This document shows positions 1-64,000 of a DNA stretch of 64,000 bases, one piece after another. How positions within the stretch are numbered: the stretch's first letter is position 1; the number at the start of each line of letters is the position of its first letter. The position numbers and the translations under genes are program-made. The stretch spans positions 67,084,001 to 67,148,000 of the forward strand of contig OZ241830.1 of assembly GCA_965202585.1 (NCBI GenBank), given 5' to 3'. The notes below the pieces were generated by a model. The model was not told the DNA's origin and did no database searches. It saw only the letters and a list, made by a program, of their open reading frames with translations. This DNA comes from Thalia democratica. Its lineage: Eukaryota.

Positions 1-1005
1 ACTCAGAAGCTACCTTATACATGGTAGCTAACTCATACTTGGTAGCTAAATTATACTCAGTAGATAATTTATACTTGGATTTTAATTTCGACTGTGAAGC
101 TTACTACCATTTATCAACTTACTCCTCTATGGGAGCTAACCGCTACTGGTTAGCTAACTCTTAATTTATAGCTATTCTCGTAGTTGATAACTATATCCCA
201 TTCGTATCTAACTCATATTGGTAGCTAACTTATACTTGGTAATAAATTATAATTAGTAGCTAACTCACACTTAGTAGCTAACTTTTACTTGGTAGCTAAC
301 TTATACTTGGTATCTAACTCCTATTTGGTAGCTATGTCGTACTTGGTAGCTAACTAACACTTGATAACTAGCTCCTACTTAATACTTGACTACTACATAG
401 TAGCTAACTCCTAATTAAAAGCTAATACCACCTAAAGCTAACTAATACTTGTTACGTAACTCCTAGTTGGTAGCTAACTCCTAAAAAGCAGCTAACTCTT
501 ACTTGCTACCTAACTCTTACTTGGTAGCTGAGTCATAGGTAGTAGCTAATTCAAACATGGTAGCTAATTCATACTTAGAAATTAACTCATACTTGACAGC
601 TGACTCATTCTTGAAAGCTAACTCATACTTTGTAGCTAACTCAAACTTAGAAGCTAATTCACACTTTGTAACTTACTCCTACTTTGTAGATAACTCATAC
701 TTGATAGCTAACTGTTACCTGGTAGCTAACACATACTTTGTTCTTATCTCATTTCTGCAAGCTAACTCATACTTAGTAGCTTATTAATAATTCGTAGCTA
801 ACTCATACTTGATATCTAACTTATACATTGATGCTATCTCATACTTGGTAGCTAAATCATACCTGGTGTTTTATTAATACTTCGTAGCTAACTCATACTT
901 GATATCTAACTCATACATTGATGCTAACTCATACTTAGTGGCTAACTCATACTTGTTAGCTAACTAATGCCTGATAGCTAACTCATACTTAGTGGCTAAC
1001 TTATG
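1..1005 (+). repeat. 18-bp minisatellite array (consensus TGGTAGCTAACTCATACT)
   Basis: Degenerate tandem 18-mers; they read as LVANSY hexapeptide repeats in the ORF track. Confidence 0.95.
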
Positions 1006-1240
1006 GTTGGGCAACGTAAATAATTGAAGGGCCGGATCCAAAAAATTTATTCCTCAGCGGGCCGGAGCATTTCGAGTAAGTGATCTACCGGATTCAGTTG
1101 GATCCTTTTTAAGATCTTGATCTTTAATCAAAAATGTTGTCCGGATCCGGCTAAATACTAATTTTAGACAAGGTTTCGTATCCGGATATAACTAATTTCA
1201 AAAGACTTGGATTCGGCTGGATACTAATTGATCTGGTGTT
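1006..1240 (+). mobile_element. End of a probable non-autonomous DNA element with CCGGAT(CCGG) subterminal motifs
   Basis: Starts ggttgggcaacg exactly where the satellite stops (the inverted copy at 60172 continues as satellite instead). Several ccggat/atccgg motifs follow. Confidence 0.4.
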
Positions 1241-2404
1241 TTAAAATTTTGAATCAACTTATTAACTACCAAGGTTCTTAAGTCTACAATTTTAAGTTAA
1301 TTTTTATCAAGTACTCATAATTCTCTATTTTTACAACTATGGACCGAATTAATACTAGTTAGTTTTATAAAAACAATAATTTACTTACTATAAATTACTC
1401 GAGCCTAAGATTTCAAACTAAAACATTAACAACTTTTAACTATTCGAAATTATCTAATTTTGGTAATCCTTAGCTCGAGGCTACATTAATAATATTATTC
1501 AGAATCTAACTAACATTACAATATTAAACTACTAATTTAAAAAACTTATAAAGATTCATTAAAAATTTTGTTAGATTGTAAACTGTTATTACAACATGCA
1601 CAAATAAATTTCTTAAACAAATACTTAAAGTTAATGAGATATTGTTTTGAAATATTGCTACAGTTGGTTATCATTAAACTTAATCATTTGATTAATCAAA
1701 AACTCTTTAATTAAAATATCAATAGCAGAAAAGAGTGCAAACTGTGGTCTCAATTTGGAATATTCTACTTAAATATAAAGTTGAGCAGTTTTACTTAAAG
1801 TAGGTGTCAATGTTATTAAAAACTACTTTTCTTAACATTTATAAGAACAACTCACTACACATCTGGGAAAGACATTGAAACTAGTGAGAGTTGGTGACCC
1901 AACATCCAAAGGTTCATTTACCCTAGCACATTCATGCTTGGGGCTTAATTTAAGTGTTACTTTACTATTGGAATTTGACATATTTACTAATTTAGTCTAG
2001 ACTTAGTAATACTAGATATGAATAACCAGGCACAACAATTGAGTGGGTTTCTCTATTAAACGAACTTTAATGAATACAAAACCAATTGTAAAAATCACAA
2101 GAACTGTTAAATATGTAATTTGTGTACTAAAATACTGTATAATAACTACTATAAAAAACTCAATAATATTTTAAGAAATACTTAATATTAAATGCAAAAC
2201 CAAGTGTTGAAAAATACAAGAACTATAAAGTATGTCACTTATGTGAAAAATGCTTTATATTATAAACTGTAAAAATGCTTTAAGTAAATCACTTGTTGAA
2301 AATCAAAGGAGCTATAAAGTGTACAGTAAGAGAATTACAAAACTTTTTTTAAATAACAATCTTTAAATCTAACAAACACAGTTATAATTATATATACGAA
2401 ATCT

Positions 2405-2885
2405 TTACTTACTTATACTTAATAATACTAAATTTGGAAATTTTCTAACATTAGTTGTTTTAACCTGATGAGTTAATTGGTGGTTGTGTTTTATATTATT
2501 ATTTTGTTTTTCTATCTGCTTTTTGTATCTGAATTTGCAATAATCATTGGCCAAATAGTATGTTTGTGGAGGCTTCTGGTGCCTGTTAAACCTCTGATTA
2601 TAGCTTGGCCACCTACCTGGGACATATTTTGAACCCTGAACTGTTCTGAAGTTGGGTCCTGTTACATTTGTAGCTTGTGGAATGTTTTTTTACTCATTGC
2701 TACATCAAATTGAACAGCCTCACCTTGTCTAAGTGACCTTATATACTTGTTAGGGTTGTTTTTAGTAATGTCAGTGTGATGAACAAATATATCACTGTCA
2801 TTATCATCACTGTGAATGAAATCATATCCCTTGTTTACATTAAACCATACCAAACGGCCAGTTATCTATGTGCTATAACTTTTCT
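2405..2885 (-). pseudogene. Y-box-type cold-shock domain (frameshifted), copy 1
   Basis: Reconstructed RKVIAHR/(I)TGRLVWFNVNKGYDFIHSDDNDSDIFVHHTDITKNNPNKYIRSLRQGEAVQFDV.../PQATNVTGPNFRTVQGSKY. This aligns to YB-1 [73 protein letters not shown]. Two frameshifts, no introns. Confidence 0.9.
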
Positions 2886-2949
2886 GGGAGTTTTAGGTTT
2901 AAATTTCTGTAATTTTTTTTCTTGGAGTAAAAGAAGCAGGTTTTGCAAT

Positions 2950-3810
2950 TGCAACAGAACAATGCTTTACTGTTTTGTTGTTATCTTCACGTAGGTAAAT
3001 ATTTTGGTTTTGATGTTTTATGAGGTGGGCCATTGGACAAGAGTCAGGCATTCTACATTTAAATGCATTTTCCCCATGGGCTAAATGCACGTCACAAAGT
3101 TTTACACTATGAAAATTTGCGTATTGGTCGCGACCAGATCTATTATGCTTCTGATTAGGTTAGTTACTACCATAATCATTACAAAACTTGTTTTGGTTCT
3201 CATGTTAGCCTGCGTTATTGCGTCTCCTTGTTCTATTTGTTCTGAAGCGTGGCTCGCGAACCCCATAGTCTATGTTCTGTGTGTTATGTAAGTGCCTCTC
3301 TTCATGACCTACAAAGGTTGCTGCCATCCCAAGGTGAAATTTTTCAATATCATGTCCAAAGTTTGCCCGTACCTCACTTTTAAGACTATCTGGCGCCAAG
3401 TAGCAAGTGAAAAATTTGACCCTATCATCTAAAGTTGCTTTTGCCCACTTTGTTGCTTCCATACGCAAGTCCTGGTATTTTATTGGTGCATTAGACAATG
3501 TTCTGGACCTCAGAATTTTTGGTAAAGGGCAACCTATTTCCTGAAGAAAGCGGTACAAATTATTATAGTTTTTTTTCTTGCCTCGAGGATGACTCCCAAA
3601 AGTCTTTGACATCCTTTTGAGGCCATTTTTGTAATAGAACTTTGTCTGTTCGTTTTTAATCTCGTACACTTCACATTGGTGCTCAAAATACCCCAATTCC
3701 ATTTTGTATGTTTTGGAAGTTAGGGGGATGTCACGGAACAGTTTTGAGAGATCTTTCACTCTCTTAAGTCGAGCATATATTATATCATCATGGTGTTTAT
3801 TAGTTGCCAT
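2950..3810 (-). pseudogene. Gypsy-like Gag (decayed), copy 1
   Basis: 207-aa ORF (ATG at 3810) contains YFEHQCEVYEIKNEQTKFY and P..NYNNLYRFL. The same frame continues through two stops to LCDVHLAHGENAFKCRMPDSC, resembling the C-x2-H-x3-G-x2-A-x2-C-x2-P knuckle of CsRN1/Kabuki-type Ty3/Gypsy Gag. Recognised by eye only. Confidence 0.55.
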
Positions 3811-3984
3811 GTATGATTCATTTACCAATCAAATCAACATCGTTTATAAAACTTAAGAGTTGGTTAGAACACATTCAGACTTAAATAACAGAAAAATGTA
3901 GAAAGTTCAAAAAATCTCCTCGCCGCCGGAACTCGCTCCGCCCCTGCACATCTCCACGTCGTCTGACCGGTCCACGCCGATCCG

Positions 3985-4447
3985 TCTCCTCGCCTCACCC
4001 AACGGTCTCTTGGCGCCACGGAATCCGTCTCCTTGCCTCACCCAGTGATCTCTTGGCCCTACGGAACCGTCTCCTTGCCTCACCCAGCGGTCTCTTGGCC
4101 CTACGGAACCGTCTCCTTGCCTCACCCAGCGGTCTCTTGGCCCTACGGAACCGTCTCCTTGCCTCAACCAGCGGTCTTTTGGCCCTACGGAACCCGTCTC
4201 CTTGCCTCAACCAGCGGTCTCTTGGCCCTACGGAACCGTCTCCTTGCCTCAACCAGTGGTCTCTTGGCCCTACGGAACCGTCTCCTTGCCTCACCCAGCG
4301 GTCTCTTGGCTCTACGGAACCCGTCTCCTTGCCTCAACCAGCGGTCTCTTGGCCCTACGGAACCGTCTCCTTGCCTCACCCAGCGGTCTCTTGGCCCTAC
4401 GGAACCGTCTCCTTGCCTCACCCAGCGGTCTCTTGGCGCTACGGAAT
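3985..4447. repeat. 42-bp GC-rich VNTR, 11 units
   Basis: Unit cttggccctacggaaccgtctccttgcctcacccagcggtct; two units carry an extra C. It produces the many overlapping repeat ORFs in the track. Confidence 0.95.
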
Positions 4448-6934
4448 CCTCTGATCCGTCTCTTCATACATCTCCTCTTTCATCTCCTCGTTCCTCACCT
4501 CGTTCATAAGTCTCCTCTACCGCTCCTCGCCGATTCGTTTCTCGAGCCGTTCGTGCGAAAGTGCAATTAGAATGTACGTCACTACTTGATATCAATTTTA
4601 AAAACAAGTTAAAACATTAAAAGATAAAAAAATTCAATTTACAAACTTATATGCTACTAGTTAGCAACAACATTACATTAATCCATTAGTCTATTTATAT
4701 TTTAACTTTAAAGTTTCTTAAGTTTCAAAGTAAATGAGAAACATTTTTGGCTCCCATCAATATACAGTAATTCTCTACAAGCTTTAAAATAAAAAACATT
4801 TCACCTTTTACACGAATTAGTTGACAAAACAAGCATTCACATGCGTCTCAAAAGTTTAAACTTGTTTTTGTAAAAATACAAAGCCAGTAAACTTGTACTG
4901 ATTTTAAAAAACTTTCATATTAAAACAAATTTTAAACAAAGTTCTTTTTAGTTTTCAGATTTTAAATACCGGATAAGACATTTCATAGCTCGAATGACCT
5001 TGTTAAAAAATTTTTTTTTTCTTAAGTACGGTTAAATCTAAAACAACAAAAAACATGCCAATAAAGTTTGTTACAAGCAATTAACAAGGTCATTGTAAAA
5101 AAAAACTTTAAATATTATAGTTTAAAGTTTGAACATAACATTGTAGCTAAATATAAAACTAAATTAAGTTTAATAAACTTAAGAAATTTCACTTCAATAA
5201 CCGATTATGCACTCGAAAACAAGTTTTAATAACCTCATACAAATATTTTTACAAGGACGAACGAAAAAACAACAATGTTTTTACATGCAGTTTAAAAAGT
5301 TTATTATCCCTTATAGTTCAAATTAAACGATTGTTCGAAAACAAAACAATTAAACTTTACAGTTGCTAACTTTTATAGACGTTTAAAACTCTTTTTGTTA
5401 TAAGAAAGATTTATTATTAGAAGCCTTTAGTTTTATTTTAACTTTTAATAAAATGTTTAAAACGATTGAACGATATTTAATTAATTTGACAAAACGCGGA
5501 ACAACTTGAAAACAAGACTAACTTTTGTTTAAACTTGCTCGTACAAGTTTAAAACTCATTTTGAAAAACGCTTCAACAATGAATTGCAATAATATCTACA
5601 CAACAAATACATTTTAGTTCTAACACATGTCCATTAGCTTTTCCCAAACCACTTTAACATAAAATTCAACACAATAAAGCTAATTACTTTTTGCAAAAAA
5701 CAACACAAATCTCTCACAAACTCGAACTACTTAGTTGTTTTTCCAACTAGAAATTTTAAACTCATTTTTAAAACTTTACAGACCAGATGAATGGGTTAAA
5801 TAAATGCCCTTAAGTTTATCGAATTTATAATATTATTAAATAAGGTTTATTTTACTCTGTTTTCAAGTCACCATCTACAAAACGTAACAATTTTAATGAA
5901 GGTATCTGTGTTCAATTCCAGTTATAAATAACTGGACGTCCGGGTCACCATGTCGCTACCTGGTTAAAGATTCTACTTATATATACTATTTTTGGCCTGG
6001 TTTAATACGCAACGTGCGCTCCAACTTATAAAGTAGAAGTCCCCAAGATAACGCTTAAATTATAGTTGACTTAAATAAACTAATATGAATTACTTACTAT
6101 TTACTAAATGTTTGATAAATCAGTTACTTATACTAATTTAAACTGAGTTCGAATTTGTGATCATGAATATATTTACAATGAATTTGCGAAACGAAAAGAT
6201 GATAAAAAACTGCACAACATTACACTAGAATAACAGAAACTAAACACTACATGTTTAAACCAAACTCAAAAAACATTCTAAAATCGAAATCACTTCAACA
6301 AGATCGAAACCATTAAAACTTAAGTGCAGCGAAAAGCTGCACTGAGTTCAGACCGTTCAATGAAGTAGAAACTAGAAAAACTGAACTGAACTAAACCAAT
6401 TACGCGATATTCAAAATTTATACTCGCTTGAAAAAAAGAAGAAAGTAAAAAAGAGACAATTACCGCTCACGCGGTACAGCTTCAAGAAGTAAACAAGTCA
6501 GAAAAAACCCCTAATTAGAAACAACTCTAAACCGCTACCAAGCGGTTACAGTTCTAACCATTTTTTATTTTTGCATGTGGAATAAAGCTGACGAAAAGAA
6601 AATAACAAGTTTTGTTTTGCTAATTTTTTATATATATTAAAGAAAATAGATATTAAGTATACAAAAGAAAAAATCTAAACCAGGAACAATAACTTGCAGG
6701 TTGTGCTTAAAAGCAGCTTTATTAATGCTTGAATCTAGAACAAATTGCGACAGTTTTTAAGGAAAACAAAGAGACATGAGGCTTTAAACTAAAATTTATG
6801 CCAAAACTAACAGATGAACTAAGAGAATTCTAAAATAAAATGATAAACTTAATCACACAGGTAAAGTTTACAAAAATAAGTTACAGCTTCCAAGATAAAC
6901 TAGTAAATGATCTTATAATAAGTAAAACCGAAAC

Positions 6935-7335
6935 CGGGAACGGGTCAGAAAAGCACGGGTGACACTTTAGCACGGTGTGACACTTTAGCACGGGGTGACA
7001 CTTTAGCACGGGTAGACACTTTAGCACGGAGTGACAATTTAGCACTAAATTGTGCCTAAATTGCATAATCATTTTATAATTAATAAATTTAATTGTAAAC
7101 GTTTTATAAAATACAAATTTTACACGTATTTAATTAAATTACTTAAAATTATCGATGGCGCTTAAGTGTCACTCCGTGCTTAAGAATCATTTTGTGCAAA
7201 AGAATCAATCAGTGATAAAGTTACACTCCGTATTAAAGTGTCACCCCGTGCTAAAGAGACACTCCGTGCTAAAGTGTCACCCCGTGCTAAAGTGACGCCG
7301 TGCTAAAGTGTCACCCCGTGCTAAAGTGTCACTAA
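6935..7335. mobile_element. Small foldback element built of inverted 18-bp units (GCACGGGGTGACACTTTA)
   Basis: About 5 units at 6951-7045, an AT-rich spacer, then inverted units at 7160-7332. The homologous module at 35521 lacks it after aaaccgaaacc. Copy at ~28980-29380. Confidence 0.7.
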
Positions 7336-8289
7336 AGGTGTTTTTAAATTTTTTTCTAGTACTCGGCTGTACTAAAACAGTATTCCGCATGTTTTTAGAA
7401 TAATTTTTTTTTTGATTCTAAAATTTTTTTGTTATAAGTATTTTGTATTTGTAATTTTGATATTTTCACTAAGAGACAGCTTTTCAGCAGTGAAATTTAA
7501 GATATAAAATCAGTTTAGCAGATTGAAAGTAAAGAGACAGCTTTTCAGCAGTTGTAGAAAATTAAGAAAATGAATAAATATAATCAGTTTAGCAGATTGT
7601 AAGTAAAGAGACAGCTTTCCAGCATTTAGTAAAAGTGCAGAAGGCTGTGTCTTTGTTAAACTTTGTTTTATCTTTGAGATCAAATTTAAATTTGTTACAT
7701 GAAACAAATTAAGAGGTAGAGCGAAGAAATTTAAACGTGAAGTAGAGGTAAAAGAAACAAAACAACTCATCTTAATAGAAAAAATTAGAATTAGCAATAG
7801 ATGAGCTAAATCAAGAAACCGGAAAAGAAATTTTTTTCAAACTATTTAAGAGTCATTAGTAAACAAGTAAAAGTTATTAAAATGGCCTTACCAGGTGATC
7901 AAAGGATTAATACAAGACATAAAATCTCGAGTTGCTTCATATGACGAACTACAATTAGCTGTAGCAAGAGAAAAGCGAAAATTGAATCCTTGCGCACGTC
8001 TTCAAATCGATGTTACCGAAAATCTCGTCAATAAATGGAATGAAAGAGAAGTCTTTAACACTGCAAATGTGTTTGAAGGTTAGATAAGCTAACAGCATAA
8101 TAACATTTTAAACAGTTTAGTTGTTAATTCTTCAATAACTTCTTGAAATTTTACCTATATTTAAAGGCAACGATGAACAATCTGAAACATTCTAAAATAA
8201 ATATACTTTCAAAAGCTCCGTGTCAAAAATAAATGATGAACCAGACCATTTTAAAGCTGATATTATCAAAGAACTGTGGAGTAAATTTT

Positions 8290-8580
8290 ATTTTTGCTGC
8301 AGGCCTAATTGAAATAACAGAATATGAAAAAGATTTAATAAGATATTGCTGCAAAACAGTACTGTTCCACGAAAGTGAACCATGGTCGAAAAAGCATAAC
8401 AATCTTCGATGTACCGATGGGAAGTATCCATGGCGCAGAAATTCGCGAACTGGTTGGCTTATATACCTTAAATAAATTAAAGTAGGAAAAGATCTTTAGT
8501 GATGTTATCTTTGGCATATAGTGTGATGATGGTCTAGCAGTGGTGGACATTCAACCGGGACCAAGTATGAAGAGTAAAGT
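8290..8580 (+). mobile_element. Penelope-like (PLE) reverse transcriptase fragment
   Basis: ITEYEKDLIRYCCKTVLFHESEPWSKK../FDVPMGSIHGAEIRELVGLYTLNKL..*CDDGLAV matches the PLE motifs FDVxMGSxDGAExCELVG and YRDDGL. Copy at ~30335-30625. Confidence 0.85.
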
Positions 8581-10329
8581 AATAAAAAAACAGTTGGTCA
8601 ATGAGATGTGGCTCAATATTGATGCTTTTGAAACAAAATTACAACTGTGGACATTAGGGTGCATCTGTTGCCTCGACCTTAGAGTTAAGCTTAGTCTAGC
8701 TTTTTGTGCGTGACAAATCACTTTTAAAAAAAAAAACTTTCCTATAACCTAATAAAAACACATAACGTAGAAGGAAAAATTCAAAAATTTATCAAAAAAT
8801 TTTAAAAGGTCTGTTAAAATATTGTTTTTAGGTATACGGCTATACTAAAACAATTTCCCGCATGCTTTTCACAATAAAATAGTTTTTATTCAAAAATTTT
8901 CTTGTTATAAGAATTTTTCTATTTTTATACTTTGATATTTTTACTAAGAAACAGCTTTTCAGCAGTTGTAGAAAATTAAGAAATTGAAGATATAAAATCA
9001 GTTTAGCAGATTGTAAGTAAAGAGACAGTTTTTCAGCATTTGGTAAAGGTGCAGAAGGTTGTTAAACGAGTTTTTCTTTAACATGTACTTTAAATTAAAC
9101 TTGTTACAAGAAACAAATTAGCAATTATAAGCGAAATACAAATAAGATATAAGAGAATAAATTCAAACGCGAAGCAGAGGTTAAAGAAACAAGACTTATC
9201 TTGGCAGAAAAAATTAGAATTAGCAATAGCTAAGCTAAATCAAGAAACCGGATAAGAAAAGGTGTGAATTATTTAAAAGTCATTAGTAAACAAGTAAAAG
9301 TTATTAAAATGGCCTTACCAGGTGATCAAAGGATTAACACAAGACATATAATTTCGTTTTGCTTCATATGACGGACGACAATTAGCTGTAGCAAGAGAAA
9401 AGCTGAGATTTAATCCGTGCGCATGTCTTCACACCGATGTAACCGAATTTCTCGTCAATAAATGGAATGGAAGAGAAGTCTTTAACACTGCAACAGTGTG
9501 TTTAAATGTTAGATAAGCAACAAAATGTTTAATATTATAATCATTTTGGTTTCATATTTTTCATAATTACACAAAATCTTACTTATGTCACTAGGAAACG
9601 ATGAAGGATCTGAAAAAATTTTCAAAAAACCTAACAATCATCCTCCCTTGGTAATTGCTGGGATGGTGAGTGTACGTACTAATAAAGTGATATCATGCAT
9701 TTCTTTTCAAAAAAAAAATGAAAAATTTTGAATGAAAACATAAACAGGCCAAATCATGAATTTTACCTTGAGTTTAATGATCTATTCAAAACCAGGAAAA
9801 ATTTCAACTATCTAATGTTAAAAATTAGAAAATCTAAAGAAGTAACAGTTAATACAAACAAATATATTGCTTTTGACCAAACTTGACAACTGAGTAATTT
9901 AGTTTGTTACGGTGACCTAGTTTACTTTTGCCCTCTTAGTTGGTCAAGTCGTGATTTAATGATTTTCACGAATCTATGGGCTTTAGAATGAAATAGCATC
10001 ATTTTTTAGAAGTTTAAATATATGTTTTCGAAAATTAAAACTGGATATCTAATTTAACAATTCTAATAGAATATTTATTAACAATTTGCATTAATGTGAA
10101 CATTGTTGTGGATGATGAGCAAAGAAGCAACTACAGAAGCATCGACGTCTGGTGTTTCATATGTGAAACTCTCAAAAGGCCATTTAATCACAGGCATTGT
10201 TGATTCAATTCAGCTAGACTTTATCATAAATAATTATATCTTTCTTGGTTGAGTTTATTCACAAAATAACTACAAGAATGATAAAGTCTGTAATACAAAA
10301 CATAACTAAAACTAGGTAAATACTTCTAC

Positions 10330-13300
10330 ATACTGCAATAACTTTTTTTAATCTAATGAATTAAAACAAAATTACTTCTAATAACTTTAATGTTATAAAG
10401 GTGATAGAACCATCAGGGCTTTGTAGAATTATATCTCAGGATAACTTGTCTAGTTTTAAGATTTATGGTTGCCCAACATTGTGAATATTAAAAGTAGCTC
10501 AGTAATTTTTAATAACATCAGAATGACTTAAGCCAATTCCATTATTCTATTAAAATATTAAGATATTATATATTTTATAAATCACTCAGTATTTTTTTTC
10601 TTAAACTTATTTATGTATAAGATTTAGTTGTTCCAATTTTATAACTTTTATACTAAAAGTTAAAAAAATTACATAATTTCTATTTTTATATCTTGAAAAG
10701 CATATTAAATTTCATTGCTATTATTAGAGTTTCCAAAGACCTAAACTTTTATAATTAGCAAATTTAAGCTTAAAAACCTGAAACATGAAAAAAAAATCTT
10801 ATGTCATAGTCAAAATCACTTAAAAACCTGGATTTTTTAAGATTTTTACATGTTAATTAATAAAATCCCAGGTTGAATCATGATATTTATATTTTCTGTT
10901 ATCTAAAATTTTCAATTGATAAACTTAATTTTTTAATGCTAATTACACCCCTAATAACTCATTTTAAATCGTCTTTTTCTGACCTTGACTTTAAATAACA
11001 CCTTTTTCGTACATACTTTATATTACACTTTTAATGTTTATAAAGTTTTAATCTAAAAAAGTCGTCTCAAGGCTAACATTCCGAAAGATTTTTTTCAAAG
11101 ACTTACATATGGTTAGTATTAAACTTATTATAACTACATTAATTTATCTCGTTAAATTTTTGTCCTACAATACAAAATCCTACTATATTATCATAATTTA
11201 ATGTACAATATTATTAACTAAATTACTTAATTGTTATCATTTTTTTGCAATAGTAATTTTAATTCAAAGAGTTCAAACAGAAATAATTCTTATAACTTTA
11301 ATATTAGAAAGTTAATAAAACTATCAGTGTTTTATATAATCAGGTCTCAGGAAAATTCAGTCTAGTTTTACAACTTAAGGGTTGCTACACATTCTGAATA
11401 TTAATAGGAGCTAAGTAATTTTTGATAACATCAGAATGACTTAGGCCAGTTTCATTAAACTATTAAAACTCAAGATATAACATATTTTTCAAATTTGTTT
11501 TTTCTTTTTTTTCTAAATTTTATTCAAGTCTAAGATTATACTGTTCCAATTCAATAACTTGATACAAAAATTCAAATAATTAAAACATTTGATTTATTTT
11601 CAATACAATTTACTTTTGTAAAAGGATGTCAAGTTGCACTTAATTACTGTTTAGATTTGGTTGGAAGTTTTGAGCTAAAAGTTTATCCAAACGTTAAGAG
11701 AAAGCTCGCAAGGTCAAGTTTAATACTGATGCAAGTTTAATACAGTTGACAAAAGAAGAAAATAAAGTGCAGACTAGAAACCCTGATGCAACATTGAGTT
11801 AGGGAATGTTATATATAAGCTGATACAACAGACAGTGAGAGATTCTAGCCACAGCCTGCTGCAGTAAACGTGATAATGAAGAATAAATATTTATATTGTT
11901 TTCTTATGTTATATAAAGTGTTTTTTGGTTAGTATTATTTTTATAAGTATTTCGTATTTACATTCTAAGTAGTTAAATCGTAACTTGTTTTATACATTCT
12001 TAAAGTATATTTTTGCTAGATTAAATCATGTGTAAAGGTTTTGACCACATTTAAAGTGTTTTCTAAATTTGATGTTCTTTATGTATTTATTAGTGTTTGC
12101 AAATGTTCTTTGTATAAAATATTTTAACTCATGTCATGCCTAGTTTTATATAGAGTAGTTAAAGTATTATTAGTATCATTATTTAGTATAAGTTAAGTTT
12201 AGTATTAAAGGTACCTACATCTAAAGGATACACTTGAAATTTATTTCTTAGTTTTAGAGTCGCCAAAAACCTTGAATTCTAGACTTAGACAATTTAGGCC
12301 TTAAAACATAAAACTTTGAAAAATTAAAAACAAAAAAAGCCTAAGTAAAAGACAAAATCACTAAAAACCCGAAACTTTTAAGATTTTAATAAGTATAGTA
12401 ATAAAATTCCACATTGACTCAAAAATATAAAAATATTATTTGCATTTTTTGTTATTAAAATTTCTAATTCATAAAGTTTATTAGCAAAGCTTATAACAAC
12501 CTTAAAAAATAATCTTTTTTTTTTTATTATTTTGTTAAAAACAACCATTTAAAAGGTTTAAGTAAAACTTGGTCAAATTTAAGATTTTAGGATTGCAACA
12601 CATTCTGAATATTTAAATAAGATCAGTAATTTTTAACAATATTAGTATGACTAAGGCCAACTTCATAAATCTATCAAATAAATAAGATGTATATATAAAT
12701 TAATTCTCCCAATTATTTTTTCCTACAACTTATTTATGTATAAGATTATATTGTTCTACAAATAATACTTTGATACTAGAAATCAAATAAATAATGTTTT
12801 TTTTAAATACTTTAAATTGATTTGAGATTATTTTTTGTTAAAATCCTGGAATTCTAGAATTAGACAATTCAAGCTTAAAAACATGAAATTTGAAAAATTA
12901 AAAGATAAATCGTAAGTCATAGACAAAATCACTAACCTGGATTTGTAAGACTTTTACATGTTAAGTAATAAAATTCCAGGTTGACTCAAAAAATATATCT
13001 GATATATATATTTTTTTGTCTTGAATTAAAGTTTAAGAATTCAATCTTTTAATGCTAATTACAGCACTGATTACTCATTTAAAGTCGTCTTTTTTTTGAC
13101 CATTTTGTTAAATATAACCATTTTTGTACCTACTTTACACTTTCAATGTTTATAAAATTTTTATCTAAAAAAATCTTCTCAAGGCTAACATATTGAAAGA
13201 TTTTTCTCAAGACTTACATATGGTTAGTATTAAACTTATTTTAACTACATTAATTTTTCTTGTTAAGTTTTTTGCCTACAATGCAAAATCCTACTATATT

Positions 13301-15700
13301 ATCATAATTTAATGTACAATATTATTAATAAAATTAGTTAATTATTACCATTTTATTGCAATAATTAGTTTCAATTTAAAGAAATCAAACAAAAATACTT
13401 CTTATAACTTTAAAATTAGAAAGTTAATAGAACTATCAGGGTTTTGTATAATCAGGTGTCAGGAAAATTTGTCTAGTTTTACAATTTGAGGGTAGCTACA
13501 CACTCTGAATATTAACAGGAGCTAAGTAACTTTTGACAACATCAGAATGACTTATGGCAATTTCTCTATTCTATTAAAACTCAAGATATAACCTATTTTT
13601 ATAATCTCTCTGTCATTTTTTTTCTAACTTTTATTCAAGTTTAAGATTATATTGTTCCTATTAAACAATTTGATACTAAAATTCAAATGATTCAAAATTG
13701 ACTTTTTTTCAATACAAATTACTTTAAATATATTTCTTAATTTTAGAGTCGCCTAAAACCTGGAATTCTAGACTTAGACAGTTTAGGATTAAAAACCTAA
13801 AACTTAAAAATATTAAAAACAAAAAAATCCTAAGTAAAAGACAAAATCACTAAAAACCCAAAACTTTTAAAGTTTTAATAAGTTAAGTATCAATATTCCA
13901 AATTGACTCAAAAATATATAATTAATATTTACATTTTTTTTACTAAAAATTTCTAATTTATAAAGTTAATTAGTAAAGCTTATTACAGCCTTGAAAAATA
14001 ATCTTTTATTTTAATTATTTTGTTAAAAATGACCATCATTTAAAAGATATTACAACTACCTGACTTTTGTATAATCAGGTTTCAGGAAAACTAGGTAAAG
14101 TTTTAAGATTTTAGGATTGAAATAAACTTTGAATATTTAAATAAGATTGGAAATTTTTAACAGTATCAGTATGACTAAGGCCAACTTCATAAATCTATCA
14201 AATAAATAAGATGTTAATCATAAATAAATCCTCCCAGTCATTTATTCCCACTACTTATTCATGTATAAGATTAAATTGTTTTAACTTTAATACTTTGATA
14301 CTACAAATCAAGTATATAAATTTATTTTTTGAAAAATACTTTAAATTCATTTGAAGATTAAGATTTGCCAAAACCCTAGAATTCTAGAATTAGACAATTC
14401 AAGCTTAAAAACCTGAAATTTGAAAAATTAAAAGAATAATCTTAAGTTATAGACAAAATCACTAAAAATCCTGGATCGTTGTTAAGTAATCAAATTCCAA
14501 ATTTACTCAAAAAAAATATTATAATATATATATATTTTGTGTTATCTCGAATTTAAATTTATAAACTTTATTTTTTAATACTAATTACAGCCCTGACAAC
14601 TCACTTTAAGTCGTTTTTTTTTTGACCATTTTGTTAAATATCACTTTTTTCGTACCTACTTTTTATGTTACACTTTGAATGTTTATAAATTTTTAATCTA
14701 AATAGGTCGTCTCCAGGATAACATCCCGAAAGATATTTCTCAAAGACTTACATATGGTTAGTATTAAACTTATTTTAACTACATTAATTTTTCTTGTTAA
14801 GTTTTTGTCCTAAAATGCAAAATCCTACTATATTATCATAATTTAATGTACAATATTATTAATTAAATTAGTTAATTATTACCATTATATCGCAATAATT
14901 AATTTTGATTTAAAGAGTTTAAACAGAAATACTTCTTTATACTTTAAAATAGGAAAAGTAATAGAACTATCAGGGTTTTGTAAAATTAATGTCTCAGGAT
15001 AACTTTGTCAAATTTCAAGATTTATAGTTGTAACACATTGAAGTTGCTGAGCAATTTTTAAAAACATAAGAATGACTTATGCTAACTTTATTATTAAGTT
15101 AAAAAAATAAGATGTTAAATTTTTCAAATCCCTCAGTCATTTTTTTTAGAACCTGTTTATGTAAAACATTTATTTGTTCCAATTTTAATACTTTTAATGA
15201 TACAAAAAAGTATTTTAGAAATTTGATTTTTTATATATATAAATTCACTTTGAACTTGTTTATAAGTTAAAGATAAAAAACTAAATTCCAGATTAGATAG
15301 TTTAAGCTTTAAAACTTGAAATTACAAAAGTTAAAAAAAACCTTAAGTTATAGACAAAATAACTTAAAGACCTAGAATCTTAAAAAAATTTTCATATTAA
15401 GTAATAGAATTCCTAATTAACTTAAACAATATATCATAAAAAATTAATTTTTTGTTATCTAAAATTTTTATTTATAAAGTTCAAAGTAAAAATAATTTCA
15501 GTCCTGGTGATTCATTTTAAATCCTCTTTTTTTTTGAGCATTTTGTTAAAATGACTAATTTTGTAACTTGTGTATACTTTTAATAGTTATAAAGTCTGTA
15601 ATGTAAAATGTTTTTGCCTGGCTAGCATCCAAAAATATTTGTCTCAAAAACTTACATATGGTTATTTACATATACTTTTTTGTTAAATTTTTCTTATTTT
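10330..15700. repeat. Degenerate AT-rich higher-order tandem repeat (~630 + ~900 bp subunits, ~1.5-kb period)
   Basis: aagacttacatatggtt recurs at ~11099, 13210, 14745 and 15650. agaatgactta-like motifs recur at ~10520, 11430, 12645, 13540, 14170 and 15070. Confidence 0.85.
11627..12230 (+). mobile_element. Possible solo LTR inserted in the repeat array
   Basis: ~600 bp absent from the other repeat units. Starts TG, ends near ACA, with TATA-like tatatataag (~11811) and aataaa (~11883). No clean target-site duplication. Confidence 0.35.
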
Positions 15701-17546
15701 TAATCATATTTCTAACAAGAAGTTTAACGGCTTTTACTTTTTGTTTTTTTTTTCATTTAAATAAAACTATACTATTGAAATACAGTGGAACGGAATAAAT
15801 CTTTTGTATGCTCTTTACTGTTTGAGTGTTGAGTGTTTGAATGCTAAAAATCAAAAAATCAGTTAACCAGAACAAAATTATTTCAGGCAATGTTATCATT
15901 ATTTTGATATAGAGTTGATGTTAAGACCTAGTTACTGAATTTAAGACCTTTATAATTTAATAAAAACTTCATGCAATTTTTTAGTGTGTTGTTTTTGTTG
16001 AGTTATTTAGTATAATATTAGTTCTAAATCAAGTTTAATTTCTAATTCCATAACTAATAAATAACTTTCCAGAACCGGTTTGTATAAAATAAATAAAAAA
16101 AGGCTAGTTTAAGGAAAAATTGAAGTTTATGCACTGTTTTTGAACTAGACTTAACAGTGAGAAAAAATACGTGTGAGCAAGCTTCAATATTATTTATATA
16201 ACTTATTTCTAATATATACGAACTATTATTACTTTTCTATCAAACTCATTTAAATTTTAGTAACAATTTATTTTCCCAAATATTAAATAATTATATATTG
16301 TAGCTTAAACAAAGTTTTATCTTATCAGGATAATATCTATCACTAAAACTAACTTGTACTACTTTAGCTCAAAATTGAGCATTAAATTACTCTAAAGTTT
16401 CTTTGAAAACATAGGTTATTTCATTAGCAACTAAATAAATATTAAGAGTAATTTAATTGTCAGCATCTGTAGACTTAGGTTGTGGCAGAAGAAGGTTCAA
16501 GTTAAGTGGTCCAGATTTTTAGAAAAATTTAAATAAATACTTTATGTTATCAGATTGTTCATTTTTTGTATTTAAACTTCTAGTAAACTTTTTATTTTTT
16601 TCTAATCTACTATTGTTCTAACAAAATGCTGCACTTAGTTAAAGAACTTCTTAAGCAAACATAGTAGACTTTAGTATCTAAAAATATGATATAAAATAAA
16701 AACAGAGTTCTTATAATCAATTTGTTCAAAATCGATCTTTTGTTGTTAAGTATAAAATAAAATTTTAATAAAATATTTTAGTAATATAAGTTTACATTAC
16801 AGCCATAAAAGTGTAGAAAATAGTATTTAATTCAGGAAAAGCCTTCGAACATCAGCAACATTAAAAAGCTGTTCTTATCAAAATGTCAACTAAATCACGG
16901 ACTACTAAGCCTATTTTTTATATATAGCCTTCTTATAAAGTCCTAATAAGTCGCAAAAAGTAGGTGATAGTGTTTACATAAAAGTAGAATACAGAAGGTA
17001 TTGTCCCTATTAACTCAACTAAATCAAAATATTAGCAAACTATATGCCAAAATCACAAAATATTGGCAAAATATAAGCCAAAAAGTCAGAGAAAACTAGC
17101 AAGAAAATTAGTCTACAAAGTAACACGAAAACCATCAAAACTTAGCAGAAGACAAATTCAAAACAGAATTAATTAAATTTAGTCTTTAAAGCCATAGTAG
17201 ATCTGACAACAAAAAATAAGTATTAATAGTTCACAATGAAAAAAGAACAACTTTAGGTGATTGTGAGTCATGATAAATTTCTTTCAACTTGTCAAATTAT
17301 AGGCTTTGACCTTATATTTATTGGTGCATTATTAGACAAGATTTTTAGTTGTTTTGAGTACAACATGCTATGTAATTACATATTATTTAGTTATCTTTAG
17401 TTAAATTGTGAATTTGTAATTTTATTTTTATCAAGATTTTTATACTTTTTATTTTTGGTTTTTATGCTATGTCTGTAAAATACTTCGACAAATATATTTT
17501 GAATTACTTTGCAAAATATCAAAAAATATTTACTTAAGATATAAAA

Positions 17547-19576
17547 ATGGATACAATTCAAGAACTAGCAAAAAACTTACCTGATTGCAATGCGTCAAAA
17601 ATTGATGATGATTTTTTTCAAAAACTTGGTTTTAAAGAAGAAGGTTAGTTAAAAATTATATATATATTTGTTGATATTGAGTAAAATTATATCTGTTAGC
17701 TGTTAGATTATTAATTATCAAATTATCTCTTTTGTTTTTTAATAATTAAATGTTTTTAGCGAAGATTTGGGATCACATTTTTAATTTTTGGCTAATTATT
17801 TATAGATTAGATTTTCAAATCAAACCATTTTATTTCTTTAATAGTAGTACCTCTCTTTTATTTTTGTGTGAGGAATCTTCGTAAAAAATTCGTAAATAAC
17901 AGCTTAAATATGACTTATGCAGCCCAAGCAGTTTATTTAATTACAACTTAAAGGTGTTTATTGTATACTTTTGTTTTTCAAATAAATAATCAACTCATAC
18001 TTAACATCAAAGCGCTATTTTTAATCATATTTTTTTTAACTGTCTTTATTACATTATCAGCAACTATTGTTGTGCTTTACTTTTAACAAATCTTCTTGTG
18101 AACTCACTTGAAAAAAATTATTTGCAGACATTCGATACATGAAAACGGAAGTTAAAGATTTTTTTGATAAATGGGACTATCAAAAGAGAAAATTGACAAT
18201 TCCAATAGTCGATCATCATGTGGAAAAAATAAAGTATAAATTGAAAGATGTTTACCAGGTAAAAGTTAAGATGTTACAGAAGCATTTAATGAGTTATTGC
18301 TACAATTACAAAAGCAAATTTCTTTCACCTGGTATAAGTCTAAACCAAATGCTGGCTGATCATAAAGACTATATTAAAAATAGAAAACGAGCTGGAGTCA
18401 TTGCAATAACAAAAGATAATAAGGTGTTAGTAGTTCAAGCCTTTGAAAAAGTATGGTTTCCTAAAGGCAAAGAAAACTATTATGATGCTGATTTAAAAGA
18501 GACAGCTGTGAGAGAGGCGAAAGAAGAGTCAAGTAAGAACTTTTTGCTCAAATATTTAACTTCCTTTTTGTACAACAAAGCATTTTTATTAATAGATAAT
18601 GAATTTTACTATCGAAAAGGTTAACACATTATAGTAATAAATATAACATTTTTAATACACATACAAGTTATTTGATATTTTCTAATGCTTTTAGACTTAA
18701 ACTTGTGTAGGTTTAGTTAACTAAAACGTATTTTAAATTCTAAAGCAGTATTTTGTTCTCTGTAGTATTTATTAAAATTTAAAAAACAATTTTTAGCCTG
18801 GTTTATATTGTTAGTTTAAATTTGATCAAATGATATGGTATTAATTTATTTTGGTTGATAAAGATTTTAAAAAATAATTATCTATTCATTCATCTTTTAG
18901 TCTGGTTAATTTTAAATATTCATCATGGTTACTTTTGTTTTCTTAAGCTGGTATGAACTTATAGAGAAATAAAGGCTTACAGTGCGCTCACTAACTTAAA
19001 ATAAAAAACTAGTGATAATTTAGAAAATTATAAGAATTTCATTTGATAATATTTTTTTTTGTAACAACTTTTGCTTTACAAAAGTACCAATAATAATATT
19101 TGAAAGGTATGTTCTTTAGTTTAAAAAAGAAAAAGTTTGAAATTTAGTTTTCTTTATTTGAACAAAAACTATTAGTATTTGTTGTTAAACAGTTTTTGCT
19201 TAATTAAACAAAATAGAGTTCTGTGAACATTTTTTAATATCTTTACAATTTTAAAAGCAATTAACAAACAGGTTTGACTCTAACTAGCTTACAAAAAGAT
19301 GGTTGTAAGAATTCGATTACCATAAAAGAAAAAAAAGAAGATAGGGAGTACGACGTTAAATATTACATAATTGAAAACGTGGACGAAAGTCAAATTAATC
19401 TTGACCACACTGTTCCCCATGAGGTCGACGCAGTTCATTTAGTCCCGTTGGAAGATTTGTTGCGTAAAAAAAGGATAACGGTTAAAGACAGAAAGAATCA
19501 AAACTTACCTAAAAGTTTAAATGTACCTTACCAAACAAAAAGAGTTATTTGGAAGTATTTTAATGAAAAACGTTAA
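17547..19576 (+). CDS. Dcp2-like Nudix hydrolase, 3 exons (17547-17643, 18128-18532, 19272-19576), 268 aa
   Basis: Both GT-AG introns are phase 1 and the joined length is 807 nt, in frame. Contains KDYIKNRKRAGVIAITKDNKVLVVQAFEKVWFPKGK..ETAVREAKEESSL..KYYIIENV..HEVDAVHLVPLEDL, similar to the Dcp2 Nudix fold (W-G-FPKGK, REVFEETG, RLYII..EIRNIEWF). Confidence 0.8.
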
Positions 19577-21233
19577 TTTTGTCCCAACTTCTATAAGAAC
19601 CGACGATTCGGCTAAATTCGAAATAAAAAATTGTGTTTTACGTTATTTTTAGTGTCGCTTAATAAATGACAAAATCTTTAAAAATACATTGGCATGGAAG
19701 TAAGTTAATAGTCAACTAAATAAAAAGTGCTAAAAGCAAAATCTTCAAAACTTTAATTTAAGATATATATAATACTTACAAAAATGTATAACAAGTTTTG
19801 ATTTGGTCTAAAATAGTATTCATTATTTTAAAATTATTAGGATTTTTAAAGATATTGTTTTTATTTTCCGAAATCAATTCATATAAAAGTTTTTTTTCTT
19901 AAGTTAAGTTTTTAGCCGAAGATCGGCAGACCTTTACAAGTCGTGAGATATTTTTTAGAAAAAATAAGTGATTACAAGTACAGTACAAAATGCATAATTT
20001 CTTAAAAAATATAATTTTACTAGTTATGTTATTAGAAACGCCAAAAAATTACTGTTTTTATTATAAAATGTTCAACTAGAAAAAACATTAAAGGCTGCAC
20101 GTTTTTGTTTAAATAAAACAGTAACTATCGCAAACTGTCATTAAGTTACAATATACTAAATAAACAGATTTGTCTCCAGTTCTTAAAGATTAAGTTTAAG
20201 TTTTTGTTGTTAGTTTTCAACCAGTTGTGGTGGTGTATTTAAACACGTTGATTCTTTGAATGTGTCTCTAAATTTCTAACATGCAACTTGACTATAGTTT
20301 TAACTGTTTCTCAACTCTATGCCGTGTTAATCGATGAGAAATTTTTAATCTTTGTAAAAAAATAACTTAAACTATCACCATAATAGTGTAACTTTTTTTG
20401 ATAATTCTTATAAGAACCATATTAGAAAGCTAATGTAACAGTTGTTATCATATTATATTATTTTACAATATATGGACAGTTTTGTTAAAAACTTAACTAT
20501 TGGTTGATTAAGTGTAATACAATAAAGTAAGGTTATTAGAAAAGAAAAATTATTTTCTAAATTAATGGCAGTTTCACAATGCATTAAGTTCAATAAAGAG
20601 TTTATAATAACAAAGTAGATATTTATATGGTACAAGCACTGTGATACTAGAATAAGTGCATGACTTCTCGGTAAAATAAATACAATATTGTTAAATGAAA
20701 AATATAATGCTTTATACGTTAATTAATATAATATCCTGCATTAACTAGAGCCTAATATTTTTAAAGTAGCTGTATATTTTAAAAATAGTTGTGTGTTATT
20801 TGAATAAGTTTTTTATCAATTACAATTTTTTTGATATTGTTTACTTTTTTTGATAAGATTTTATAATTTCTATTGTGAATAATAAATGATGCTTTTTTCT
20901 GTAAGAGTTTGTCCTTATCATACCTTATTAATGTCCCTATTATGATAGGTTTACAACAGAGGAAGCGAGTAATGTTTTTGTGGAAACTTGAATGTTCTTA
21001 AAAAGATAAAACAGCTTCTTAATTATTTCAAAACTCGTTTTTTTTAATTATTTTACTTAAAGTAATAAGATTTGTAGTACTTTATTTGTAGTTACACAAA
21101 CTATATAACGATTACTTATACATACATATATACATATTAGGGTGCTTATTTTAAAAACTACTATTGATTTTCCAGCTTAAAAAAAATGTATATTTCGAAA
21201 TTACCATAAAAAACTTTTTACTAAGTTTTAGAT

Positions 21234-21374
21234 CAGGAGTCGGCAAACTGCGGCCCGCGGGACAATTGCGGCCCTTTAAGGGTAAATCTTCGGCTCGCAA
21301 GCAATTTTTTTGAATAAAATGCGGCGCGCTAAAGAAAATTATGTGGCCCGCGAGCACGTAAAAGTCGCCAGCTG
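21234..21374. mobile_element. hAT (Charlie-like) MITE
   Basis: Starts caggagtcggcaaactgcggcccgcgg and ends gtggcccgcgag...agtcgccagctg, typical degenerate hAT termini with GGCCCG subterminal motifs. No intact TSD. Confidence 0.65.
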
Positions 21375-21857
21375 AGCAAAAATATATTCTAAATTCATTT
21401 TGTTATGTTAAAAATGCTGAAGTTTGTTCAAATTTAATTAGTTTCATTGAAAGTCCTTGTTTAACATTCTGAAACAATTAAAATATTTCACTGCTTGGGT
21501 TAAAGATGTAAAAAAGACAGATTACCATTCCAGCTGTGTTTTTTTATTAGTTTTATAATAACTTTCTTCTTATAATAATTGATTATGATCTGATAAAGCA
21601 GTCTTTAAAGTACTTTGACTCAGTAATTTATTTATATAACACTTGTTAAATAAATGAACAGAATTCAAATGTTTTCCATAGTGTACAAAAGTAATACTCA
21701 GTTATTAACAAAAGTTTCATTTATTTACAGTTTATATATTTTGTTTGATATGTAAATTATAATGTTTATAATACAAAGAAATAATGTTTATTTTATTTAG
21801 ATTTTAACACTTTTTAATGTTGCATAAGTTTTTTGTGCATTTTAAATGTTTGAAGCA

Positions 21858-23635
21858 ATTAAAAGCTAATTTAACTTTATCATTTGTTTTCCTATTTAAT
21901 GATTATAATGCCTTTGAAATAGAATACTTATTTGAAATGAAAATGAAAACAAATATTTTTAAAAATATTTTATAAGTATTTCTAAAAAGTTGAACTTTAG
22001 TTTTTGTTATTTTGACAAGTTAAAGTCTATTTGTTGGATCACGTTAAAAAACCATAAACTTTCACATTAACTGTGCGGGCGGGGCGTCATCTAGTGGTGT
22101 TTAAACCATGTCGTTCATCATAAATGTTTAATTACCATGTTGTAGTTAGCTACCAAGTAAGAGTAAGCTGACAATTAGTATAAGCTATCGAGGATGAGAT
22201 AGATACTAGTTAGAAGTCATACCTGCTACTTAGTTGCAAACTTTTTTTTTGTAGCTAACTAATACTTGAAAGATAATTCATACCTGGTAGCCAACTCTAA
22301 CTTAGTAGCTAATTCCTACTTAGTAGCTAATTCCTACTTGGTAGCAAAATAAAATTTGTTGACTGTTATATACTTGGTAGCTAACTCATACTTGGTAAGT
22401 ATCTCATACTTAGGAACTAAGTCCTACTAGGTAGCTAACTCATATTTAGTAGCTAATTCCTTTTTTTAACTAACCGTACTTGAGAATTAACTTCGTAGCA
22501 AAATGAATCTTATTAACAAACTTATACTGAGTACCTAACTCATATTGGTAGCTTACACTACTTTGTAGCTAACTTCTTATAAGAAGCCTACTCCTACTTG
22601 GTAGTTAACTCCTACTTTTTAGCTTAATAAAACTCAGAAGCTACCTTATACATGGTAGCTAACTCATACTTGGTAGCTAAATTATACTCAGTAGATAATT
22701 TATACTTGGATTTTAATTTCGACTGTGAAGCTTACTACCATTTATCAACTTACTCCTCTATGGGAGCTAACCTCTACTTGTTAGCTAACTCTTAATTTAT
22801 AGCTATTCTCGTAGTTGATAACTATATCCCATTCGTATCTAACTCATATTGGTAGCTAACTTATACTTGGTAATAAATTATAATTAGTAGCTAACTCACA
22901 CTTAGTAGCTAACTTTTACTTGGTAGCTAACTTATACTTGGTATCTAACTCCTATTTGGTAGCTAAGTCGTACTTGGTAGCTAACTAACACTTGATAACT
23001 AGCTCCTACTTAATACTTGACTACTACATAGTAGCTAACTCCTAATTAAAAGCTAATACCACCTAAAGCTAACTAATACTTGTTACGTAACTCCTAGTTG
23101 GTAGCTAACTCCTAAAAAGCAGCTAACTCTTACTTGCTACCTTACTCTTACTTAGTAGCTGAGTCATAGGTAGTAGCTAATTCAAACATTGTAGCTAATT
23201 CATACTTAGAAATTAACTCATACTTGACAGCTGACTCATTCTTGAAAGCTAACTCATACTTTGTAGCTAACTCAAACTTAGAAGCTAATTCACACTTTGT
23301 AACTTACTCTTACTTTGTAGATAACTCATACTTGATAGCTAACTGTTACTTGGTAGCTAACACATACTTTGTTCTTATCTCATTTCTGCAAGCTAACTCA
23401 TACTTAGTAGCTTATTAATAATTCGTAGCTAACTCATACTTGATATCTAACTTATACATTGATGCTATCTCATACTTGGTAGCTAAATCATACCTGGTAT
23501 TTTATTAATACTTCGTAGCTAACTCATACTTGATATCTAACTCATACATTGATGCTAACTCATACTTAGTGGCTAACTCATACTTGTTAGCTAACTAATG
23601 CCTGATAGCTAACTCATACTTAGTGGCTAACTTAT
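21858..23635 (+). repeat. Satellite-bearing element (unique flank + 18-bp array); inverted copy at 60172-61970
   Basis: The unique segment aattaaaagctaatttaac...ctgtgcgggcggggcgtcatcta and the specific degenerate satellite units are found reverse-complemented at 60172-61970. Confidence 0.92.
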
Positions 23636-24491
23636 GGTTGGGCAACGTAAATAATTGAAGGGCCGGATCCAAAATATTTATTCCTCAGCGGGCCGGAGCA
23701 TTTCGAGTAAGTGATCTACCGGATTCAGTTAGATCCTTTTTAAGATCTTGATCTTTAATCAAAAATGTTGTCCGGATCCAGCTAAATACTAATTTTAGAC
23801 AAGGTTTCGTATCCGGATATAACTAATTTCAAAAGACTTGGATTCGGCTGGATACTAGTTGATCTGGTGTTTTAAAATTTTGAATCAACTTATTAACTAC
23901 CAAGGTTCTTAAGTCTACAATTTTAAGTTAATTTTTATCAAGTACTCATAATTCTCTATTTTTACAACTATGGACCGAATTAATACTAGTTAGTTTTATA
24001 AAAACAATAATTTACTTACTATAAATTACTCGAGCCTAAGATTTCAAACTAAAACATTAACAACTTTTAACTATTCGAAATTATCTAATTTTGGTAATCC
24101 TTAGCTCGAGGCTACATTAATAATATTATTCAGAATCTAACTAACATTACAATATTAAACTACTAATTTAAAAAACTTATAAAGATTCATTAGAAATTTT
24201 TTTAGATTGTAAACTGTTATTACAACATGCACAAATAAATTTCTTAAACAAATACTTAAAGTTAATGAGATATTGTTTTGAAATATTGTCATCAGTTGGT
24301 TATCATTAAACTTAATCATTTATTTAATCAAAAATTCTTTAATTAAAATATCAATAGCAGAAAAGAGTGCAAACTGTGGTCTCAATTTGGAATATTCTAC
24401 TAAAATATAAAGTTGAGCAGTTTTACTTAAAGTAGGTGTCAATGTTATTAAATATAAAACAAACACAGTTATAATTATATATACGAAAACT

Positions 24492-25897
24492 TTACTTACT
24501 TATACTTAATAATACTAAATTTGGAAATTTTCTAACATTAGTTGTTTTAACCTGATGAGTTAATTGGTGGTTGTGTTTTATATTATTATTTTGTTTTTCT
24601 ATCTGCTTTTTGTATCTGAATTTGCAATAATCATTGGCCAAATAGTATGTTTGTGGAGGCTTCTGGTGCCTGTTAAACCTCTGATTATAGCTTGGCCACC
24701 TACCTGGGACATATTTTGAACCCTGAACTGTTCTGAAGTTGGGTCCTGTTACATTTGTAGCTTGTGGAATGTTTTTTTACTCATTGCTACATCAAATTGA
24801 ACAGCCTCACCTTGTCTAAGTGACCTTATATACTTGTTAGGGTTGTTTTTAGTAATGTCAGTGTGATGAACAAATATATCACTGTCATTATCATCACTGT
24901 GAATGAAATCATATCCCTTGTTTACATTAAACCATACCAAACGGCCAGTTATCTATGTGCTATAACTTTTCTGGGAGTTTTAGGTTTAAATTTCTGTAAT
25001 TTTTTTTCTTGGAGTAAAAGAAGCAGGTTTTGCAATTGCAACAGAACAATGTTTTATTGTTTTGTTGTTATCTTCACGTAGGTAAATATTTTGGTTTTGA
25101 TGTTTTATGAGGTGGGCCATTGGACAAGAGTCAGGCATTCTACATTTAAATGCATTTTCCCCATGGGCTAAATGCACGTCACAAAGTTTTACACTATGAA
25201 AATTTGCGTATTGGTCGCGACCAGATCTATTATGCTTCTGATTAGGTTAGTTACTACCATAATCATTACAAAACTTGTTTTGGTTCTCATGTTAGCCTGC
25301 GTTATTGCGTCTCCTTGTTCTATTTGTTCTGAAGCGTGGCTCGCGAACCCCATAGTCTATGTTTTGTGTGTTATGTAAGTGCCTCTCTTCATGACCTACA
25401 AAGGTTGCTGCCATCCCAAGGTGAAATTTTTCAATATCATGTCCAAAGTTTGCCCGTAACTCACTTTTAAGACTATCTGGCGCCAAGTAGCAAGTGAAAA
25501 ATTTGACCCTATCATCTAAAGTTGCTTTTGCCCACTTTGTTGCTTCCATACGCAAGTCCTGGTATTTTATTGGTGCATTAGACAATGTTCTGGACCTCAG
25601 AACTTTTGGTAAAGGGCAACCTATTTCCTGAAGAAAGCGGTACAAATTATTATAGTTTTTTTTCTTGCCTCGAGGATGACTCCCAAAAGTCTTTGACATC
25701 CTTTTGAGGCCATTTTTGTAATAGAACTTTGTCTGTTCGTTTTTAATCTCGTACACTTCACATTGGTGCTCAAAATACCCCAATTCCATTTTGTATGTTT
25801 TGGAAGTTAGGGGGATGTCACGGAACAGTTTTGAGAGATCTTTCACTCTCTTAAGTCGAGCATATATTATATCATCATGGTGTTTATTAGTTGCCAT
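24492..25897 (-). pseudogene. Gag-like + Y-box cold-shock domain, copy 2
   Basis: Duplicate of 2405-3810 with the same stops and frameshifts. Confidence 0.75.
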
Positions 25898-26071
25898 GTA
25901 TGATTCATTTACCAATCAAATCAACATCGTTTATAAAACTTAAGAGTTGGTTAGAACACATTCAGACTTAAATAACAGAAAAATGTAGAAAGTTCAAAAA
26001 ATCTCCTCGCCGCCGGAACTCGCTCCGCCCCTGCACATCTCCACGTCGTCTGACCGGTCCACGCCGATCCG

Positions 26072-26492
26072 TCTCCTCGTCTCACCCAACGGTCTCTTGG
26101 CGCCACGGAATCCGTCTCCTTGCCTCACCCAGCGGTCTCTTGGCCCTACGGAACCGTCTCCTTGCCTCACCCAGCGGTCTCTTGGCCCTACGGAACCGTC
26201 TCCTTGCCTCAACCAGCGGTCTCTTGGCCCTACGGAACCCGTCTCCTTGCCTCAACCAGCGGTCTCTTGGCCCTACGGAACCGTCTCCTTGCCTCAACCA
26301 GCGGTCTCTTGGCCCTACGGAACCGTCTCCTTGCCTCACCCAGCGGTCTCTTGGCCCTACGGAACCCGTCTCCTTGCCTCAACCAGCGGTCTCTTGGCCC
26401 TACGGAACCGTCTCCTTGCCTCACCCAGCGGTCTCTTGGCCCTACGGAACCGTCTCCTTGCCTCACCCAGCGGTCTCTTGGCGCTACGGAAT
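26072..26492. repeat. 42-bp VNTR, 10 units
   Basis: Same unit as 3985-4447, one unit fewer. Confidence 0.95.
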
Positions 26493-29400
26493 CCTCTGAT
26501 CCGTCTCTTCATACATCTTCTCTTTCATCTCCTCGTTCCTCACCTCGTTCATAAGTCTCCTCTACCGCTCCTCGCCGATTCGTTTCTCGAGCCGTTCGTG
26601 CGAAAGTGCAATTAGAATGTACGTCACTATTTGATATCAATTTTAAAAACAAGTTAAAACATTAAAAGATAAAAAAATTCAATTTACAAACTTATATGCT
26701 ACTAGTTAGCAACAACATTACATTAATCCATTAGTCTATTTTTATTTTAACTTTAAAGTTTCTTAAGTTTCAAAGTAAATGAGAAACATTTTTGGCTCCC
26801 ATCAATATACATTAATTCTCTACAAGTTTTAAAATAAAAAACATTTCACATTTTACACGAATTAGTTGACAAAACAAGCATTCACATGCGTCTCAAAAGT
26901 TTAAACTTGTTTTTGTAAAAATACAAAGCCAGTAAACTTGTACTGATTTTAAAAAACTTTCATATTAAAACAAATTTTAAACAAAGTTCTTTTTAGTTTT
27001 CAGATTTTAAATACCGGATAAGACATTTCATAGCTCGAATGACCTTGTTAAAAAATGTGTTTTTTTTTAAGTACGGTTAAATCTAAAACAACAAAAAACA
27101 TGCCAATAAAGTTTGTTACAAGCAATTAACAAGGTCATTGTAAAAAAAAACTTTAAATATTATAGTTTAAAGTTTGAACATAACATTGTTGCTAAATATA
27201 AAACTAAATTAAGTTTAATAAACTTAAGAAATTTCACTTCAATAACCGATTATGCACTCGAAAACAAGTTTTAATAACCTCATACAAATATTATTACAAG
27301 GACGAATGAAAAAACAACAATGTTTTTACATGCAGTTTAAAAAGTTTATTATCCCTTATAGTTCAAATTAAACGATTGTTCGAAAACAAAACAATTAAAC
27401 TTTACAGTTGCTAACTTTTATAGACGTTTAAAACTCTTTTTGTTATAAGAAAGTTTTATTATTAGAAGCCTTTAGTTTCATTTTAATTTTTAATAAAATG
27501 TTTAAAACGATTGAACGATATTTAATTAATTTGACAAAACGCGGAACAACTTGAAAACAAGACTAACTTTTGTTTAAACTTGCTCGTACAAGTTTAAAAC
27601 TCATTTTGAAAAACGCTTCAACAATGAATTGCAATAATATCTACACAACAAATACATTTTAGTTCTAACACATGTCCATTAGCTTTTCCCAAACCACTTT
27701 AACATAAAATTCAACACAATAAAGCTAATTACTTTTTGCAAAAAACAACACAAATCTCTCACAAACTCGAACTACTTAGTTGATTTTCCAACTAGAAATT
27801 TTAAACTCATTTTTAAAACTTTACAGACCAGATGACTGGGTTAAATAAATGCCCTTAAGTTTATCGAATTTATAATATTATTAAATAAGGTTTATTTTAC
27901 TCTGTTTTCAAGTCACCATCTACAAAACGTAAAAATTTTAATGAAGGTATCTGTGTTCAATTCCAGTTATAAATAACTGGACGTCCGGGTCACCATGTCG
28001 CTACCTGGTTAAAGATTCTACTTATATATACTATTTTTGGCCTGGTTTAATACGCAACGTGCGCTCCAACTTACAAAGTAGAAGTCCCCAAGATAACGCT
28101 TAAATTATAGTTGACTTAAATGAACTAATATGAATTACTTACTATTTACTAAATGTTTGATAAATCAGTTACTTATACTAATTTAAACTGAGTTCGAATT
28201 TGTGATCATGAATATATTTACAATGAATTTGCGAAACGAAAAGATGATAAAAAACTGCACAACATTACACTAGAATAACAGAAACTAAACACTACATGTT
28301 TAAACCAAACTCAAAAAACATTCTAAAATCGAAATCACTTCAACAAGATCGAAACCATTAAAACTTAAGTGCAGCAAAAAGCTGCACTGAGTTCAGGCCG
28401 TTCAATGAAGTAGAAACTAGAAAAACTGAACTGAACTAAACCAATTACGCGATATTCTTAATTTATACTTGCTTGAAAAAAAGAAGAAAGTAAAAAAGAG
28501 ACAATTACCGCTCACGCGGTACAGCTTCAAGAAGTAAACAACTCAGAAAAAACCCCTAATTAGAAACAACTCTAAACCGCTACCAAGCGGTTACAGTTCT
28601 AACCATTTTTTATTTTTGCATGTGGAATAAAGCTGACGAAAAGAAAATAACAAGTTTTGTTTTGCTAATTTTTTATATATATTAAAGAAAATAGATATTA
28701 AGTATACAAAAGAAAAAATCTAAACCAGGAACAATAACTTGCAGGTTGTGCTTAAAAGCAGCTTTATTAATGCTTGAATCTAGAACAAATTGCGACAGTT
28801 TTTAAGGAAAACAAAGAGACATGAGGCTTTAAACTTAAATTTATGCCAAAACTAACAGATGAACTAAGAGAATTCTAAAATAAAATGATAAACTTAATCA
28901 CACAGGTAAAGTTTACAAAAATAAGTTACAGCTTCCAAGATAAACTAGTAAATGATCTTATAATAAGTAAAACCGAAACCGGGAACGGGTCAGAAAAGCA
29001 CGGGTGACACTTTAGCACGGTGTGACACTTTAGCACGGGGTGACACTTTAGCACGGGTAGACACTTTAGCACGGAGTGACAATTTAGCACTAAATTGTGC
29101 CTAAATTGCATAATCATTTTATAATTAATAAATTTAATTGTAAACGTTTTATAAAATACAAATTTTACACGTATTTAATTAAATTATTTAAAACTATCGA
29201 TGGTGCTTAAGTGTCACTCCGTGCTTAAGAATCATTTTGTGCAAAAGAATCAATCAGTGATAAAGTTACACTCCGTGTTAAAGTGTCACCCCGTGCTAAA
29301 GAGACACTCCGTGCTAAAGTGTCACCCCGTGCTAAAGTGACGCCGTGCTAAAGTGTCACCCCGTGCTAAAGTGTCACTAAAGGTGTTTTTAAATTTTTTT

Positions 29401-32227
29401 CTAGTACTCGGCTGTACTAAAACAGTATTCCGCATGTTTTTAGAATAATTTTTTTTTTGATTCTAAAATTTTTTTGTTATAAGTATTTTGTATTTGTAAC
29501 TTTGATATTTTCACTAAGAGACAGCTTTTCAGCAGTGAAATTTAAGATATAAAATCAGTTTAGCAGATTGAAAGTAAAGAGACAGCTTTTCAGCAGTTGT
29601 AGAAAATTAAGAAAATGAATAAATATAATCAGTTTAGCAGATTGTAAGTAAAGAGACAGCTTTCCAGCATTTAGTAAAAGTGCAGAAGGCTGTGTCTTTG
29701 TTAAACTTTGTTTTATCTTTGAGATCAAATTTAAATTTGTTACATGAAACAAATTAAGAGGTAGAGCGAAGAAATTTAAACGTGAAATAGAGGTAAAAGA
29801 AACAAAACAACTCATCTTAATAGAAAAAATTAGAATTAGCAATAGATGAGCTAAATCAAGAAACCGGAAAAGAAATTTTTTTCAAACTATTTAAGAGTCA
29901 TTAGTAAACAAGTAAAAGTTATTAAAATGGCTTTACCAGGTGGTCAAAGGATTAATACAAGACATAAAATCTCGAGTTGCTTCATATGACGAACTACAAT
30001 TAGCTGTAGCAAGAGAAAAGCGAAAATTGAATCCTTGCGCACGTCTTCAAATCGATGTTACCGAAAATCTCGTCAATAAATGGAATGGAAGAGAAGTCTT
30101 TAACACTGCAAATGTGTTTGAAGGTTAGATAAGCTAACAGCATAATAACATTTTAAACAGTTTAGTTGTTAGTTCTTCAATAACTTCTTAAAATTTTACC
30201 TATATTTAAAGGCAACGATGAACAATCTGAAACATTCTAAAATAAATATACTTTCAAAAGCTCCGTGTCAAAAATAAATGATGAACCAGACCATTTTAAA
30301 GCTGATATTATCAAAGAACTGTGGAGTAAATTTTATTTTTGCTGCAGGCCTAATTGAAATCACAGAATATGAAAAAGATTTAATAAGATATTGCTGCAAA
30401 ACAGTACTGTTCCACGAAAGTGAACCATGGTCGAAAAAGCATAACAATCTTCGATGTACCGATGGGAAGCATCCATGGCGCAGAAATTCGCGAACTGGTT
30501 GGCTTATATACCTTAAATAAATTAAAGTAGGAAAAGATCTTTAGTGATGTTATCTTTGGCATATAGTGTGATGATGGTCTAGCAGTGGTGGACATTCAAC
30601 CGGGACCAAGTATGAAGAGTATAGTAATAAAAAAACAGTTGGTCAATGAGAAGTGGTTCCATATTGATGCTTTTGAAACAAAATTACAACTGTGGACATT
30701 AGGGTGCATCTGTTGCCTCGACCTTAGAGTTAAGCTTAGTCTAGCTTTTTGTGCGTGACAAATCACTTTAAAAAAAAAAAACCTTCCTATAACCTAATAA
30801 AAACACATAACGTAGAAGGAAAAATTCAAAAATTTATCAAAAAATTTTAAAAGGTCTGTTAAAATATTGTTTTTAGGTATACGGCTATACTAAAATAATT
30901 TCCCGCATGCTTTTCACAATAAAATAGTTTTTATTCAAAAATTTTCTTGTTATAAGAATTTTTCTATTTTTATACTTTGATATCTTTACTAAGAAACAGC
31001 TTTTCAGCAGTTGTAGAAAATTAAGAAATTGAAGATATAAAATCAGTTTAGCAGATTGTAAGTAAAGAGACAGTTTTTCAGCATTTGGTAAAGGTGCAGA
31101 AGGTTGTTAAACGAGTTTTTCTTTAACATGTACTTTAAATTAAACTTGTTACAAGAAACAAATTAGCAATTATAAGCGAAATACAAATAAGATATAAGAG
31201 AATAAATTCAAACGCGAAACAGAGGTTAAAGAAACAAGACTTATCTTGGCAGAAAAAATTAGAATTAGCAATAGCTAAGCTAAATCAAGAAACCGGATAA
31301 GAAAAGGTGTGAATTATTTAAAAGTCATTAGTAAACAAGTAAAAGTTATTAAAATGGCCTTACCAGGTGATCAAAGGATTAACACAAGACATATAATTTC
31401 GTTTTGCTTCATATGACGGACGACAATTAGCTGTAGCAAGAGAAAAGCTGAGATTTAATCCGTGCGCATGTCTTCACATTGATGTTACTGGAAATCTAAT
31501 CAATTAAAGGAATGGAAGAAAAGAAGTCTTTAACACTGCAAGTGTGATGAAGGTTAGATAAGCTAATAGCATAATTATTATTTTAAACAGCTTAGTTGTA
31601 AGTTCTTCCACAACTACTTGAAATTTTACCTATGTTTATAAGCAACGATGAACGATCTGAAACATACTAAAAATAAGTTTACTTTTAAGAGCTGCGTGTC
31701 AAAAATAAATGATAAACATTTTAAAGCTGATATTACCAAAGAACTGTGGAGTAAATTTTATGATTCTACAATGACAAAGGTAAAAACTGAGAAACAACTG
31801 GATAGAAGTCATAAAATGAAAAAGTGCTTAAATTAGTTAAGCATAAATTTTGTTTTTTTATTTCATGTCATTCGTAGTATAATACAAAAATATTTTTAAA
31901 TGTCGTTTAGTCGGCCATAACAGCAATAGCCATTATCGTAATAATCAAAACACATCTTTCTTAATCTAAAATGCAGTTAGACCAAAGAAGCGGAAAGTCA
32001 ATAGGGTGACCTAATTTACTTTCGCCCCCTTCGTTGGTCAAACATATGGGCTAAAGAATGAAATTGAATGAAAACTCCTTTAATTTTGCTTCTAATTTTT
32101 AAAGTTTAAAAATAATTTACTTTTAAATGCTGCGTGTCAAAAAAAAAAAGATGAATCAGACCATTTTAAGCTGATATTATCAAAAAACTGTGTAGTAAAT
32201 TTTATGATTCTACAATGAAAAAGGTAA

Positions 32228-33251
32228 CCCCAGCCTGATGATACAAAATATGCTGCTATTTTAAAACTGACATTAGTCGAAAGGAACAAAACACAGATGC
32301 AAAGATTCTAGAGAGAGAAGCAGATTTAACAAAAAGGATAGTGAGTTTCAAAAGATGCACTAAAACAATGGGTCCAAAAGAGAAGCATGATTTGGAGGAG
32401 GATTTGAAAAAAGACATTGTAAAATATAACAAAGAAGTTGACGAGGTCAATAAAGAGAGGATGAAATTACATCCTATAGTCAAGAGTAATTTTTTAACAA
32501 AATGGCAAACAGGATTAGATAAGAAATGGAAAAATGCTCAGGAAGAAATAAGAAAAAAGCAGAGTTAGTAAGTAAGTATGAAAATGATATTATACCTGCC
32601 GAGGATGGTAAGGACTATGTTGATATCCCTTCTTGAGTGCAGGTCCCAGTCTTGTCTCTGATATTAGGAGCAGGATAGAAACCCTATCTACATCAAGCCA
32701 ACAATCTCAGCAAGTTGCTGTGCGTAAGCAATTGACTCTAGAACAATTCAAAGAATACCATAAAAGGGTTAGCGATGATATGTCAATGATCGAATATAAA
32801 GGAGACATCACTATGTCTGATGTTGAATTCTACTCTTACGATAGACTTCTAGTGTTTCAGAGGATTTGGGAGAGGGCCAAAAGCAGGGAAATCATAGTTA
32901 GCTTAGATGACAAAACTTTTGGCACAGACGTTTTCATTTGGCTCGTTCGAGGAACAAACTTTGAAAGAATCAAGAGAGGCCTAAGCGACAAGACTAAAAA
33001 TTGCTTGAATACTCTGATCAGGAGGTACGGCTTTAAGGGTCGTTCGATTAACCAAGAAACCAAGACGATGGAACGTCTGCAAAATGATGATCTAACAGTT
33101 TCTCGTTTCTGTGACATTTATCCCATGAGAGTGTGGGCCGTGTGGAATAATCCCAAGTTGACAGAAAGACCAGACTTCTTAACATTTACTCATCTCACTA
33201 AGGCTGAAAAAAAATTTATCAGAAATTTTAGGTGTCCCTCGTTGCCTTACC
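32228..33251 (+). pseudogene. Endogenous viral element: phenuivirus-like (Bunyavirales) nucleocapsid, N-terminal and central part
   Basis: VEFYSYDRLLVF..WLVRGTNFERIKRGLSDKTKNCLNTLIRRYGFKG..NDDLTVSRF aligns to phlebovirus N EFAYQGFDARRV..ALTRGNKPRRMMMKMSKEGKATVEALINKYKLKE..RDELTLSRV. An upstream charged helical extension is readable through frameshifts. GC is higher than the flanks; no introns. Confidence 0.8.
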
Positions 33252-33881
33252 CTACCCCCAGAGCAAGCAAGAACAGGTGTAGAAGAAATTGTTTGAGAAT
33301 AAAGAGATATTTGAATACATAAAAAAAAAAGAGATACATCAAGAAAATGTAAATATTACATACTTACTAATACTTAGTACTGTACAGTTTTATAACTTTT
33401 ATACAAACAGTTATATGAACCAACCGTTGGTAATTGGTGATATGGTGAGTGTACGTATTAATAAAGTGATATTATGTCATTTGTTTTCAAAAATGAATTA
33501 AGATTTGTTAGAAGTCTCAAATGGTAAAATGTTTGACAGTTGTTTTTTTTTTGCAATATTTTATACATTTATCTCTTTTTGTTTAATTAAATGTTTAATA
33601 TTATAATCATTTTAGTTTCATCTTTTTCATAATTACAAAAAACCTTACTTATGTCACTAGGAAATGATGAAGGATCTAAAAAATTTTCCTAAAAACCCAG
33701 CAATCACCCTCCCTTGGTAATTGCTGAGGTGGTGAGTGTACGTATTAATAAAGTGATGTTACGTCATTTATTTTCAAAAATAAATGAAGATTTGTTAGAA
33801 GTTTCAAATGGAATGAAAGAGAAGTCTTTAACACTGCAAGTGTGTTTAAAGGTTAGATAAGTTATATAGTGTATATAGAAA

Positions 33882-34260
33882 TATCTTACTAAGGAAATTA
33901 GAATGTTATGGTGTGAGAGGAAAAATGCATCTACAAATCAGTTCATATCTATATGAAAGGAAACAGTTCGTCAGCTTTAGAGGATATGAATCAACCTGTG
34001 AAACAAGTTAAGTTGGGGTACCACAAGGCTCAGTATTAGGACCGTTGTTATTTCCTAATACACATAAACGACTTACAAAATAATACTAGTCTTAAAGTCC
34101 TCAACTTTGCAGATGATACAATGTTATACAAGACATTCACGAAAGACACATTACATACCTAAATAACAGTAAAAACTTTAACACAAAACTAAAAAAGGTA
34201 TAACATTGGCTTATGGGAAACAAACTTAAACTAAACCTTAATAAAACCAGAATATTGATA
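33882..34260 (+). mobile_element. CR1/L2-type LINE reverse transcriptase fragment
   Basis: ILLRKLECYGVRG..SSYLYERKQFV..GVPQGSVLGPLLF/LIHINDL..NFADDTMLY. Confidence 0.92.
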
Positions 34261-34639
34261 AGAAGTCCTTAATATGCAACTTGTAGTATATCCAGTTTTA
34301 AAGATAATTTCATCAGAGCAAGAAAATTAATCACAGGCAATTTAAAACGCTTCTCGAAAATTCAGACTCAGACTATACCGATATTTATAAAACATACAGC
34401 TGTACGCTGGTTGAGTTTAGGAAAATCTATTCAAAACCAGGAAAAATTTCAATTATCTAATGTTAAAAATTAGAAAATCTAAAGTAACAGTTAATACAAA
34501 CAAATATATTGCTTTTGACTAAACTTGCCAACTAAGTAAGTTAGTTGGCAAAGACAGCTTCTTAAGACATAAGTTTTCTAACTCAAGTATTCCATCTGAG
34601 TCATTTTTAAGCTTGTGGTTTAAGCTTGATTTTAGTCTT

Positions 34640-35050
34640 TGAAAAAATATTATGCAAATTATCAAAATGAAGAAGTTTTCAACAACATCAAAGGCTTATA
34701 CCAAAATGCATTAAACAAAAGTTATTTCAAATATAATTTAACTCCAAACAATTTAACAGTACCAATATTAAAAAATATGAAAAAAAAATTGCATTTAGTA
34801 TTACCTCCAACCCCTTTTGTACATCTGTACAGACCAAAATTGGCAAGCGTTTCCCAGAATTGATAGATAGACTTTTTAAGAAGGACAGCTTTTACCACAA
34901 AATAATTAACAGAAATTGCATAAAAATACCATATTGCTGCACACCAAACGTTATGGCCATTATAAATTAACACAACAAAAAGCTTATGAAGAAATCAGAT
35001 AAAAACGAAAAACTTTGCAATTGTAGATCAAAAACAAACTGCTCCGTGGA
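34640..35050 (+). mobile_element. PLE fragment (thumb/linker into GIY-YIG region)
   Basis: YQNALNKSYFKYNL..TKIGKRF..INRN..YCCTPNVMAII..HNKKL..CNCRSKTNC. Second copy at ~41380-41650. Confidence 0.8.
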
Positions 35051-36479
35051 TATTTCTATTTGAATAAGAATTGGAAATGTTTGTTTTTAATAAACGAAAG
35101 ATCTTTTCGAAGTGTTTGTAAAAAACTGAGACTGATTTTTGAATGGATCTAACCATTTTTTATCTTTGCCATGTGGAATAAAGCTTACAAAAAAAGATTA
35201 ACAAGTTTTGTTTTGCTAATTTCTAATATATATTAAAGAAAATAGATATTAATTTATACAAAAGAAAAAATCTAAACCAGGAACAATAACATGCAGGTTG
35301 TGCTTAAAAGCAGCTTTATTGATACTTGAATCTGGTACAAATTGCGACAGTTTTTGAGGAAAACAAAGAGACAAGGCTTTGAATATACATTTATGCCAGA
35401 ACTAACAGACGAACTAAGAGAATTCTAATATAAAATGATAAACTTAATCAAACAGGTAAAATTTACAAAAAAAAAGTTACAGCTTCCAAGATAAACTAGT
35501 AAATGATCTTATAATAAGTAAAACCGAAACCATAACCTGCTGACAAAACAAAAAATTATTACAAAGTTCCAAAATAAGAATTTAAGAACCTATAACTAAA
35601 ATCTTTAATAAAAGCATATAAAATGAGTGGTAACAGAAGACAATAATGGGAATTTTAAACTATTTGTTTGTTCCATCTATTTTATTTATTTTAAGCTTTT
35701 TGAAAAAAACCGTAAATGTTGTAAAAGTTAAAAAAAGTTCTAAAGTTTTAATAAAACAAATTATAGTAAGTTTGAATTGAAAGACGAAAAGCATAATGAG
35801 TGCAGTGTTTTTAATTCTAGTAACCCACATAATACATCTAAAGCGATTATAAATAAATACTTAGGTATTAAATCTATCAAAATAAGAAAAATTGGAAGAT
35901 TAAAAAAACTATATATTGGTTAGCAAGTTAGTTAGTAGTACCGAATTAAAAAGAACTTAGATCATGGATTAAAAGCCATCAGTGCTGTAGAAAAAGCATA
36001 GTGTGTATGTAGTTTACCAATCTAAACAACTCACGTTGGACTAAAAGAATTAAGATAATATTGAGCATAAAGTCTGATTCAGCAGAGGATATCAGTTTGG
36101 CTACAACTGCACCAAAAACTTACTTAAAATGGTTTTGGATTGTAGTTTTTTCATTATTTTAATTCAACGAAATTGTTTACATGCGAAATCATATAGTATT
36201 TTTTTGATATCATTTCAGGAAAGTGAACCATGTATAGTGATCGGCAGTTTTAATCTAAAGACGAACACTGAAATATAGCACTATGACTTTTTTTCAATAA
36301 AACCACCAAGAAAATGACATTTTCAGTAAACACAGATATTTTTTCTTAAAAACATAAAAATCAGAAAAACTACAAATGCAATGTAAATCAAGGAATAAAT
36401 TTTATTTTAATTGTCGATCAAATATGACCTTGCAAAAATTAGTTTAGAAACGTGTGTAACAATTGTTCATGACACCAAC

Positions 36480-36730
36480 ATATTGCATGTTTAGCAGTAT
36501 GCATGACAAATAACTGGAAAGCATGGTGAAGCACTAGCATTAGCTAAAAATTATTGCGGAATAAGTAAGGACGAAATCGACATAGTAGTTCACTGCTGCA
36601 AATTATTCCTTATTTACAGCGATTGTGCGTGGTCGAAGAAGGATATGGATGGCAATTTTGATACACTGCAGGAAAGTTTTCATGGTGCAGAAGTATGCGA
36701 ACTAGTAGGGTTACTTATACTCAATCAAGA
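36480..36730 (+). mobile_element. PLE RT fragment (different subfamily)
   Basis: ALALAKNYCGISKDEIDIVVHCCK..WSKKDMDGNFD..SFHGAEVCELVGLLIL. Confidence 0.8.
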
Positions 36731-37434
36731 AATAAAAGATTATATAAATCAAGAAACCGGATAAGAAAATGTGTAATACTATTTAAAAGTCATTAGTAAA
36801 CAAGTAAAAGTTATTAAAATGGCTTTACCAGGTGGTCAAAGGATTAATACAAGACATATAATTTCGTGTTCTTTCATACGACGAACGACAATTAGCTGTA
36901 GCAAGAGAAAAGCTGAGATTGAATCCGTGCGCATGTCTTCACACCGATGTTACCGGAAATCTTGTCATTAAATGGAATGGAAGAGAAGTCTTTAACACTG
37001 CAAGTGTGTTTAATGGTCAGTTAGGATATTTTTATTAGCACAATTAATATTTTAAACAGTCTAGTTGATAGTACTTTTATAACTACCTATGTTTAAAGGC
37101 AACAATGAACGATCTGAAACATACTAAAAATAAATTTACTTTTAAGAGCTGCGTGTCAAAAATAAATGATAAACCATTTTAAAGCTGATATTACCAAATA
37201 ATTGAGGAGTAAATTTTATTATTCTACAATGAAAAAGGTAAAAACTGCGAAATATCTGGATAGAAGTCATAAAATGTAAAACTTCTTAGATTATTTAAGT
37301 ATCAATTTCGTTTTATTTTTTCAGGTTATTTGTAATATAACACAAAAATATTTTTTAAATGTTGTTTAGTCGGCCATAACAGCAATAGCCATTATCGTAA
37401 AAATCACACAATATCTCTCTAAATCTAAAATGCA

Positions 37435-37740
37435 GTCAATCAAAGAAGCGGAAAGTCAATACGGTGACCTAGTTTACTTTTGCCCTCTTCGTTGGTCAAG
37501 TCGTGGTTTAATGTTTTCACGAATCTATGGGCTAAAGAATGAAACTGCATCATTTTTTAGAAATATAAATATAAATACATGTTTTTTAAATAAAACTGGG
37601 TATCTAATTTAACAATTCTGATCTCACATCGCGTTTCAACAAACTTAACTTGTTATAAAAATTTAAAAAACAGTTGGTCAATGAGATGTGGTTCCATATT
37701 GATGCTTTTGAAACAAAATTACAACTGTGGACATTAGGGT
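37435..37740 (+). mobile_element. hAT transposase fragment (GTF2IRD2/EPM2AIP1-like), recurrent module
   Basis: EAESQYGDLVYFCPLRWSSRGLMFSRIYGLKNE..W.SNL..LNL..QLVNEMWFHIDAFETKLQLW. Partial copies at ~8590, 9905, 30635, 31980, 39105, 41875, 47625 and 63612. Confidence 0.85.
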
Positions 37741-37799
37741 GCATCTGTTGCCTCGACCTTAGAGTTAAGCTTAGCTAAGAGTTAATAAAAATTTGATAA

Positions 37800-38300
37800 G
37801 TAAATAAAAATAGCAAGATACCAAAACTCGAAAAAAAAACAAGCGTTCTTTACAATTAAACATCACAAAGAAAACTTCCCCAATAAAATCGAATACAGAG
37901 TCATAAACCCAACTAAATCACCTTTCACTAAACACTCAAAAATCTTAATAGGTAAATTTAATTGTATAATACTAAAACACTCTAAATTAAACCAATGGGA
38001 ATATACATGCGAAGTGATCACCTGGTTTGAAAATTCAAAATTTAACAAAAACTACAGATTTATAAAATTCGACATCAATAAATTTTACCCAAGTATTACT
38101 AAAAATTATTTAATTAAAGCATTAGAATAAGCTGAAAATTTTTACCCAATAACAGACAAAGAAATGAATCTAATAATGCTCTCTTGTAAAGCAATTTTAA
38201 CACATATAAAAACCAAACCTGGGAAAAAATAAGTTCAAACCAGTTTTTCAATAAAAGTATGGGATCATTTAAGGGGGCAGAAATCTACGATTTAATAGAT
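37800..38300 (+). mobile_element. PLE RT fragment
   Basis: AFFTIKHHKENFPNKIEYRVINPTKS..LNQW..VITWF..FIKFDINKFYPSIT..MGSFKGAEI. Paralogous copy at ~42200-42680. Confidence 0.9.
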
Positions 38301-38629
38301 AAATGGACAAAAATCCCTAAAAGGTTTGTTAAAATATTTTATTTAAGTATTCGGCTATACTAAAACAATTTCCCGCATGCTTTTCAGAATGATATATTTT
38401 TGATACTATAACTTTCTTGTTATTAGTATTTTCTTTTTGCTTCTTTGGTATTTTCATTAAGAGACAGCTTTTCAGCAGTGGTAGATAATTTATAAGTTTG
38501 TGCCTTTGTTAAAATGAGTTTTTCTTTGACATTTACTTTAAATTAAATTTGTTACAGGAAACAAAATAGGAAATTTAAGCGAAATACAGATATCAAACGC
38601 GAAGCAGAGGTTTAAGAAACAAAACTCAT

Positions 38630-39040
38630 GAGTGTTTAGTTCCAAGTGTGCGTGAAGAAATTATGAACCATTTGGAAATACTATCCAAGTCATTTGACGG
38701 ATATTTCAAAAAAGGAGAACTGGAAATTTCTGAAGAATGAATGATAAATCCATATTCTTTTAATTTGAATCACATGTCCGATGATGAATCGTTAAAAGAT
38801 GAACTTAATAAATTATGCATGAACTGTTTTCTCAAAATGCAGTTTGAAAGCGAAACTCTTGAACAATACTGGTGTTGTTCAATGAATATGTTTCCAAAAC
38901 TTAGCTAAAAAGCACTAAGTACTCTCATTTTATTCGTGACGACTTACTTGTGCGAGTCTGGATTTAGTACTATTTTGTCAACAAAAACTAAATCAAGAAA
39001 CCGCTTGAATGCACAGGCAGACATGCGAATTGCCATCATA
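38630..39040 (+). mobile_element. hAT transposase C-terminal dimerisation domain (Buster/ZBED8-like)
   Basis: YWCCSMNMFPKLS*KALSTLILFVTTYLCESGFSTILSTKTKSRNRLNAQADMRIAI. Confidence 0.92.
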
Positions 39041-39479
39041 TAAAAAGAGTTTAGCAGATTAAAGAATAAGTTTGAGATTAAAGAAATATTTAAACGAGAT
39101 CAAAGAAGCAGAAAGTCAATACGGTGACCTAGTTTAATTTTGCCCCCTTCGTTGGCAAGTCGTGGTTTAATGTTTTCACGAATCTATGGGCTAAAGAATG
39201 AAATTTCATCATTTCTTAAAGGTATAAATATATGTTTTTAAAAAATAAAACTGGATATCTAATTTAACGATTCTGATAGATTTAATATCGCATTTTAACA
39301 AGCATAACTTATTATAACTATTATATTGTAACAAGCAAAAAACAGTTGGTCAGTGAGATGTAGTTCCATGTTGGTGCTTTTAAAACAAAATCATGAGTAC
39401 AGAGAGATCATTTAAAAGAAAACAACTACACTCACTTCCTAACCCTTGAAGCTAAACCTGTTTGACATATTTCATTTAT

Positions 39480-40030
39480 AGTGACCTTGATCTTACTGGT
39501 GCAGATGCTTTTATAACGATATAGGACCACAAAAAACACTTCCCTTTTAACACTGAGTGTAGAGTCTTAAACCCAGAAAAAAATGAGTTTGGCCGCATTA
39601 GTAAGATCATTCTAGAAAAAGCGGTCAGAAATATAAGACCAAAAATGCCCCTAGTACAACTGAAAAACTCTCTAGATGTAATAACATGGTTTAAAAAAAA
39701 ATTGAAGAGAAAAATAAAAAAATATTTTATAACATTTGACATTGTAAACTTCTATCTGAGTATTAAACATCATAACCAAATAAAAGCCATAAACTTTACA
39801 AAGAAGTATACAGAAATAGAAGATAAGGACATTAAGTTAATTGAACACACATGCAAAACAATTTTAACCTATGACAATAAAAATGATGAAAATGCATCAT
39901 TCGATGTACCGATGGGCTCTTTTTTCGGCGCTGAGCTCTGAGACCTTGTGGGACTATACTTCCTACACCGCCTTAAATATATTTATAACGAGATCAGCTG
40001 ATACAGAGATGACGGCTTCGCAATTGTAGA
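39480..40030 (+). mobile_element. PLE RT fragment
   Basis: VITWF..FITFDIVNFYLSI..IEHTCKTIL..FDVPMGSFFGAEL*DLVGL..YRDDGFAIV. Confidence 0.9.
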
Positions 40031-42829
40031 CGAAAAATAGTCGAATATATTTCTTTAATAGTAGATGAAACAACGTCTATTTGTATAAATCACAAGCAGT
40101 TTAAAACTTTAGAGTTAAAAAAGCTACATGATAGAATTATGAACACATTTTAAAGAAATAAGCTGACAATGGATGTTGAAAATATAAAAATGACAAAGAA
40201 AATATTCAAAGTTGTAAAAGGACTCATCAGAGTTTAAACAAAGACATCAAGAACTCAAGGATTGTTTCAGTTTTAAAGTCAACCAAAAAAACTATTTTAA
40301 GCTTTTTATTGTGAATAAATTTTAAAATGAATTGGCATCACTTGGTAAAAAAGATGAAAACGAAAAAAAAAACGTTATTTAAAAGATGTGGTACTTAAAT
40401 ATTAATAAAACCTTTTATTATTTCGTCATACTTCAAAGTTTAACGTCTTATCAACTTTAGTTTAAATAATCACCATAATCTCTCTCTCTTTATTTGGATA
40501 TATATAAAAACTTTGATTTTAAATTATTTTGGGAGGTGACAAAAAGAGCGCATAAAATAGCACATGGTAATAACCCTGTTTGTAGGTTGTACTTTTAAGA
40601 ATCAACAACCGCTATGTATGCATTAAAAAAGGAAGGTTGTTTAAATAAGAGGAGCGAATTCATATCGTCTTGTCGACATATGAAAAAGCTCCTCTTAAAA
40701 TAAAATAAATTTTGAAGTATTTAACTGTTGTCTTAGTGAATTTCAGTTGTTTTATTAGTTAGATGGAAGATTGATTTTTGTACTGAATTTTTGTAACGCT
40801 TAATATTACGTCATACTGTTTTTTGTTTTTTTGCATAACTTTTACATCTTTGTTTAGTACAGTGCTTTTTATTTTGAATTTAACTGGCTTATGATTAGAG
40901 CTTTATGAAAAATTAAAGCATTATGAAACATATGTACCAGTAATTTTAAAATCGTACTTTTTCAATAAATTATTTAAAAGCCTTTCAAGTGAGCTCTGTA
41001 GGAGGTGTTCAACTTTGAACAATAACCTTACTTTACATCGGTTAGCCAATATTCATCTAGGAAATTAGTTATTATACCTTTGGTCAAGTTTGTTTTTTTT
41101 TAGTACAAAGTAATTCTGCTGTTTAAAATGAACTAAAATCCATAACAAATAGAGCTTCTTATATGAGTACTAAAGAGAGATGATGAAAAAGAATCAGTAT
41201 TTTTTTGATGGTAGAAATTAGAAAAAAAAGTTTCATTAGACATATTACATTGTGGCAGACCATCAAACAGCTTATTAGATTGAGATGTTGATTTCTTGTG
41301 TGAAAAACTGCTGTGGATGAAGACAAAAGCAAGAAACAATGTTTAGATATTTTGTTAAATGCTGAGTTTCTACTGAAATAAAGTTGTTTTTTAATCAATC
41401 TATTTAGAAGATCTTCTGCATAAGAATAAAATGCTAGAGTGACAGCATTTACCACAAAATAATTAACAGAAATCGTATAAAAATATCATATTGCTGCACA
41501 CCAAACGTTATGGCCCTTAAAAATTCACACAACAAAAAGCTTATGAAGAAATCAGATAAAAACGAAAAACTTTGCAACTGTAGATCAAAAACAAACTGTC
41601 TCGTGGATATTAAGTGTTGCCTAAATAACGTCATATATCAAGCTAATGTTTCCAAGTTTAGCAATTGTGATTAATGTTCAATGTATTAAATCAATTGAAG
41701 TAAAGATAATGGAGATTAAAATAGATAGTATATCGTAAGCTTCGGCAAAGATATTAGTTATTTCACCTTTAATTGAACATTTATTTTAATATCTAAGTAA
41801 TTCTGCTGTTAATAACGAACTAAAATCCATACGAATAGAACTTATTAGATAAGTACTAATGAGCGATGATGATTTGTTGGTCAAACATATGGGCTAAAGA
41901 ATGAAATTGCATCATTTCTTAAAAGTAAAAATTTATGTTTTCGAAAATTAAAACTGGATATCTAATTTAACAATTCTGATAGATCTCACATCGCATCTGA
42001 ACAAACTAAACTTAATATAAAAAGTAAAAAAATAGTTGGTCAATGAGATGTGGTTCCATATTGATGCTTTTGAAACAAAATTACAACTCTGGACATTAGG
42101 GTGCATATGTTGCCTCGACCTTGAAGTTAAGCTTAGTCTAGCTTTTTGTGGTGACAAATCACTTAAAAAACATAAAATTAGCATTTTATAACCTAATTAA
42201 AACACATAATGTTGAAGGCAAGATACCAAAAGTCGAAGAAAACAAGCGTTCTTTTCAATTTAAGATAAAGAAAAATTCTCCAATAAAATCGTAAACAGAG
42301 TCATAAACCTAAGTAAATCACCCTTCATCAAATACTCAAGAAACTTAATAAACAAAATTAATTGTACAATACGAAAACATTCTAAATTAAACCAATGGAA
42401 AAATACAGACGAAGTGATCACCTAGTTCGAATATTCAAAATTTAACAAAAACTACAGATTCATAAAATTCGATACTACCAAGTTTTACCCAAGTATAACT
42501 AAAAATAATTTAAGCATTCACTGAAAAATTTTACCAAATAACAGACTAAGAAATGAATCTAATAATACACTCTTGTATAGCAATTTTAACACATAAAACC
42601 AAACCTAGGAAAAACAAGTTCAAATCAGTTACTAAAAGTAAGTATGGGACCATTTGACGGTACAGAAATCTGCGAAGGAAAATCTTAAAATCAAAATTAA
42701 TAAGATTCACAGATCGTACAGGAATCTAACCAAATGTAAAATAGACAAGCAATGAAGTCTTGAAAGCGCTAAACAGTCATCTTTAAATGTAATTAATGCT
42801 AACGGATAATGGGGATGTCAATACAAAAT

Positions 42830-43450
42830 ATAGTTATTATTGTTAGTAAATAATAGAAAACAATTTATAGGTAGTCTTAAATATCTTAAAACAAACTTTA
42901 GAAATTTTTTAAGTAAAACTTTATAGGAAAGACCAAACCAAGAAGTCGTCATGGCTCGAGTGACTGTAACTCTAAGAAAAAGAATTAAATTTGGATGATG
43001 AACAGAGCACAATACCAAAGAAGAGTAAAAGAAAATTTGGTCAAGGTGAAGCATTTTACCAAATGAAAGTCAAAGTAAGAAGTTAATTTGTTAAACTTAA
43101 AACTTAAATTTTTTCTTATTTGTTTCTGAACAGGCTTTGCTTGCAATTTTAAAAGATAAAGTAATACAGGCTATTACCGTTAGTAATGTTACTTTAGGTA
43201 ATGTATCACCAATTTCATAGAATGAAGATGAAATAAGTATAGAAGAGGTAGACATAAAAAGTGGTAAAATAGAATGTATGCCTGAATATAATGATGATAT
43301 TTTTGTACATAATGATGAAAAGTCTGACCCGAATAATTCATATTTAATTATTTGTACTGGGATTTCATCCAAAGAAAACCTTAAAATAAGTAAACTTACT
43401 CCACCACAAGCTTTAAAACATATAGTTTCTGACAATTACACAATATAGTT
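42830..43450 (+). pseudogene. Intron-containing gene fragment of unknown identity
   Basis: ..GEAFYQMKVK|ALLAILKDK.. joined by a 59-nt GT-AG intron (43075-43133, gtaaga..tgaacag); internal stops on both sides. Confidence 0.45.
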
Positions 43451-44079
43451 GTTAGCTTTAATTTTGAATATAAAGTTGTTTTAAGGTAGATTCTTATAGT
43501 ATAAAATCAGTTGTAGATGAAACTTGTAAATTTATTCATGAATTAAACTCTAAGAATTTTTTCATATTATTTAAATTTCCAAATGAACTCATAAAAACTA
43601 AAAAAATTAACAAGCTCAAGATGAGGTAGGTTTTTGAAATAATCGAAGACATTTTAATCCCGATATGACAAAGTAAGGATTCTATTACTTACCAAAAAAT
43701 TATGTACTCATTTAATAGCATTACAGATATCTCATACAATGGTGAATGTCCATCTAACTGTTTCTGTCTTAAGCCAAAATTCATTAAAAAAATTAAAAAA
43801 GTTTTGAATGAAAACATATATAGGCCAAATCAGCTTACTATGAGTTTAATGATCTATTAAAAACCAGGAAAAATTTCAATTATCTAATGCTCAAAGTTAG
43901 AAAATCTAAAGAAGTAACAGTTAATACAAACAAATATATTGCTTTTGACCAATTTTGACAACTGACTAAGTTTGTTGGCAAATACAGCTTCTTAAGACCC
44001 AAGTATCTGAGGAAAAAAGTAATTTACCCTTTTTAGTTATTAGATCAAATATCAGTAGAATTGGATTACTTGATTTACA

Positions 44080-45459
44080 ATGTCACTATCAAGAGAGAGT
44101 TTCGCATTATGCGGTGTTGACGGCGTGGTCTACCAAGGATCCCTCAATACAGGAATGTGCAAGGAAAAACCTGATATGCCCAAAGAGTATTTTGATGCTC
44201 ACAAAAGCAAGCCAGTGATTCCAGTCTATACTATAAATGAGACTGATGATAATCTGAGAAACCTATTTAAGAAGATCAGAAATAGTATCGGCAAAGCTAA
44301 CAAGGAACTCAAGTCTGTGTCAGCTTTTATGTGGTACTTTATGGGTAAGATTGAGTCTACGTTGAAGAAGTCTTGGGTTGCCAACGGTCAATTGATAGGG
44401 AGTGAGGGACAAGTGATAACTCCAAAGTCTTTAATAAGTCCTGATCAAAAGATTTTGGAAATAGGTGTCGAGAGCGGAGTGGAAGTTTCAGAGGAGCAGG
44501 CATGGCAGTTATTCTGGGCACTCGTCGGAGCTTACAGACTCGCTTCTCTCAAGGGTAAGAGCGATTACTATGTAAAGGCAGTACAAACCAGAGTGATAGG
44601 ACATTTTAGGCTGTCTCCTTTTGAGGCGAGTGTTGGAGATACGACTCCCTTGACAATGGCTCCAATGTTAGATAAGTTAGAGTACACTGGGTTGATAGCG
44701 AGCCTCAACATGTTTTTCAATCGTTTCAGCGATCATGAGTTTGCCAGTTGCGGACTAGGCACATTATCTTCTAGATATAGAAACTGCGCCACCTTAACCA
44801 GTCTGATATCCTTCGCTTATCAAGTCAATAGAAAGTTTACAGAAGTGTTTGAACACTTTCCGTTTATGGAATTGGTTCCAGAACTTAGAAGACTTACTGA
44901 TCCTAATGAACAGGACGAGCCGGACTCGTATTCTCCGTACATAAAGGACTTCGGAATTTGCAAGGTATCTCCGTATTCATCAACTGCCAATCCTCTCATG
45001 TACACCCTGCTGCACATCACTGGCACTGCTCTAGGTCACGAGAGATCCATGAGAGCCGTAAGAGTCGGAGATGTGTCCAAAGACACATTATTGAGAATGG
45101 GGTGTATAGCTGCTATGTGCCTGAGAAATTATTCAGGTTATGAAATGATCGCTGCTAGCAATACAGAGCTTATGGAAGAAAGGAAAGCCGGTAGAAGAAG
45201 TGCAGAAGAGTATGCAACTGGACCTGAGCTTCTTAAGTATGATAGAGCTATAGCAGCTGGAACAAAGATTCCCCCAAGTTGGAAGCCTTGGTTTAGAACC
45301 GGGACTGGTTGGGATGTCTTGGAAATGCTCAGACACTCTGATGGGTTGTTTGACAGTTTCAGGAAGATGATAAAAGCCAAGATTTCATATTCCGAGATGA
45401 GACAGAATTCAATTGGCAAAATGGTACAAGAATATGTCACTGCTCCGGACTTGAGTTGA
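44080..45459 (+). CDS. N: Endogenous rhabdovirus nucleoprotein, intact 459-aa ORF
   Basis: NMFFNRFSDHEFASCGLGTLSSRYRNCATL..DSYSPYIKDFGICKVSPYSSTANP..RSMRA matches VSV N DMFFHMFKKHECASFRYGTIVSRFKDCAAL..DSYMPYLIDFGLSSKSPYSSVKNP..RARNA. Also AYRL vs LYRV. Length typical of rhabdoviral N; intronless; GC clearly higher than the flanks. Confidence 0.95.
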   Translation: MSLSRESFALCGVDGVVYQGSLNTGMCKEKPDMPKEYFDAHKSKPVIPVYTINETDDNLRNLFKKIRNSIGKANKELKSVSAFMWYFMGKIESTLKKSWVANGQLIGSEGQVITPKSLISPDQKILEIGVESGVEVSEEQAWQLFWALVGAYRLASLKGKSDYYVKAVQTRVIGHFRLSPFEASVGDTTPLTMAPMLDKLEYTGLIASLNMFFNRFSDHEFASCGLGTLSSRYRNCATLTSLISFAYQVNRKFTEVFEHFPFMELVPELRRLTDPNEQDEPDSYSPYIKDFGICKVSPYSSTANPLMYTLLHITGTALGHERSMRAVRVGDVSKDTLLRMGCIAAMCLRNYSGYEMIAASNTELMEERKAGRRSAEEYATGPELLKYDRAIAAGTKIPPSWKPWFRTGTGWDVLEMLRHSDGLFDSFRKMIKAKISYSEMRQNSIGKMVQEYVTAPDLS

Positions 45460-45491
45460 TCATAGGTTTAAGTTATAAGTTTGACCGTTCA

Positions 45492-45504
45492 CTAGAAAAA
45501 AAAA
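45492..45504 (+). terminator. Rhabdovirus-type gene-end/polyadenylation signal (CTAG-A9)
   Basis: ctagaaaaaaaaa lies 33 nt after the N stop codon and resembles the TATG(A7)/TAG(A7) transcription stop signals of Rhabdoviridae. Host AT-rich sequence follows immediately. Confidence 0.65.
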
Positions 45505-46144
45505 TATATTTTTTTTTTTGATAGAATTAGTTTGTATATTGAGGGTCCGATTGTTTATTCTACGGATTTCACCTTTTTTTTCTTACTGAGCAATTATGTA
45601 ATCGTTTAATTGTCAACAAGTTAGTCATAGTAACAATAGAATGTTATAAGCAAAAATAAAACACAAACAGTAATCTAGTTGGTCCTAGTAACAACAGAAT
45701 ATTATAATGAAAAATAAAAATAAACACTAATCAAACTAATATAAATGTGAAATTTAGCCTCATACTATTTATATTCTATACAAGATTATTATTTTATTCA
45801 AGCTATGATAACTTAAAAATTTCATCATAGCTATGTTTATTTTTAGAATTTGTTTAAAATCAAAAATGCCCAACAAATTTATAGAGTTCATTATTGAAGT
45901 TAAAGAAAAATTTCCAGAAGATATTTCAATAAATGATTTTGAAAAATTATTGTTAAAACTTAATGAATTTTATATTTTTATAAAAAAAAATTTAAAATGT
46001 TGAAAATATACTTGATTTAGATTTTTCTAAAGATTATTTATTTTTCTCTCACAGGGAATCAACAAATAGTTCACCTAGTACACATGGTGATCTTGACTCA
46101 GGTCCATCAAAATTGGTTAAGAAAGGATTGGTACCAAATCTACT

Positions 46145-46747
46145 AGAGGATCTGGGAGAGGGCAAAAAGCAAGGAAATCATAGTTAGCCTAGATGACAAA
46201 ACTTTTGGCACAGACGTTAATGACATCGTTTTCATTTGGCTCGTTCGAGGAACAAACTTTGAAAGAATCAAGAGAGGCCTAAGCGACAAGACTAAAAATC
46301 GCTTGAATACTCTGATCAGTAGGTACGGCTTTAAGGGTCGTTCGATCAACCAAGAAACTAAGGCGATGGAACGTCTGCAAAATGATGATCTTACAGTTTC
46401 TCGTTTCTATGATATTTATCCCATGAGAGTGTGGGCCGTGTGGAATAATCCCAAGTTGACAGAAAGACCAGACTTCTTAACATTTACTCATCTCACTAAG
46501 GCTGAAAAAGAATTTATCAGAAATTTTAGGTGTCCCTCATTGCCTTACCTTCAAAACAAAGGATGACGGTTCAAAAGACATCTCAGATTTTCGCAACATT
46601 CTTGTGACTCATGCTATTGTTCTGACTGATTTTGATCGACTAATGTTCTCATGGGTTAGGAAGAGAGAAAATATGCCTGATGAATTTAAACCTAGAATTG
46701 AGTTTATTCAGCAAATCATCAAGAAAAAGGCTAATAGAAGTCTTTAA
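46145..46747 (+). pseudogene. Endogenous phenuivirus-like nucleocapsid, central and C-terminal part
   Basis: About 400 bp near-identical to 32860-33251. After one frameshift it continues FKTKDDGSKDISDFRNILVTHAIVLTDFDRLMFSWVRK..KKKANRSL*, comparable to phlebovirus ILDAHSLYLLQFSRVIN. Confidence 0.8.
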
Positions 46748-47849
46748 TCAGCAATAGATGAGCTAAATCAAGAAACCGGATAAGAAAATATGTAAAACTA
46801 TTTAAAAGTCATTAGTAAACAGGTATGAGTTATTAAAATGGTTTTAAGAGGTGGTTAAAAGAGTAATACAAGACATAAAATTTCGTGTTGTTTCATATGA
46901 CGAACGACAATTAGCTGTAGCAAGGGAAAAGATAAAATTAAATCCTTGCGCACGTCTTTACATCGGTGTTACCGGAAATCTCGTCAATAAATGGAATGGA
47001 AGAGAAGTCTTTAACACTGCAAGTGTGTTCAAATGTTAGATAAGCTAATAGCATATTTAATTTTCTGGAAGTTTAGTTTTAGGCTCTTCGACAATTACTT
47101 GAAATACTACCTATGTTTATAAACAACAATGAACGATCTGAAACATACTAAAAATAAACTTACTTTTAGGAGCTACATATCAAAAATAAATGATAAACCA
47201 GACCATTTTAAAGCTGATATTACCAAAGAATTGTTGAGTAAACTTTATGATTCTACAATGAAAAAGGTAAAAACTGGAGTCATAAATGTAAAACTGCAAG
47301 ATAACTGGATAGGAGTCATAATATGTAAAATGCTTAAATCGTTAAGTATCAATTTTGTTTTATCTTTTCAGGTTATTTGTAGTATAAAACAAAAAAAAAT
47401 TCTAATTGTTGTTTTGTCGGCCACAGGGACGTAGCTAGCTCAAAAAAGTTACGAGTCTGCAAAAATTAAAACATCTGAAATAACGCGTGATAACGACCTA
47501 GCAGGAACACAGCAATTTAAACTACCTCTAATGTTATTAAATTTAATCTGAAAATATGCAGTTATGTTAATACATCAAAAATGGAATGTGGAAGTACGAG
47601 TGATAACTGTAAGGCAATTTAGTGAGATCAAAGAAGCGGAAAGTCAAAACGGTGACCTAATTTAATTTTCCCCCTTCGTTAGTCAAGTCATGATTTAATG
47701 TTATCACGAATATATGGGCTAAAGAATGAAATAGCATCATTTCTTAGAAGTAAAAATATAAAAATATACGTTTACGAAAATTAAAACTGGATATCTAATT
47801 TAACAATTCTGATAGATTTTGTATCGCATCTGAACAAAATTAACTTGTT

Positions 47850-48170
47850 ATAGCAGACGAGACAACTGATATTAGTGTCCAAAATCAGCTGTCAATCGTT
47901 TTAAAATACATACACTAAGAAAATGTTGTTGAGAGATTCTGATTAAGGCAATTTTCAAAATCCAGTTGCTAGAATTAGAAAGTCAATCATAACAGACCAT
48001 GAGTCTGTAAATCTCTCTGCTGCTGCAAAAGAGGTTTGCGACAGTGTACATCTAAATGTTGCAGAAAGGTTTAAGTTTTCTGGCCAAGAACTGTATATTT
48101 TAAGTAGGACAAAAAAAAATAATTTAGGAGTAGCTTTAAATATCAGAATAATTTTGTATAGCCTAGGATA
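47850..48170 (+). mobile_element. hAT (ZMYM1/DUF4371-like) transposase fragments
   Basis: DETTDISVQNQLSIVLKYI..VVERF, then ..EVCDSVHLNVAERFKFSG. A related LIVDETTS fragment lies at ~40060. Confidence 0.7.
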
Positions 48171-48899
48171 ATTATGCCTGAAAGACCAGTGTTTTTTTTT
48201 TTTTTGACAGATGGAAAACTTTAACACGTTTTTGAGTGCAAACACAATGAACACTTTTAAAAAATTAAAGTTGTAAAATTAAATAGTTATTTTAATTTTC
48301 TCTAAAAACTTTTACACTAATTGCAGAAACGTGCAGTCTGGACCCACTACTGCGTTCTATTGGACGAAATATATTTTGTGAAAGATGCTAAAGAACAATT
48401 CGAGATTATCACTGCTAACTAGAGACCAACTACTTCGTACTGTATGACAAATCTGGTTTTGCAAAAAAAAAGATAAAGAGTTAAAGATAATAACGTACCA
48501 ACTATCACGTACGTACGTTAGCGACCACATGAGTGCCAGCATTCAAGTACCCATTTGCTACGCCAAGCTGTTGGCACTCGGATCCAGGCAGTATTAAAAC
48601 GGAGAAAACCTAAATCAAATAGGTTTTGCTTGACTTAAATTTTTATGGAGTTGTGATCATAACTAGAGGAAAAGCAAATTGAGGTAAATCAGTAGCTCGG
48701 CAAGATATAGCAGTTAATTTATTTTTGCAGTGGGTGTTTTGTTATGTATACACAAAATCATTAAATGCGGTCAAGGCAAAACTTGAATCTATTTGTAAGT
48801 CTTCAAAACATTAGCAACATTTTCTTACAAGAAGAGAGGTGAAATGTATTATACAAAACCAAATGTGTTTTGAGAATCAATCTCTTTTCGACATCATAG

Positions 48900-50470
48900 T
48901 AAATAAAAACCAATGTGAAATACTTGTAAACTGGTATATGAAGATTTTAAATTTCATGAAAAGATGGCATAGGATGTTGCTCATCATTTGTCCATAGAAA
49001 GTGAAAAACATTAAATGAAAAAAAATTAACTTCACAGATCCAGATAACAGAAGGCTGATGAATGGTGATTGCAAATATTTCAAGTTCCAATTGAATTCAC
49101 TAGTGATGCTGAGATATAAAAAGAAAAAGATAGAGTATATTTTATCCAATTGAAAAGTTTAGATCAAAATGAACAGCTTCAAAAAAGTACACTTTTGCTG
49201 TAACTGATAGATTGCTTATTGATGATATGCCTTTGAAGTATAGAAATATACGGCTTGGAAAACGAAAAGTCCCCCCAGAAACCTACCAAGTTGTTCAAAA
49301 GCTTAAATCAATGCTTCACACATCTTAAGCTAAAAGATCGATTGCTGAAATTGCAAACACTGATCTTAGAAGAAATAAATTTGGTTCTTGGTAAGTTTAC
49401 AAACCTGACAAACCATATTATATGAACACTTTGCCAGCATCTTCTAAAAGTGACATACTAGATCCATACGGAGAAGCCATGGTTCTTTGCTTAAAATTTC
49501 CTCCGGCCAAGAAGAGTCTCTTCCTCAAGTATATTGTTTGCTTACCGGTTTCTGTGTGTGAGAAATGTTTTATAGAAAACCTAAAAACGGTTAGTAATAA
49601 CTGTCTCCGCCAAATCTTGTATCATAACAATGCAAGATGGAGGATGTTTCTGGACTTGAAAGTTCTTGGTAATTATGATACAGCCGCATACCAGACAGAA
49701 ATACCTTCTTATTTTAACACCTTCGGCGTTAGACGTGAAAGGACAATGGATCCAAGATTTCTGAGATGTATAGACGATTCTATTAGCCACATACTGACTA
49801 GGAAAGTGAGGAGCGTCGGTTGGCGGTACTCCAAAGCGCATGGGAATAGGGATAGGCAAAACTCAAGAGACACAGAATGGTTTGCACTGGCGCACATGAT
49901 GGGTGAACAAATCTACAAGAGACGTTTGTCTGATCATGAGTTGGATTGTTTGTCAAGCTATTCAGGGGTATGACACTTTTTGTCTTATCAGGTTAAGCTA
50001 TCTTGAGCAAGCAATAGATAACCTGTTGTAAGTTCTGGAATAGTATTGGGTTACAAGGGAGGGAAAAGAATTTAATGTTTGCTAACATCTTGTCCAATGA
50101 TTGAATTTTAGATTGTGCACTGATCAGAGTAAATTTGACCAGTAACAAGCCTATGATTGGATAGTATACGCGGTGAATAATTTAGTCAAACAGCTTTCTC
50201 TGAATAATCATCCTGGTTTATCCTCATGACTTACCTCTGTTTGTTGAGAAAGAGATTGAATCTCTATCACAAGTTTATATCTATGACAGGAGAACCAAGT
50301 TCATGTGAAAACATGGTATTCTTAGTGGTTATCGTTGAACTGCTCTCCTGGATCCTATTATTAACCGCGCTGCTACGCGGTGGGTTTTTGACAGACTGGT
50401 AGCTCTGGTTTGTTATGAGGTTTACCAAGGTGATGATGCTTCGGTACCATTCAAATGGAAAACTTAAACA
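48900..50470 (+). pseudogene. Endogenous toti-like dsRNA virus RdRp (decayed)
   Basis: Motifs occur in the correct order: WRMFLDLKVLGNY, motif A DQSKFDQ (50122-50142), motif B GILSGYR*TALLDPIIN (from 50315), motif C YQGDD (50423-50437). Several stops and frameshifts; the 5' boundary is uncertain. Confidence 0.85.
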
Positions 50471-50964
50471 CGTTTTTGAGTACAAATCCATTGAACACTT
50501 CCAATGTATCAAAGTTATAAAATTAGATATGGTTTTTTTTTTGTGAAAACATCTGAAATAACTCATAATTACCAAGTGTGAGTCTACAAACAAAGTTTTT
50601 GTGTACAACTAAACCCTTTGACATATAGGAAAAGTTTTTAACATACTAGTGAATTGGAATCTGTTTGCTACAATTAAAATTTGAGAAATATTTTATTTTT
50701 ATTCAAAATAGTGGTTAAGTTTACAAGGTGTATATAGAAACGAAAGCAAAAGTTCTAGGAATCATCCATGATGAGATGACAAATTATAAAAGATGAAAAA
50801 TCAAAATGTAAGGATTTTTAACTAAAGCACTACCTGTAGACAAGGCACTGTAACTGGGTAGCTGTAACTTTCAATAACTATTAGTGCTAATATATTAAAT
50901 AAAAAATAATAATTGCTTTCTCAGGATTTTAAGATATTCTACAATCTAAAAACTCTAATATGAT

Positions 50965-51329
50965 CATGTTGCCATTCGTTTTTTCAACAATTCTTCCAGG
51001 TTTTCAAATTTCTACCATGTTTTTATAAGAACACATTTTGGGTCTATTTTTAGTTTTAAGTCAAGGTTAAGATAAGAAACTGTGTTAAATAGTATAAAAA
51101 CATTGAAAAGATATTGTAAAGCTACTTTAAATATGTTTTTAATAAGAAAAATGTTTGAAGATGACAAATATTTTTTTATGTATATGTTAAATTTTTTGAG
51201 TCTAATCAAAATTTTACTATTAAACATGTAAAAATTGTAAAAATTCCAGGTTTTTCCAGGTTTTTTTTTTTTTTGCTTAAAATGTCAAATTCCAGGTTTT
51301 TCCAGTTTCCAGGTAAAGTGGCAAACCTG
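50965..51329. mobile_element. Probable hAT-type MITE with CA(G)GTTGCCA termini and TTCCAGG subterminal repeats
   Basis: catgttgcca.. at 50965 and ..tggcaaacctg at 51329; a related end gtggcaaccct at ~54330. Confidence 0.45.
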
Positions 51330-54300
51330 TATGATAAATAAATTTAACTGTGCTGCTACCCAATTAAATGGTGATTTGAAAAGGTAAGACAGTAACCATA
51401 AAATGCTTTTTACAATTTAAAAAAACAATGCTTATTGCTGATTATGTTTCTAAAATGTATTTTACTGTAAAATTACATTTTAAAATACTGAATCAACCAG
51501 TTATCAAAGCTTAACTTTTAAAGAACACATTACCAATGTTTGAAATATTAAATCGAAATTTCCTTAACAAGCAACTGTAACAAACCTGCTATTAAACAAA
51601 TAATCAGTCAAAATAATATTTTCTGATTAAAAGTTTGGCAGCAGAAATCCTCTGGCTCTCTCCAATTCATTCAATTCTGTTTAATTGAACATGAACTCCA
51701 AACTCAACTTCTGTGTGTGTGTTGACCTCACCTGTGAGAAAAAAATACTACAATAGATTATTTAATGGTTCTTACTTTTCATTTGTATGATGTTTAGTAA
51801 CATTGTGTATAATTTGGCAGTTCATGTCCATAATTTTGTATTGAAAAAAAATTAATGTTTACTGTATTGTCATTTTTAATGTTTACTTATTTTTGCAAAA
51901 TGCATTTCAATTATATAATTAATAATGCTTCAATATTAAAACAACCCATTTTTAGGATTTAATTCTTTTTAAGATAAGACTTATAAAATTATATAATAGC
52001 GTAAAAAAGAATTAAGTCATACATTATGCTGTATTTCAAGTGAAGACAAATAAGTTCACATATTGCCTTTTACAAGCATATGTATTTTTAGTAAACGTAT
52101 TGTTTTGAACATTTTTAATATTTTAATTCAGCAGAAACTGTCAGCTTAAAATAGTTTGTAGGTGACAAATATACATATAGGAACACTATTTTTAGTTGAT
52201 TTTTTTTCTTTTTTTTCTAAATGACTATCACTGTTACCAATGAATCTCCCCCTTAGTCAGTAATTTTTTTTCTTGTTGTCAATTTTATGTTTTTAAAAAT
52301 CACTGTGACCCCTAACCCATGCCTTTGGCTGGTAACTTTTTTCTTGTTAAATTTTATATTTTTTTATTTTTATGCTTAATAATTAGAAAGTCTGTTGAAA
52401 AATAAAAAATTATGACTTTTTTTGGTTTATTTTTGTTATAAGATTTTTATTTCTTTTTACTTTTGTTCTAACAAAAATTTCTAAATATTGCAAGACACAT
52501 TTCCTGAAAGTTTGAATTATCTCAAAAAACGTAGGAGACTGATTTTTAGTGAAGTAGTTTTATTTTTGCCTTTATAATTCCCGCCTCCCATAAGAAACCT
52601 ATTGTGGTCTACAGCTTTGACCAGCTTTATTTCAAAAATTATTTTCAATTTTTTAAATCTGTAAAAAGCAACTTGAAGCTTAGTAAAACTCAATAAAATA
52701 AGATCAAATTGTGATTAAGTGATTTACCTCCTATGCCCCTAACTTTTACATTATCCAAATAGAAGTATAAATCCTATGTTTACTTACCCTATCTGATTAA
52801 CCAAATATTTTGCAAAAACTTTTGTTTGCAATGTGATCTATAGCTATGAAATTAGTTTTGCAAAACAATTAAATTTTAGATATATATTTTTTTAATTTAT
52901 AAACAGTTTTTCAGTACACATCAGTGCTATTAACGGCATAAGGTGTAAGACTTTTTTATTCTTATTTCAAAACTTATATTGGGTTTTAGTTTAAAGCTCT
53001 AAGTACTAACTACAAGTCAACTTTAAATTAATAAATTTCTGAGTTAAAGTTAATTTTTTTAAGTATCTGATATAAGCTTATGGGCCGCAATTTTGCCTTT
53101 ATCAATTTTATCACAAATTTAAACATTCACTATAAAACTATTATCTTCTTTTTTTTTTGAGCAATTAAACTCAACTTTTCAGTAAAAATTCTTTTAATAG
53201 TTTGAATACTTTGAATATTTGAATTTAAAATACATTAAAATACAGAAACTTCTGAAAAAAAGGTTATACTTTTAATATATTTTATTTTCAAAAATAAATT
53301 TCAAAAAGGTTTCAACATTCAAAAGATTTTAATAATAGTAAAAGAATTATGAAGAAATTGAAAAAAATTAATTTCAAAATGAGTTAGAGATTGATCTTTA
53401 GTGAAATAGTTCCTTTTTACTTGTTAGTTTCCATCTTACAAAAAGAACCTATTGAACTCACCAATTTTATATCTCAAAATTGCTCGAAATTTGTTGAGGA
53501 AAGTATCTGAGTGCTAATATAAAACTCAATAAATAAAATTAAGGTCATAGAGGGACCTTGATTTTTAGGAGTCGTTCTTATTTTGTTGAGTTTTATCTGA
53601 GCTATCAGACATTTTAATTAACCAATAGAAAAAAAGCTCAAATATTTTTTAAGATATAAACAATCAAAGTTGAAGAACCTAATATGCTCCTAATGAAAGG
53701 CACAAACTAAAAACCCTAAAAAAAGGGGATTTCAATATAAATATATCTCATCCTTCATATTAATATATTTAAATATTCACAGAAAGTCCGTTACAAACAT
53801 TTAAGTTGAATAAATGTAGGATTTCTAACTTTGAAAAACAAAATATTTATTTAAAACCAACATTTATTTATTTTTTGTTTCCACAATTTTTTTTTTTTAA
53901 TTATAGTATTGAAGGTCGTTTCAATTTTTCAAACAAGATTTTCTAATAGTTTTAAATAGAGGTCTCTAGTCAAAAAAAAAGATCAATAAAAATTTTTAAT
54001 GATTTTTTTTATTTCCAAGAAAACTGACCCTGTAAAATTTTTGGTCTATATGTTTGTATCAGAGAATTTTTACAAAAAAATTAAATATCTCATCAGATTT
54101 TTTTTTTTTTGATTCTGTAAGAACTGAATAGTACTTAAAACTTAAAGCTTTAATTTTGTTCTGTAAAATTGAAATTTCACTACTAAACAGTAAAATTTAT
54201 TTAAAGTTTCAGGTTTTTCAAAAATTTTTTGTTTAAACTTCCAGTTTTTTTTTTTTCAAAATTTCTCAAAACCCATTTTTTTTTATGCAAATTGTCAAAT

Positions 54301-56364
54301 TACAGGTTTATTCAGGATTTTAGGTTTTGTGGCAACCCTAAAACTAGTAGTATTGTGTGAATAATTTCAGATAGTATTTATATAAAAATTAATCAAACTT
54401 TTTAAACTTTAAAATTAAGGGGATATTAGGTATTACAATTGGGTTTTGTAACAAAAATTTAAGTACGATTTATAAAAAGGGAGATATTGAGCCCAAAAGG
54501 GCACTTTTAGTAGAAAAAGTTGAGGGGAAAAAGGAGGCAACTTAGATGTTTTTGAAGTCATAGAATTTCACTCATTAGCTTGTTTTTAATATTTAACCCT
54601 TAGATAAGATTTTAAACAAACTTCCAAAATATGCAATGTTGGGCAATAACTGGTAATAGGCTAAAAATTAAATGTCTAAAGGTAAACAATTTAAAAAAGG
54701 GGTTAGGACTCAATTTAAACTGTTTTAAATTTCTGTCAAACAAGGAAATTACAAACTTAAGTTTGAGAAACAAAAAGTTGTTCTTCAAAAAGTATCTTAC
54801 AGGATATACTCTAAAATTTCAATTCAGATTCAATATGTTAAAAAAAAACTTGGACCAATGCTATGGTCTTAATAAGACATATACAAAAAATTATTTTTAC
54901 TTGGTTAATATTGAAAATTTTTAATGTGTCACCACCAGGTTTTGATCTTGAAGTTTTCAACTCAAAGAGTTTTAAAGTAATCAATCAGACCCTTACACTG
55001 AAAGGTCACACAGGATTAACTCAAAGATATTATATTTAAAAATATATCTGAAGTACTTTTTTGTTTAACTGTAGAAAATTCTTTTATTTAAAAATTAATT
55101 TTAACTTACTATAAGTTTCCTCATACAGCTCCCTGGAGATTTAATGCGTATTCTGATGGAAATTTGGATTTGGTGTATTATTGTAACATCATTCAGCAAA
55201 AACTGGTGTTTTGTGATTTTTCTTCTTAAACCAAAACGGCTTCTGATTGGACTATTTTTTAGCCTTTGACCCTTAATGTTTCTAAGACATTTTCGACCAT
55301 TAAGCAATCAGAAGGGCCTTAGATTTGCAGCTGACAGTGTAAGCAATAAGCTTTGTTTTAAACAATTTATAGTTAAAGAAAAATACAAAAAAAACATAGA
55401 AAATTCTTTATAAAAAAAGCATCGTTTAATAATTATTTTCTGCATAAAAATTTTAAAATTCTTTTCTTTGCTTAGATTTAAAAAATTAAGGTCCTTACTA
55501 GCGTACTATCATTGTACTTTAACTAAGCGTTCCTTACCACTCAAATTAAAAATAATCTTATTGAACAAAAATTAAAAAAGAACCGTAAACCAAGGAACTT
55601 GTGTACAAAAAAAACCTCTCGGTCATAAAAGTTTAAAGATCACCATGAAGCAAAATTAACCATTTAAGTTCTTGATAACTTTAAGAATAAAGTAAACTTT
55701 TAAAAGTTTATATAACTTGAAAAGCTCTTTACATTTTATTTGCGTGAAACTTCAAAAAAACACTGCATACAAAAAAATGCTTTTATTTTGTAATGGTCTC
55801 TACTTATTTGGATTTTTAAGAGTTAAGCTTTTTATTTTATTTTTTAAATAAGTTTTTTTGAACTATGTGTGTTCCTTATATTCATAAATACCGACATAAT
55901 TTATACTAACACAATAGGAAAAAAGACTAAAAAATAATCTAAATTTTTCTTATTAAGTTTTGCTAATACTATTAATCAAAATAAAAAGTTTTTTCTATGT
56001 GTTAGACTAAAGTTTGTATAATTTTTTTGAAAAGGATTTAGTTTGTTTGGGAATTGAAAAAAAATTATAACTAATTTTATATAATAATAGTGCTGTTAGA
56101 CTTACTTACTAAGCTTCTTGGTGTATTTACTAAAGTCCATAAAATAGCAATTTTATTTTATCATTGTAGTAAGTGAATTATTATAAAGAAAAACGGAGAT
56201 GCTCCAAAAAAATTTTGGCTAAGGACTTTGATGCACGAAAAGATTTCTAAAACAAAAAACGCTATAAAAGTATGATTATGAAGTAATAAAAATTTACAGT
56301 TTTTGTACTAGGTTATATGTATAATAGTATAATGTTGATAAAAAACTAATAACTTTACTTATAA

Positions 56365-56780
56365 TCACTACAAAGTATGAGTTAGCAACCAAGTATAAAT
56401 TAGCTACCAATTATGAGTTAGTTACCAAGTATGAGTTAGAAACCAAGTATTGGTTAGCCACAACGAATGAGTTAGCTGACAAATATGAGTAAAATAATAA
56501 CTATGAGTTGACTACAATGTAGGAGTAAGCTACCAAGTATAAGTTAGCTATAAAGTAGGATTTAGCTACCAAGTATGAGTAAGGTACCAAGATTGAGTCT
56601 GCTACCAAGTAGGAGTAAGCTATCAAGTATGAGATATCTATTAAGTATGAGTTAGATACCAAGTATGAGTCAGCTAACAAGTTTGAGTTAGCTACCAAGA
56701 AAGAGTAACCTACCAAGTATGAGTTAGTTAGCAATAAGCAGTTAGTTACAAAGTAAGAGTTAGCGATTGAGTAGGTTGTA
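56365..56780 (-). repeat. 18-bp satellite array (reverse)
   Basis: agtatgagttagctacca units. Confidence 0.95.
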
Positions 56781-57064
56781 TGCTTACCAAATTTAAAAAA
56801 ATTGAGGTACTTTTTTAAAACAGTTTAGTTGTTAATTTTTGTTTCACGACAATGTCAACAATAATTGTTTATAACTGTTATTATAGGCACAAGAAAATTA
56901 ACAATCATTTTAGAATATTACTTAGAATTCTTAGCTATTCGATGGTATCCTCAACAATGTCAAAATAGGAACTTAACTTAAAGATATACGTACTATTAGG
57001 AACTAAATTTAAAAAAAATGCTATACATACAAGTTACATAATGTTAGCAAAATTTTACTTTGTA

Positions 57065-58335
57065 CCGAAATCATACTTAGTAGCTAACTCAAACTTAGTA
57101 GCTAATTCATACTTTATAGATAACCCATACTTGGAAGCTATATCATATTTGATAGCTAACTCATACTTGGTATTTAACTTATACTTGGTATATAACTCAT
57201 ACTTTGCAGTTAACTCATAATTGGTAGCTAACTCATACTTGGTAGCTAATTCATACTTGATAACTTAATTATACTTGGTAGCTAATAAATACTTTGCAGC
57301 TAACTTTACTTGATAGCTAAATTCTTCTTGGTAGCTAATTCATACTTGATAGCTAACTTTTACTTGGTAGCTAATTTATACTTTGCAGCTAACTCCTACA
57401 TGGTAGCTTACTCTTACTTAATCGCTAACTCATACTTGGCAGCTAATTCTTACGTTATAGCTAACTCATACTTGGTAGCTTACTCATAACATGATACCTA
57501 ACTCATTTTAGTAGCTAACTTCTACCTAGTAGGTAACTTATACTTAAAAGCTAGCTTAAACTTGGTAGCTAATTCAATTTTGTAGCTAGCTTATACTTAG
57601 TAGCTAACTCATTCTTGTTAGCTAACTCAAACCTTGTAGCTAACTAATACTTGGTAGCTAACTTATACATGTTCTCTAATTCATACTTAATAGCTAGTTC
57701 AAACTTTGTAGCTAACTTATACATAGCATCTAACTCGAACTCGGTAGCTGACTCATATACAGTAACTAACTCCTACTTGGTAGGTAACTCATACTTGATA
57801 GGTAACTCGTAGCTGGTAGCTATCTTAAACTTGGTAGCTAACTCATAATTTGTAGCTAACATAAACTTGGTAGCTACCTTATACTTTGTGACTAACTCCT
57901 ACTCGTTAGCTTACTCATACAGGGTAGATAACTTATACTTGGTGACTAACTACTACTCAATAGCTAACTCATACTTGGTAGCTAACTCATAATTGGTAGT
58001 AAACTCCTACTCGATAGCTAACATATACATGGTAGCTAACTCCTAGTTGGTAGCTAACTCAAACTTGGTAGCTAAATCATACCTGATAGCTAACTCATAC
58101 TTGGTAGATAAGTCATACCTGGTAGTTATCTCATACATGGTGACTGACCCCCACTCGGTAGCTCACTTATATATTATACCTAACTCATACTTTTCAGATA
58201 ACTACTACTCAGTAGCTAACTCATACATGGAAGCTAACTTCTACTTGGTAGCTAACTCATACCTGGTAGCTGACTTAAACTTGATAGCTAACTTATACCT
58301 GGTAGCTCAGTCAAACTTGGTAGCTAACTCATAAT
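57065..58335 (+). repeat. 18-bp satellite array (forward)
   Basis: tggtagctaactcatact units. Confidence 0.95.
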
Positions 58336-58784
58336 TTAGCTCAGTTCAATAAAAGAAGTTAGATAAAAATCGGAGTTCTAGTAACCTAAAAATGTAGATG
58401 CAAAAAAAATTAAAAGGACAATGAATAATTTGCAATTAAAATGAATTTATTATTTTAAGACCAGGGTGTTTTCTCTATGAAACAAGCTTGTAGTTTTTAT
58501 TTAGTCAGACATTAAAAGTGGAAACTGTTAAACAAGTTTGATAGGGTTGTAACAACATATGAAAAGAGTTGCATTTCTTAAAAGTTTTGTTTCATAGTTT
58601 AAATCTTAGCAAATGTAAATTAGTCACCTGTACAAAATGAGCCAATAAGGGTAGGTGTATAATTTTAACTGACGAAAATGACTCTTTTTAATTTACACAG
58701 GGTTTGTTTTTGAAAAAATACTTTTAATTATGCTCTTTTATACTAACTAGATCCGGGTCTGGCCGGATCTCTTTTAGGATTTGT

Positions 58785-61610
58785 ATGAGTTAGCTACCAA
58801 GTCGGAGTTGGTTATTAAGCGTGAGTTAGATAAAGTAAAAAAGTATAAAAAAGCCACCAAGTTGAAGTTGGTAACCAAGTATGAAGTAGCTACCAAGTAT
58901 GGAAAGCCACCAGGTATGGGTTTGCTACAGAGCATGAGTTAGCTACCAAGTATGAGTTAGCTACCAAGTTTGAGGTTGCTACAAAGTATTAGTTCGCTAA
59001 AAATTATAAGTTAAATACCAGATGGGAGTTAGCTACAGAGTGTGATTTAGCTAAAAGTATGAGTTAGCTAGCAAGTATTTGTACGCTTACAAGTTTAAGT
59101 TAGCTGTTAAGTACTAGTTAGCTACCAAGTATGTGTTAGCTACCAAGAATTATTTTGCTACCAAGTATAAGTTAGTTAATATGAGTTAGCTACTAAGTTT
59201 GAGTTAGCTTCCAAGTATAAGTTAACTACTAAGTATGAGTTAGTAACCCAGTATAATATAGCTATTAAGTTTGAGTTTGGTAGCAAGCATATATTAGCTA
59301 ACTTTTAGGAGTAAGCTATAGAGTATAGGTTAGCTATTAAGTATAGGTTAGCTATCAAGTATTGGTTAGCTATCAAGTGTAAGTTAGCTTCAAAGTAGGA
59401 CTTAGCTATTATTTAAGAATTAGCTACTATGTAGTATTTAATTATCAAGCATAAGTTAATAAGTAGGAGCTAGCTATCTAGTACAAGTTAGGTACCAGGT
59501 AGCAATTAACTACAAAATATGAGTTTGCTACTGTTTGAGTCTGCTACAAAGAATGATTTAGCAACCAAGTAAAAATTAGCAACCATGTATGAGTAAGCTA
59601 TAAAATATGAATTAGCTACCAAGTATGAGTTAGGTATCAAGTAGTAATTAACTTCAAAGTATGAGTAAGATACCAAGTGTGAGTTAGCTACTAAGTGTGA
59701 GTTAGCTACCAAGTAAGGGTTAGTTACCATGTTGAAGTTAACTACCAAACATAATTTAACTGACAAGTAATAGTTAGCTACGAGATTCGAGTTAGCTATC
59801 AATTATGAGTAAGCTACGAAGTATAAGATGGCTACCAAGTATTAGTTAGCTAATAGGTTTGAGTTAGCTGCCAAGCATGAGATAGTCACTAAGTATGAGT
59901 TAGCTATCAAGTATGAGTTAGCTACCAAGTATGAGTTAGCTTCAAAGTATAAGTTAGATACCAAGTATGAGTTAGCTACAAAGTATTTTTAAGCTACTAA
60001 GTATGAGTTAGCTACAAAGTGTGTTTAGCTACGAAGTTTATCTAGCTAACATGTATAAGTTAGCTATTAAGTATAAATAAGGTATCAAGTATGAATAAAC
60101 TACTAAGTATCAGTTAACTACCAAGTATTAATTAGCTAAAATGTTTGATTAGCTACCAAGTATGAGTTAGCGTTAGCCACTAAGTATGAGTTAGCTATCA
60201 GGTATTACTTAGCTAACAAGTATAAGTTAGCCACTAAGTATGAGTTAGCATCAATGTATGAGTTAGATATCAAGTATGAGTTAGCTATGAAGTATTAATA
60301 AGATATCAAGTATGATTTAGCTACCAAGTATGAGATAGCATCAATGTATGAGTTAGATATCAAGTATGAGTTTGCTACGAAGTAATAATAAGCTACTAAT
60401 TATGAGTTAGCTACGAAGTATTATTTAGCTTGCAGAAATAAGATAGCTACAAAGTATTAGTTAGCTACCAAGTAACAGTTAGCTATCAAGTATGAGTTAT
60501 CTACAAAGTAAGAGTAAGTTACCAAGTATGAATTAGCTTCTAAATTTGAGTTAGCTACAAAGTATGAGTTAGCTTTCAAGAATTAGTCAGCTGCCAAGTA
60601 TGAGTTAATTTCTAAGTATGATTTAGCTACCATGTTTAAATTAGCTACTACCTATGACTTAGCTACCAAGTAAGAGTTAGGTAGCAAGTAAGTCTTAGCT
60701 GCTTTTTAAGAGTTAGCTACCAACTAGGAGTTACGTAACAAGTATTAGTTAGCTACCAAGTGGAATTAGCTTTTAATTAGGAGTTAGCTACTATGTAGTA
60801 GTCAAATATTAAGTAGGAGTTAGTTATCAAGTGTTAGTTAGCTACCAAGTACGACTTAGCTACCAAACAGGAGTTAGATACCAAGTATAAGTTAGCTACG
60901 AAGTAAGATTTAGCTACCAAGTATAAGTTAGCTACCAATATGAGTTAGCTACGAATGGGAGTTAGTTATGAACTACGAGAATAGCTATAAATAAAGAGTT
61001 AGCTAACAAGTAGAGGTTAGTTCCCGTAGAGGAGTAAGTTGATAAATGGTAGTAAGCCTCACAGTCGGGATTAAAAACCAAATATAAATTATCTACTAAG
61101 TATAATTTAGCTACCAAGTATGAGTTAGCTACCATGTATAAGGTAGCTTCTGAGTTTTATGAAGCTAAAAAGTAGGAATTAACTACTAAGTAGGATTAGG
61201 CTTCTTATAAGAAGTTAGCTACAAAGTAGTGTAAGCTACCAATAGGAGTTAGCTACCATATATGAGTTAGGTACTCAGTATAAGTTTGCTAACAAGATTC
61301 ATTTTGCTACCAAGTTAATTCTCAAGTACGGTTAGTTAAAAAAAGGAATTAGCTACTAAGTATGAGGTAGCTACCTAGTAGGACTTAGTTCCTAAGTATG
61401 AGATACTTACCAAGTATGAATTAGCTATCAAGTATGAGTTAGCTACCAAGTATATAATAGTCAACAAATTTTATTTTGCTACAAAGTAGGAATTAGCTAC
61501 TAAGTAGGAGTTAGCTACTAAGTTAGAATTGGTTACCAAGTATGAAATATCTTTTAAGTATGAGTTAGCTACAAAAAAAAAAGTTTGCAACTAAGTAGCA
61601 GGTATGACTT
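58785..61610 (-). repeat. 18-bp satellite array (reverse), distal part homologous to 22230-23632
   Basis: Reverse units; 60172-61610 is the unit-by-unit reverse complement of the left-hand array. Confidence 0.95.
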
Positions 61611-62697
61611 CTAACTAGTAGTTTTCTCATCCTTGATAGCTTATACTAATTGTTAGCTAACTCTTACTTGGTAGCTAACTAAAACATGGTAGTTAAACAT
61701 TTATGATGGATGACATGTTTTAAACACCAATAGATGACGCCCCGCCCGCACAGTTAATGTGAAAATTTAGGGTTTTTTTAACGTGATCCAATAAATAGAG
61801 TTTAATTTGTTAAAATATTTTAAAAACTTAAGTTCAACTTTCTAGAAATACTTATAAAATATTTTTAAAAATATTTGTTTTCATTTTCATTTCAAATAAG
61901 TAAACTATTTAAAAGACATTATAATCATAAAATAGGAAAACAAATGATAAAGTTAAATTAACTTTTAATTCAGGGGTCAGCAGGCAGTTAGTGCTAGCGG
62001 GCCAAATTTCAAGTTTCCAAAATCTTCTCGGGCCCCAGTTTTAGTTTTAGTGACCTTTAGATAATCTTTCGGTTTTAGTTTTAGTCACACTAAAAAAAGT
62101 TTTAAACGCCTAAATAAATTATACATATTCATGGAAATAAAACTGACATTGACTATTATACATTAGTTTTAACAATTACGTACTGTCTTAAAGACTAAAA
62201 AAGTTTGCCTTAAAATTTTTATTATTTATTTACAATCTAGTTCTTTATGAAAACCGAGCTTGAAAAACATTTTTTGGGCGGCACTTTTATATATTTTTTA
62301 TATAATGAACCGCTTTATCATATTTTTGAAAATATTAACTTTTGAAAATATTTTTAGTGTTTTAAATAGCTTTCACTTTTTAAAAAATCAGTAGTTAGTT
62401 AACTAAATAAAATTTTTACCTGTTTGTAATGTAAAAATATCAACATAATTAATAGTCAAATACATTTAAAAATAAATATTCTAATTAATTAGTCTTTTAC
62501 ATGGTCACCACATAAAAAGCAAAAATGACTGAGTTATATCAATTCAGTTTGGGTTTATTAAAAATTTAAAAAGCTAAAAACTTGCTTTTAATCAAACTTA
62601 AATATCTTACTAAGATATTATCATTTAAAAATGTACATAATATGTAATTAGGCTAAAAAAATATACTTAATAGACTACACTACAGTCATAAAAACTA

Positions 62698-62766
62698 GTA
62701 TGAGAACTCGAAGATTTATTTAAATATGAAACTTTTATATTTGAATAAATCTTCGAGTTCTCATAC
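62698..62766 (+). other. Near-perfect 69-nt hairpin (30-bp stem, 9-nt loop)
   Basis: gtatgagaactcgaagatttatttaaatat-gaaactttt-atatttgaataaatcttcgagttctcatac; the single mismatch is a U:G pair on the + strand. Confidence 0.9.
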
Positions 62767-64000
62767 AATGATACATAAAAGTTTTACGCATACTTTATTT
62801 TTTCTTAAATAGTTTTAAAAATTTCTTAAACAGGCTAAACCTAGTCTGAATTTTTCAATCTATTAAAATAGCCTGGTTTTTAGGCGAGAATGTTAAAAAT
62901 AAAGTTCAAAAAACAAAGAGATATAAAAGTTTATCAACAATTAATAAAATATATTTAAAAACATTTATTTTGACAATTAAGTTTCTTAATCATTTTTAAA
63001 TATTTAATAACATTCATTAAGCCATTAATGAAATAGAAAACCTACTTTTTTATTGAGCATTATAGCAACTCTTTATTTGCAATAAGTTGTTGCGTTTAAA
63101 AAGAGTAAATATGAAATATAAAACGAGCAATAAGAATTAAAAAACGTTAGAAGTTATTGCAAGAAACGAATTAAAAAATTACAAGTTAACTAAGTCAGTT
63201 TCAACAAAGCACATGATTAAAACGGAGATACCGTTTAGAATTGAAAAATTTTATAAAGAAAGTGTTTTGGCGGTAGTAAAATTTTTTTGTTCAAAGCACA
63301 ACAATAGATAAAACCATTTTAAAAGCAAAAGTGCAATGAACCAGTATAATGGGTGTTGGTTTTAAATTTTTGTAAACAATGTTGCTACTGCAATTGTTGC
63401 TAATGGTAATATAATGGTAATATAAATTTGTTTAAAACCAGATCTTGGACTTATGTTGTTTATTAATTAACTTCATTTAAAAATAAACCAGGAAGCATTA
63501 TGATCGAAAACAACATGCTTAAAAAAGTACAAAATTAATAATTTAAGTAGTGAACACAATTTTGTCAAAAAAACTTTACCACCGACAGTTTCAAAAAGTA
63601 GTTGAAAAACGAAAAGTCAATACGTTGACCTAGTTCAATTTTGGCTTGTTCTTTGTTAAGTTTTTGTTTGATATTATAACGAGTCTATGAGTAAAGAAAT
63701 GAAATATTATCTTTTCTTAAAAGTAAAAATATAAATAATACTGCTTATAAAATCTTGATACTGTTTTTAGCATTTCTGGTATTTCTTCCATCGCAACTTA
63801 AAGACCTAACTTGGTATTACAAGAAAAAAAGTTATTTTAGGAGATCTAGTGCAATATTATAACTTTTGAAACAGACTTAAGACTATGGGGTTTCAGATAT
63901 TAAAAACTATACGAAATTCCACAACCTTTAAAAACATCAAAGTAAAAACGGATTTCGACATTTTAAATGCAATTAAAAACTTATCAGACAAGTTTTCGAC

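What the first reader, a model, noticed from the sequence alone, without database searches (positions are those of the whole stretch)
28600..50470. Candidate antiviral memory locus: three unrelated RNA-virus EVEs archived in one TE-fragment array
Seen: within 18 kb lie a rhabdovirus N (Mononegavirales), a phenui-like N (Bunyavirales, two pieces) and a toti-like RdRp (dsRNA virus). They decay to different degrees (intact; few frameshifts; many stops), which suggests separate acquisitions at different times into the same locus. Known: these viruses have no DNA stage, so integration needs host retroelement RT. In Aedes mosquitoes such non-retroviral EVEs concentrate in piRNA clusters and can yield antiviral piRNAs. 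Inference: this is an equivalent, sequentially loaded locus in a probable cnidarian, embedded in Penelope/hAT/CR1 debris rather than LTR elements. I know of no description of this but cannot search.
Basis: partly seen in the sequence, partly recalled or inferred. Interest (0 to 1): 0.95.

Follow-up and report, generated by a model that had tools for sequence, protein, structure and literature searches.

The report
One-way archive of RNA-virus fragments
An animal genome, probably Hydra, holds pieces of three unrelated RNA viruses packed among transposon scraps that all face the same way, the layout of the small-RNA "memory" loci of mosquitoes, but no small RNAs from it have been shown yet.

Summary
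Within 18.2 kb lie an intact full-length rhabdovirus-type N (44080-45459), two overlapping phenui-like N copies (32242-33251, 46145-46746) and a broken toti-like RdRp (49500-50446). Short-read contigs bridge four EVE-flank junctions, two only narrowly. New here: every EVE and every oriented TE piece (Penelope, hAT, CR1) lies on the + strand. The 24-kb array is purine-skewed in 24 of 24 one-kb tiles. Flanks of 12 of 12 other EVE places tested in the genome lean the same way relative to their EVE (10 of 10 independent, p=0.001). That is the anatomy of uni-strand piRNA clusters read antisense to their cargo, as in Aedes. Corrections: this is not the only archive (at least 13 other EVE regions), although only it combines three virus groups. 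The phenui pieces are overlapping copies, not halves. The array also grew by copying its own modules. No RNA or small-RNA data could be tested, so piRNA output (about 0.6) and antiviral effect (about 0.25) remain inferred. The main rival is co-orientation produced by reverse-transcriptase template switching and local duplication, without function. Verdict: new variant of a known kind.

The parts
27000..51000 (+). Co-oriented array of TE fragments, local modules and EVEs (candidate uni-strand piRNA cluster; predicted transcript on the - strand)
   Evidence: Purine fraction 0.547 on +, also 0.547 with EVEs removed; 24 of 24 one-kb tiles above 0.5, against a longest run of 9 in 200 upstream tiles. 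TE protein hits 4 of 4 on +.
32242..33251 (+). Phenui-like nucleoprotein EVE, copy 1 (N-terminal and middle part; broken between about 32565 and 32624; 3'-truncated)
   Evidence: ORF 32242-32565 matches the N-terminal part of the C5 copy (E=4e-9); family alignment; 5' junction narrowly bridged in X1 and X3.
44080..45459 (+). Intact full-length rhabdovirus-type nucleoprotein EVE; 5' junction near 44040; A-tract about 35 nt after the stop, resembling a gene-end/poly(A) signal
   Evidence: Both junctions bridged with 0 differences in X1 and X2. Homology to the old paralog stops at 44039. A-tract comparison with L047.
46145..46746 (+). Phenui-like nucleoprotein EVE, copy 2 (middle to C-terminal part; one frame change near 46550)
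   Evidence: Tenui_N E=2.5e-5; 93.6% to copy 1 over 405 nt; 8 synonymous against 6 non-synonymous codon differences.
49500..50446 (+). Toti-like (RdRP_4) polymerase EVE, two frame changes and several stops, ends just after motif C
   Evidence: paralog at G000:C6:67.007 Mb; 3' junction narrowly bridged in X1 and X2.
33850..34204 (+). CR1/L2-type reverse transcriptase fragment
   Evidence: phmmer E=2e-29 to an upstream RT ORF; the family label rests on recalled motifs.
34728..35048 (+). Penelope-like C-terminal fragment (second copy 41435-41641)
   Evidence: phmmer E=1e-17 and 7e-10; the Penelope label rests on recalled motifs.
37813..38290 (+). Fragment of a dispersed Penelope-like family (related pieces at 39504-39971 and 42228-42509)
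   Evidence: About 40 dispersed genomic copies at 80-88% (40 of 360 candidates scored); RVT_1 E=0.013 on 39525-39938.
38627..39037 (+). hAT-type transposase fragment (other hAT-like pieces at 31969, 37370, 39081, 47665)
   Evidence: phmmer E=9e-11 to P0003/P0004.
46746..47423 (+). Module Y: unidentified, nearly locus-specific repeat; other copies at 29834, 31263, 32107, 33806, 36734; abuts both phenui copies
   Evidence: 11 of 18 genomic matches lie in or near this locus, 5 at C6:71.4-71.6 Mb, 2 elsewhere; no family found.
48448..48594 (+). Weak Argonaute/Piwi-domain C-terminal fragment, co-oriented with the rest
   Evidence: Pfam Piwi E=0.001; a related copy in L028 hits the same part of the profile, E=0.003; both below the cut-off.
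45543..46140 (+). Piece of a dispersed repeat between the rhabdo N and phenui copy 2 (strand unknown; no family found)
   Evidence: About 40 copies at 79-88% (40 of 95 candidates scored).

Best explanation
The stretch is a uni-strand piRNA-cluster-type trap. Viral mRNAs and TE RNAs were reverse-transcribed by host non-LTR (Penelope/CR1-type) enzymes and entered the locus at different times (integration shown; enzyme inferred). The locus also grew by copying its own modules (shown). All cargo faces one way (shown), so a long - strand transcript would be antisense to every TE and virus piece and could be cut into primary piRNAs (inferred). Its certain-looking targets are dispersed TE families; the EVEs would add guides against cognate rhabdo-, phenui- and toti-like viruses. 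Whether those guides protect is a separate, weaker claim (about 0.25). The locus is one of a set of such co-oriented EVE sites in the genome.
For: Co-orientation in the array: 4 of 4 EVEs, 4 of 4 external-library TE hits, 36 of 36 phmmer rows with array-derived queries, self-hits included, and purine skew in 24 of 24 tiles; upstream TE hits are mixed, 2 on + and 3 on -. Genome-wide: flanks of 12 of 12 other EVE places are purine-rich on the EVE's sense strand at three exclusion distances, 10 of 10 independent places, p=0.001; TE hits in those flanks (8 of 19 loci scanned, 5 independent places) all share the EVE's strand. Different ages: toti piece shared with an old paralog, rhabdo and phenui pieces absent from it. 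Three virus groups in 18 kb. Cargo includes pieces of dispersed TE families. Precedent: Aedes EVE loci are unidirectional and give antisense piRNAs (10.1101/127498; 10.1101/2022.08.22.504762); Hydra and Nematostella piRNA clusters are mostly one-stranded (PMC3592418; PMC5731801).
Against: No transcription or piRNA evidence was obtained. Most EVEs of the genome lie elsewhere. Several flank skews are barely above 0.5 (0.50-0.52), flanks are only 0.5-2.6 kb and may hold unrecognised viral sequence, and three of the TE queries came from those flanks. The direct-versus-inverted repeat test did not separate the array from controls (6 of 10 control windows also had direct matches only). Poly(A) signals are not depleted on the - strand beyond composition (32 observed, 29.5 expected). 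Local module copying inflates the count of co-oriented pieces. The 10.1101/127498 authors explain EVE-TE co-polarity by copy-choice recombination, a mechanism that needs no selection. PMC6085071 found no abundant small RNAs from 17 RNA-virus-like contigs in a sea anemone.
Confidence: 0.6

Rival explanations
1. Mechanical co-orientation without function: a non-LTR reverse transcriptase switches templates between RNAs (always giving same-sense chimeras) and the products, plus tandem duplications, pile up in a gene-poor, satellite-rich region. No piRNA role.
For: EVE ends join local modules (Y at both phenui copies, a duplicated ~90-nt module at the toti 3' end). The C7 EVE sits between ~175-nt direct repeats. 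The region is full of tandem and inverted duplications.
Against: Pieces of very different age share one strand over 24 kb. A later insertion into an existing array has no reason to match its strand unless it is targeted or selected. hAT (DNA transposon) pieces follow the same rule.
Confidence: 0.2
2. The array lies inside a long minus-strand transcription unit (intron or lncRNA) where sense-oriented inserts are purged; the EVEs are neutral passengers.
For: Antisense bias of TEs inside genes is known in other animals (recalled). No flanking gene could be checked beyond the window's right end.
Against: The bias here is complete, not partial; no host exons were seen in the array; no depletion of minus-strand poly(A) signals.
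Confidence: 0.12
3. The intact rhabdovirus N is kept for its protein (interference with the cognate virus), and the rest is junk.
For: Full-length, stop-free ORF from its own start codon. A translated antiviral EVE is reported in Aedes albopictus (PMC13643977, search listing only).
Against: Intactness is equally explained by youth; no ortholog was available for a selection test; the copy differs from both relatives at a few positions where they agree.
Confidence: 0.06
4. Assembly chimera or contamination with viral sequence.
For: The region is repeat-rich and X1/X2 may be the source sample.
Against: Short-read contigs bridge four junctions, and a run from another study carries the phenui copy 1 with its flank and 23 differences. 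The EVEs are decayed, and one has an old paralog.
Confidence: 0.02

Closest known systems
EVE-rich uni-strand (core) piRNA clusters of Aedes aegypti and Ae. albopictus (10.1101/127498; 10.1101/2022.08.22.504762; PMC7522710)
   Same: EVEs of several virus families interleaved with TE fragments in one orientation; rhabdovirus-derived pieces; loading over time.
   Different: Neighbours here are Penelope-like, hAT and CR1 pieces and locus-specific modules, not dense Ty3/gypsy or Pao-Bel LTR elements. The array is about 24 kb against more than 50 kb for some Aedes loci. The host is probably a cnidarian. piRNAs and protection are not shown.
piRNA-producing EVEs outside arthropods (PMC6085071: dog-whelk rhabdo-like N; anemone and starfish parvo-like contigs)
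   Same: A rhabdovirus N-only EVE; a cnidarian example of antisense 5'-U small RNAs from an endogenous virus.
   Different: That work had small RNAs but, in the passages read, no genomic locus; its cnidarian case is a DNA virus. Here the locus anatomy and three RNA-virus groups are seen, without small RNAs.
Hydra and Nematostella piRNA clusters (PMC3592418; PMC7161359; PMC5731801)
   Same: Mostly one-stranded clusters supplying antisense guides to TEs, if the host is Hydra.
   Different: The passages searched mention no viral content ('virus' and 'viral' occur 0 times in all three main texts); whether this locus is among the published clusters could not be checked.
Rhabdovirus from a Hydra transcriptome (PMC5014481)
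   Same: Shows a divergent rhabdovirus associated with Hydra, a candidate relative of the donor.
   Different: Reported as a six-gene virus contig; its sequence was not compared here.

Membership tests
Non-retroviral endogenous viral element | RNA-virus homology embedded in host chromosomal DNA with supported junctions | tested here: met
   On an 81-Mb contig; four junctions bridged, two narrowly; homology.
Rhabdovirus-type nucleoprotein | Rhabdo_ncap domain above the curated cut-off, full length | tested here: met
   152.5 bits against 26; end-to-end with P0002.
Phenuiviridae-type nucleoprotein | Tenui_N domain above the curated cut-off | tested here: inconclusive
   Window piece 24.4 bits against 25; relative L021 28.5; weak PDB hits only to nucleoproteins. 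'Phenui-like' is safe; family rank is not fixed.
Toti-like RdRp (RdRP_4) | RdRP_4 profile and motifs A, B, C in order | tested here: met
   Own piece 20.8 bits against 22, but colinear tblastn E=1e-35 to proteins that pass the cut-off.
EVE-loaded uni-strand piRNA cluster (Aedes type) | EVEs of several virus families in one locus, beyond chance | tested here: met
   Three groups in 18.2 kb; about 1.5e-7 under uniform placement.
EVE-loaded uni-strand piRNA cluster (Aedes type) | EVEs and TE fragments share one orientation | tested here: met
EVE-loaded uni-strand piRNA cluster (Aedes type) | Long single-strand transcript antisense to the cargo | not testable with these tools
   No stranded RNA data could be laid on the locus.
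EVE-loaded uni-strand piRNA cluster (Aedes type) | Dense 25-31-nt 5'-U PIWI-bound RNAs from the locus | not testable with these tools
   No small-RNA data available; this is the defining feature, so membership is not claimed.
EVE-loaded uni-strand piRNA cluster (Aedes type) | LTR-retrotransposon-rich setting | tested here: inconclusive
   No LTR-element domain among 112 short ORFs scanned, but that scan was insensitive and the local library held no LTR proteins; pieces identified are Penelope-like, hAT and CR1.
EVE-loaded uni-strand piRNA cluster (Aedes type) | EVE limits the cognate virus | not testable with these tools
   Needs knockout and infection, as in PMC7522710 (abstract and outline read).

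The most novel reading that the evidence does not exclude
A cnidarian has a genome-wide network of one-way loci that actively take up RNA-virus sequence in cis: a non-LTR (Penelope-type) reverse transcriptase switches between a viral mRNA and RNA of the locus itself, the hybrid re-enters at the same locus by homology and so arrives in the right orientation with a copy of a local module beside it, and the locus yields antiviral piRNAs in PIWI-rich stem cells. That would be heritable, targeted antiviral memory predating bilaterians and independent of LTR elements.
Probability: 0.13. Interest if true: 0.88.

Novelty: new variant of a known kind. Interest (0 to 1): 0.62.

Why it matters
EVE-to-piRNA antiviral memory is established in mosquitoes, and it is open whether it is an insect speciality or an old animal defence. 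A defined locus in a probable Hydra, where PIWI-bound small-RNA libraries exist and stem cells of all lineages express PIWI (PMC7161359), makes the question testable with one mapping run. The co-orientation of all tested EVE sites gives a sharp prediction (minus-sense piRNAs at each). The EVEs also record rhabdo-, phenui- and toti-like viruses that infected this lineage, and point to non-LTR enzymes as the capture route.

Tried and rejected
Expression: no RNA holder listed; no evidence either way. Strain presence/absence: in X3 (another study) contig depth over the rhabdo N is 3.7-8.4 against 42-68 in the bins holding the toti and phenui copies. This hints that the rhabdo N is absent there, but no listed contig joins across the site, so it is not counted as evidence; one 5.6x contig matches 348 nt of it with unlike ends, unexplained. 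Direct-versus-inverted self-match count (36:0 in the array) did not discriminate, because 6 of 10 control windows also had only direct matches. Poly(A)-signal depletion on the - strand: none beyond composition. Target-site duplication at the rhabdo N: none of 8 nt or more; no clean empty site in the paralog or in the 40 scored candidates. Single-sequence fold of the rhabdo N was useless (pLDDT 34); no fold search run. Module Y stayed unidentified (atlas best 0.88, lead-level only; Pfam none). Close exogenous relatives with flanks: none in viral or metagenome contigs; one distant rhabdovirus contig at 26%. The toti N-terminal ORF found no hit in the word-based search. Genome scans for Bunya_RdRp, RdRP_4 and Parvo_NS1 profiles gave nothing, but nothing rang in controls either, and RdRP_4 missed the known copy, so these show no absence. 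Age polarity like a CRISPR array: not seen (oldest piece at the right end, intact piece between two phenui copies). Earlier scan notes: none found. Supplements of PMC3592418 (2 of 3 files searched) held no cluster table.
Full report
Setting. The window is G000:C6:67,084,001-67,148,000 of an 802-Mb, 1833-contig assembly. No call names the organism.

The three viruses are real. ORF 44080-45459 (+) is a stop-free 459-aa rhabdovirus-type N: Pfam Rhabdo_ncap E=2e-44, 12 of 12 PDB hits are nucleoproteins, and it aligns from start to stop with an unnamed 460-aa relative at 53% and with a partial one at 84-85%. An A-tract follows about 35 nt after the stop. It resembles the A7 gene-end signals of a distant rhabdovirus contig, which fits reverse transcription of a polyadenylated N mRNA (weak support; no target-site duplication found). 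The phenui-like N occurs twice, 32242-33251 and 46145-46746. The second piece scores just under the Tenui_N cut-off, a genomic relative passes it, and the family profile hits only nucleoproteins in the PDB, weakly. The two copies overlap by about 400 nt at 93.6%. Of 14 differing codons 8 are synonymous, more than the 21-28% expected under neutral change (p 0.004-0.02), so part of their divergence may have happened in the virus, meaning two captures; the number is small. The toti-like RdRp spans 49500-50446 in three frames with several stops (tblastn E=1e-35); 11 of the 13 scanned hits of its motif B/C piece pass the RdRP_4 cut-off (13 of 15 scanned).

They are integrated. Contigs of runs X1 and X2 bridge both rhabdo N junctions with no differences, and narrowly the phenui-1 5' and toti 3' junctions. 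X1 and X2 may be the source sample. X3, from another study, carries phenui copy 1 with its flank at 23 differences and 13 gaps.

They differ in age. A decayed paralog of the locus lies 72-90 kb upstream, colinear at 74-92%. It contains the toti piece but not the rhabdo or phenui pieces, and its homology stops at 44039, 40 nt before the rhabdo start codon. Toti piece and flank are equally diverged from the paralog (90-92% ungapped), as expected if insertion preceded duplication. Loss from the paralog cannot be excluded for the other two.

Everything faces one way. All four EVE pieces are on +. With an outside library of eight TE proteins, 4 of 4 hits in the array are on +, while upstream hits are 2 on + and 3 on -. 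With 14 array-derived queries, 36 of 36 rows in the array are on +, self-hits included. Without annotation: purine fraction is 0.547 over 27-51 kb, unchanged when EVEs are removed, against 0.488-0.518 in 102 overlapping 24-kb windows upstream; 24 of 24 one-kb tiles exceed 0.5, against a longest run of 9 among 200 upstream tiles. Against this: the direct-versus-inverted count did not beat its controls, and internal copying means the pieces are not all independent.

The array copies itself. Module Y occurs at least six times in the array at about 80-92% and hardly elsewhere: 11 of 18 genomic matches are in or near the locus, 5 at C6:71.4-71.6 Mb, 2 elsewhere. A hAT-Penelope junction occurs twice at 79%. 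EVE ends often meet such modules: Y precedes phenui copy 1 and follows copy 2, and the toti 3' end runs into a second copy of a ~90-nt module. Other cargo comes from dispersed families with about 40 or more copies. The left 5.4 kb of the array is part of a 22-kb unit triplicated at 98%.

The genome-wide picture. Rhabdo N, phenui N, toti RdRp, Mononegavirales L and one RdRP_1 EVE occur in at least 13 other regions (lower bounds). Only this locus has three groups together; about 1.5e-7 under uniform placement. For the 12 places whose flanks I held (N and toti hits; the L and RdRP_1 places and two near-identical C2 copies were not included), the flanks are purine-rich on the EVE's sense strand in 12 of 12, at 200, 500 and 700 nt exclusion; 10 of 10 after dropping two paralogs, p=0.001. 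TE hits were found in 8 of 19 loci scanned, 5 independent places, all on the EVE's strand. Caveats: short flanks, some values barely above 0.5, possible hidden viral sequence, and three queries drawn from these flanks. Larger contexts and the region right of the window could not be read.

How it most likely works. Shown: integration, different ages, one-way layout, local copying. Inferred: reverse transcription by host non-LTR enzymes; a minus-strand transcript antisense to all cargo; processing into primary piRNAs. Hydra has active somatic PIWI with antisense TE piRNAs from separate loci (PMC7161359, passages) and mostly one-stranded clusters (PMC3592418, passages); 402 of 457 Nematostella clusters are unistranded (PMC5731801, one passage); a review says the same for cnidarians (PMC9923473, passages). 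I put piRNA-cluster status at 0.6 and antiviral effect at about 0.25. The chief rival (0.2) is mechanical: template switching gives same-sense chimeras, the explanation offered for EVE-LTR co-polarity in Aedes (10.1101/127498, passages). It explains neighbours well but not a 24-kb block of mixed ages, unless re-entry is targeted, which is the bolder reading.

Comparison and novelty. The layout matches Aedes EVE-rich clusters (10.1101/127498; 10.1101/2022.08.22.504762, passages), where one EVE was shown to limit its virus (PMC7522710, abstract and outline). Outside arthropods, antisense 5'-U RNAs come from a rhabdo N EVE in a whelk and a parvo-like EVE in an anemone, while anemone RNA viruses gave no abundant small RNAs (PMC6085071, passages and one section). 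A rhabdovirus and orthomyxo-like segments are known from Hydra transcriptomes (PMC5014481, PMC10636315, passages). Nine searches aimed at Hydra or cnidarian EVEs and clusters (listings only, except where stated; 10.1101/2023.11.03.565523 passages) showed no description of an RNA-virus EVE cluster in Hydra. The library lacks most subscription papers, and preprint supplements and EVE catalogues in unseen supplements could hold these elements. It works like an Aedes EVE cluster in anatomy; it is not filed as a member because piRNA output, the defining feature, is untested. Verdict: new variant of a known kind, interest 0.62.

Noticed in passing
L002:1353-1526 and 2460-2634 (G000:C7, about 0.97 Mb): A rhabdo N EVE of about 0.9 kb sits exactly between two ~175-nt direct repeats (94% alike), far longer than a usual target-site duplication.
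   Followed up: partly
window 48448-48594; L028:830-980; third related copy near C6:66.962 Mb: Decayed pieces resembling the C-terminal end of an Argonaute/Piwi domain (Pfam E 0.001-0.004), co-oriented with the array; a host silencing-gene fragment inside a candidate piRNA locus.
   Followed up: partly
G000:C6:71.44 and 71.61 Mb (minus strand): Second site with module Y; at 71.61 Mb the same dispersed repeat and Y enclose about 520 nt that the phenui search did not hit, possibly another insert in the same slot.
   Followed up: no
window 4233-26277, with copies upstream: A 22-kb unit triplicated at 98%, plus an inverted partial copy; it carries a decayed NUDIX-domain ORF (18112-18624, E=4e-6), an unidentified 207-aa ORF (25292-25915, minus), a 42-nt GC-rich minisatellite and a ~1.5-kb satellite.
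   Followed up: partly
window 21857-23631 and 60172-61970: 1.8-kb inverted arms (85-88%) made largely of an 18-nt minisatellite enclose the whole array and 9 kb more; probably dispersed satellite, not tested as element ends.
   Followed up: no
G000:C1:23.095-23.098 Mb and C7:31.965-31.968 Mb: Long Mononegavirales L-gene EVEs with open frames of about 700 aa.
   Followed up: no
G000:C5:14.85 and 15.20 Mb: A phenui-like N and an RdRP_1-type EVE 350 kb apart, on opposite strands; a looser second mixed region.
   Followed up: no
L020:847-898 and 1727-1778: A short phenui-like EVE lies between 52-nt inverted arms (90%), as if carried inside a small DNA transposon.
   Followed up: no
L021:1162-2651 (G000:C8, 63.72 Mb, minus): A divergent (26%) phenui-like N with long open frames, a second phenui-like lineage in this genome.
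   Followed up: partly
G000:C6:66.90-66.96 Mb and 67.014-67.038 Mb: Large satellite blocks with units of about 1.5 kb, 397 nt and 170 nt, some inverted, upstream of the array; a heterochromatin-like setting.
   Followed up: no
window 28997-29378: A small element with inverted ends built from 18-nt repeats, the only inverted structure found at the array's left end.
   Followed up: no

Follow-up and report, generated by a model that had tools for sequence, protein, structure and literature searches.

Within a 64,000-nucleotide stretch of the Thalia democratica genome (contig OZ241830.1, positions 67,084,001 to 67,148,000; hereafter, the window), about 22 kb is a mosaic of short transposon and virus fragments. 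The question that this locus raises is whether all of these fragments truly read on one strand and, if so, what keeps them that way.

Transposon and viral pieces share one strand

The mosaic body (28597..50450) contains short pieces of transposons, viruses, and an Argonaute gene, approximately 43 in number and every one sense on the plus strand by Pfam, tblastn, and DNA matches. We performed tblastn with 186 reference proteins, comprising intact ORFs of transposons at other sites in the genome, viral relatives, and all long ORFs of outside loci, and found that 43 of the 45 non-overlapping matches in 28,590-50,450 were on the plus strand. The 2 minus-strand matches are both the antisense shadow ORF of one 3′ end of a presumed Penelope-like element (PLE, a label based on motifs), whose true ORF matches the plus strand at that very position. 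A control search with the reversed sequence gave 1 weak match. We also performed a Pfam scan of stop-free frames of at least 40 amino acids around the region (85 of the 89 plus-strand proteins came from the region itself). Plus-strand frames matched Rhabdo_ncap, Tenui_N, and Piwi, with weak matches to the hAT dimer and RVT_1 families, and none of the 106 minus-strand frames matched a transposon family, the matches there being at chance level (best E 0.007). Weak viral names on the minus strand (IBV_3A, 0.019; Flavi_NS4B, 0.043) both lay over pieces that other references put on the plus strand. Where the orientation of a parent element was known, its DNA matches were sense on the plus strand in every case (46/46).

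An earlier note, written from the sequence by eye, had claimed that every identifiable fragment reads on the plus strand with none recognizable on the minus strand, citing at least 7 PLE pieces, a CR1 reverse transcriptase, at least 8 hAT pieces of three types, two bunyaviral nucleoproteins, a rhabdoviral nucleoprotein, and a toti RdRp. Our searches bear this out: we counted at least 9 PLE pieces, 1 CR1 piece, 8 hAT pieces (type 2 by a weak match and motifs read by eye), and all four viral pieces on the plus strand. They also add to that note's list: Mutator-like pieces, of which there are at least 9, two from an OTU-MULE, an unclassified element of high copy number, and part of an Argonaute gene. 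The note had put the co-oriented independent families at about ten; our strand tally gave 12 source families in the body (two-sided p = 4.9 × 10−4, post hoc), or 15 when the second viral capture and the paralogue families are added (p = 6 × 10−5), and these p values are optimistic as the window was picked after the fact and pieces shared by descent are non-independent. Protein matches orient approximately 50% of the body, a share that rises to 65% once DNA matches are included; the tools used left 11 gaps of at least 150 bp, 5.8 kb in all, without an orientation, and a minus-strand piece could still lie there. Purine and AT skew shift across 28-50 kb.

The remnants are dense as well as in a single orientation, as in a uni-strand cluster: 43 pieces in 22 kb, compared with 12 recognizable elements (3 plus, 9 minus) in 160 kb of control DNA (8 stretches). 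Strands were mixed in 2 of the 3 control stretches with several elements; in the other, C8, all 4 were on one strand.

Composition of the mosaic

The mosaic in the window has three paralogues on its chromosome, Aup, B, and C; the four loci have reshuffled, co-oriented bodies and a common head, and a fifth copy, D, is headless. The transposon pieces listed in this section read on the plus strand. A PLE reverse transcriptase piece (37813..38298; tblastn) is accompanied by further PLE pieces at 30338, 30785, 34666, 36528, 39492, 40506-41038, 41450, and 42228; PLE parent ORFs had no match in Pfam. An internal piece of a CR1-type reverse transcriptase (33866..34260) is approximately 90% identical to dispersed copies. 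The hAT pieces comprise an internal type 1 piece (38628..39040; 93-94% identical to dispersed copies), a type 2 module (37439..37774; one weak tblastn match, E 0.003, and motifs read by eye) with further copies at 30630, 31975, 39096, 41884, and 47624, and an internally deleted type 3 (DUF4371) piece (47847..48087; tblastn), other parts of which survive in paralogues B and C. We rejected an Argonaute assignment for 47950-48090, which tblastn identifies as hAT. A MULE transposase contributes two pieces (43167..44006, parent 958 aa, PF10551; and 34424-34600). A transposase module that is presumably Mutator-like by its motifs (29700..30240) retains a GT-AG intron and recurs at 31142, 33397, 33660, 36829, 40037, and 46851; its parent ORF (1,324 aa) had no transposase match in Pfam. 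The unclassified high-copy element is represented by its natural left end and first ORF (45543..46142). None of the 43 window matches was to an LTR element, with one LTR reference in the set; paralogues Aup and B each have one LTR integrase piece.

Identity to dispersed copies ranges from 71 to 94%, and the pieces are of many ages. Many modules are local repeats, and piece junctions show 2-5-nt microhomology when read by eye. A MITE-like piece at 47424-47621, which has no coding strand, has the opposite orientation in paralogue B. A 108-aa ORF of unassigned origin (32242..32565) beside the first bunyavirus-like piece and a minus-strand ORF of 207 aa to the left of the body had no match in the searches run, Pfam included.

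Viral and Argonaute pieces

All four viral pieces are co-oriented with the transposons. An uninterrupted 459-aa ORF (44080..45490, plus strand) encodes a rhabdovirus-like nucleoprotein (PF00945, 2 × 10−44; PDB nucleoproteins), with the Rhabdo_ncap match at 44074-45456 scoring 152.5 bits against a cut-off of 26. It is 84% identical to P0002 and 53% to P0003, is followed by a TAG-A9 gene-end-like run, and is single copy, being absent from the paralogues; other rhabdoviral nucleoprotein pieces (C7, C2) lie outside such mosaics. Two plus-strand pieces resemble a Tenui/Phlebo-like nucleoprotein, the first (32624..33283) covering residues 30-252 of the relative P0004 and the second (46126..46729, one frame break) residues 101-303. 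Tenui_N (PF05733) matched the second at 46147-46563 (E 2.5 × 10−5; 24.4 bits against a cut-off of 25), and P0004, a 56-61% relative, at 33.4 bits. As the differences between the two pieces are mostly synonymous (8/81 vs 6/309, p = 0.003), they fit two separate captures.

A broken toti-like RdRp piece (49395..50446, plus strand, with a match at 49494-50446) is shared with paralogue Aup. The toti-like window pieces had no Pfam match on their own; they match the relatives P0006, P0008, P0009, and P0018 at 33-43%, and these relatives match PF02123 (RdRP_4). Five of the six toti-like matches genome-wide are inside these loci, and the sixth is in another one-way region. The window and Aup copies differ with a pN/pS of 0.6 (p = 0.09), which fits drift after duplication.

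The C-terminal part of an Argonaute-family gene survives in decayed form (48174..48594, plus strand; Piwi Pfam match 1 × 10−3 at 48448-48594), with a second short copy at 50452-50539; outside the five paralogous loci this sequence was not found. An Argonaute match beyond the head of paralogue C was discarded, as it came from a non-coding repeat ORF. The host genome has PF02171 matches at approximately eight loci, one an intronless ORF; its motifs suggest the Piwi clade. The mitochondrial code identifies the host as a tunicate and excludes Hydra.

A conserved head with promoter-like and predicted splice signals

To the right of the body lies a conserved, low-copy head of approximately 6 kb (50452..56350, minus strand), colinear with the three paralogues on the same chromosome at a gap-free identity of approximately 80-93% and not found beyond the 4 loci among 40 scored candidates. 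We infer that it comprises a promoter, a first exon, an intron, and the start of a second exon. Conservation in the upstream head peaks in one block (55194..55322, minus strand), which has two CCAAT-type boxes at 55243 and 55305; for this block, the background of CCAATCAG in control DNA is 0.019 per kb. NF-Y and DR1 are candidate readings of the block. The available parts of a preprint on mosquito clusters (10.1101/2022.08.22.504762) contained no NF-Y terms.

The predicted intron of 1,056 nt (51732..52787, minus strand) has a G/GTAAGT donor at 52787 and a Yn-CAG/ acceptor at 51732, both kept in all four copies. By generic splice-site matrices, only two strong donors are conserved in 4/4 copies, both on the minus strand and none on the plus strand, and the top conserved acceptor is also on the minus strand (mean 9.4 bits; the next, 7.8 bits, is on the plus strand). 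The acceptor is followed by GTGAG and is itself a strong donor (51731, 14.7 bits), a recursive-type site, so the mosaic could be intronic. Of four elements found upstream of the heads, three share the orientation of the body pieces, so the promoter may lie further out. Rfam gave 0 matches on the three paralogous head loci. We rejected a depletion of AATAAA on the precursor strand, the minus-strand count of 28 being as composition predicts (26 ± 4.5). The earlier note had inferred a long minus-strand precursor and suggested promoter mapping right of 50.5 kb. An entry point is indeed present as sequence, in the head, the minus-strand donor and acceptor, and the CCAAT boxes; the piRNA cluster stays an interpretation, and a sense kinase gene abuts three of the copies.

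Paralogues as natural controls

The one-way pattern recurs in the paralogue bodies, with co-oriented pieces in Aup (15/15), B (20/20), and C (9/9, plus one shadow match). The only wrong-way coding element within the inferred transcript of the headed copies is a PLE inside the predicted intron of B, and headless copy D has 3 inverted and 2 co-oriented pieces; the first control is thus one element and the second 5 oriented pieces. Both fit selection acting on a precursor from the minus strand. The distal end of the mosaic also has a recent duplicate (98%) that lacks the head and lies at 6553..10078 (plus strand), with a third copy 21.5 kb further left. Module exchange between paralogues was unsupported, as gap-free identities overlap (body 74-93%, head 79-93%), and CRISPR-like addition at the leader end was rejected, as the youngest-looking pieces are mid-array. 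A second one-way region, 68 kb on C5 (84.10-84.17 Mb), has 15/15 matches co-oriented; the C6 head had no likeness to it beyond MITEs, and the edge of the C5 region had no clear promoter or donor.

The best-surviving alternative, though an unlikely one, is that a long non-coding or distant coding unit on the minus strand purges sense insertions through their polyadenylation and splice signals, with no piRNA role. This accounts for the head with its splice sites and for which way the bias runs, and the donor at 51731 would suit a mosaic within an intron. However, purging alone predicts neither the density of the pieces relative to control DNA nor the gathering of toti-like matches in one-way regions, and no common downstream minus-strand exon was found across the four copies. 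The wrong-way PLE tolerated in the predicted intron of B also counts against it.

An adjacent kinase gene

In B, C, and D, a multi-exon casein-kinase-1-like gene lies upstream on the sense strand and ends approximately 2-4 kb from the body, so sense read-through is possible. Plus-strand transcription from this gene might then produce sense RNA that serves as a decoy or in ping-pong, or that forms double-stranded RNA with the head transcript as a source of siRNAs. The open rhabdoviral ORF would agree with this, and mosquito core clusters are reported to arise by read-through (10.1101/2022.08.22.504762). We nonetheless consider this reading improbable: the window and Aup are without the kinase gene yet fully polar, D keeps a decayed kinase copy but has no head and has inverted pieces, and double-stranded RNA would not select an orientation. 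Moreover, mosquito elements are antisense to the read-through transcript, whereas the kinase gene here is on the elements' own strand.

Least probable is a mechanical origin without selection, in which a reverse transcriptase jumping between sense RNAs pasted concatemers or a few founders multiplied locally: RNA-virus pieces do need reverse transcription, and the local repeats and junction microhomology would suit it, but the retained introns of Mutator-like pieces and the differential erosion of one long hAT in the window, B, and C argue against RNA concatenation, one element keeps its natural DNA end, the pieces differ greatly in age, and separate concatemers would still insert in either direction.

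Proposed mechanism and significance

Given the directly observed polarity, conserved head, and paralogue family, we favor, at a probability of roughly 0.7, a compact uni-strand piRNA-cluster-like locus in which transposons and RNA viruses of three groups are archived. Pol II transcription would start from a promoter within the head, near 55.2 kb, and proceed leftwards; the precursor, its 1-kb intron removed, would cross the mosaic antisense and be processed into small RNAs that Piwi proteins bind and that are complementary to the mRNAs of transposons and viruses. Elements and viral cDNAs would insert either way, but insertions would be retained only when antisense to the precursor, and deletions involving short microhomology would then trim them to internal pieces of 100-1,400 bp. 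The whole unit (kinase gene, mosaic, and head) may have been duplicated several times, each copy going on to gain and lose pieces.

More speculatively, tunicates might hold a heritable antiviral and anti-transposon memory in duplicable cassettes. Each cassette would have a fixed promoter-intron head, an antisense precursor, and a hypervariable, self-compacting array with repeated RNA-virus captures (two bunyavirus-like strains, a recent rhabdovirus-like nucleoprotein, and a toti-like polymerase) and an Argonaute piece, and the convergent kinase gene may supply a sense strand for amplification. In insects, loci of the flamenco type that contain RNA-virus pieces are already documented. We found no report of such memory in invertebrate chordates in the literature searched, where supplementary cluster tables could bear on novelty. 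The locus is a small, testable case with a predicted start region and splice junction; its four sister copies are natural replicates of the trap model, the headless copy and the PLE in the predicted intron serve as controls, and public data include near relatives of the viral pieces, the rhabdoviral nucleoprotein having one at 84% protein identity.

Comparison with known systems

Mammalian bornavirus-like nucleoprotein elements are single old insertions in pachytene-type clusters, whereas the locus described here is a dense mosaic of multiple viruses and transposons. In the sections available of a report on these elements and their antisense piRNAs (PMC12112416), the likeness is that of a negative-strand virus nucleoprotein in a chordate genome, antisense to a putative precursor. 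Drosophila flamenco and flam-like clusters, as far as the accessible text of two studies describes them (PMC10643416, PMC4120762), have one-strand transposon remnants, as this locus does, and an antisense precursor, which is putative here; flamenco also has a discrete promoter and a spliced first intron, both predicted here from sequence. Flamenco is 180 kb or more and this locus 22 kb, with very short pieces and four paralogues sharing one common head. The flamenco bias is driven by Gypsy LTR elements, whereas the polarity here extends over DNA transposons, PLE, and CR1, and the one LTR reference in the set found no LTR piece in the window. Also comparable, in the available portions of the sources, are EVE cluster 38 of Aedes aegypti and the mosquito core clusters (PMC7161354, 10.1101/2022.08.22.504762), where non-retroviral virus pieces and transposons lie almost all on one strand, as they do here. 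The mosquito core clusters use read-through from an upstream gene (10.1101/2022.08.22.504762), whereas the neighboring kinase gene and the putative precursor of this locus family run toward each other; the Aedes cluster is 143 kb and Gypsy-rich (PMC7161354), and the present locus is 22 kb and in a chordate.

Fragments of the mosaic lie on one strand

The earlier note had claimed that all identifiable fragments in this part of the window share the + strand, and this held. In the body, a mosaic of transposon, virus and Argonaute pieces (window 28,597-50,450), we performed Pfam searches of stop-free frames, finding rhabdoviral nucleoprotein (N), Tenui/Phlebo N, Piwi, hAT and RT on + and no transposon match among 106 minus-strand frames. 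For decayed pieces, we retrieved the best dispersed matches of each module and read their ORFs. With 186 references, 43 of 45 non-overlapping matches (window 28,590-50,450) were on +, and the other two were an antisense shadow of the 3' end of a Penelope-like element (PLE), whose true ORF lies on + at the same place. A reversed-sequence control gave one weak match. DNA matches to oriented parents agreed in direction (46/46); 65% of the body could be oriented, and 5.8 kb in gaps of 150 bp or more could not.

A strand test over source families counted twelve co-oriented sources, with PLE counted once: PLE, CR1, three hAT types, OTU-MULE, a Mutator-like and an unclassified element, three virus groups and Argonaute (two-sided p=4.9e-4, an optimistic value given that the choice of window was made by eye). 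We assigned the names PLE and Mutator-like from motifs. Across eight control stretches totalling 160 kb, we recognised 12 elements, of which 9 lay on - and 3 on +; where a stretch held several, two of three were mixed and the third was all on one strand. The one-way polarity is real, non-random and richer than first described.

Paralogous loci share a conserved head

We found reshuffled versions of the same modules at three loci on the same contig (C6): Aup (66.994-67.008 Mb), B (71.433-71.452 Mb) and C (71.609-71.616 Mb). Protein matches were co-oriented in 15/15, 20/20 and 9/9 cases, respectively, with one additional shadow match in C, and these bodies contribute two further sources, an integrase of the gypsy type and an additional type of RT. 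Unlike the reshuffled bodies, the flanking head (window 50.45-56.35 kb) remains colinear across the four loci, though interrupted by 25 kb in Aup; apart from MITEs, it had no match elsewhere among 40 scored candidates. Two natural controls, both small samples, were available. In B, a 0.9-kb PLE of opposite direction lies within the predicted intron, adjoining a hAT of the usual direction. D (66.962-66.971 Mb), a fifth copy with no head in the 57 kb examined beyond it, holds 2 co-oriented versus 3 inverted pieces.

Sense-strand read-through from a kinase gene may offer another explanation, as a multi-exon gene on the sense strand, presumably casein kinase 1 (CK1)-like (Pfam gives kinase only), lies just distal to the body in B, C and D (C6 71.454-71.457, 71.619-71.621 and 66.968-66.970 Mb). 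These paralogues are divergent and convergent to the heads; the copy of B is apparently intact and that of C has DFR in place of DFG. The gene is absent from the window and Aup, and in headless D it contains stop(s), which argues that polarity tracks the head rather than the kinase.

The earlier note had also placed a promoter right of 50.5 kb, firing in the minus direction. A CCAAT block and splice sites do lie at the expected place and strand, and the promoter itself is predicted. The best-conserved upstream block (55,194-55,322; identity in 106/130 columns) carries two CCAAT-type boxes. Scored with generic matrices, strong conserved donors occur at only two positions in the head, both minus; the predicted donor at 52,787 and the predicted acceptor at 51,732, the top-scoring one, are conserved in 4/4 copies. 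Immediately after this acceptor, at 51,731, a strong donor (CAG|GTGAG; 4/4 copies) resembles a recursive splice site.

Origin and age of the captured pieces

One hAT survives as different parts in the window (aa 202-232, 442-487), B (42-232, 440-534, 574-634) and C (254-494), pointing to one long insertion eroded differently per locus. Mutator-like pieces retain a GT-AG intron and one element preserves its natural end; these elements therefore came in as DNA. Inspected by eye, the junctions have microhomology of 2-5 nt. Identity to dispersed copies spans 71% to 94%, so captures were distributed over time.

For the rhabdoviral N, the whole 459-aa ORF is open and is 84% identical to a reference relative (P0002). 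This piece is absent from the paralogues and has near its end a run that we take to resemble a gene-end motif. Under assumed neutral rates, an ORF of this length has a <5% chance of staying open at 2% divergence; the paralogue split is at about 9-10%. The piece is therefore, on those rates, much younger than the split or under coding constraint. Further rhabdovirus-like N copies lie outside such mosaics, on C7 (0.97 Mb) and C2 (67.6-67.8 Mb; three copies, adjoining long coding-like tandem repeats). Two bunyavirus-like pieces differ at 8/81 synonymous and 6/309 non-synonymous sites (p=0.003, in a test without transition bias), and this mostly synonymous divergence suggests two captures. Of six toti-like matches genome-wide, five are in the window and Aup. 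The Argonaute piece was found only at these paralogous loci (4 matches among 7 candidates) and is 40-45% identical to the best-matching gene elsewhere. The genome has about eight Piwi-domain loci; at C8:51.63 Mb there is a Piwi-domain ORF that lacks introns and has an open frame of 946 aa.

Genomic surroundings and a second one-way region

The genome is 802 Mb and AT-rich; reading AGA/AGG as glycine (table 13, the tunicate code) alone gives a correct mitochondrial COX1, which makes the host a tunicate. Window 1-9,615 and 22,632-31,662 are a 98-99% duplication. The distal flank is replaced by a segment of 4 kb (24,448-28,597; 2,363-6,550) that carries a minus-strand ORF of 207 aa together with a 42-bp tandem array and has near-identical copies nearby in both orientations. 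A Nudix-domain ORF (PF00293; 18,112-19,576) belongs to a 21.5-kb duplicated unit with six near-identical copies inside 214 kb, in both orientations. Arrays of an 18-bp satellite, also in both orientations, occupy 1-1,001, 22,251-23,632 and 56,368-61,700 (strand switch near 58.5 kb), and a different 18-bp repeat forms a foldback at 28,997-29,378.

On C5, a 68-kb region (84,098,000-84,166,000; + strand purine-poor) has 15/15 reference matches on minus (hAT, PLE, CR1, Mutator-like, integrase and the sixth toti-like match, an RdRp), as are long RTE- and gag-like ORFs. It shares no counterpart of the C6 head and is a candidate second uni-strand cluster. Minus ORFs within it (84.131-84.133 Mb) resemble, by eye, a p300/CBP-type acetyltransferase piece, whose 358-aa frame had no Pfam match.

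Candidate mechanism and comparison with known systems

Polarity, density, paralogy and the conserved head were observed directly. We consider the body probably a small-RNA source locus (probability roughly 0.7): Pol II would transcribe the minus strand, the precursor would be spliced and processed into piRNAs, and selection would favour antisense insertions. Some observations do not fit this readily: we found no AATAAA depletion, the predicted acceptor could also serve as a donor, and 3/4 elements upstream of heads are likewise co-oriented.

Tunicates make piRNA-sized RNAs (PMC5174732, PMC5897368). They also carry rhabdo-like and bunya-like viruses, as described in passages of 10.1101/2024.12.15.628590 that do not mention piRNA. 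Literature searches with incomplete coverage listed no paper on a uni-strand cluster that carries viral pieces in a tunicate. Flamenco (PMC4120762, PMC10643416) and the Aedes EVE cluster (PMC7161354) differ from this locus, which is small, not Gypsy-driven and multi-copy with a common head; nor is it read-through in the sense of mosquito clusters (10.1101/2022.08.22.504762). As a putative piRNA cluster, the locus would nonetheless work like both: as in flamenco, the remnants would be antisense to the precursor, with a promoter and spliced first intron predicted from sequence, and as in the Aedes EVE cluster, virus pieces are mixed with transposons on one strand.

Follow-up and report, generated by a model that had tools for sequence, protein, structure and literature searches.

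Phenuiviridae have genomes of 2-8 negative-sense or ambisense segments that encode N, L and often Gn/Gc, and membership of the family means placement by L-protein phylogeny (PMC12641553). The N proteins of phleboviruses and bandaviruses (RVFV 4h5m/3lyf, Toscana 4csf and SFTSV 4j4r) provide the solved structures closest to the locus presented here, and long phenui-like N proteins occur in Lihan tick virus (477 aa), Ronne virus (479 aa), Brassica coguvirus (536 aa), Timbillica virus (622 aa) and Blattodean phenui-related OKIAV261 (692 aa). In hantaviruses, according to the available part of PMC2925374, N oligomerises via N-terminal coiled coils. Endogenous viral elements (EVEs) are concentrated in the piRNA clusters of some arthropods, as far as the accessible text of PMC10675110 describes them. 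Neither EVEs derived from phenui N nor phenui N proteins of great length are new, which limits the surprise of finding either. In this work we describe a locus where the gene for a phenuivirus-type nucleocapsid (N) survives as two broken pieces in the window, that is, the whole 64,000-nucleotide stretch of DNA that was analysed.

Both N fragments are on the + strand, copy 1 at positions 32228-33251 and copy 2 at 46145-46745, and the initial annotation had located them correctly. On the scale of P0003, a relative of 530 aa, copy 1 spans approximately residues 41-388 and copy 2 residues 255-453. Copy 1 is scattered over four reading frames, with breaks near 32268, 32555 and 32627. It comprises the helical part of an N-terminal extension (32228..32555, about P0003 residues 41-152, with the first break inside it), the start of a linker in another frame (32556..32626), and the remaining linker followed by the first two-thirds of the N core (32627..33251), which reaches approximately residue 388, where it ends abruptly; an in-frame 12-nt gap is found near 32930. 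Copy 2 begins with the core block common to both copies (46145..46549, about P0003 255-388) and, past its single frame break near 46550, continues with further core (46550..46745, about P0003 392-453) that stops before the C-terminus. Identity across the shared block (32859-33251 vs 46145-46549) is 93.6% (E 1e-177) in an alignment of 405 columns that contains a single 12-nt gap, in agreement with the approximately 400 bp of high identity noted earlier. The same annotation had assigned the N-terminus to copy 1 and the C-terminus to copy 2, and neither assignment holds, as copy 1 begins around P0003 residue 41 and copy 2 ends around residue 453 of 530, so that about 40 N-terminal and 75 C-terminal residues (P0003 scale) are absent from both. 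The merged protein of about 400 aa that it proposed is only the surviving span, the full-length relatives P0003, P0017 and P0018 having 517-530 aa.

The GC content of the copies is 38-39% vs 29% in their surroundings. No stop codon is present in their 538 homologous codons, and five indels with no stops exceed the host ratio of about one indel per 20 substitutions. A dispersed repeat fragment (32107..32227) abuts copy 1 exactly at the base where other copies of this repeat continue differently, and the same repeat family abuts the right end of copy 2 (46746..47423; 81-85% identity to the copies at 7789, 29834, 31263 and 36734); this family had no Pfam match. The GC contrast, the frame breaks and the sharp junctions with the host repeat led us to read both copies as endogenous. 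Decayed RNA-virus gene fragments with host flanks on either side define non-retroviral EVEs, and this is what both copies are: dead N-gene fragments of a phenui-like (bunyavirus-type) lineage, from which a full N cannot be made and whose role at present, if any, is as RNA. The flanks (33252-33430, 45460-46144, 32042-32227 and 46746-46950) gave no credible match to eight relatives, the best reaching 19.6 bits. A CCCCAG present at both ends of copy 1 was considered as a target-site duplication and is probably due to chance, the left one lying within the viral coding frame.

The identity of the core as phenui-type N is supported by the fold of a relative. In the AF2 model of P0003 (pLDDT 72), residues 237-499 superimposed on residues 20-245 of RVFV N with a Z of 15.9 (rmsd 3.5, 217 aligned), and phlebovirus N took ranks 1-2 among 48,161 chains, with a Z of 15 vs 9 for the next. 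Similarly, all listed PDB matches and all named BFVD matches in a Foldseek search with P0003 were phenui- or bunya-like N or S-segment proteins. Among profiles, copy 2 fell just under the curated cut-off of Pfam Tenui_N (PF05733; E 2.5e-5, 24.4 bits vs 25) and the copy 1 core alone had no match to it, while among the relatives P0002 scored above the cut-off (33.4 bits) and P0001, P0003, P0017 and P0018 scored 20-24 bits. The best PDB sequence matches of the profile were phlebovirus or bandavirus N proteins, at weak E values (0.04-0.14). When copy 2 was searched alone against PDB sequences, its only match was to SUMO (E 0.007), which was dismissed as chance, and a single-sequence fold of P0001 was unusable (pLDDT 32). 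The lineage shares only 11-18% identity with library N proteins and is as divergent as first proposed; since the window contains N fragments but no L, we call it phenui-like rather than a member of Phenuiviridae.

The relatives P0001, P0002, P0003, P0017 and P0018 are open ORFs from ENA/JGI contigs of 1.7-4.6 kb, and together with the window copies they form one clade (100/99). A long stem (2.2-2.9) connects this clade to other Tenui_N proteins, in trees of database proteins without a named genus. Both trees left out the short P0006, P0008, P0009, P0013 and P0019, and the second additionally left out P0004, P0007, P0010, P0012, P0015 and P0016. Over the core, the window copies are 50-64% identical to the relatives, P0001 and P0018 being the nearest. 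Specifically, positions 32627..33251 of copy 1 match P0001 at 61% over 212 aa (E 9e-81), the shared block of copy 2 is identical to P0001 at 86 of 134 residues, and the terminal piece of copy 2 (46550..46745) is 54-61% identical to P0001 and P0018. The linker start of copy 1 (32556..32626) matches residues 10-33 of P0001 (12/24) and 143-164 of P0018 (9/22).

The N of the relatives is encoded by a single ORF of about 530 aa, in which an N-terminal extension of about 215 aa precedes the core. Extension and core share a single ORF in P0003, P0017 and P0018, and partly in P0006. The protein consists of a charged, all-helical domain of about 165 residues (helices over 1-164 in the AF2 model of P0003), a poorly predicted linker of about 60-70 residues, an RNA-binding core with the phlebovirus fold and a tail of about 30 residues. 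Compared with phlebovirus and bandavirus N, P0003 has the same core fold at 14-18% identity, about 215 extra N-terminal and 30 extra C-terminal residues, and insertions within the core (263 residues spanned vs 226 in RVFV N). The charged extension of about 170 aa that had been proposed for copy 1 is indeed there, with about 175 residues ahead of the phlebovirus-equivalent start, and the charged peptide quoted for it lies in a 108-aa frame at 32242-32568. Great length in itself turned out to be less unusual than assumed, as 15 of the best 50 BFVD matches have 400-692 aa; the long N proteins named above, compared by length and core only, share the core fold at 13-15% identity and are of comparable length or longer. 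The helical domain may not be universal in the lineage, since it is missing from P0001 and P0002, which begin around residue 150 of P0003.

The extension might instead come from a coiled coil of the host or of a transposon that was joined to N accidentally or acquired by the virus. Its composition (44% charged, low complexity) would suit such an origin, the extension of P0017 matches Pfam Transposase_29 below the cut-off (E 1.5e-4, 20.6 vs 27 bits), and the fold matches of the helical domain are host helical proteins, for instance ESCRT-III CHMP1B (Z 7.5, rmsd 11). These matches are generic, with Z of 9 or less, and the resemblances to ESCRT-III, F-BAR and Shroom (Z 6-9, rmsd up to 12) were rejected as a general likeness between helices. 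The extension of copy 1 is 36% identical to that of P0003 over 81 aa (E 2e-9, tblastn/blastp) and 32-33% identical to those of P0017 and P0018. It is colinear with the core and gave the best match of 417 window segments, scoring 122 vs 47 for the next, and its score was reached by none of 3000 shuffles each for P0003, P0017 and P0018 and by one of 3000 for P0006. Against a foreign origin, extension and core share a frame in three relatives, among which the cores are 51-85% and the extensions 21-50% alike; P0003, P0018 and the window piece show no transposase match; and neither the 59-189-aa proteins (6 candidates) nor Atlas provided a homolog or a lead. Searched alone, the extension found nothing better than E 3.7 in Pfam and E 0.02, far under the cut-off, in NCBIfam. 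We consider a host or transposon origin highly improbable and the extension viral, as the initial annotation had supposed, although the virus may have acquired it in the distant past.

A closer contest concerns the origin of the two copies, which had been attributed to one integration, later duplicated. In this scenario a single insert was split and partly duplicated, for example when a staggered break or recombination allowed 13 kb to enter, after which the copies diverged by neutral drift. The layout is exactly that expected (A-B ... B-C, both parts in the same direction and separated by 13 kb), there are other segmental duplications within the window, and the copies are sisters in both trees, although weakly or without resolution (84/86 in one, an open fork in the other). 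Moreover, the right end of copy 1 and the only frame break of copy 2 fall at the same viral position, a coincidence with a chance of about 1-2% that fits a history at one locus. The substitutions that separate the copies argue against this scenario. Among 14 substitutions in 129 gap-free codons, eight are silent, which has a P of 0.017 with the substitution spectrum seen in the duplications of the window itself and of 0.06 when transitions alone are permitted, and four of the six amino-acid differences involve residues that are both seen in the five relatives (P 0.001-0.002, in a test devised post hoc). Taken together, 12 of 14 differences are silent or attested in relatives, against an expected 34-41% (P between 1e-4 and 8e-4, the comparison being partly post hoc), and the approximate dN/dS is 0.2-0.4. 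A variable-column test on the amino-acid differences was not significant (5/6, P 0.25-0.28), and an in-window control ORF, with just 3 differences, was uninformative. Comparison of the flanks of the two copies revealed no shared or duplicated host flank. Because the differences look filtered by selection at the protein level and no flank is shared, we regard it as probable that two closely related viral variants gave the two pieces through separate capture events at the same locus, and duplication of one insert followed by neutral drift as rather unlikely. There is very little probability that the copies are a host gene derived by domestication, or that the assembly created them by placing haplotypes one after the other or by linking viral reads to host sequence. 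The absence of stop codons, an indel excess that could be sequencing error, a splice-acceptor-like site at about 46054, 90 nt ahead of copy 2, and a 7.3-kb 97.8% duplicate within the window speak for one or the other. On the opposite side, both copies are truncated at both ends with differing flanks, the reading frame that the putative exon would open does not lead into that of N, and RNA-virus sequence joined sharply to host repeats in a DNA assembly is best read as real insertion.

Two further viral genes, which the initial annotation had overlooked, lie within the same 21 kb on the + strand. An intact rhabdovirus N ORF of 459 aa is located at 44080..45459 (Pfam Rhabdo_ncap, E 2e-44; best solved structure the 3pmk nucleocapsid, E 6e-25), and about 35 nt downstream of it there is a CTAG followed by an A-run, which we take to resemble a rhabdoviral stop/poly(A) signal. 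A broken fragment of a toti-like (dsRNA-type) RdRp extends over 49237..50470, with support for 50207-50470 only and a left edge drawn from GC content and open frames. It matched Pfam RdRP_4 slightly below the cut-off (E 1.8e-4, 21.1 vs 22 bits), on a stretch picked after seeing the motifs; the wider reading had no Pfam match, and no PDB match was found.

These genes and both N copies belong to a cluster of co-oriented virus and transposon debris on the + strand (29400..50600), about 4.4 of whose 21.2 kb are viral, the remainder including pieces of Penelope-like and CR1-like RT and hAT. Its 36 internal repeat pairs are all direct, an arrangement that local tandem duplication also yields. Motif matches were on the + strand in 20 of 22 cases, with patterns written after reading that strand; Pfam matches by chunk numbered 2/21 on + vs 0/18 on -, and all six element types with a Pfam match, several of them below the cut-off, were on +. 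The Penelope-like debris (RVT_1 E 0.009) carries DKT at 35533 and CxCX5C at 35010 and 41567 on +, with one chance-looking match of each on -. The DKT motif and CxCX5C linker are the marks of Hydra-clade Penelope-like elements, as given in the accessible portion of PMC8557442. No hammerhead ribozyme matched Rfam at the gathering score, the Penelope-like elements being fragments, and the three matches to the hammerhead core pattern were all within viral DNA.

LTR elements are the typical partners of EVE clusters in mosquitoes, whereas the neighbours here are Penelope-like, CR1-like and hAT debris, in a host that looks non-arthropod. In the available part of PMC10675110, piRNA-locus EVE clusters of mosquitoes and ticks include phenui N and other negative-strand fragments, as does this locus, and in what is accessible of PMC3592418 the majority of the major piRNA clusters in Hydra map to a single strand. 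Host retroelement enzymes would have reverse-transcribed viral RNA, the products being joined to transposon fragments, and the locus would have captured the rhabdovirus N and toti-like RdRp as well, all in one orientation. Dense, co-oriented transposon and virus fragments of this kind are the structural hallmark of a unistrand piRNA cluster. Judged from their arrangement in the DNA, we would give an even chance that the captures belong to a one-strand cluster read from the - strand, which would produce small RNAs antisense to the viruses.

The N-terminal coiled coil of hantavirus N has about 75 residues. The helical domain found here is about twice as long, and the hantavirus core belongs to a different family. 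No hantavirus chain was among the listed fold matches of P0003 or of its helical domain, which does not exclude one. By analogy only, hantavirus N also places a charged helical domain ahead of its RNA-binding core (available text of PMC2925374), and we tentatively suggest, at somewhat less than even probability, that in the virus the helical domain could serve, next to the usual N arm of phleboviruses, as an additional coiled-coil arm for oligomerisation or scaffolding.

In the literature on cnidarian/Hydra EVEs or bunyaviruses and on long phenui N, covered as titles and abstract openings with few subscription journals and therefore weak evidence of absence, no item described this lineage or locus. 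Altogether, the account that we favour, and consider likely as a whole, is a pair of EVEs from a long-N phenui-like lineage, placed by repeated capture in a cluster. These findings define a new N architecture of helical domain, linker and phlebovirus core, kept in relatives whose cores are as little as 51% alike, and connect a clade known only from anonymous database proteins with the germline of an animal. A bolder reading, possible but doubtful, is that the window is an archive of viruses of the piRNA type in an animal outside the arthropods, taken in this reading to be probably a hydrozoan such as Hydra, with three captured RNA-virus lineages that include two separate strains of an undescribed family-level phenui-like virus with a hantavirus-like coiled-coil N. 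The locus allows a direct test of whether fragments of viruses supply antiviral piRNAs in animals other than arthropods. If this reading were true, phenui-like viruses would extend to cnidarians, and EVE-based small-RNA antiviral memory would reach them too, its partners being Penelope-like elements instead of LTR elements.

Copy 1 (32228-33251, plus strand) and copy 2 (46145-46745, plus strand) are fragments of a phenui-like nucleocapsid (N) gene, as the initial annotation had proposed. Copy 2 matched the Pfam family Tenui_N with 24.4 bits (E 2.5e-5), marginally below the cut-off of 25; the copy 1 core gave no match to this family. A homolog search returned 2 matches among 95 candidates, a profile search of 1.84 billion representatives yielded 16 proteins with E 0.001 or better, and 7 of the 7999 proteins scored in the last search matched, three of them new. 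Close relatives were 50-64% identical across the core, and the Tenui_N cut-off was passed by the relative P0002 and seven distant matches. We modelled the relative P0003 (530 aa; our residue-numbering reference) with AlphaFold from a 16-row alignment (pLDDT 72). Phenuivirus N was alone among the PDB matches listed by Foldseek, and the predicted residues 237-499 superposed on Rift Valley fever virus (RVFV) N 20-245 (Z 15.9, rmsd 3.5, 217 aligned), ranking first among 48,161 chains. The proposed divergent lineage was also borne out, with only 11-18% identity to library N proteins and a long stem (support 100/99) leading to the clade of copies and relatives. Membership of the Phenuiviridae is decided by the polymerase protein, L (PMC12641553). 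In the literature we found no description of this lineage or locus, and supplements of virus-discovery papers (such as PMC11141596, PMC6085071 and PMC12277240) may name relatives; the passages of PMC10888975 that were covered contain nothing on phenui N extensions.

Upstream of the core, copy 1 encodes a charged extension that had been claimed to be viral. Extension and core share one open frame in three long relatives, P0003, P0017 (530 aa) and P0018 (517 aa, no start Met), and a shorter one, P0006 (178 aa), carries part of the extension. The upstream frame was 32-36% identical to these relatives at a colinear position, with scores reached by 0/3000 shuffles for each long relative and 1/3000 for P0006, and it was the best of 417 window segments (score 122 vs 47). 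Two further relatives, P0001 and P0002, begin near P0003 residue 150 and gave no match to the copy 1 extension (66/3000 and 2319/3000 shuffles reached the score). In both predicted proteins the first Met has the same position, where the long helix ends, close to a copy 1 break; either an internal start or a truncation may account for it. A contrary result was the match of the P0017 extension to Pfam Transposase_29 (20.6 bits, cut-off 27), which was not found in the other three extension sequences scanned at length. Judged by these comparisons, the extension is a genuine, lineage-specific viral part. What was not unusual was N length as such, since 15 of the best 50 BFVD matches had 400-692 aa in a comparison by length.

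Similarity between the long relatives was 21-50% in the helical part and 51-85% in the core. In the P0003 model, residues 1-164 form helices, including one of 100 residues, and a low-confidence stretch follows to about 245. The helical domain is proline-poor and charge-balanced, and its fold matches were generic (Z 9 or less). In the structural register RVFV residue 1 falls near P0003 residue 218, and the natural extension therefore has about 215 residues, of which copy 1 retains about 175. In hantavirus N, N-terminal coiled coils mediate oligomerisation (PMC2925374); by analogy, the helical domain might serve as an oligomerisation or scaffold part of N.

Both copies are truncated. Copy 1 corresponds to about P0003 41-388, spread over four frames, with breaks near 32268, 32555 and 32627 (plus strand) and an in-frame gap near 32930; the charged peptide quoted in the initial annotation lies within the reading frame 32242-32568. 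Copy 2 corresponds to about P0003 255-453, with a single break near 46550. Neither the N-terminus attributed to copy 1 nor the C-terminus attributed to copy 2 is present relative to P0003, and the supposed protein length of about 400 aa is therefore the surviving span of a protein of about 530 aa. A dispersed host repeat is cut at the base where copy 1 starts (32227/8), and another member of that repeat family begins right at the end of copy 2 (46745/6). GC content was 38-39% in the viral pieces versus 29% in their surroundings. Altogether, the reading of the copies as a real phenui-like N fossil is well supported. The repeat family adjoining both copies (80-87%) occupies 31263-32227, 36734-37499, 46746-47423 and 7532-8291. 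Copy 1 is separated from the repeat that follows it by a unique 170-nt piece (33252-33423) that matched neither the relatives nor the rest of the window, and at 46040-46144 a splice-acceptor-like site precedes 90 nt of open sequence (38% GC) fused directly to copy 2.

In self-BLAST the copies share a single direct repeat, in which 32859-33251 aligns with 46145-46549 at 93.6% over 405 columns, including a single gap of 12 nt; homology ends at both edges of the block. The 129 shared codons carry 14 substitutions, 8 silent and 6 non-silent. With a substitution spectrum taken from the segmental duplication in the window (92 substitutions), 27% of the changes in a neutral copy would be silent (P 0.017; 0.003-0.061 across six models). 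For four of the six amino-acid differences, each of the two residues is also seen among five natural relatives (9-11% expected, P 0.001-0.002), in a test designed after the data had been inspected. Combined, 12 of the 14 differences could be classed as tolerated (P 1e-4 to 8e-4); a weaker variable-column test was not significant (5/6, P 0.25-0.28). Tolerated differences point to divergence within a virus population and therefore to two templates, and from the sequences we consider two captures fairly probable.

The initial annotation had instead assumed one integration, later duplicated, which is probably wrong. Two observations speak against two templates: an A-B...B-C layout is expected after an insertion that creates a long duplication, and copy 1 ends exactly at the only break of copy 2 (chance 1-2%). 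However, a split-and-duplicate history would account poorly for the tolerated differences and for the lack of any flank common to the copies, and we regard it as rather unlikely. The five indels without a stop in 538 codons suit neither history well and may stem from integration or assembly errors.

Elsewhere in the window there is a large segmental or haplotype duplication (98-99%; 2363-9615 vs 24448-31662 and 1-1820 vs 22632-24452). It contains a 207-aa ORF on the minus strand with a GC content of about 40%, as well as a fragment of a cold-shock domain (24752-24952, E 3e-15) and a tandem array of short period. Large degenerate tandem-repeat arrays occur in both orientations (1-1010, 22200-23650 and 56350-61700). 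Two plus-strand Nudix hydrolase pieces (18112-18624 and 19265-19576; Pfam E 4e-6 and 0.12) may be two exons of a host gene or may derive from a DNA virus.

The two copies lie in a multi-virus cluster that the initial annotation overlooked. An intact rhabdovirus N ORF (44080-45459, plus strand, 459 aa; Pfam E 2e-44, PDB E 6e-25) ends 690 bp upstream of copy 2 and, because it has no breaks, is recent or maintained. It stops just before an A-run, as a copy of an mRNA would. A toti-like RdRp fragment (49237-50470, plus strand) matched RdRP_4 at 50207-50470 below the cut-off in a window chosen by eye (E 1.8e-4), without a match in the wider Pfam read or the PDB sequence comparison; the 192-aa frame upstream (49395-49973) matched no family. 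The cluster also holds a hAT piece (Pfam) and a reverse transcriptase (RVT_1, E 1e-4) that, from its motifs, we take to be CR1-like. Penelope-like reverse transcriptase pieces between the viral genes carry DKT and CxCX5C, motifs that mark the Hydra clade of these elements, which occurs also in molluscs, echinoderms and arthropods (PMC8557442). Low GC content and the kinds of element present would suggest a hydrozoan host.

The cluster is co-oriented: all 36 repeat pairs in 29400-50600 are direct, 20 of 22 motif matches lie on the plus strand (with patterns drawn up after that strand had been read), Pfam matches were found in 2 of 21 plus-strand and 0 of 18 minus-strand chunks, and six element types would fall on one strand with a chance of about 0.03. 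This arrangement resembles that of a one-strand piRNA cluster. Endogenous viral elements are enriched in piRNA clusters of some arthropods (PMC10675110) and most major piRNA clusters of Hydra lie on one strand (PMC3592418). Viral RNA would have been reverse-transcribed by host retroelements and the resulting pieces joined to transposon debris; one locus would have captured virus sequence repeatedly, and the cluster may yield antisense small RNAs.

Follow-up and report, generated by a model that had tools for sequence, protein, structure and literature searches.

The window analysed here (64,000 nucleotides, C6:67,084,001-67,148,000, of the 81-Mb contig C6 in an 802-Mb, AT-rich assembly) carries between 49497 and 50446 on the forward strand what its sequence identifies as a real fossil of a toti-like (RdRP_4) double-stranded RNA virus polymerase. 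We propose, with a probability of about 0.7, that a viral RNA was reverse-transcribed by the enzyme of a host retroelement and that repair of a break in a transposon took up the cDNA, with decay and duplication following. An unclassified virus clade, with members named only from moulds and fungi, has on this evidence likely infected tunicates.

A toti-like polymerase fragment

Viral similarity is limited to 49497-50446 (+), which is 950 bases against the 1,570 of the original prediction; that prediction placed the element at 48900-50470, and its start at 48900 does not hold, the 5′ 600 bases being host transposon. The insert aligns, in three frames with stops, to residues 78-425 of the 771 in the environmental viral RdRp P0032 (tblastn, E 1.4e-50) and to residues 68-414 of the 763 in P0023 (tblastn, E 2.7e-43), and with relatives as queries the match reaches far 5′ of the seed peptide at 50204-50464. 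The fragment represents about 45% of the gene and ends directly after motif C, motif D/E and the C-terminal part of the RdRp not being found in the insert, and its GC content is 0.40 against 0.25-0.34 in the flanks. Motif A (DQSKFD, 50122-50139), motif B (GILSGYR-stop-TALLDPIIN, 50315-50365) and motif C (QGDD, 50426-50437) were all located on the forward strand, in the canonical order first reported for them and colinear with intact relatives.

Three segments matched a profile built from 16 relatives, scoring 68, 59 and 71 bits in the window. The N-terminal one, at 49497-49811 (+), is an open frame within a 183-aa ORF and covers profile positions 49-153 (68-73 bits); the middle one, at 49954-50211 (+), contains motif A, has its frame disturbed internally, meets a stop at 50143, and covers positions 232-324 (59-65 bits); the third, at 50228-50446 (+), contains motifs B and C with stops at 50306 and 50336 (71-76 bits; PF02123 E 1.7e-4). 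Two of these three segments are absent from the seed query, and no further score of 8 bits or more was obtained in the window, the reversed window or a 200-kb flank, except in a second copy of the element. With X at its two stops, the peptide from 50204-50464 matched PF02123 (RdRP_4) as the sole family of 24,736 (E 1.7e-4), at 21.1 bits, just below the Pfam gathering cut-off of 22 bits for this family; the PF02123 assignment suggested for the motif B-C peptide is therefore supported by its E value and falls short in its score. Among 1.84 billion proteins phmmer gave 17 matches (best E 3.4e-13), 15 of them above the RdRP_4 cut-off and the remaining two unrelated. Together with the tblastn match, these RdRP_4 relatives uphold the identification as a toti-like dsRNA virus RdRp fossil.

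Several other searches were silent. Whole-frame Pfam and PDB scans missed the RdRp fossil, a 192-aa ORF having no Pfam match there and no usable match in the ESM Atlas; word-indexed protein searches with single-fragment queries gave no matches among 189 and 39 candidates; none of three IMG/VR candidates was confirmed with a single peptide; and a PF02123 profile search of the genome returned no candidates, with its positive control silent too. We regard an assembly artefact, a contaminant or a chance motif match as vanishingly improbable, for the Pfam score under the cut-off, which would suit such an account, stands against a match of E 1e-50 across three colinear frames, clean profile controls, and two diverged copies in one 81-Mb contig with colinear host flanks and both shared and private lesions. 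The stretch occurs in two DNA sequencing runs of one study, possibly those of the source sample, and in no RNA run listed. Decayed viral sequence that adjoins host DNA within a chromosome would class the insert as an endogenous viral element (EVE) of non-retroviral kind.

Junctions, duplication and decay

Directly 5′ of the viral sequence lies the 5′ part of a dispersed host repeat (48670-49494, +), likely a non-autonomous DNA transposon with long terminal inverted repeats, truncated at the viral junction. Its portions at 48670-49022 and 49393-49494 match 10 dispersed host loci at 66-81% identity, 49022-49393 being missing from these copies, and the match terminates at 49494 in all eight dispersed copies displayed; the long inverted ends were seen in comparisons with one locus (L009), and the ORFs of the repeat have no Pfam match. 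In another dispersed copy (L010:1598-2693) a different inverted-repeat element is inserted at the place where the window's copy is cut by the virus, a shared position that may reflect a preferred cutting site or chance. On the 3′ side viral similarity ceases just past motif C and host sequence is found again from 50452, where the right copy of a direct repeat (50452-50539, +) begins at the junction; it is 81% identical to the left copy at 48208-48293 (+), and the two form an 88-110 bp repeat bounding a 2.2-kb cassette. We rejected these repeats as a target duplication or LTRs, since they occur at four other C6 places with either continuation, and neither a poly-A tail nor a short target duplication was found at the insert. 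Two paralogous blocks 4 Mb away on C6 are without the insert. The paralogue at C6:71.43 Mb was dropped as a proven empty site because its match to the left repeat gives way to one with the continuation of the right repeat; it may be a join of the left and right repeats by later deletion instead. In a tree of the flank, the window groups with the second copy of the insert (25 sites, against 9 and 8), the inner branch being very short.

This second copy lies 126 kb upstream (C6:67,006,886-67,008,312) and is 89% identical. It carries the same transposon junction and colinear flanks (48088-54149), and shares the stops at 50143 and 50336, on which grounds it would be a duplicate made after decay had started. 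Private lesions are a stop at 50306 in the window, one at 50276 in copy 2 and six indels inside the insert, and the K2P distance between the copies is 0.10 in the insert against 0.07-0.18 in the flanks. A third locus, on contig C5, holds a fragment of 165 bases; copy counts in the genome are lower bounds. Between the window and the C5 fragment pS is 0.93 and pN 0.26 over 54 codons (P 1e-12), 34 of 48 residues are identical, where the best exogenous matches of the two reach 24 of 47 and 27 of 44, and the C5 flanks are unrelated to those of the window except for one 190-bp repeat. As the differences are mostly synonymous and the flanks unrelated, the C5 fragment was likely captured independently, from a related virus; such a pattern is expected of two viruses that diverged while alive. 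Long ORFs adjoin the C5 fragment (L078:3190-4263 and 4166-4567, both −), which presumably resemble a CBP/p300-type acetyltransferase domain.

We envisage that a virus of this toti-like clade would have replicated in cells of the host lineage, that a middle portion of its RNA, about 1 kb long, would have been reverse-transcribed, and that the cDNA would have replaced the transposon's 3′ part with neither a poly-A tail nor a short target duplication left behind; the insert would then have decayed, been duplicated with its flanks and decayed on at an approximately neutral rate, while a related virus would separately have left the fragment on C5. The reverse transcription by a retroelement enzyme and the break repair are proposed by analogy with non-retroviral EVEs in general, and Penelope-like RT/GIY-YIG elements are nearby, RT and GIY-YIG ORFs adjoining copy 2.

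Frame breaks occur near 49811, 49940-49954, 50022-50104 and 50211-50228, profile positions 154-231 find a poor match or none in the insert, and the similarity stops at residue 425 of 771, ahead of a block at 460; the continuous frame with motifs F and A-E of a functional RdRp was not found. Because of the frame breaks, the stops and the lack of anything past residue 425, the gene appears dead as a polymerase and the insert, judged by these lesions, is incapable of making a working enzyme; it is likely a dead fossil. It was described at the outset as the most decayed EVE, which is true among the RNA-virus-like pieces identified in the window, where a rhabdovirus nucleoprotein (N) gene retains an intact frame of 461 codons.

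One part of the insert is still open. An ORF at 49395-49973 runs for 192 codons, and from its ATG at 49422 gives 183 aa (49422-49973, +). With the repeat match running up to 49494 and the viral one from 49494-49497 onward, this ORF starts in the transposon and enters the viral gene; the original prediction had the ORF right and took all of it for the N-terminal RdRp part, whereas the ATG and the first ~24 codons derive from the transposon. Across 191 confidently framed codons the naive dN/dS between the window and copy 2 is 0.47, with 21 of 63 changes synonymous against 16.1 expected (P 0.085, by a permutation keeping base-change types and for the paralogue comparison alone). In the N-terminal segment 13 of 32 changes are synonymous against 8.0 expected (P 0.025, uncorrected; NG dN/dS 0.32), its pN of 0.082 differs little from the divergence in the flank, 0.093, and the window copy agrees with relatives at 11 sites against 5 for copy 2; in the motif A-C part 8 synonymous changes compare with 8.0 expected (P 0.57). 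This suggests near-neutral decay, selection being weakly hinted at for the open frame.

Co-option of the 183-aa transposon-RdRp ORF as a host protein, comparable to the planthopper element NlToEVE14, would account for the 192-codon open frame, the synonymous excess in its viral part and the shorter branch of the window copy (0.05 against 0.13). A stop-free segment of this kind has, however, a probability of 0.33 under neutrality, the 3′ part of the ORF crosses deletions relative to exogenous relatives, and the frame is broken in copy 2; in the non-viral flank, too, the longer branch is that of copy 2, so that the asymmetry would be regional. We consider co-option very unlikely.

A repeat-rich neighbourhood of viral remnants

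The intact rhabdovirus N frame lies at 44074-45459 (+; PF00945 E 2e-44; PDB E 6e-25, with 12 nucleoprotein matches) and is probably the more interesting element of the window. A Cas8-like reading from the ESM Atlas, of low recognition, was rejected by the Pfam and PDB matches. Four further, broken rhabdovirus N fragments of ~50% identity were observed on contigs C2 and C7. In the upstream duplicated block the match to the window halts at 44039 and restarts at 48088, N being absent; because this duplicate, 126 kb upstream, carries the fossil without N, the RdRp fossil is likely the older of the two, with loss of N from the duplicate a possible alternative. The original prediction had deduced the oldest acquisition from a position at the right edge of the viral mosaic. 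The edge is uninformative about age, and precedence over N comes from the N-free duplicate.

Two tenuivirus-N-like ORFs (32624-33322 and 46147-46566, +) are 95% identical over 107 aa, the latter matching Tenui_N (PF05733) at E 2.5e-5 and 24.4 bits, where the cut-off is 25. A decayed piece of a host gene with a C-terminal Argonaute/Piwi domain (48324-48597, +; PF02171 E 0.004 in the window and 5.6e-4 in copy 2) shares 45% of 42 aa with a host Argonaute exon. It sits directly 5′ of the transposon, comes from a divergent gene and is repeated in the duplicated C6 blocks (L026, L075). Other features of the window include NUDIX-like ORF pieces at 18112-19576 (+; PF00293 E 4e-6), the first of which recurs in five flanking stretches, and a 207-codon ORF without a Pfam match (3205-3828 and 25292-25915, both −, and also in L032), which occurs in three near-identical copies of a repeated unit that spans ~22 kb and includes tandem arrays of 18 bp and 42 bp.

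The arrangement raises the question of a function as a one-strand, piRNA-cluster-like trap, in which antisense transcription of the insert would yield small RNAs against cognate viruses. Between 32 and 50.5 kb the forward strand carries rhabdovirus N, the two tenuivirus-N-like ORFs, the RdRp and two RT-like ORFs; the A/T skew reaches 0.107 at 30-51 kb, with values of 0.003 and 0.017 elsewhere; the region is rich in repeats with almost no long ORFs across the 200-kb flank; and a Piwi-type frame of 946 codons, intact and intronless, occurs elsewhere in the genome (L081:1455-4292, +, on C8). The count of independent viral pieces is three, however, given the near-identity of the two N-like ORFs, so that a common strand has a chance of 0.25, and other rhabdovirus N and toti fragments are dispersed on C2, C5 and C7. 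We consider this predicted role, which assumes the same origin of the insert, quite unlikely. Mosquito (Aedes) EVEs are reported to lie in piRNA clusters and to give small RNAs against cognate viruses; like those, the locus combines RNA-virus pieces amid retroelement remains in a repeat-rich region on one strand. A broader version, in which a branch of the virus clade repeatedly infected tunicates and the locus serves as an antiviral small-RNA memory cluster (toti-, rhabdo- and tenui-like pieces on one strand beside Argonaute remnants), we hold to be distinctly improbable. A piRNA-cluster role and an origin in a symbiont or prey virus (discussed below) are both compatible with capture by reverse transcription and do not exclude it.

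The source virus and its host

The nearest relatives are the environmental viral RdRps P0032, P0023 and P0008, at 50, 50 and 43% identity, and the tree places both copies of the fossil with these three (clade support 84/96). This midpoint-rooted tree has 34 rows and 230 columns, its 32 exogenous rows being 23 proteins and 9 of 17 IMG/VR loci, with fragments left out; two rows are named, both of them unclassified viruses. The 17 IMG/VR loci are those confirmed as relatives out of 89 pattern matches. No more than two members carry virus names, Phytophthora dsRNA virus 1 (unclassified Duplornaviricota) and Conidiobolus heterosporus totivirus 3, and the relatives also include the transcript of a marine microbial eukaryote. 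Both named viruses are alike to the fossil in RdRP_4 profile family and motif layout; they are 32% (over 230 columns) and 41% (128 columns) identical to it, respectively, and branch further off than P0032, P0023 and P0008.

The RdRps of the relatives measure 710-810 aa, on contigs of up to 5.2-5.8 kb and in one case 6.6 kb. The longest contigs carry an ORF1 of ~720 aa overlapping an RdRp ORF of ~770-810 aa, and two IMG/VR relatives (L041, L047) have two large ORFs on 5.4-5.6 kb, the non-segmented toti-like build of Ghabrivirales. ORF1 has no Pfam match, and from its position we infer that it encodes the capsid; one query with the L041 capsid found no capsid fossil in the genome. The Ootiviridae-like PcRV1 has a genome of 5,699 bp encoding 705 and 779 aa (PMC7289777, PMC12063590, PMC9698713). 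The relatives' contigs are built alike, and their genome build would fit Ootiviridae-like viruses, a build that other toti-like families share, with no classified member among the matches. The giardiavirus-like affinity first suggested is likewise a candidate placement.

The mitochondrial code, NCBI table 13 of the ascidian/tunicate type, makes a tunicate the likely host and rejects Hydra, an earlier candidate: the COX1 gene of a small contig contains 32 AGA/AGG codons, which fall on conserved Gly in the motifs checked, and reads ATA as Met and TGA as Trp. A genome search with the arthropod cuticle family PF00379 gave no candidates, its control being silent too, and has no weight in this assignment. 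Old, multi-kilobase nuclear copies of mitochondrial DNA (77-80% identity) occur at C4 56.84-56.94 Mb and on C757 (L069-L073), and those on the chromosome-scale C4 (77-79%) indicate that the COX1 contig derives from the host lineage.

A living cognate virus is not known from any tunicate, and an oomycete and a fungus are the sources of the named relatives. The virus could instead have been that of a protist or fungal symbiont or of prey, its cDNA entering the host germline sideways and the tunicate never having been a virus host. Tunicates are filter feeders, and the sources of the named relatives, Phytophthora and Conidiobolus, as well as the marine microbial eukaryote transcript, would agree with such a route. 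Against it, the two separate captures resemble one another more than either resembles a sampled virus, and the named viruses, with their low identities, are not the nearest branches; we judge it unlikely, while granting it some weight. The two separate captures suggest a likely animal (tunicate) host for this toti-like clade.

Among arthropods 5,686 toti-like EVEs have been reported in 593 of 1,188 genomes (PMC10636211). Those are likewise fragments of dsRNA virus genes fixed in animal genomes, whereas the host here is likely a tunicate, and the insert shows neither exon-intron structure nor proven co-option. The literature searched on tunicates, ascidians, Ciona, chordates and Hydra gave no toti-like EVE, with subscription papers and supplements, whose EVE tables could list some, outside its coverage. 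A survey of tunicate RNA viruses (bioRxiv 10.1101/2024.12.15.628590) nowhere uses 'toti' or 'Ghabrivirales' in the main text, and it set viruses of non-vertebrate type aside.

Since arthropods have many well-documented toti-like EVEs, the element is ordinary as a class and notable for its host and its repeated capture. An inherited copy links a virus to its host more firmly than the metatranscriptome of a filter feeder can, and the sampled members of the clade are nearly all host-less environmental contigs, to which these captures supply a likely animal host. The locus also offers a ready test for EVE-derived piRNA memory in the sister group of vertebrates.
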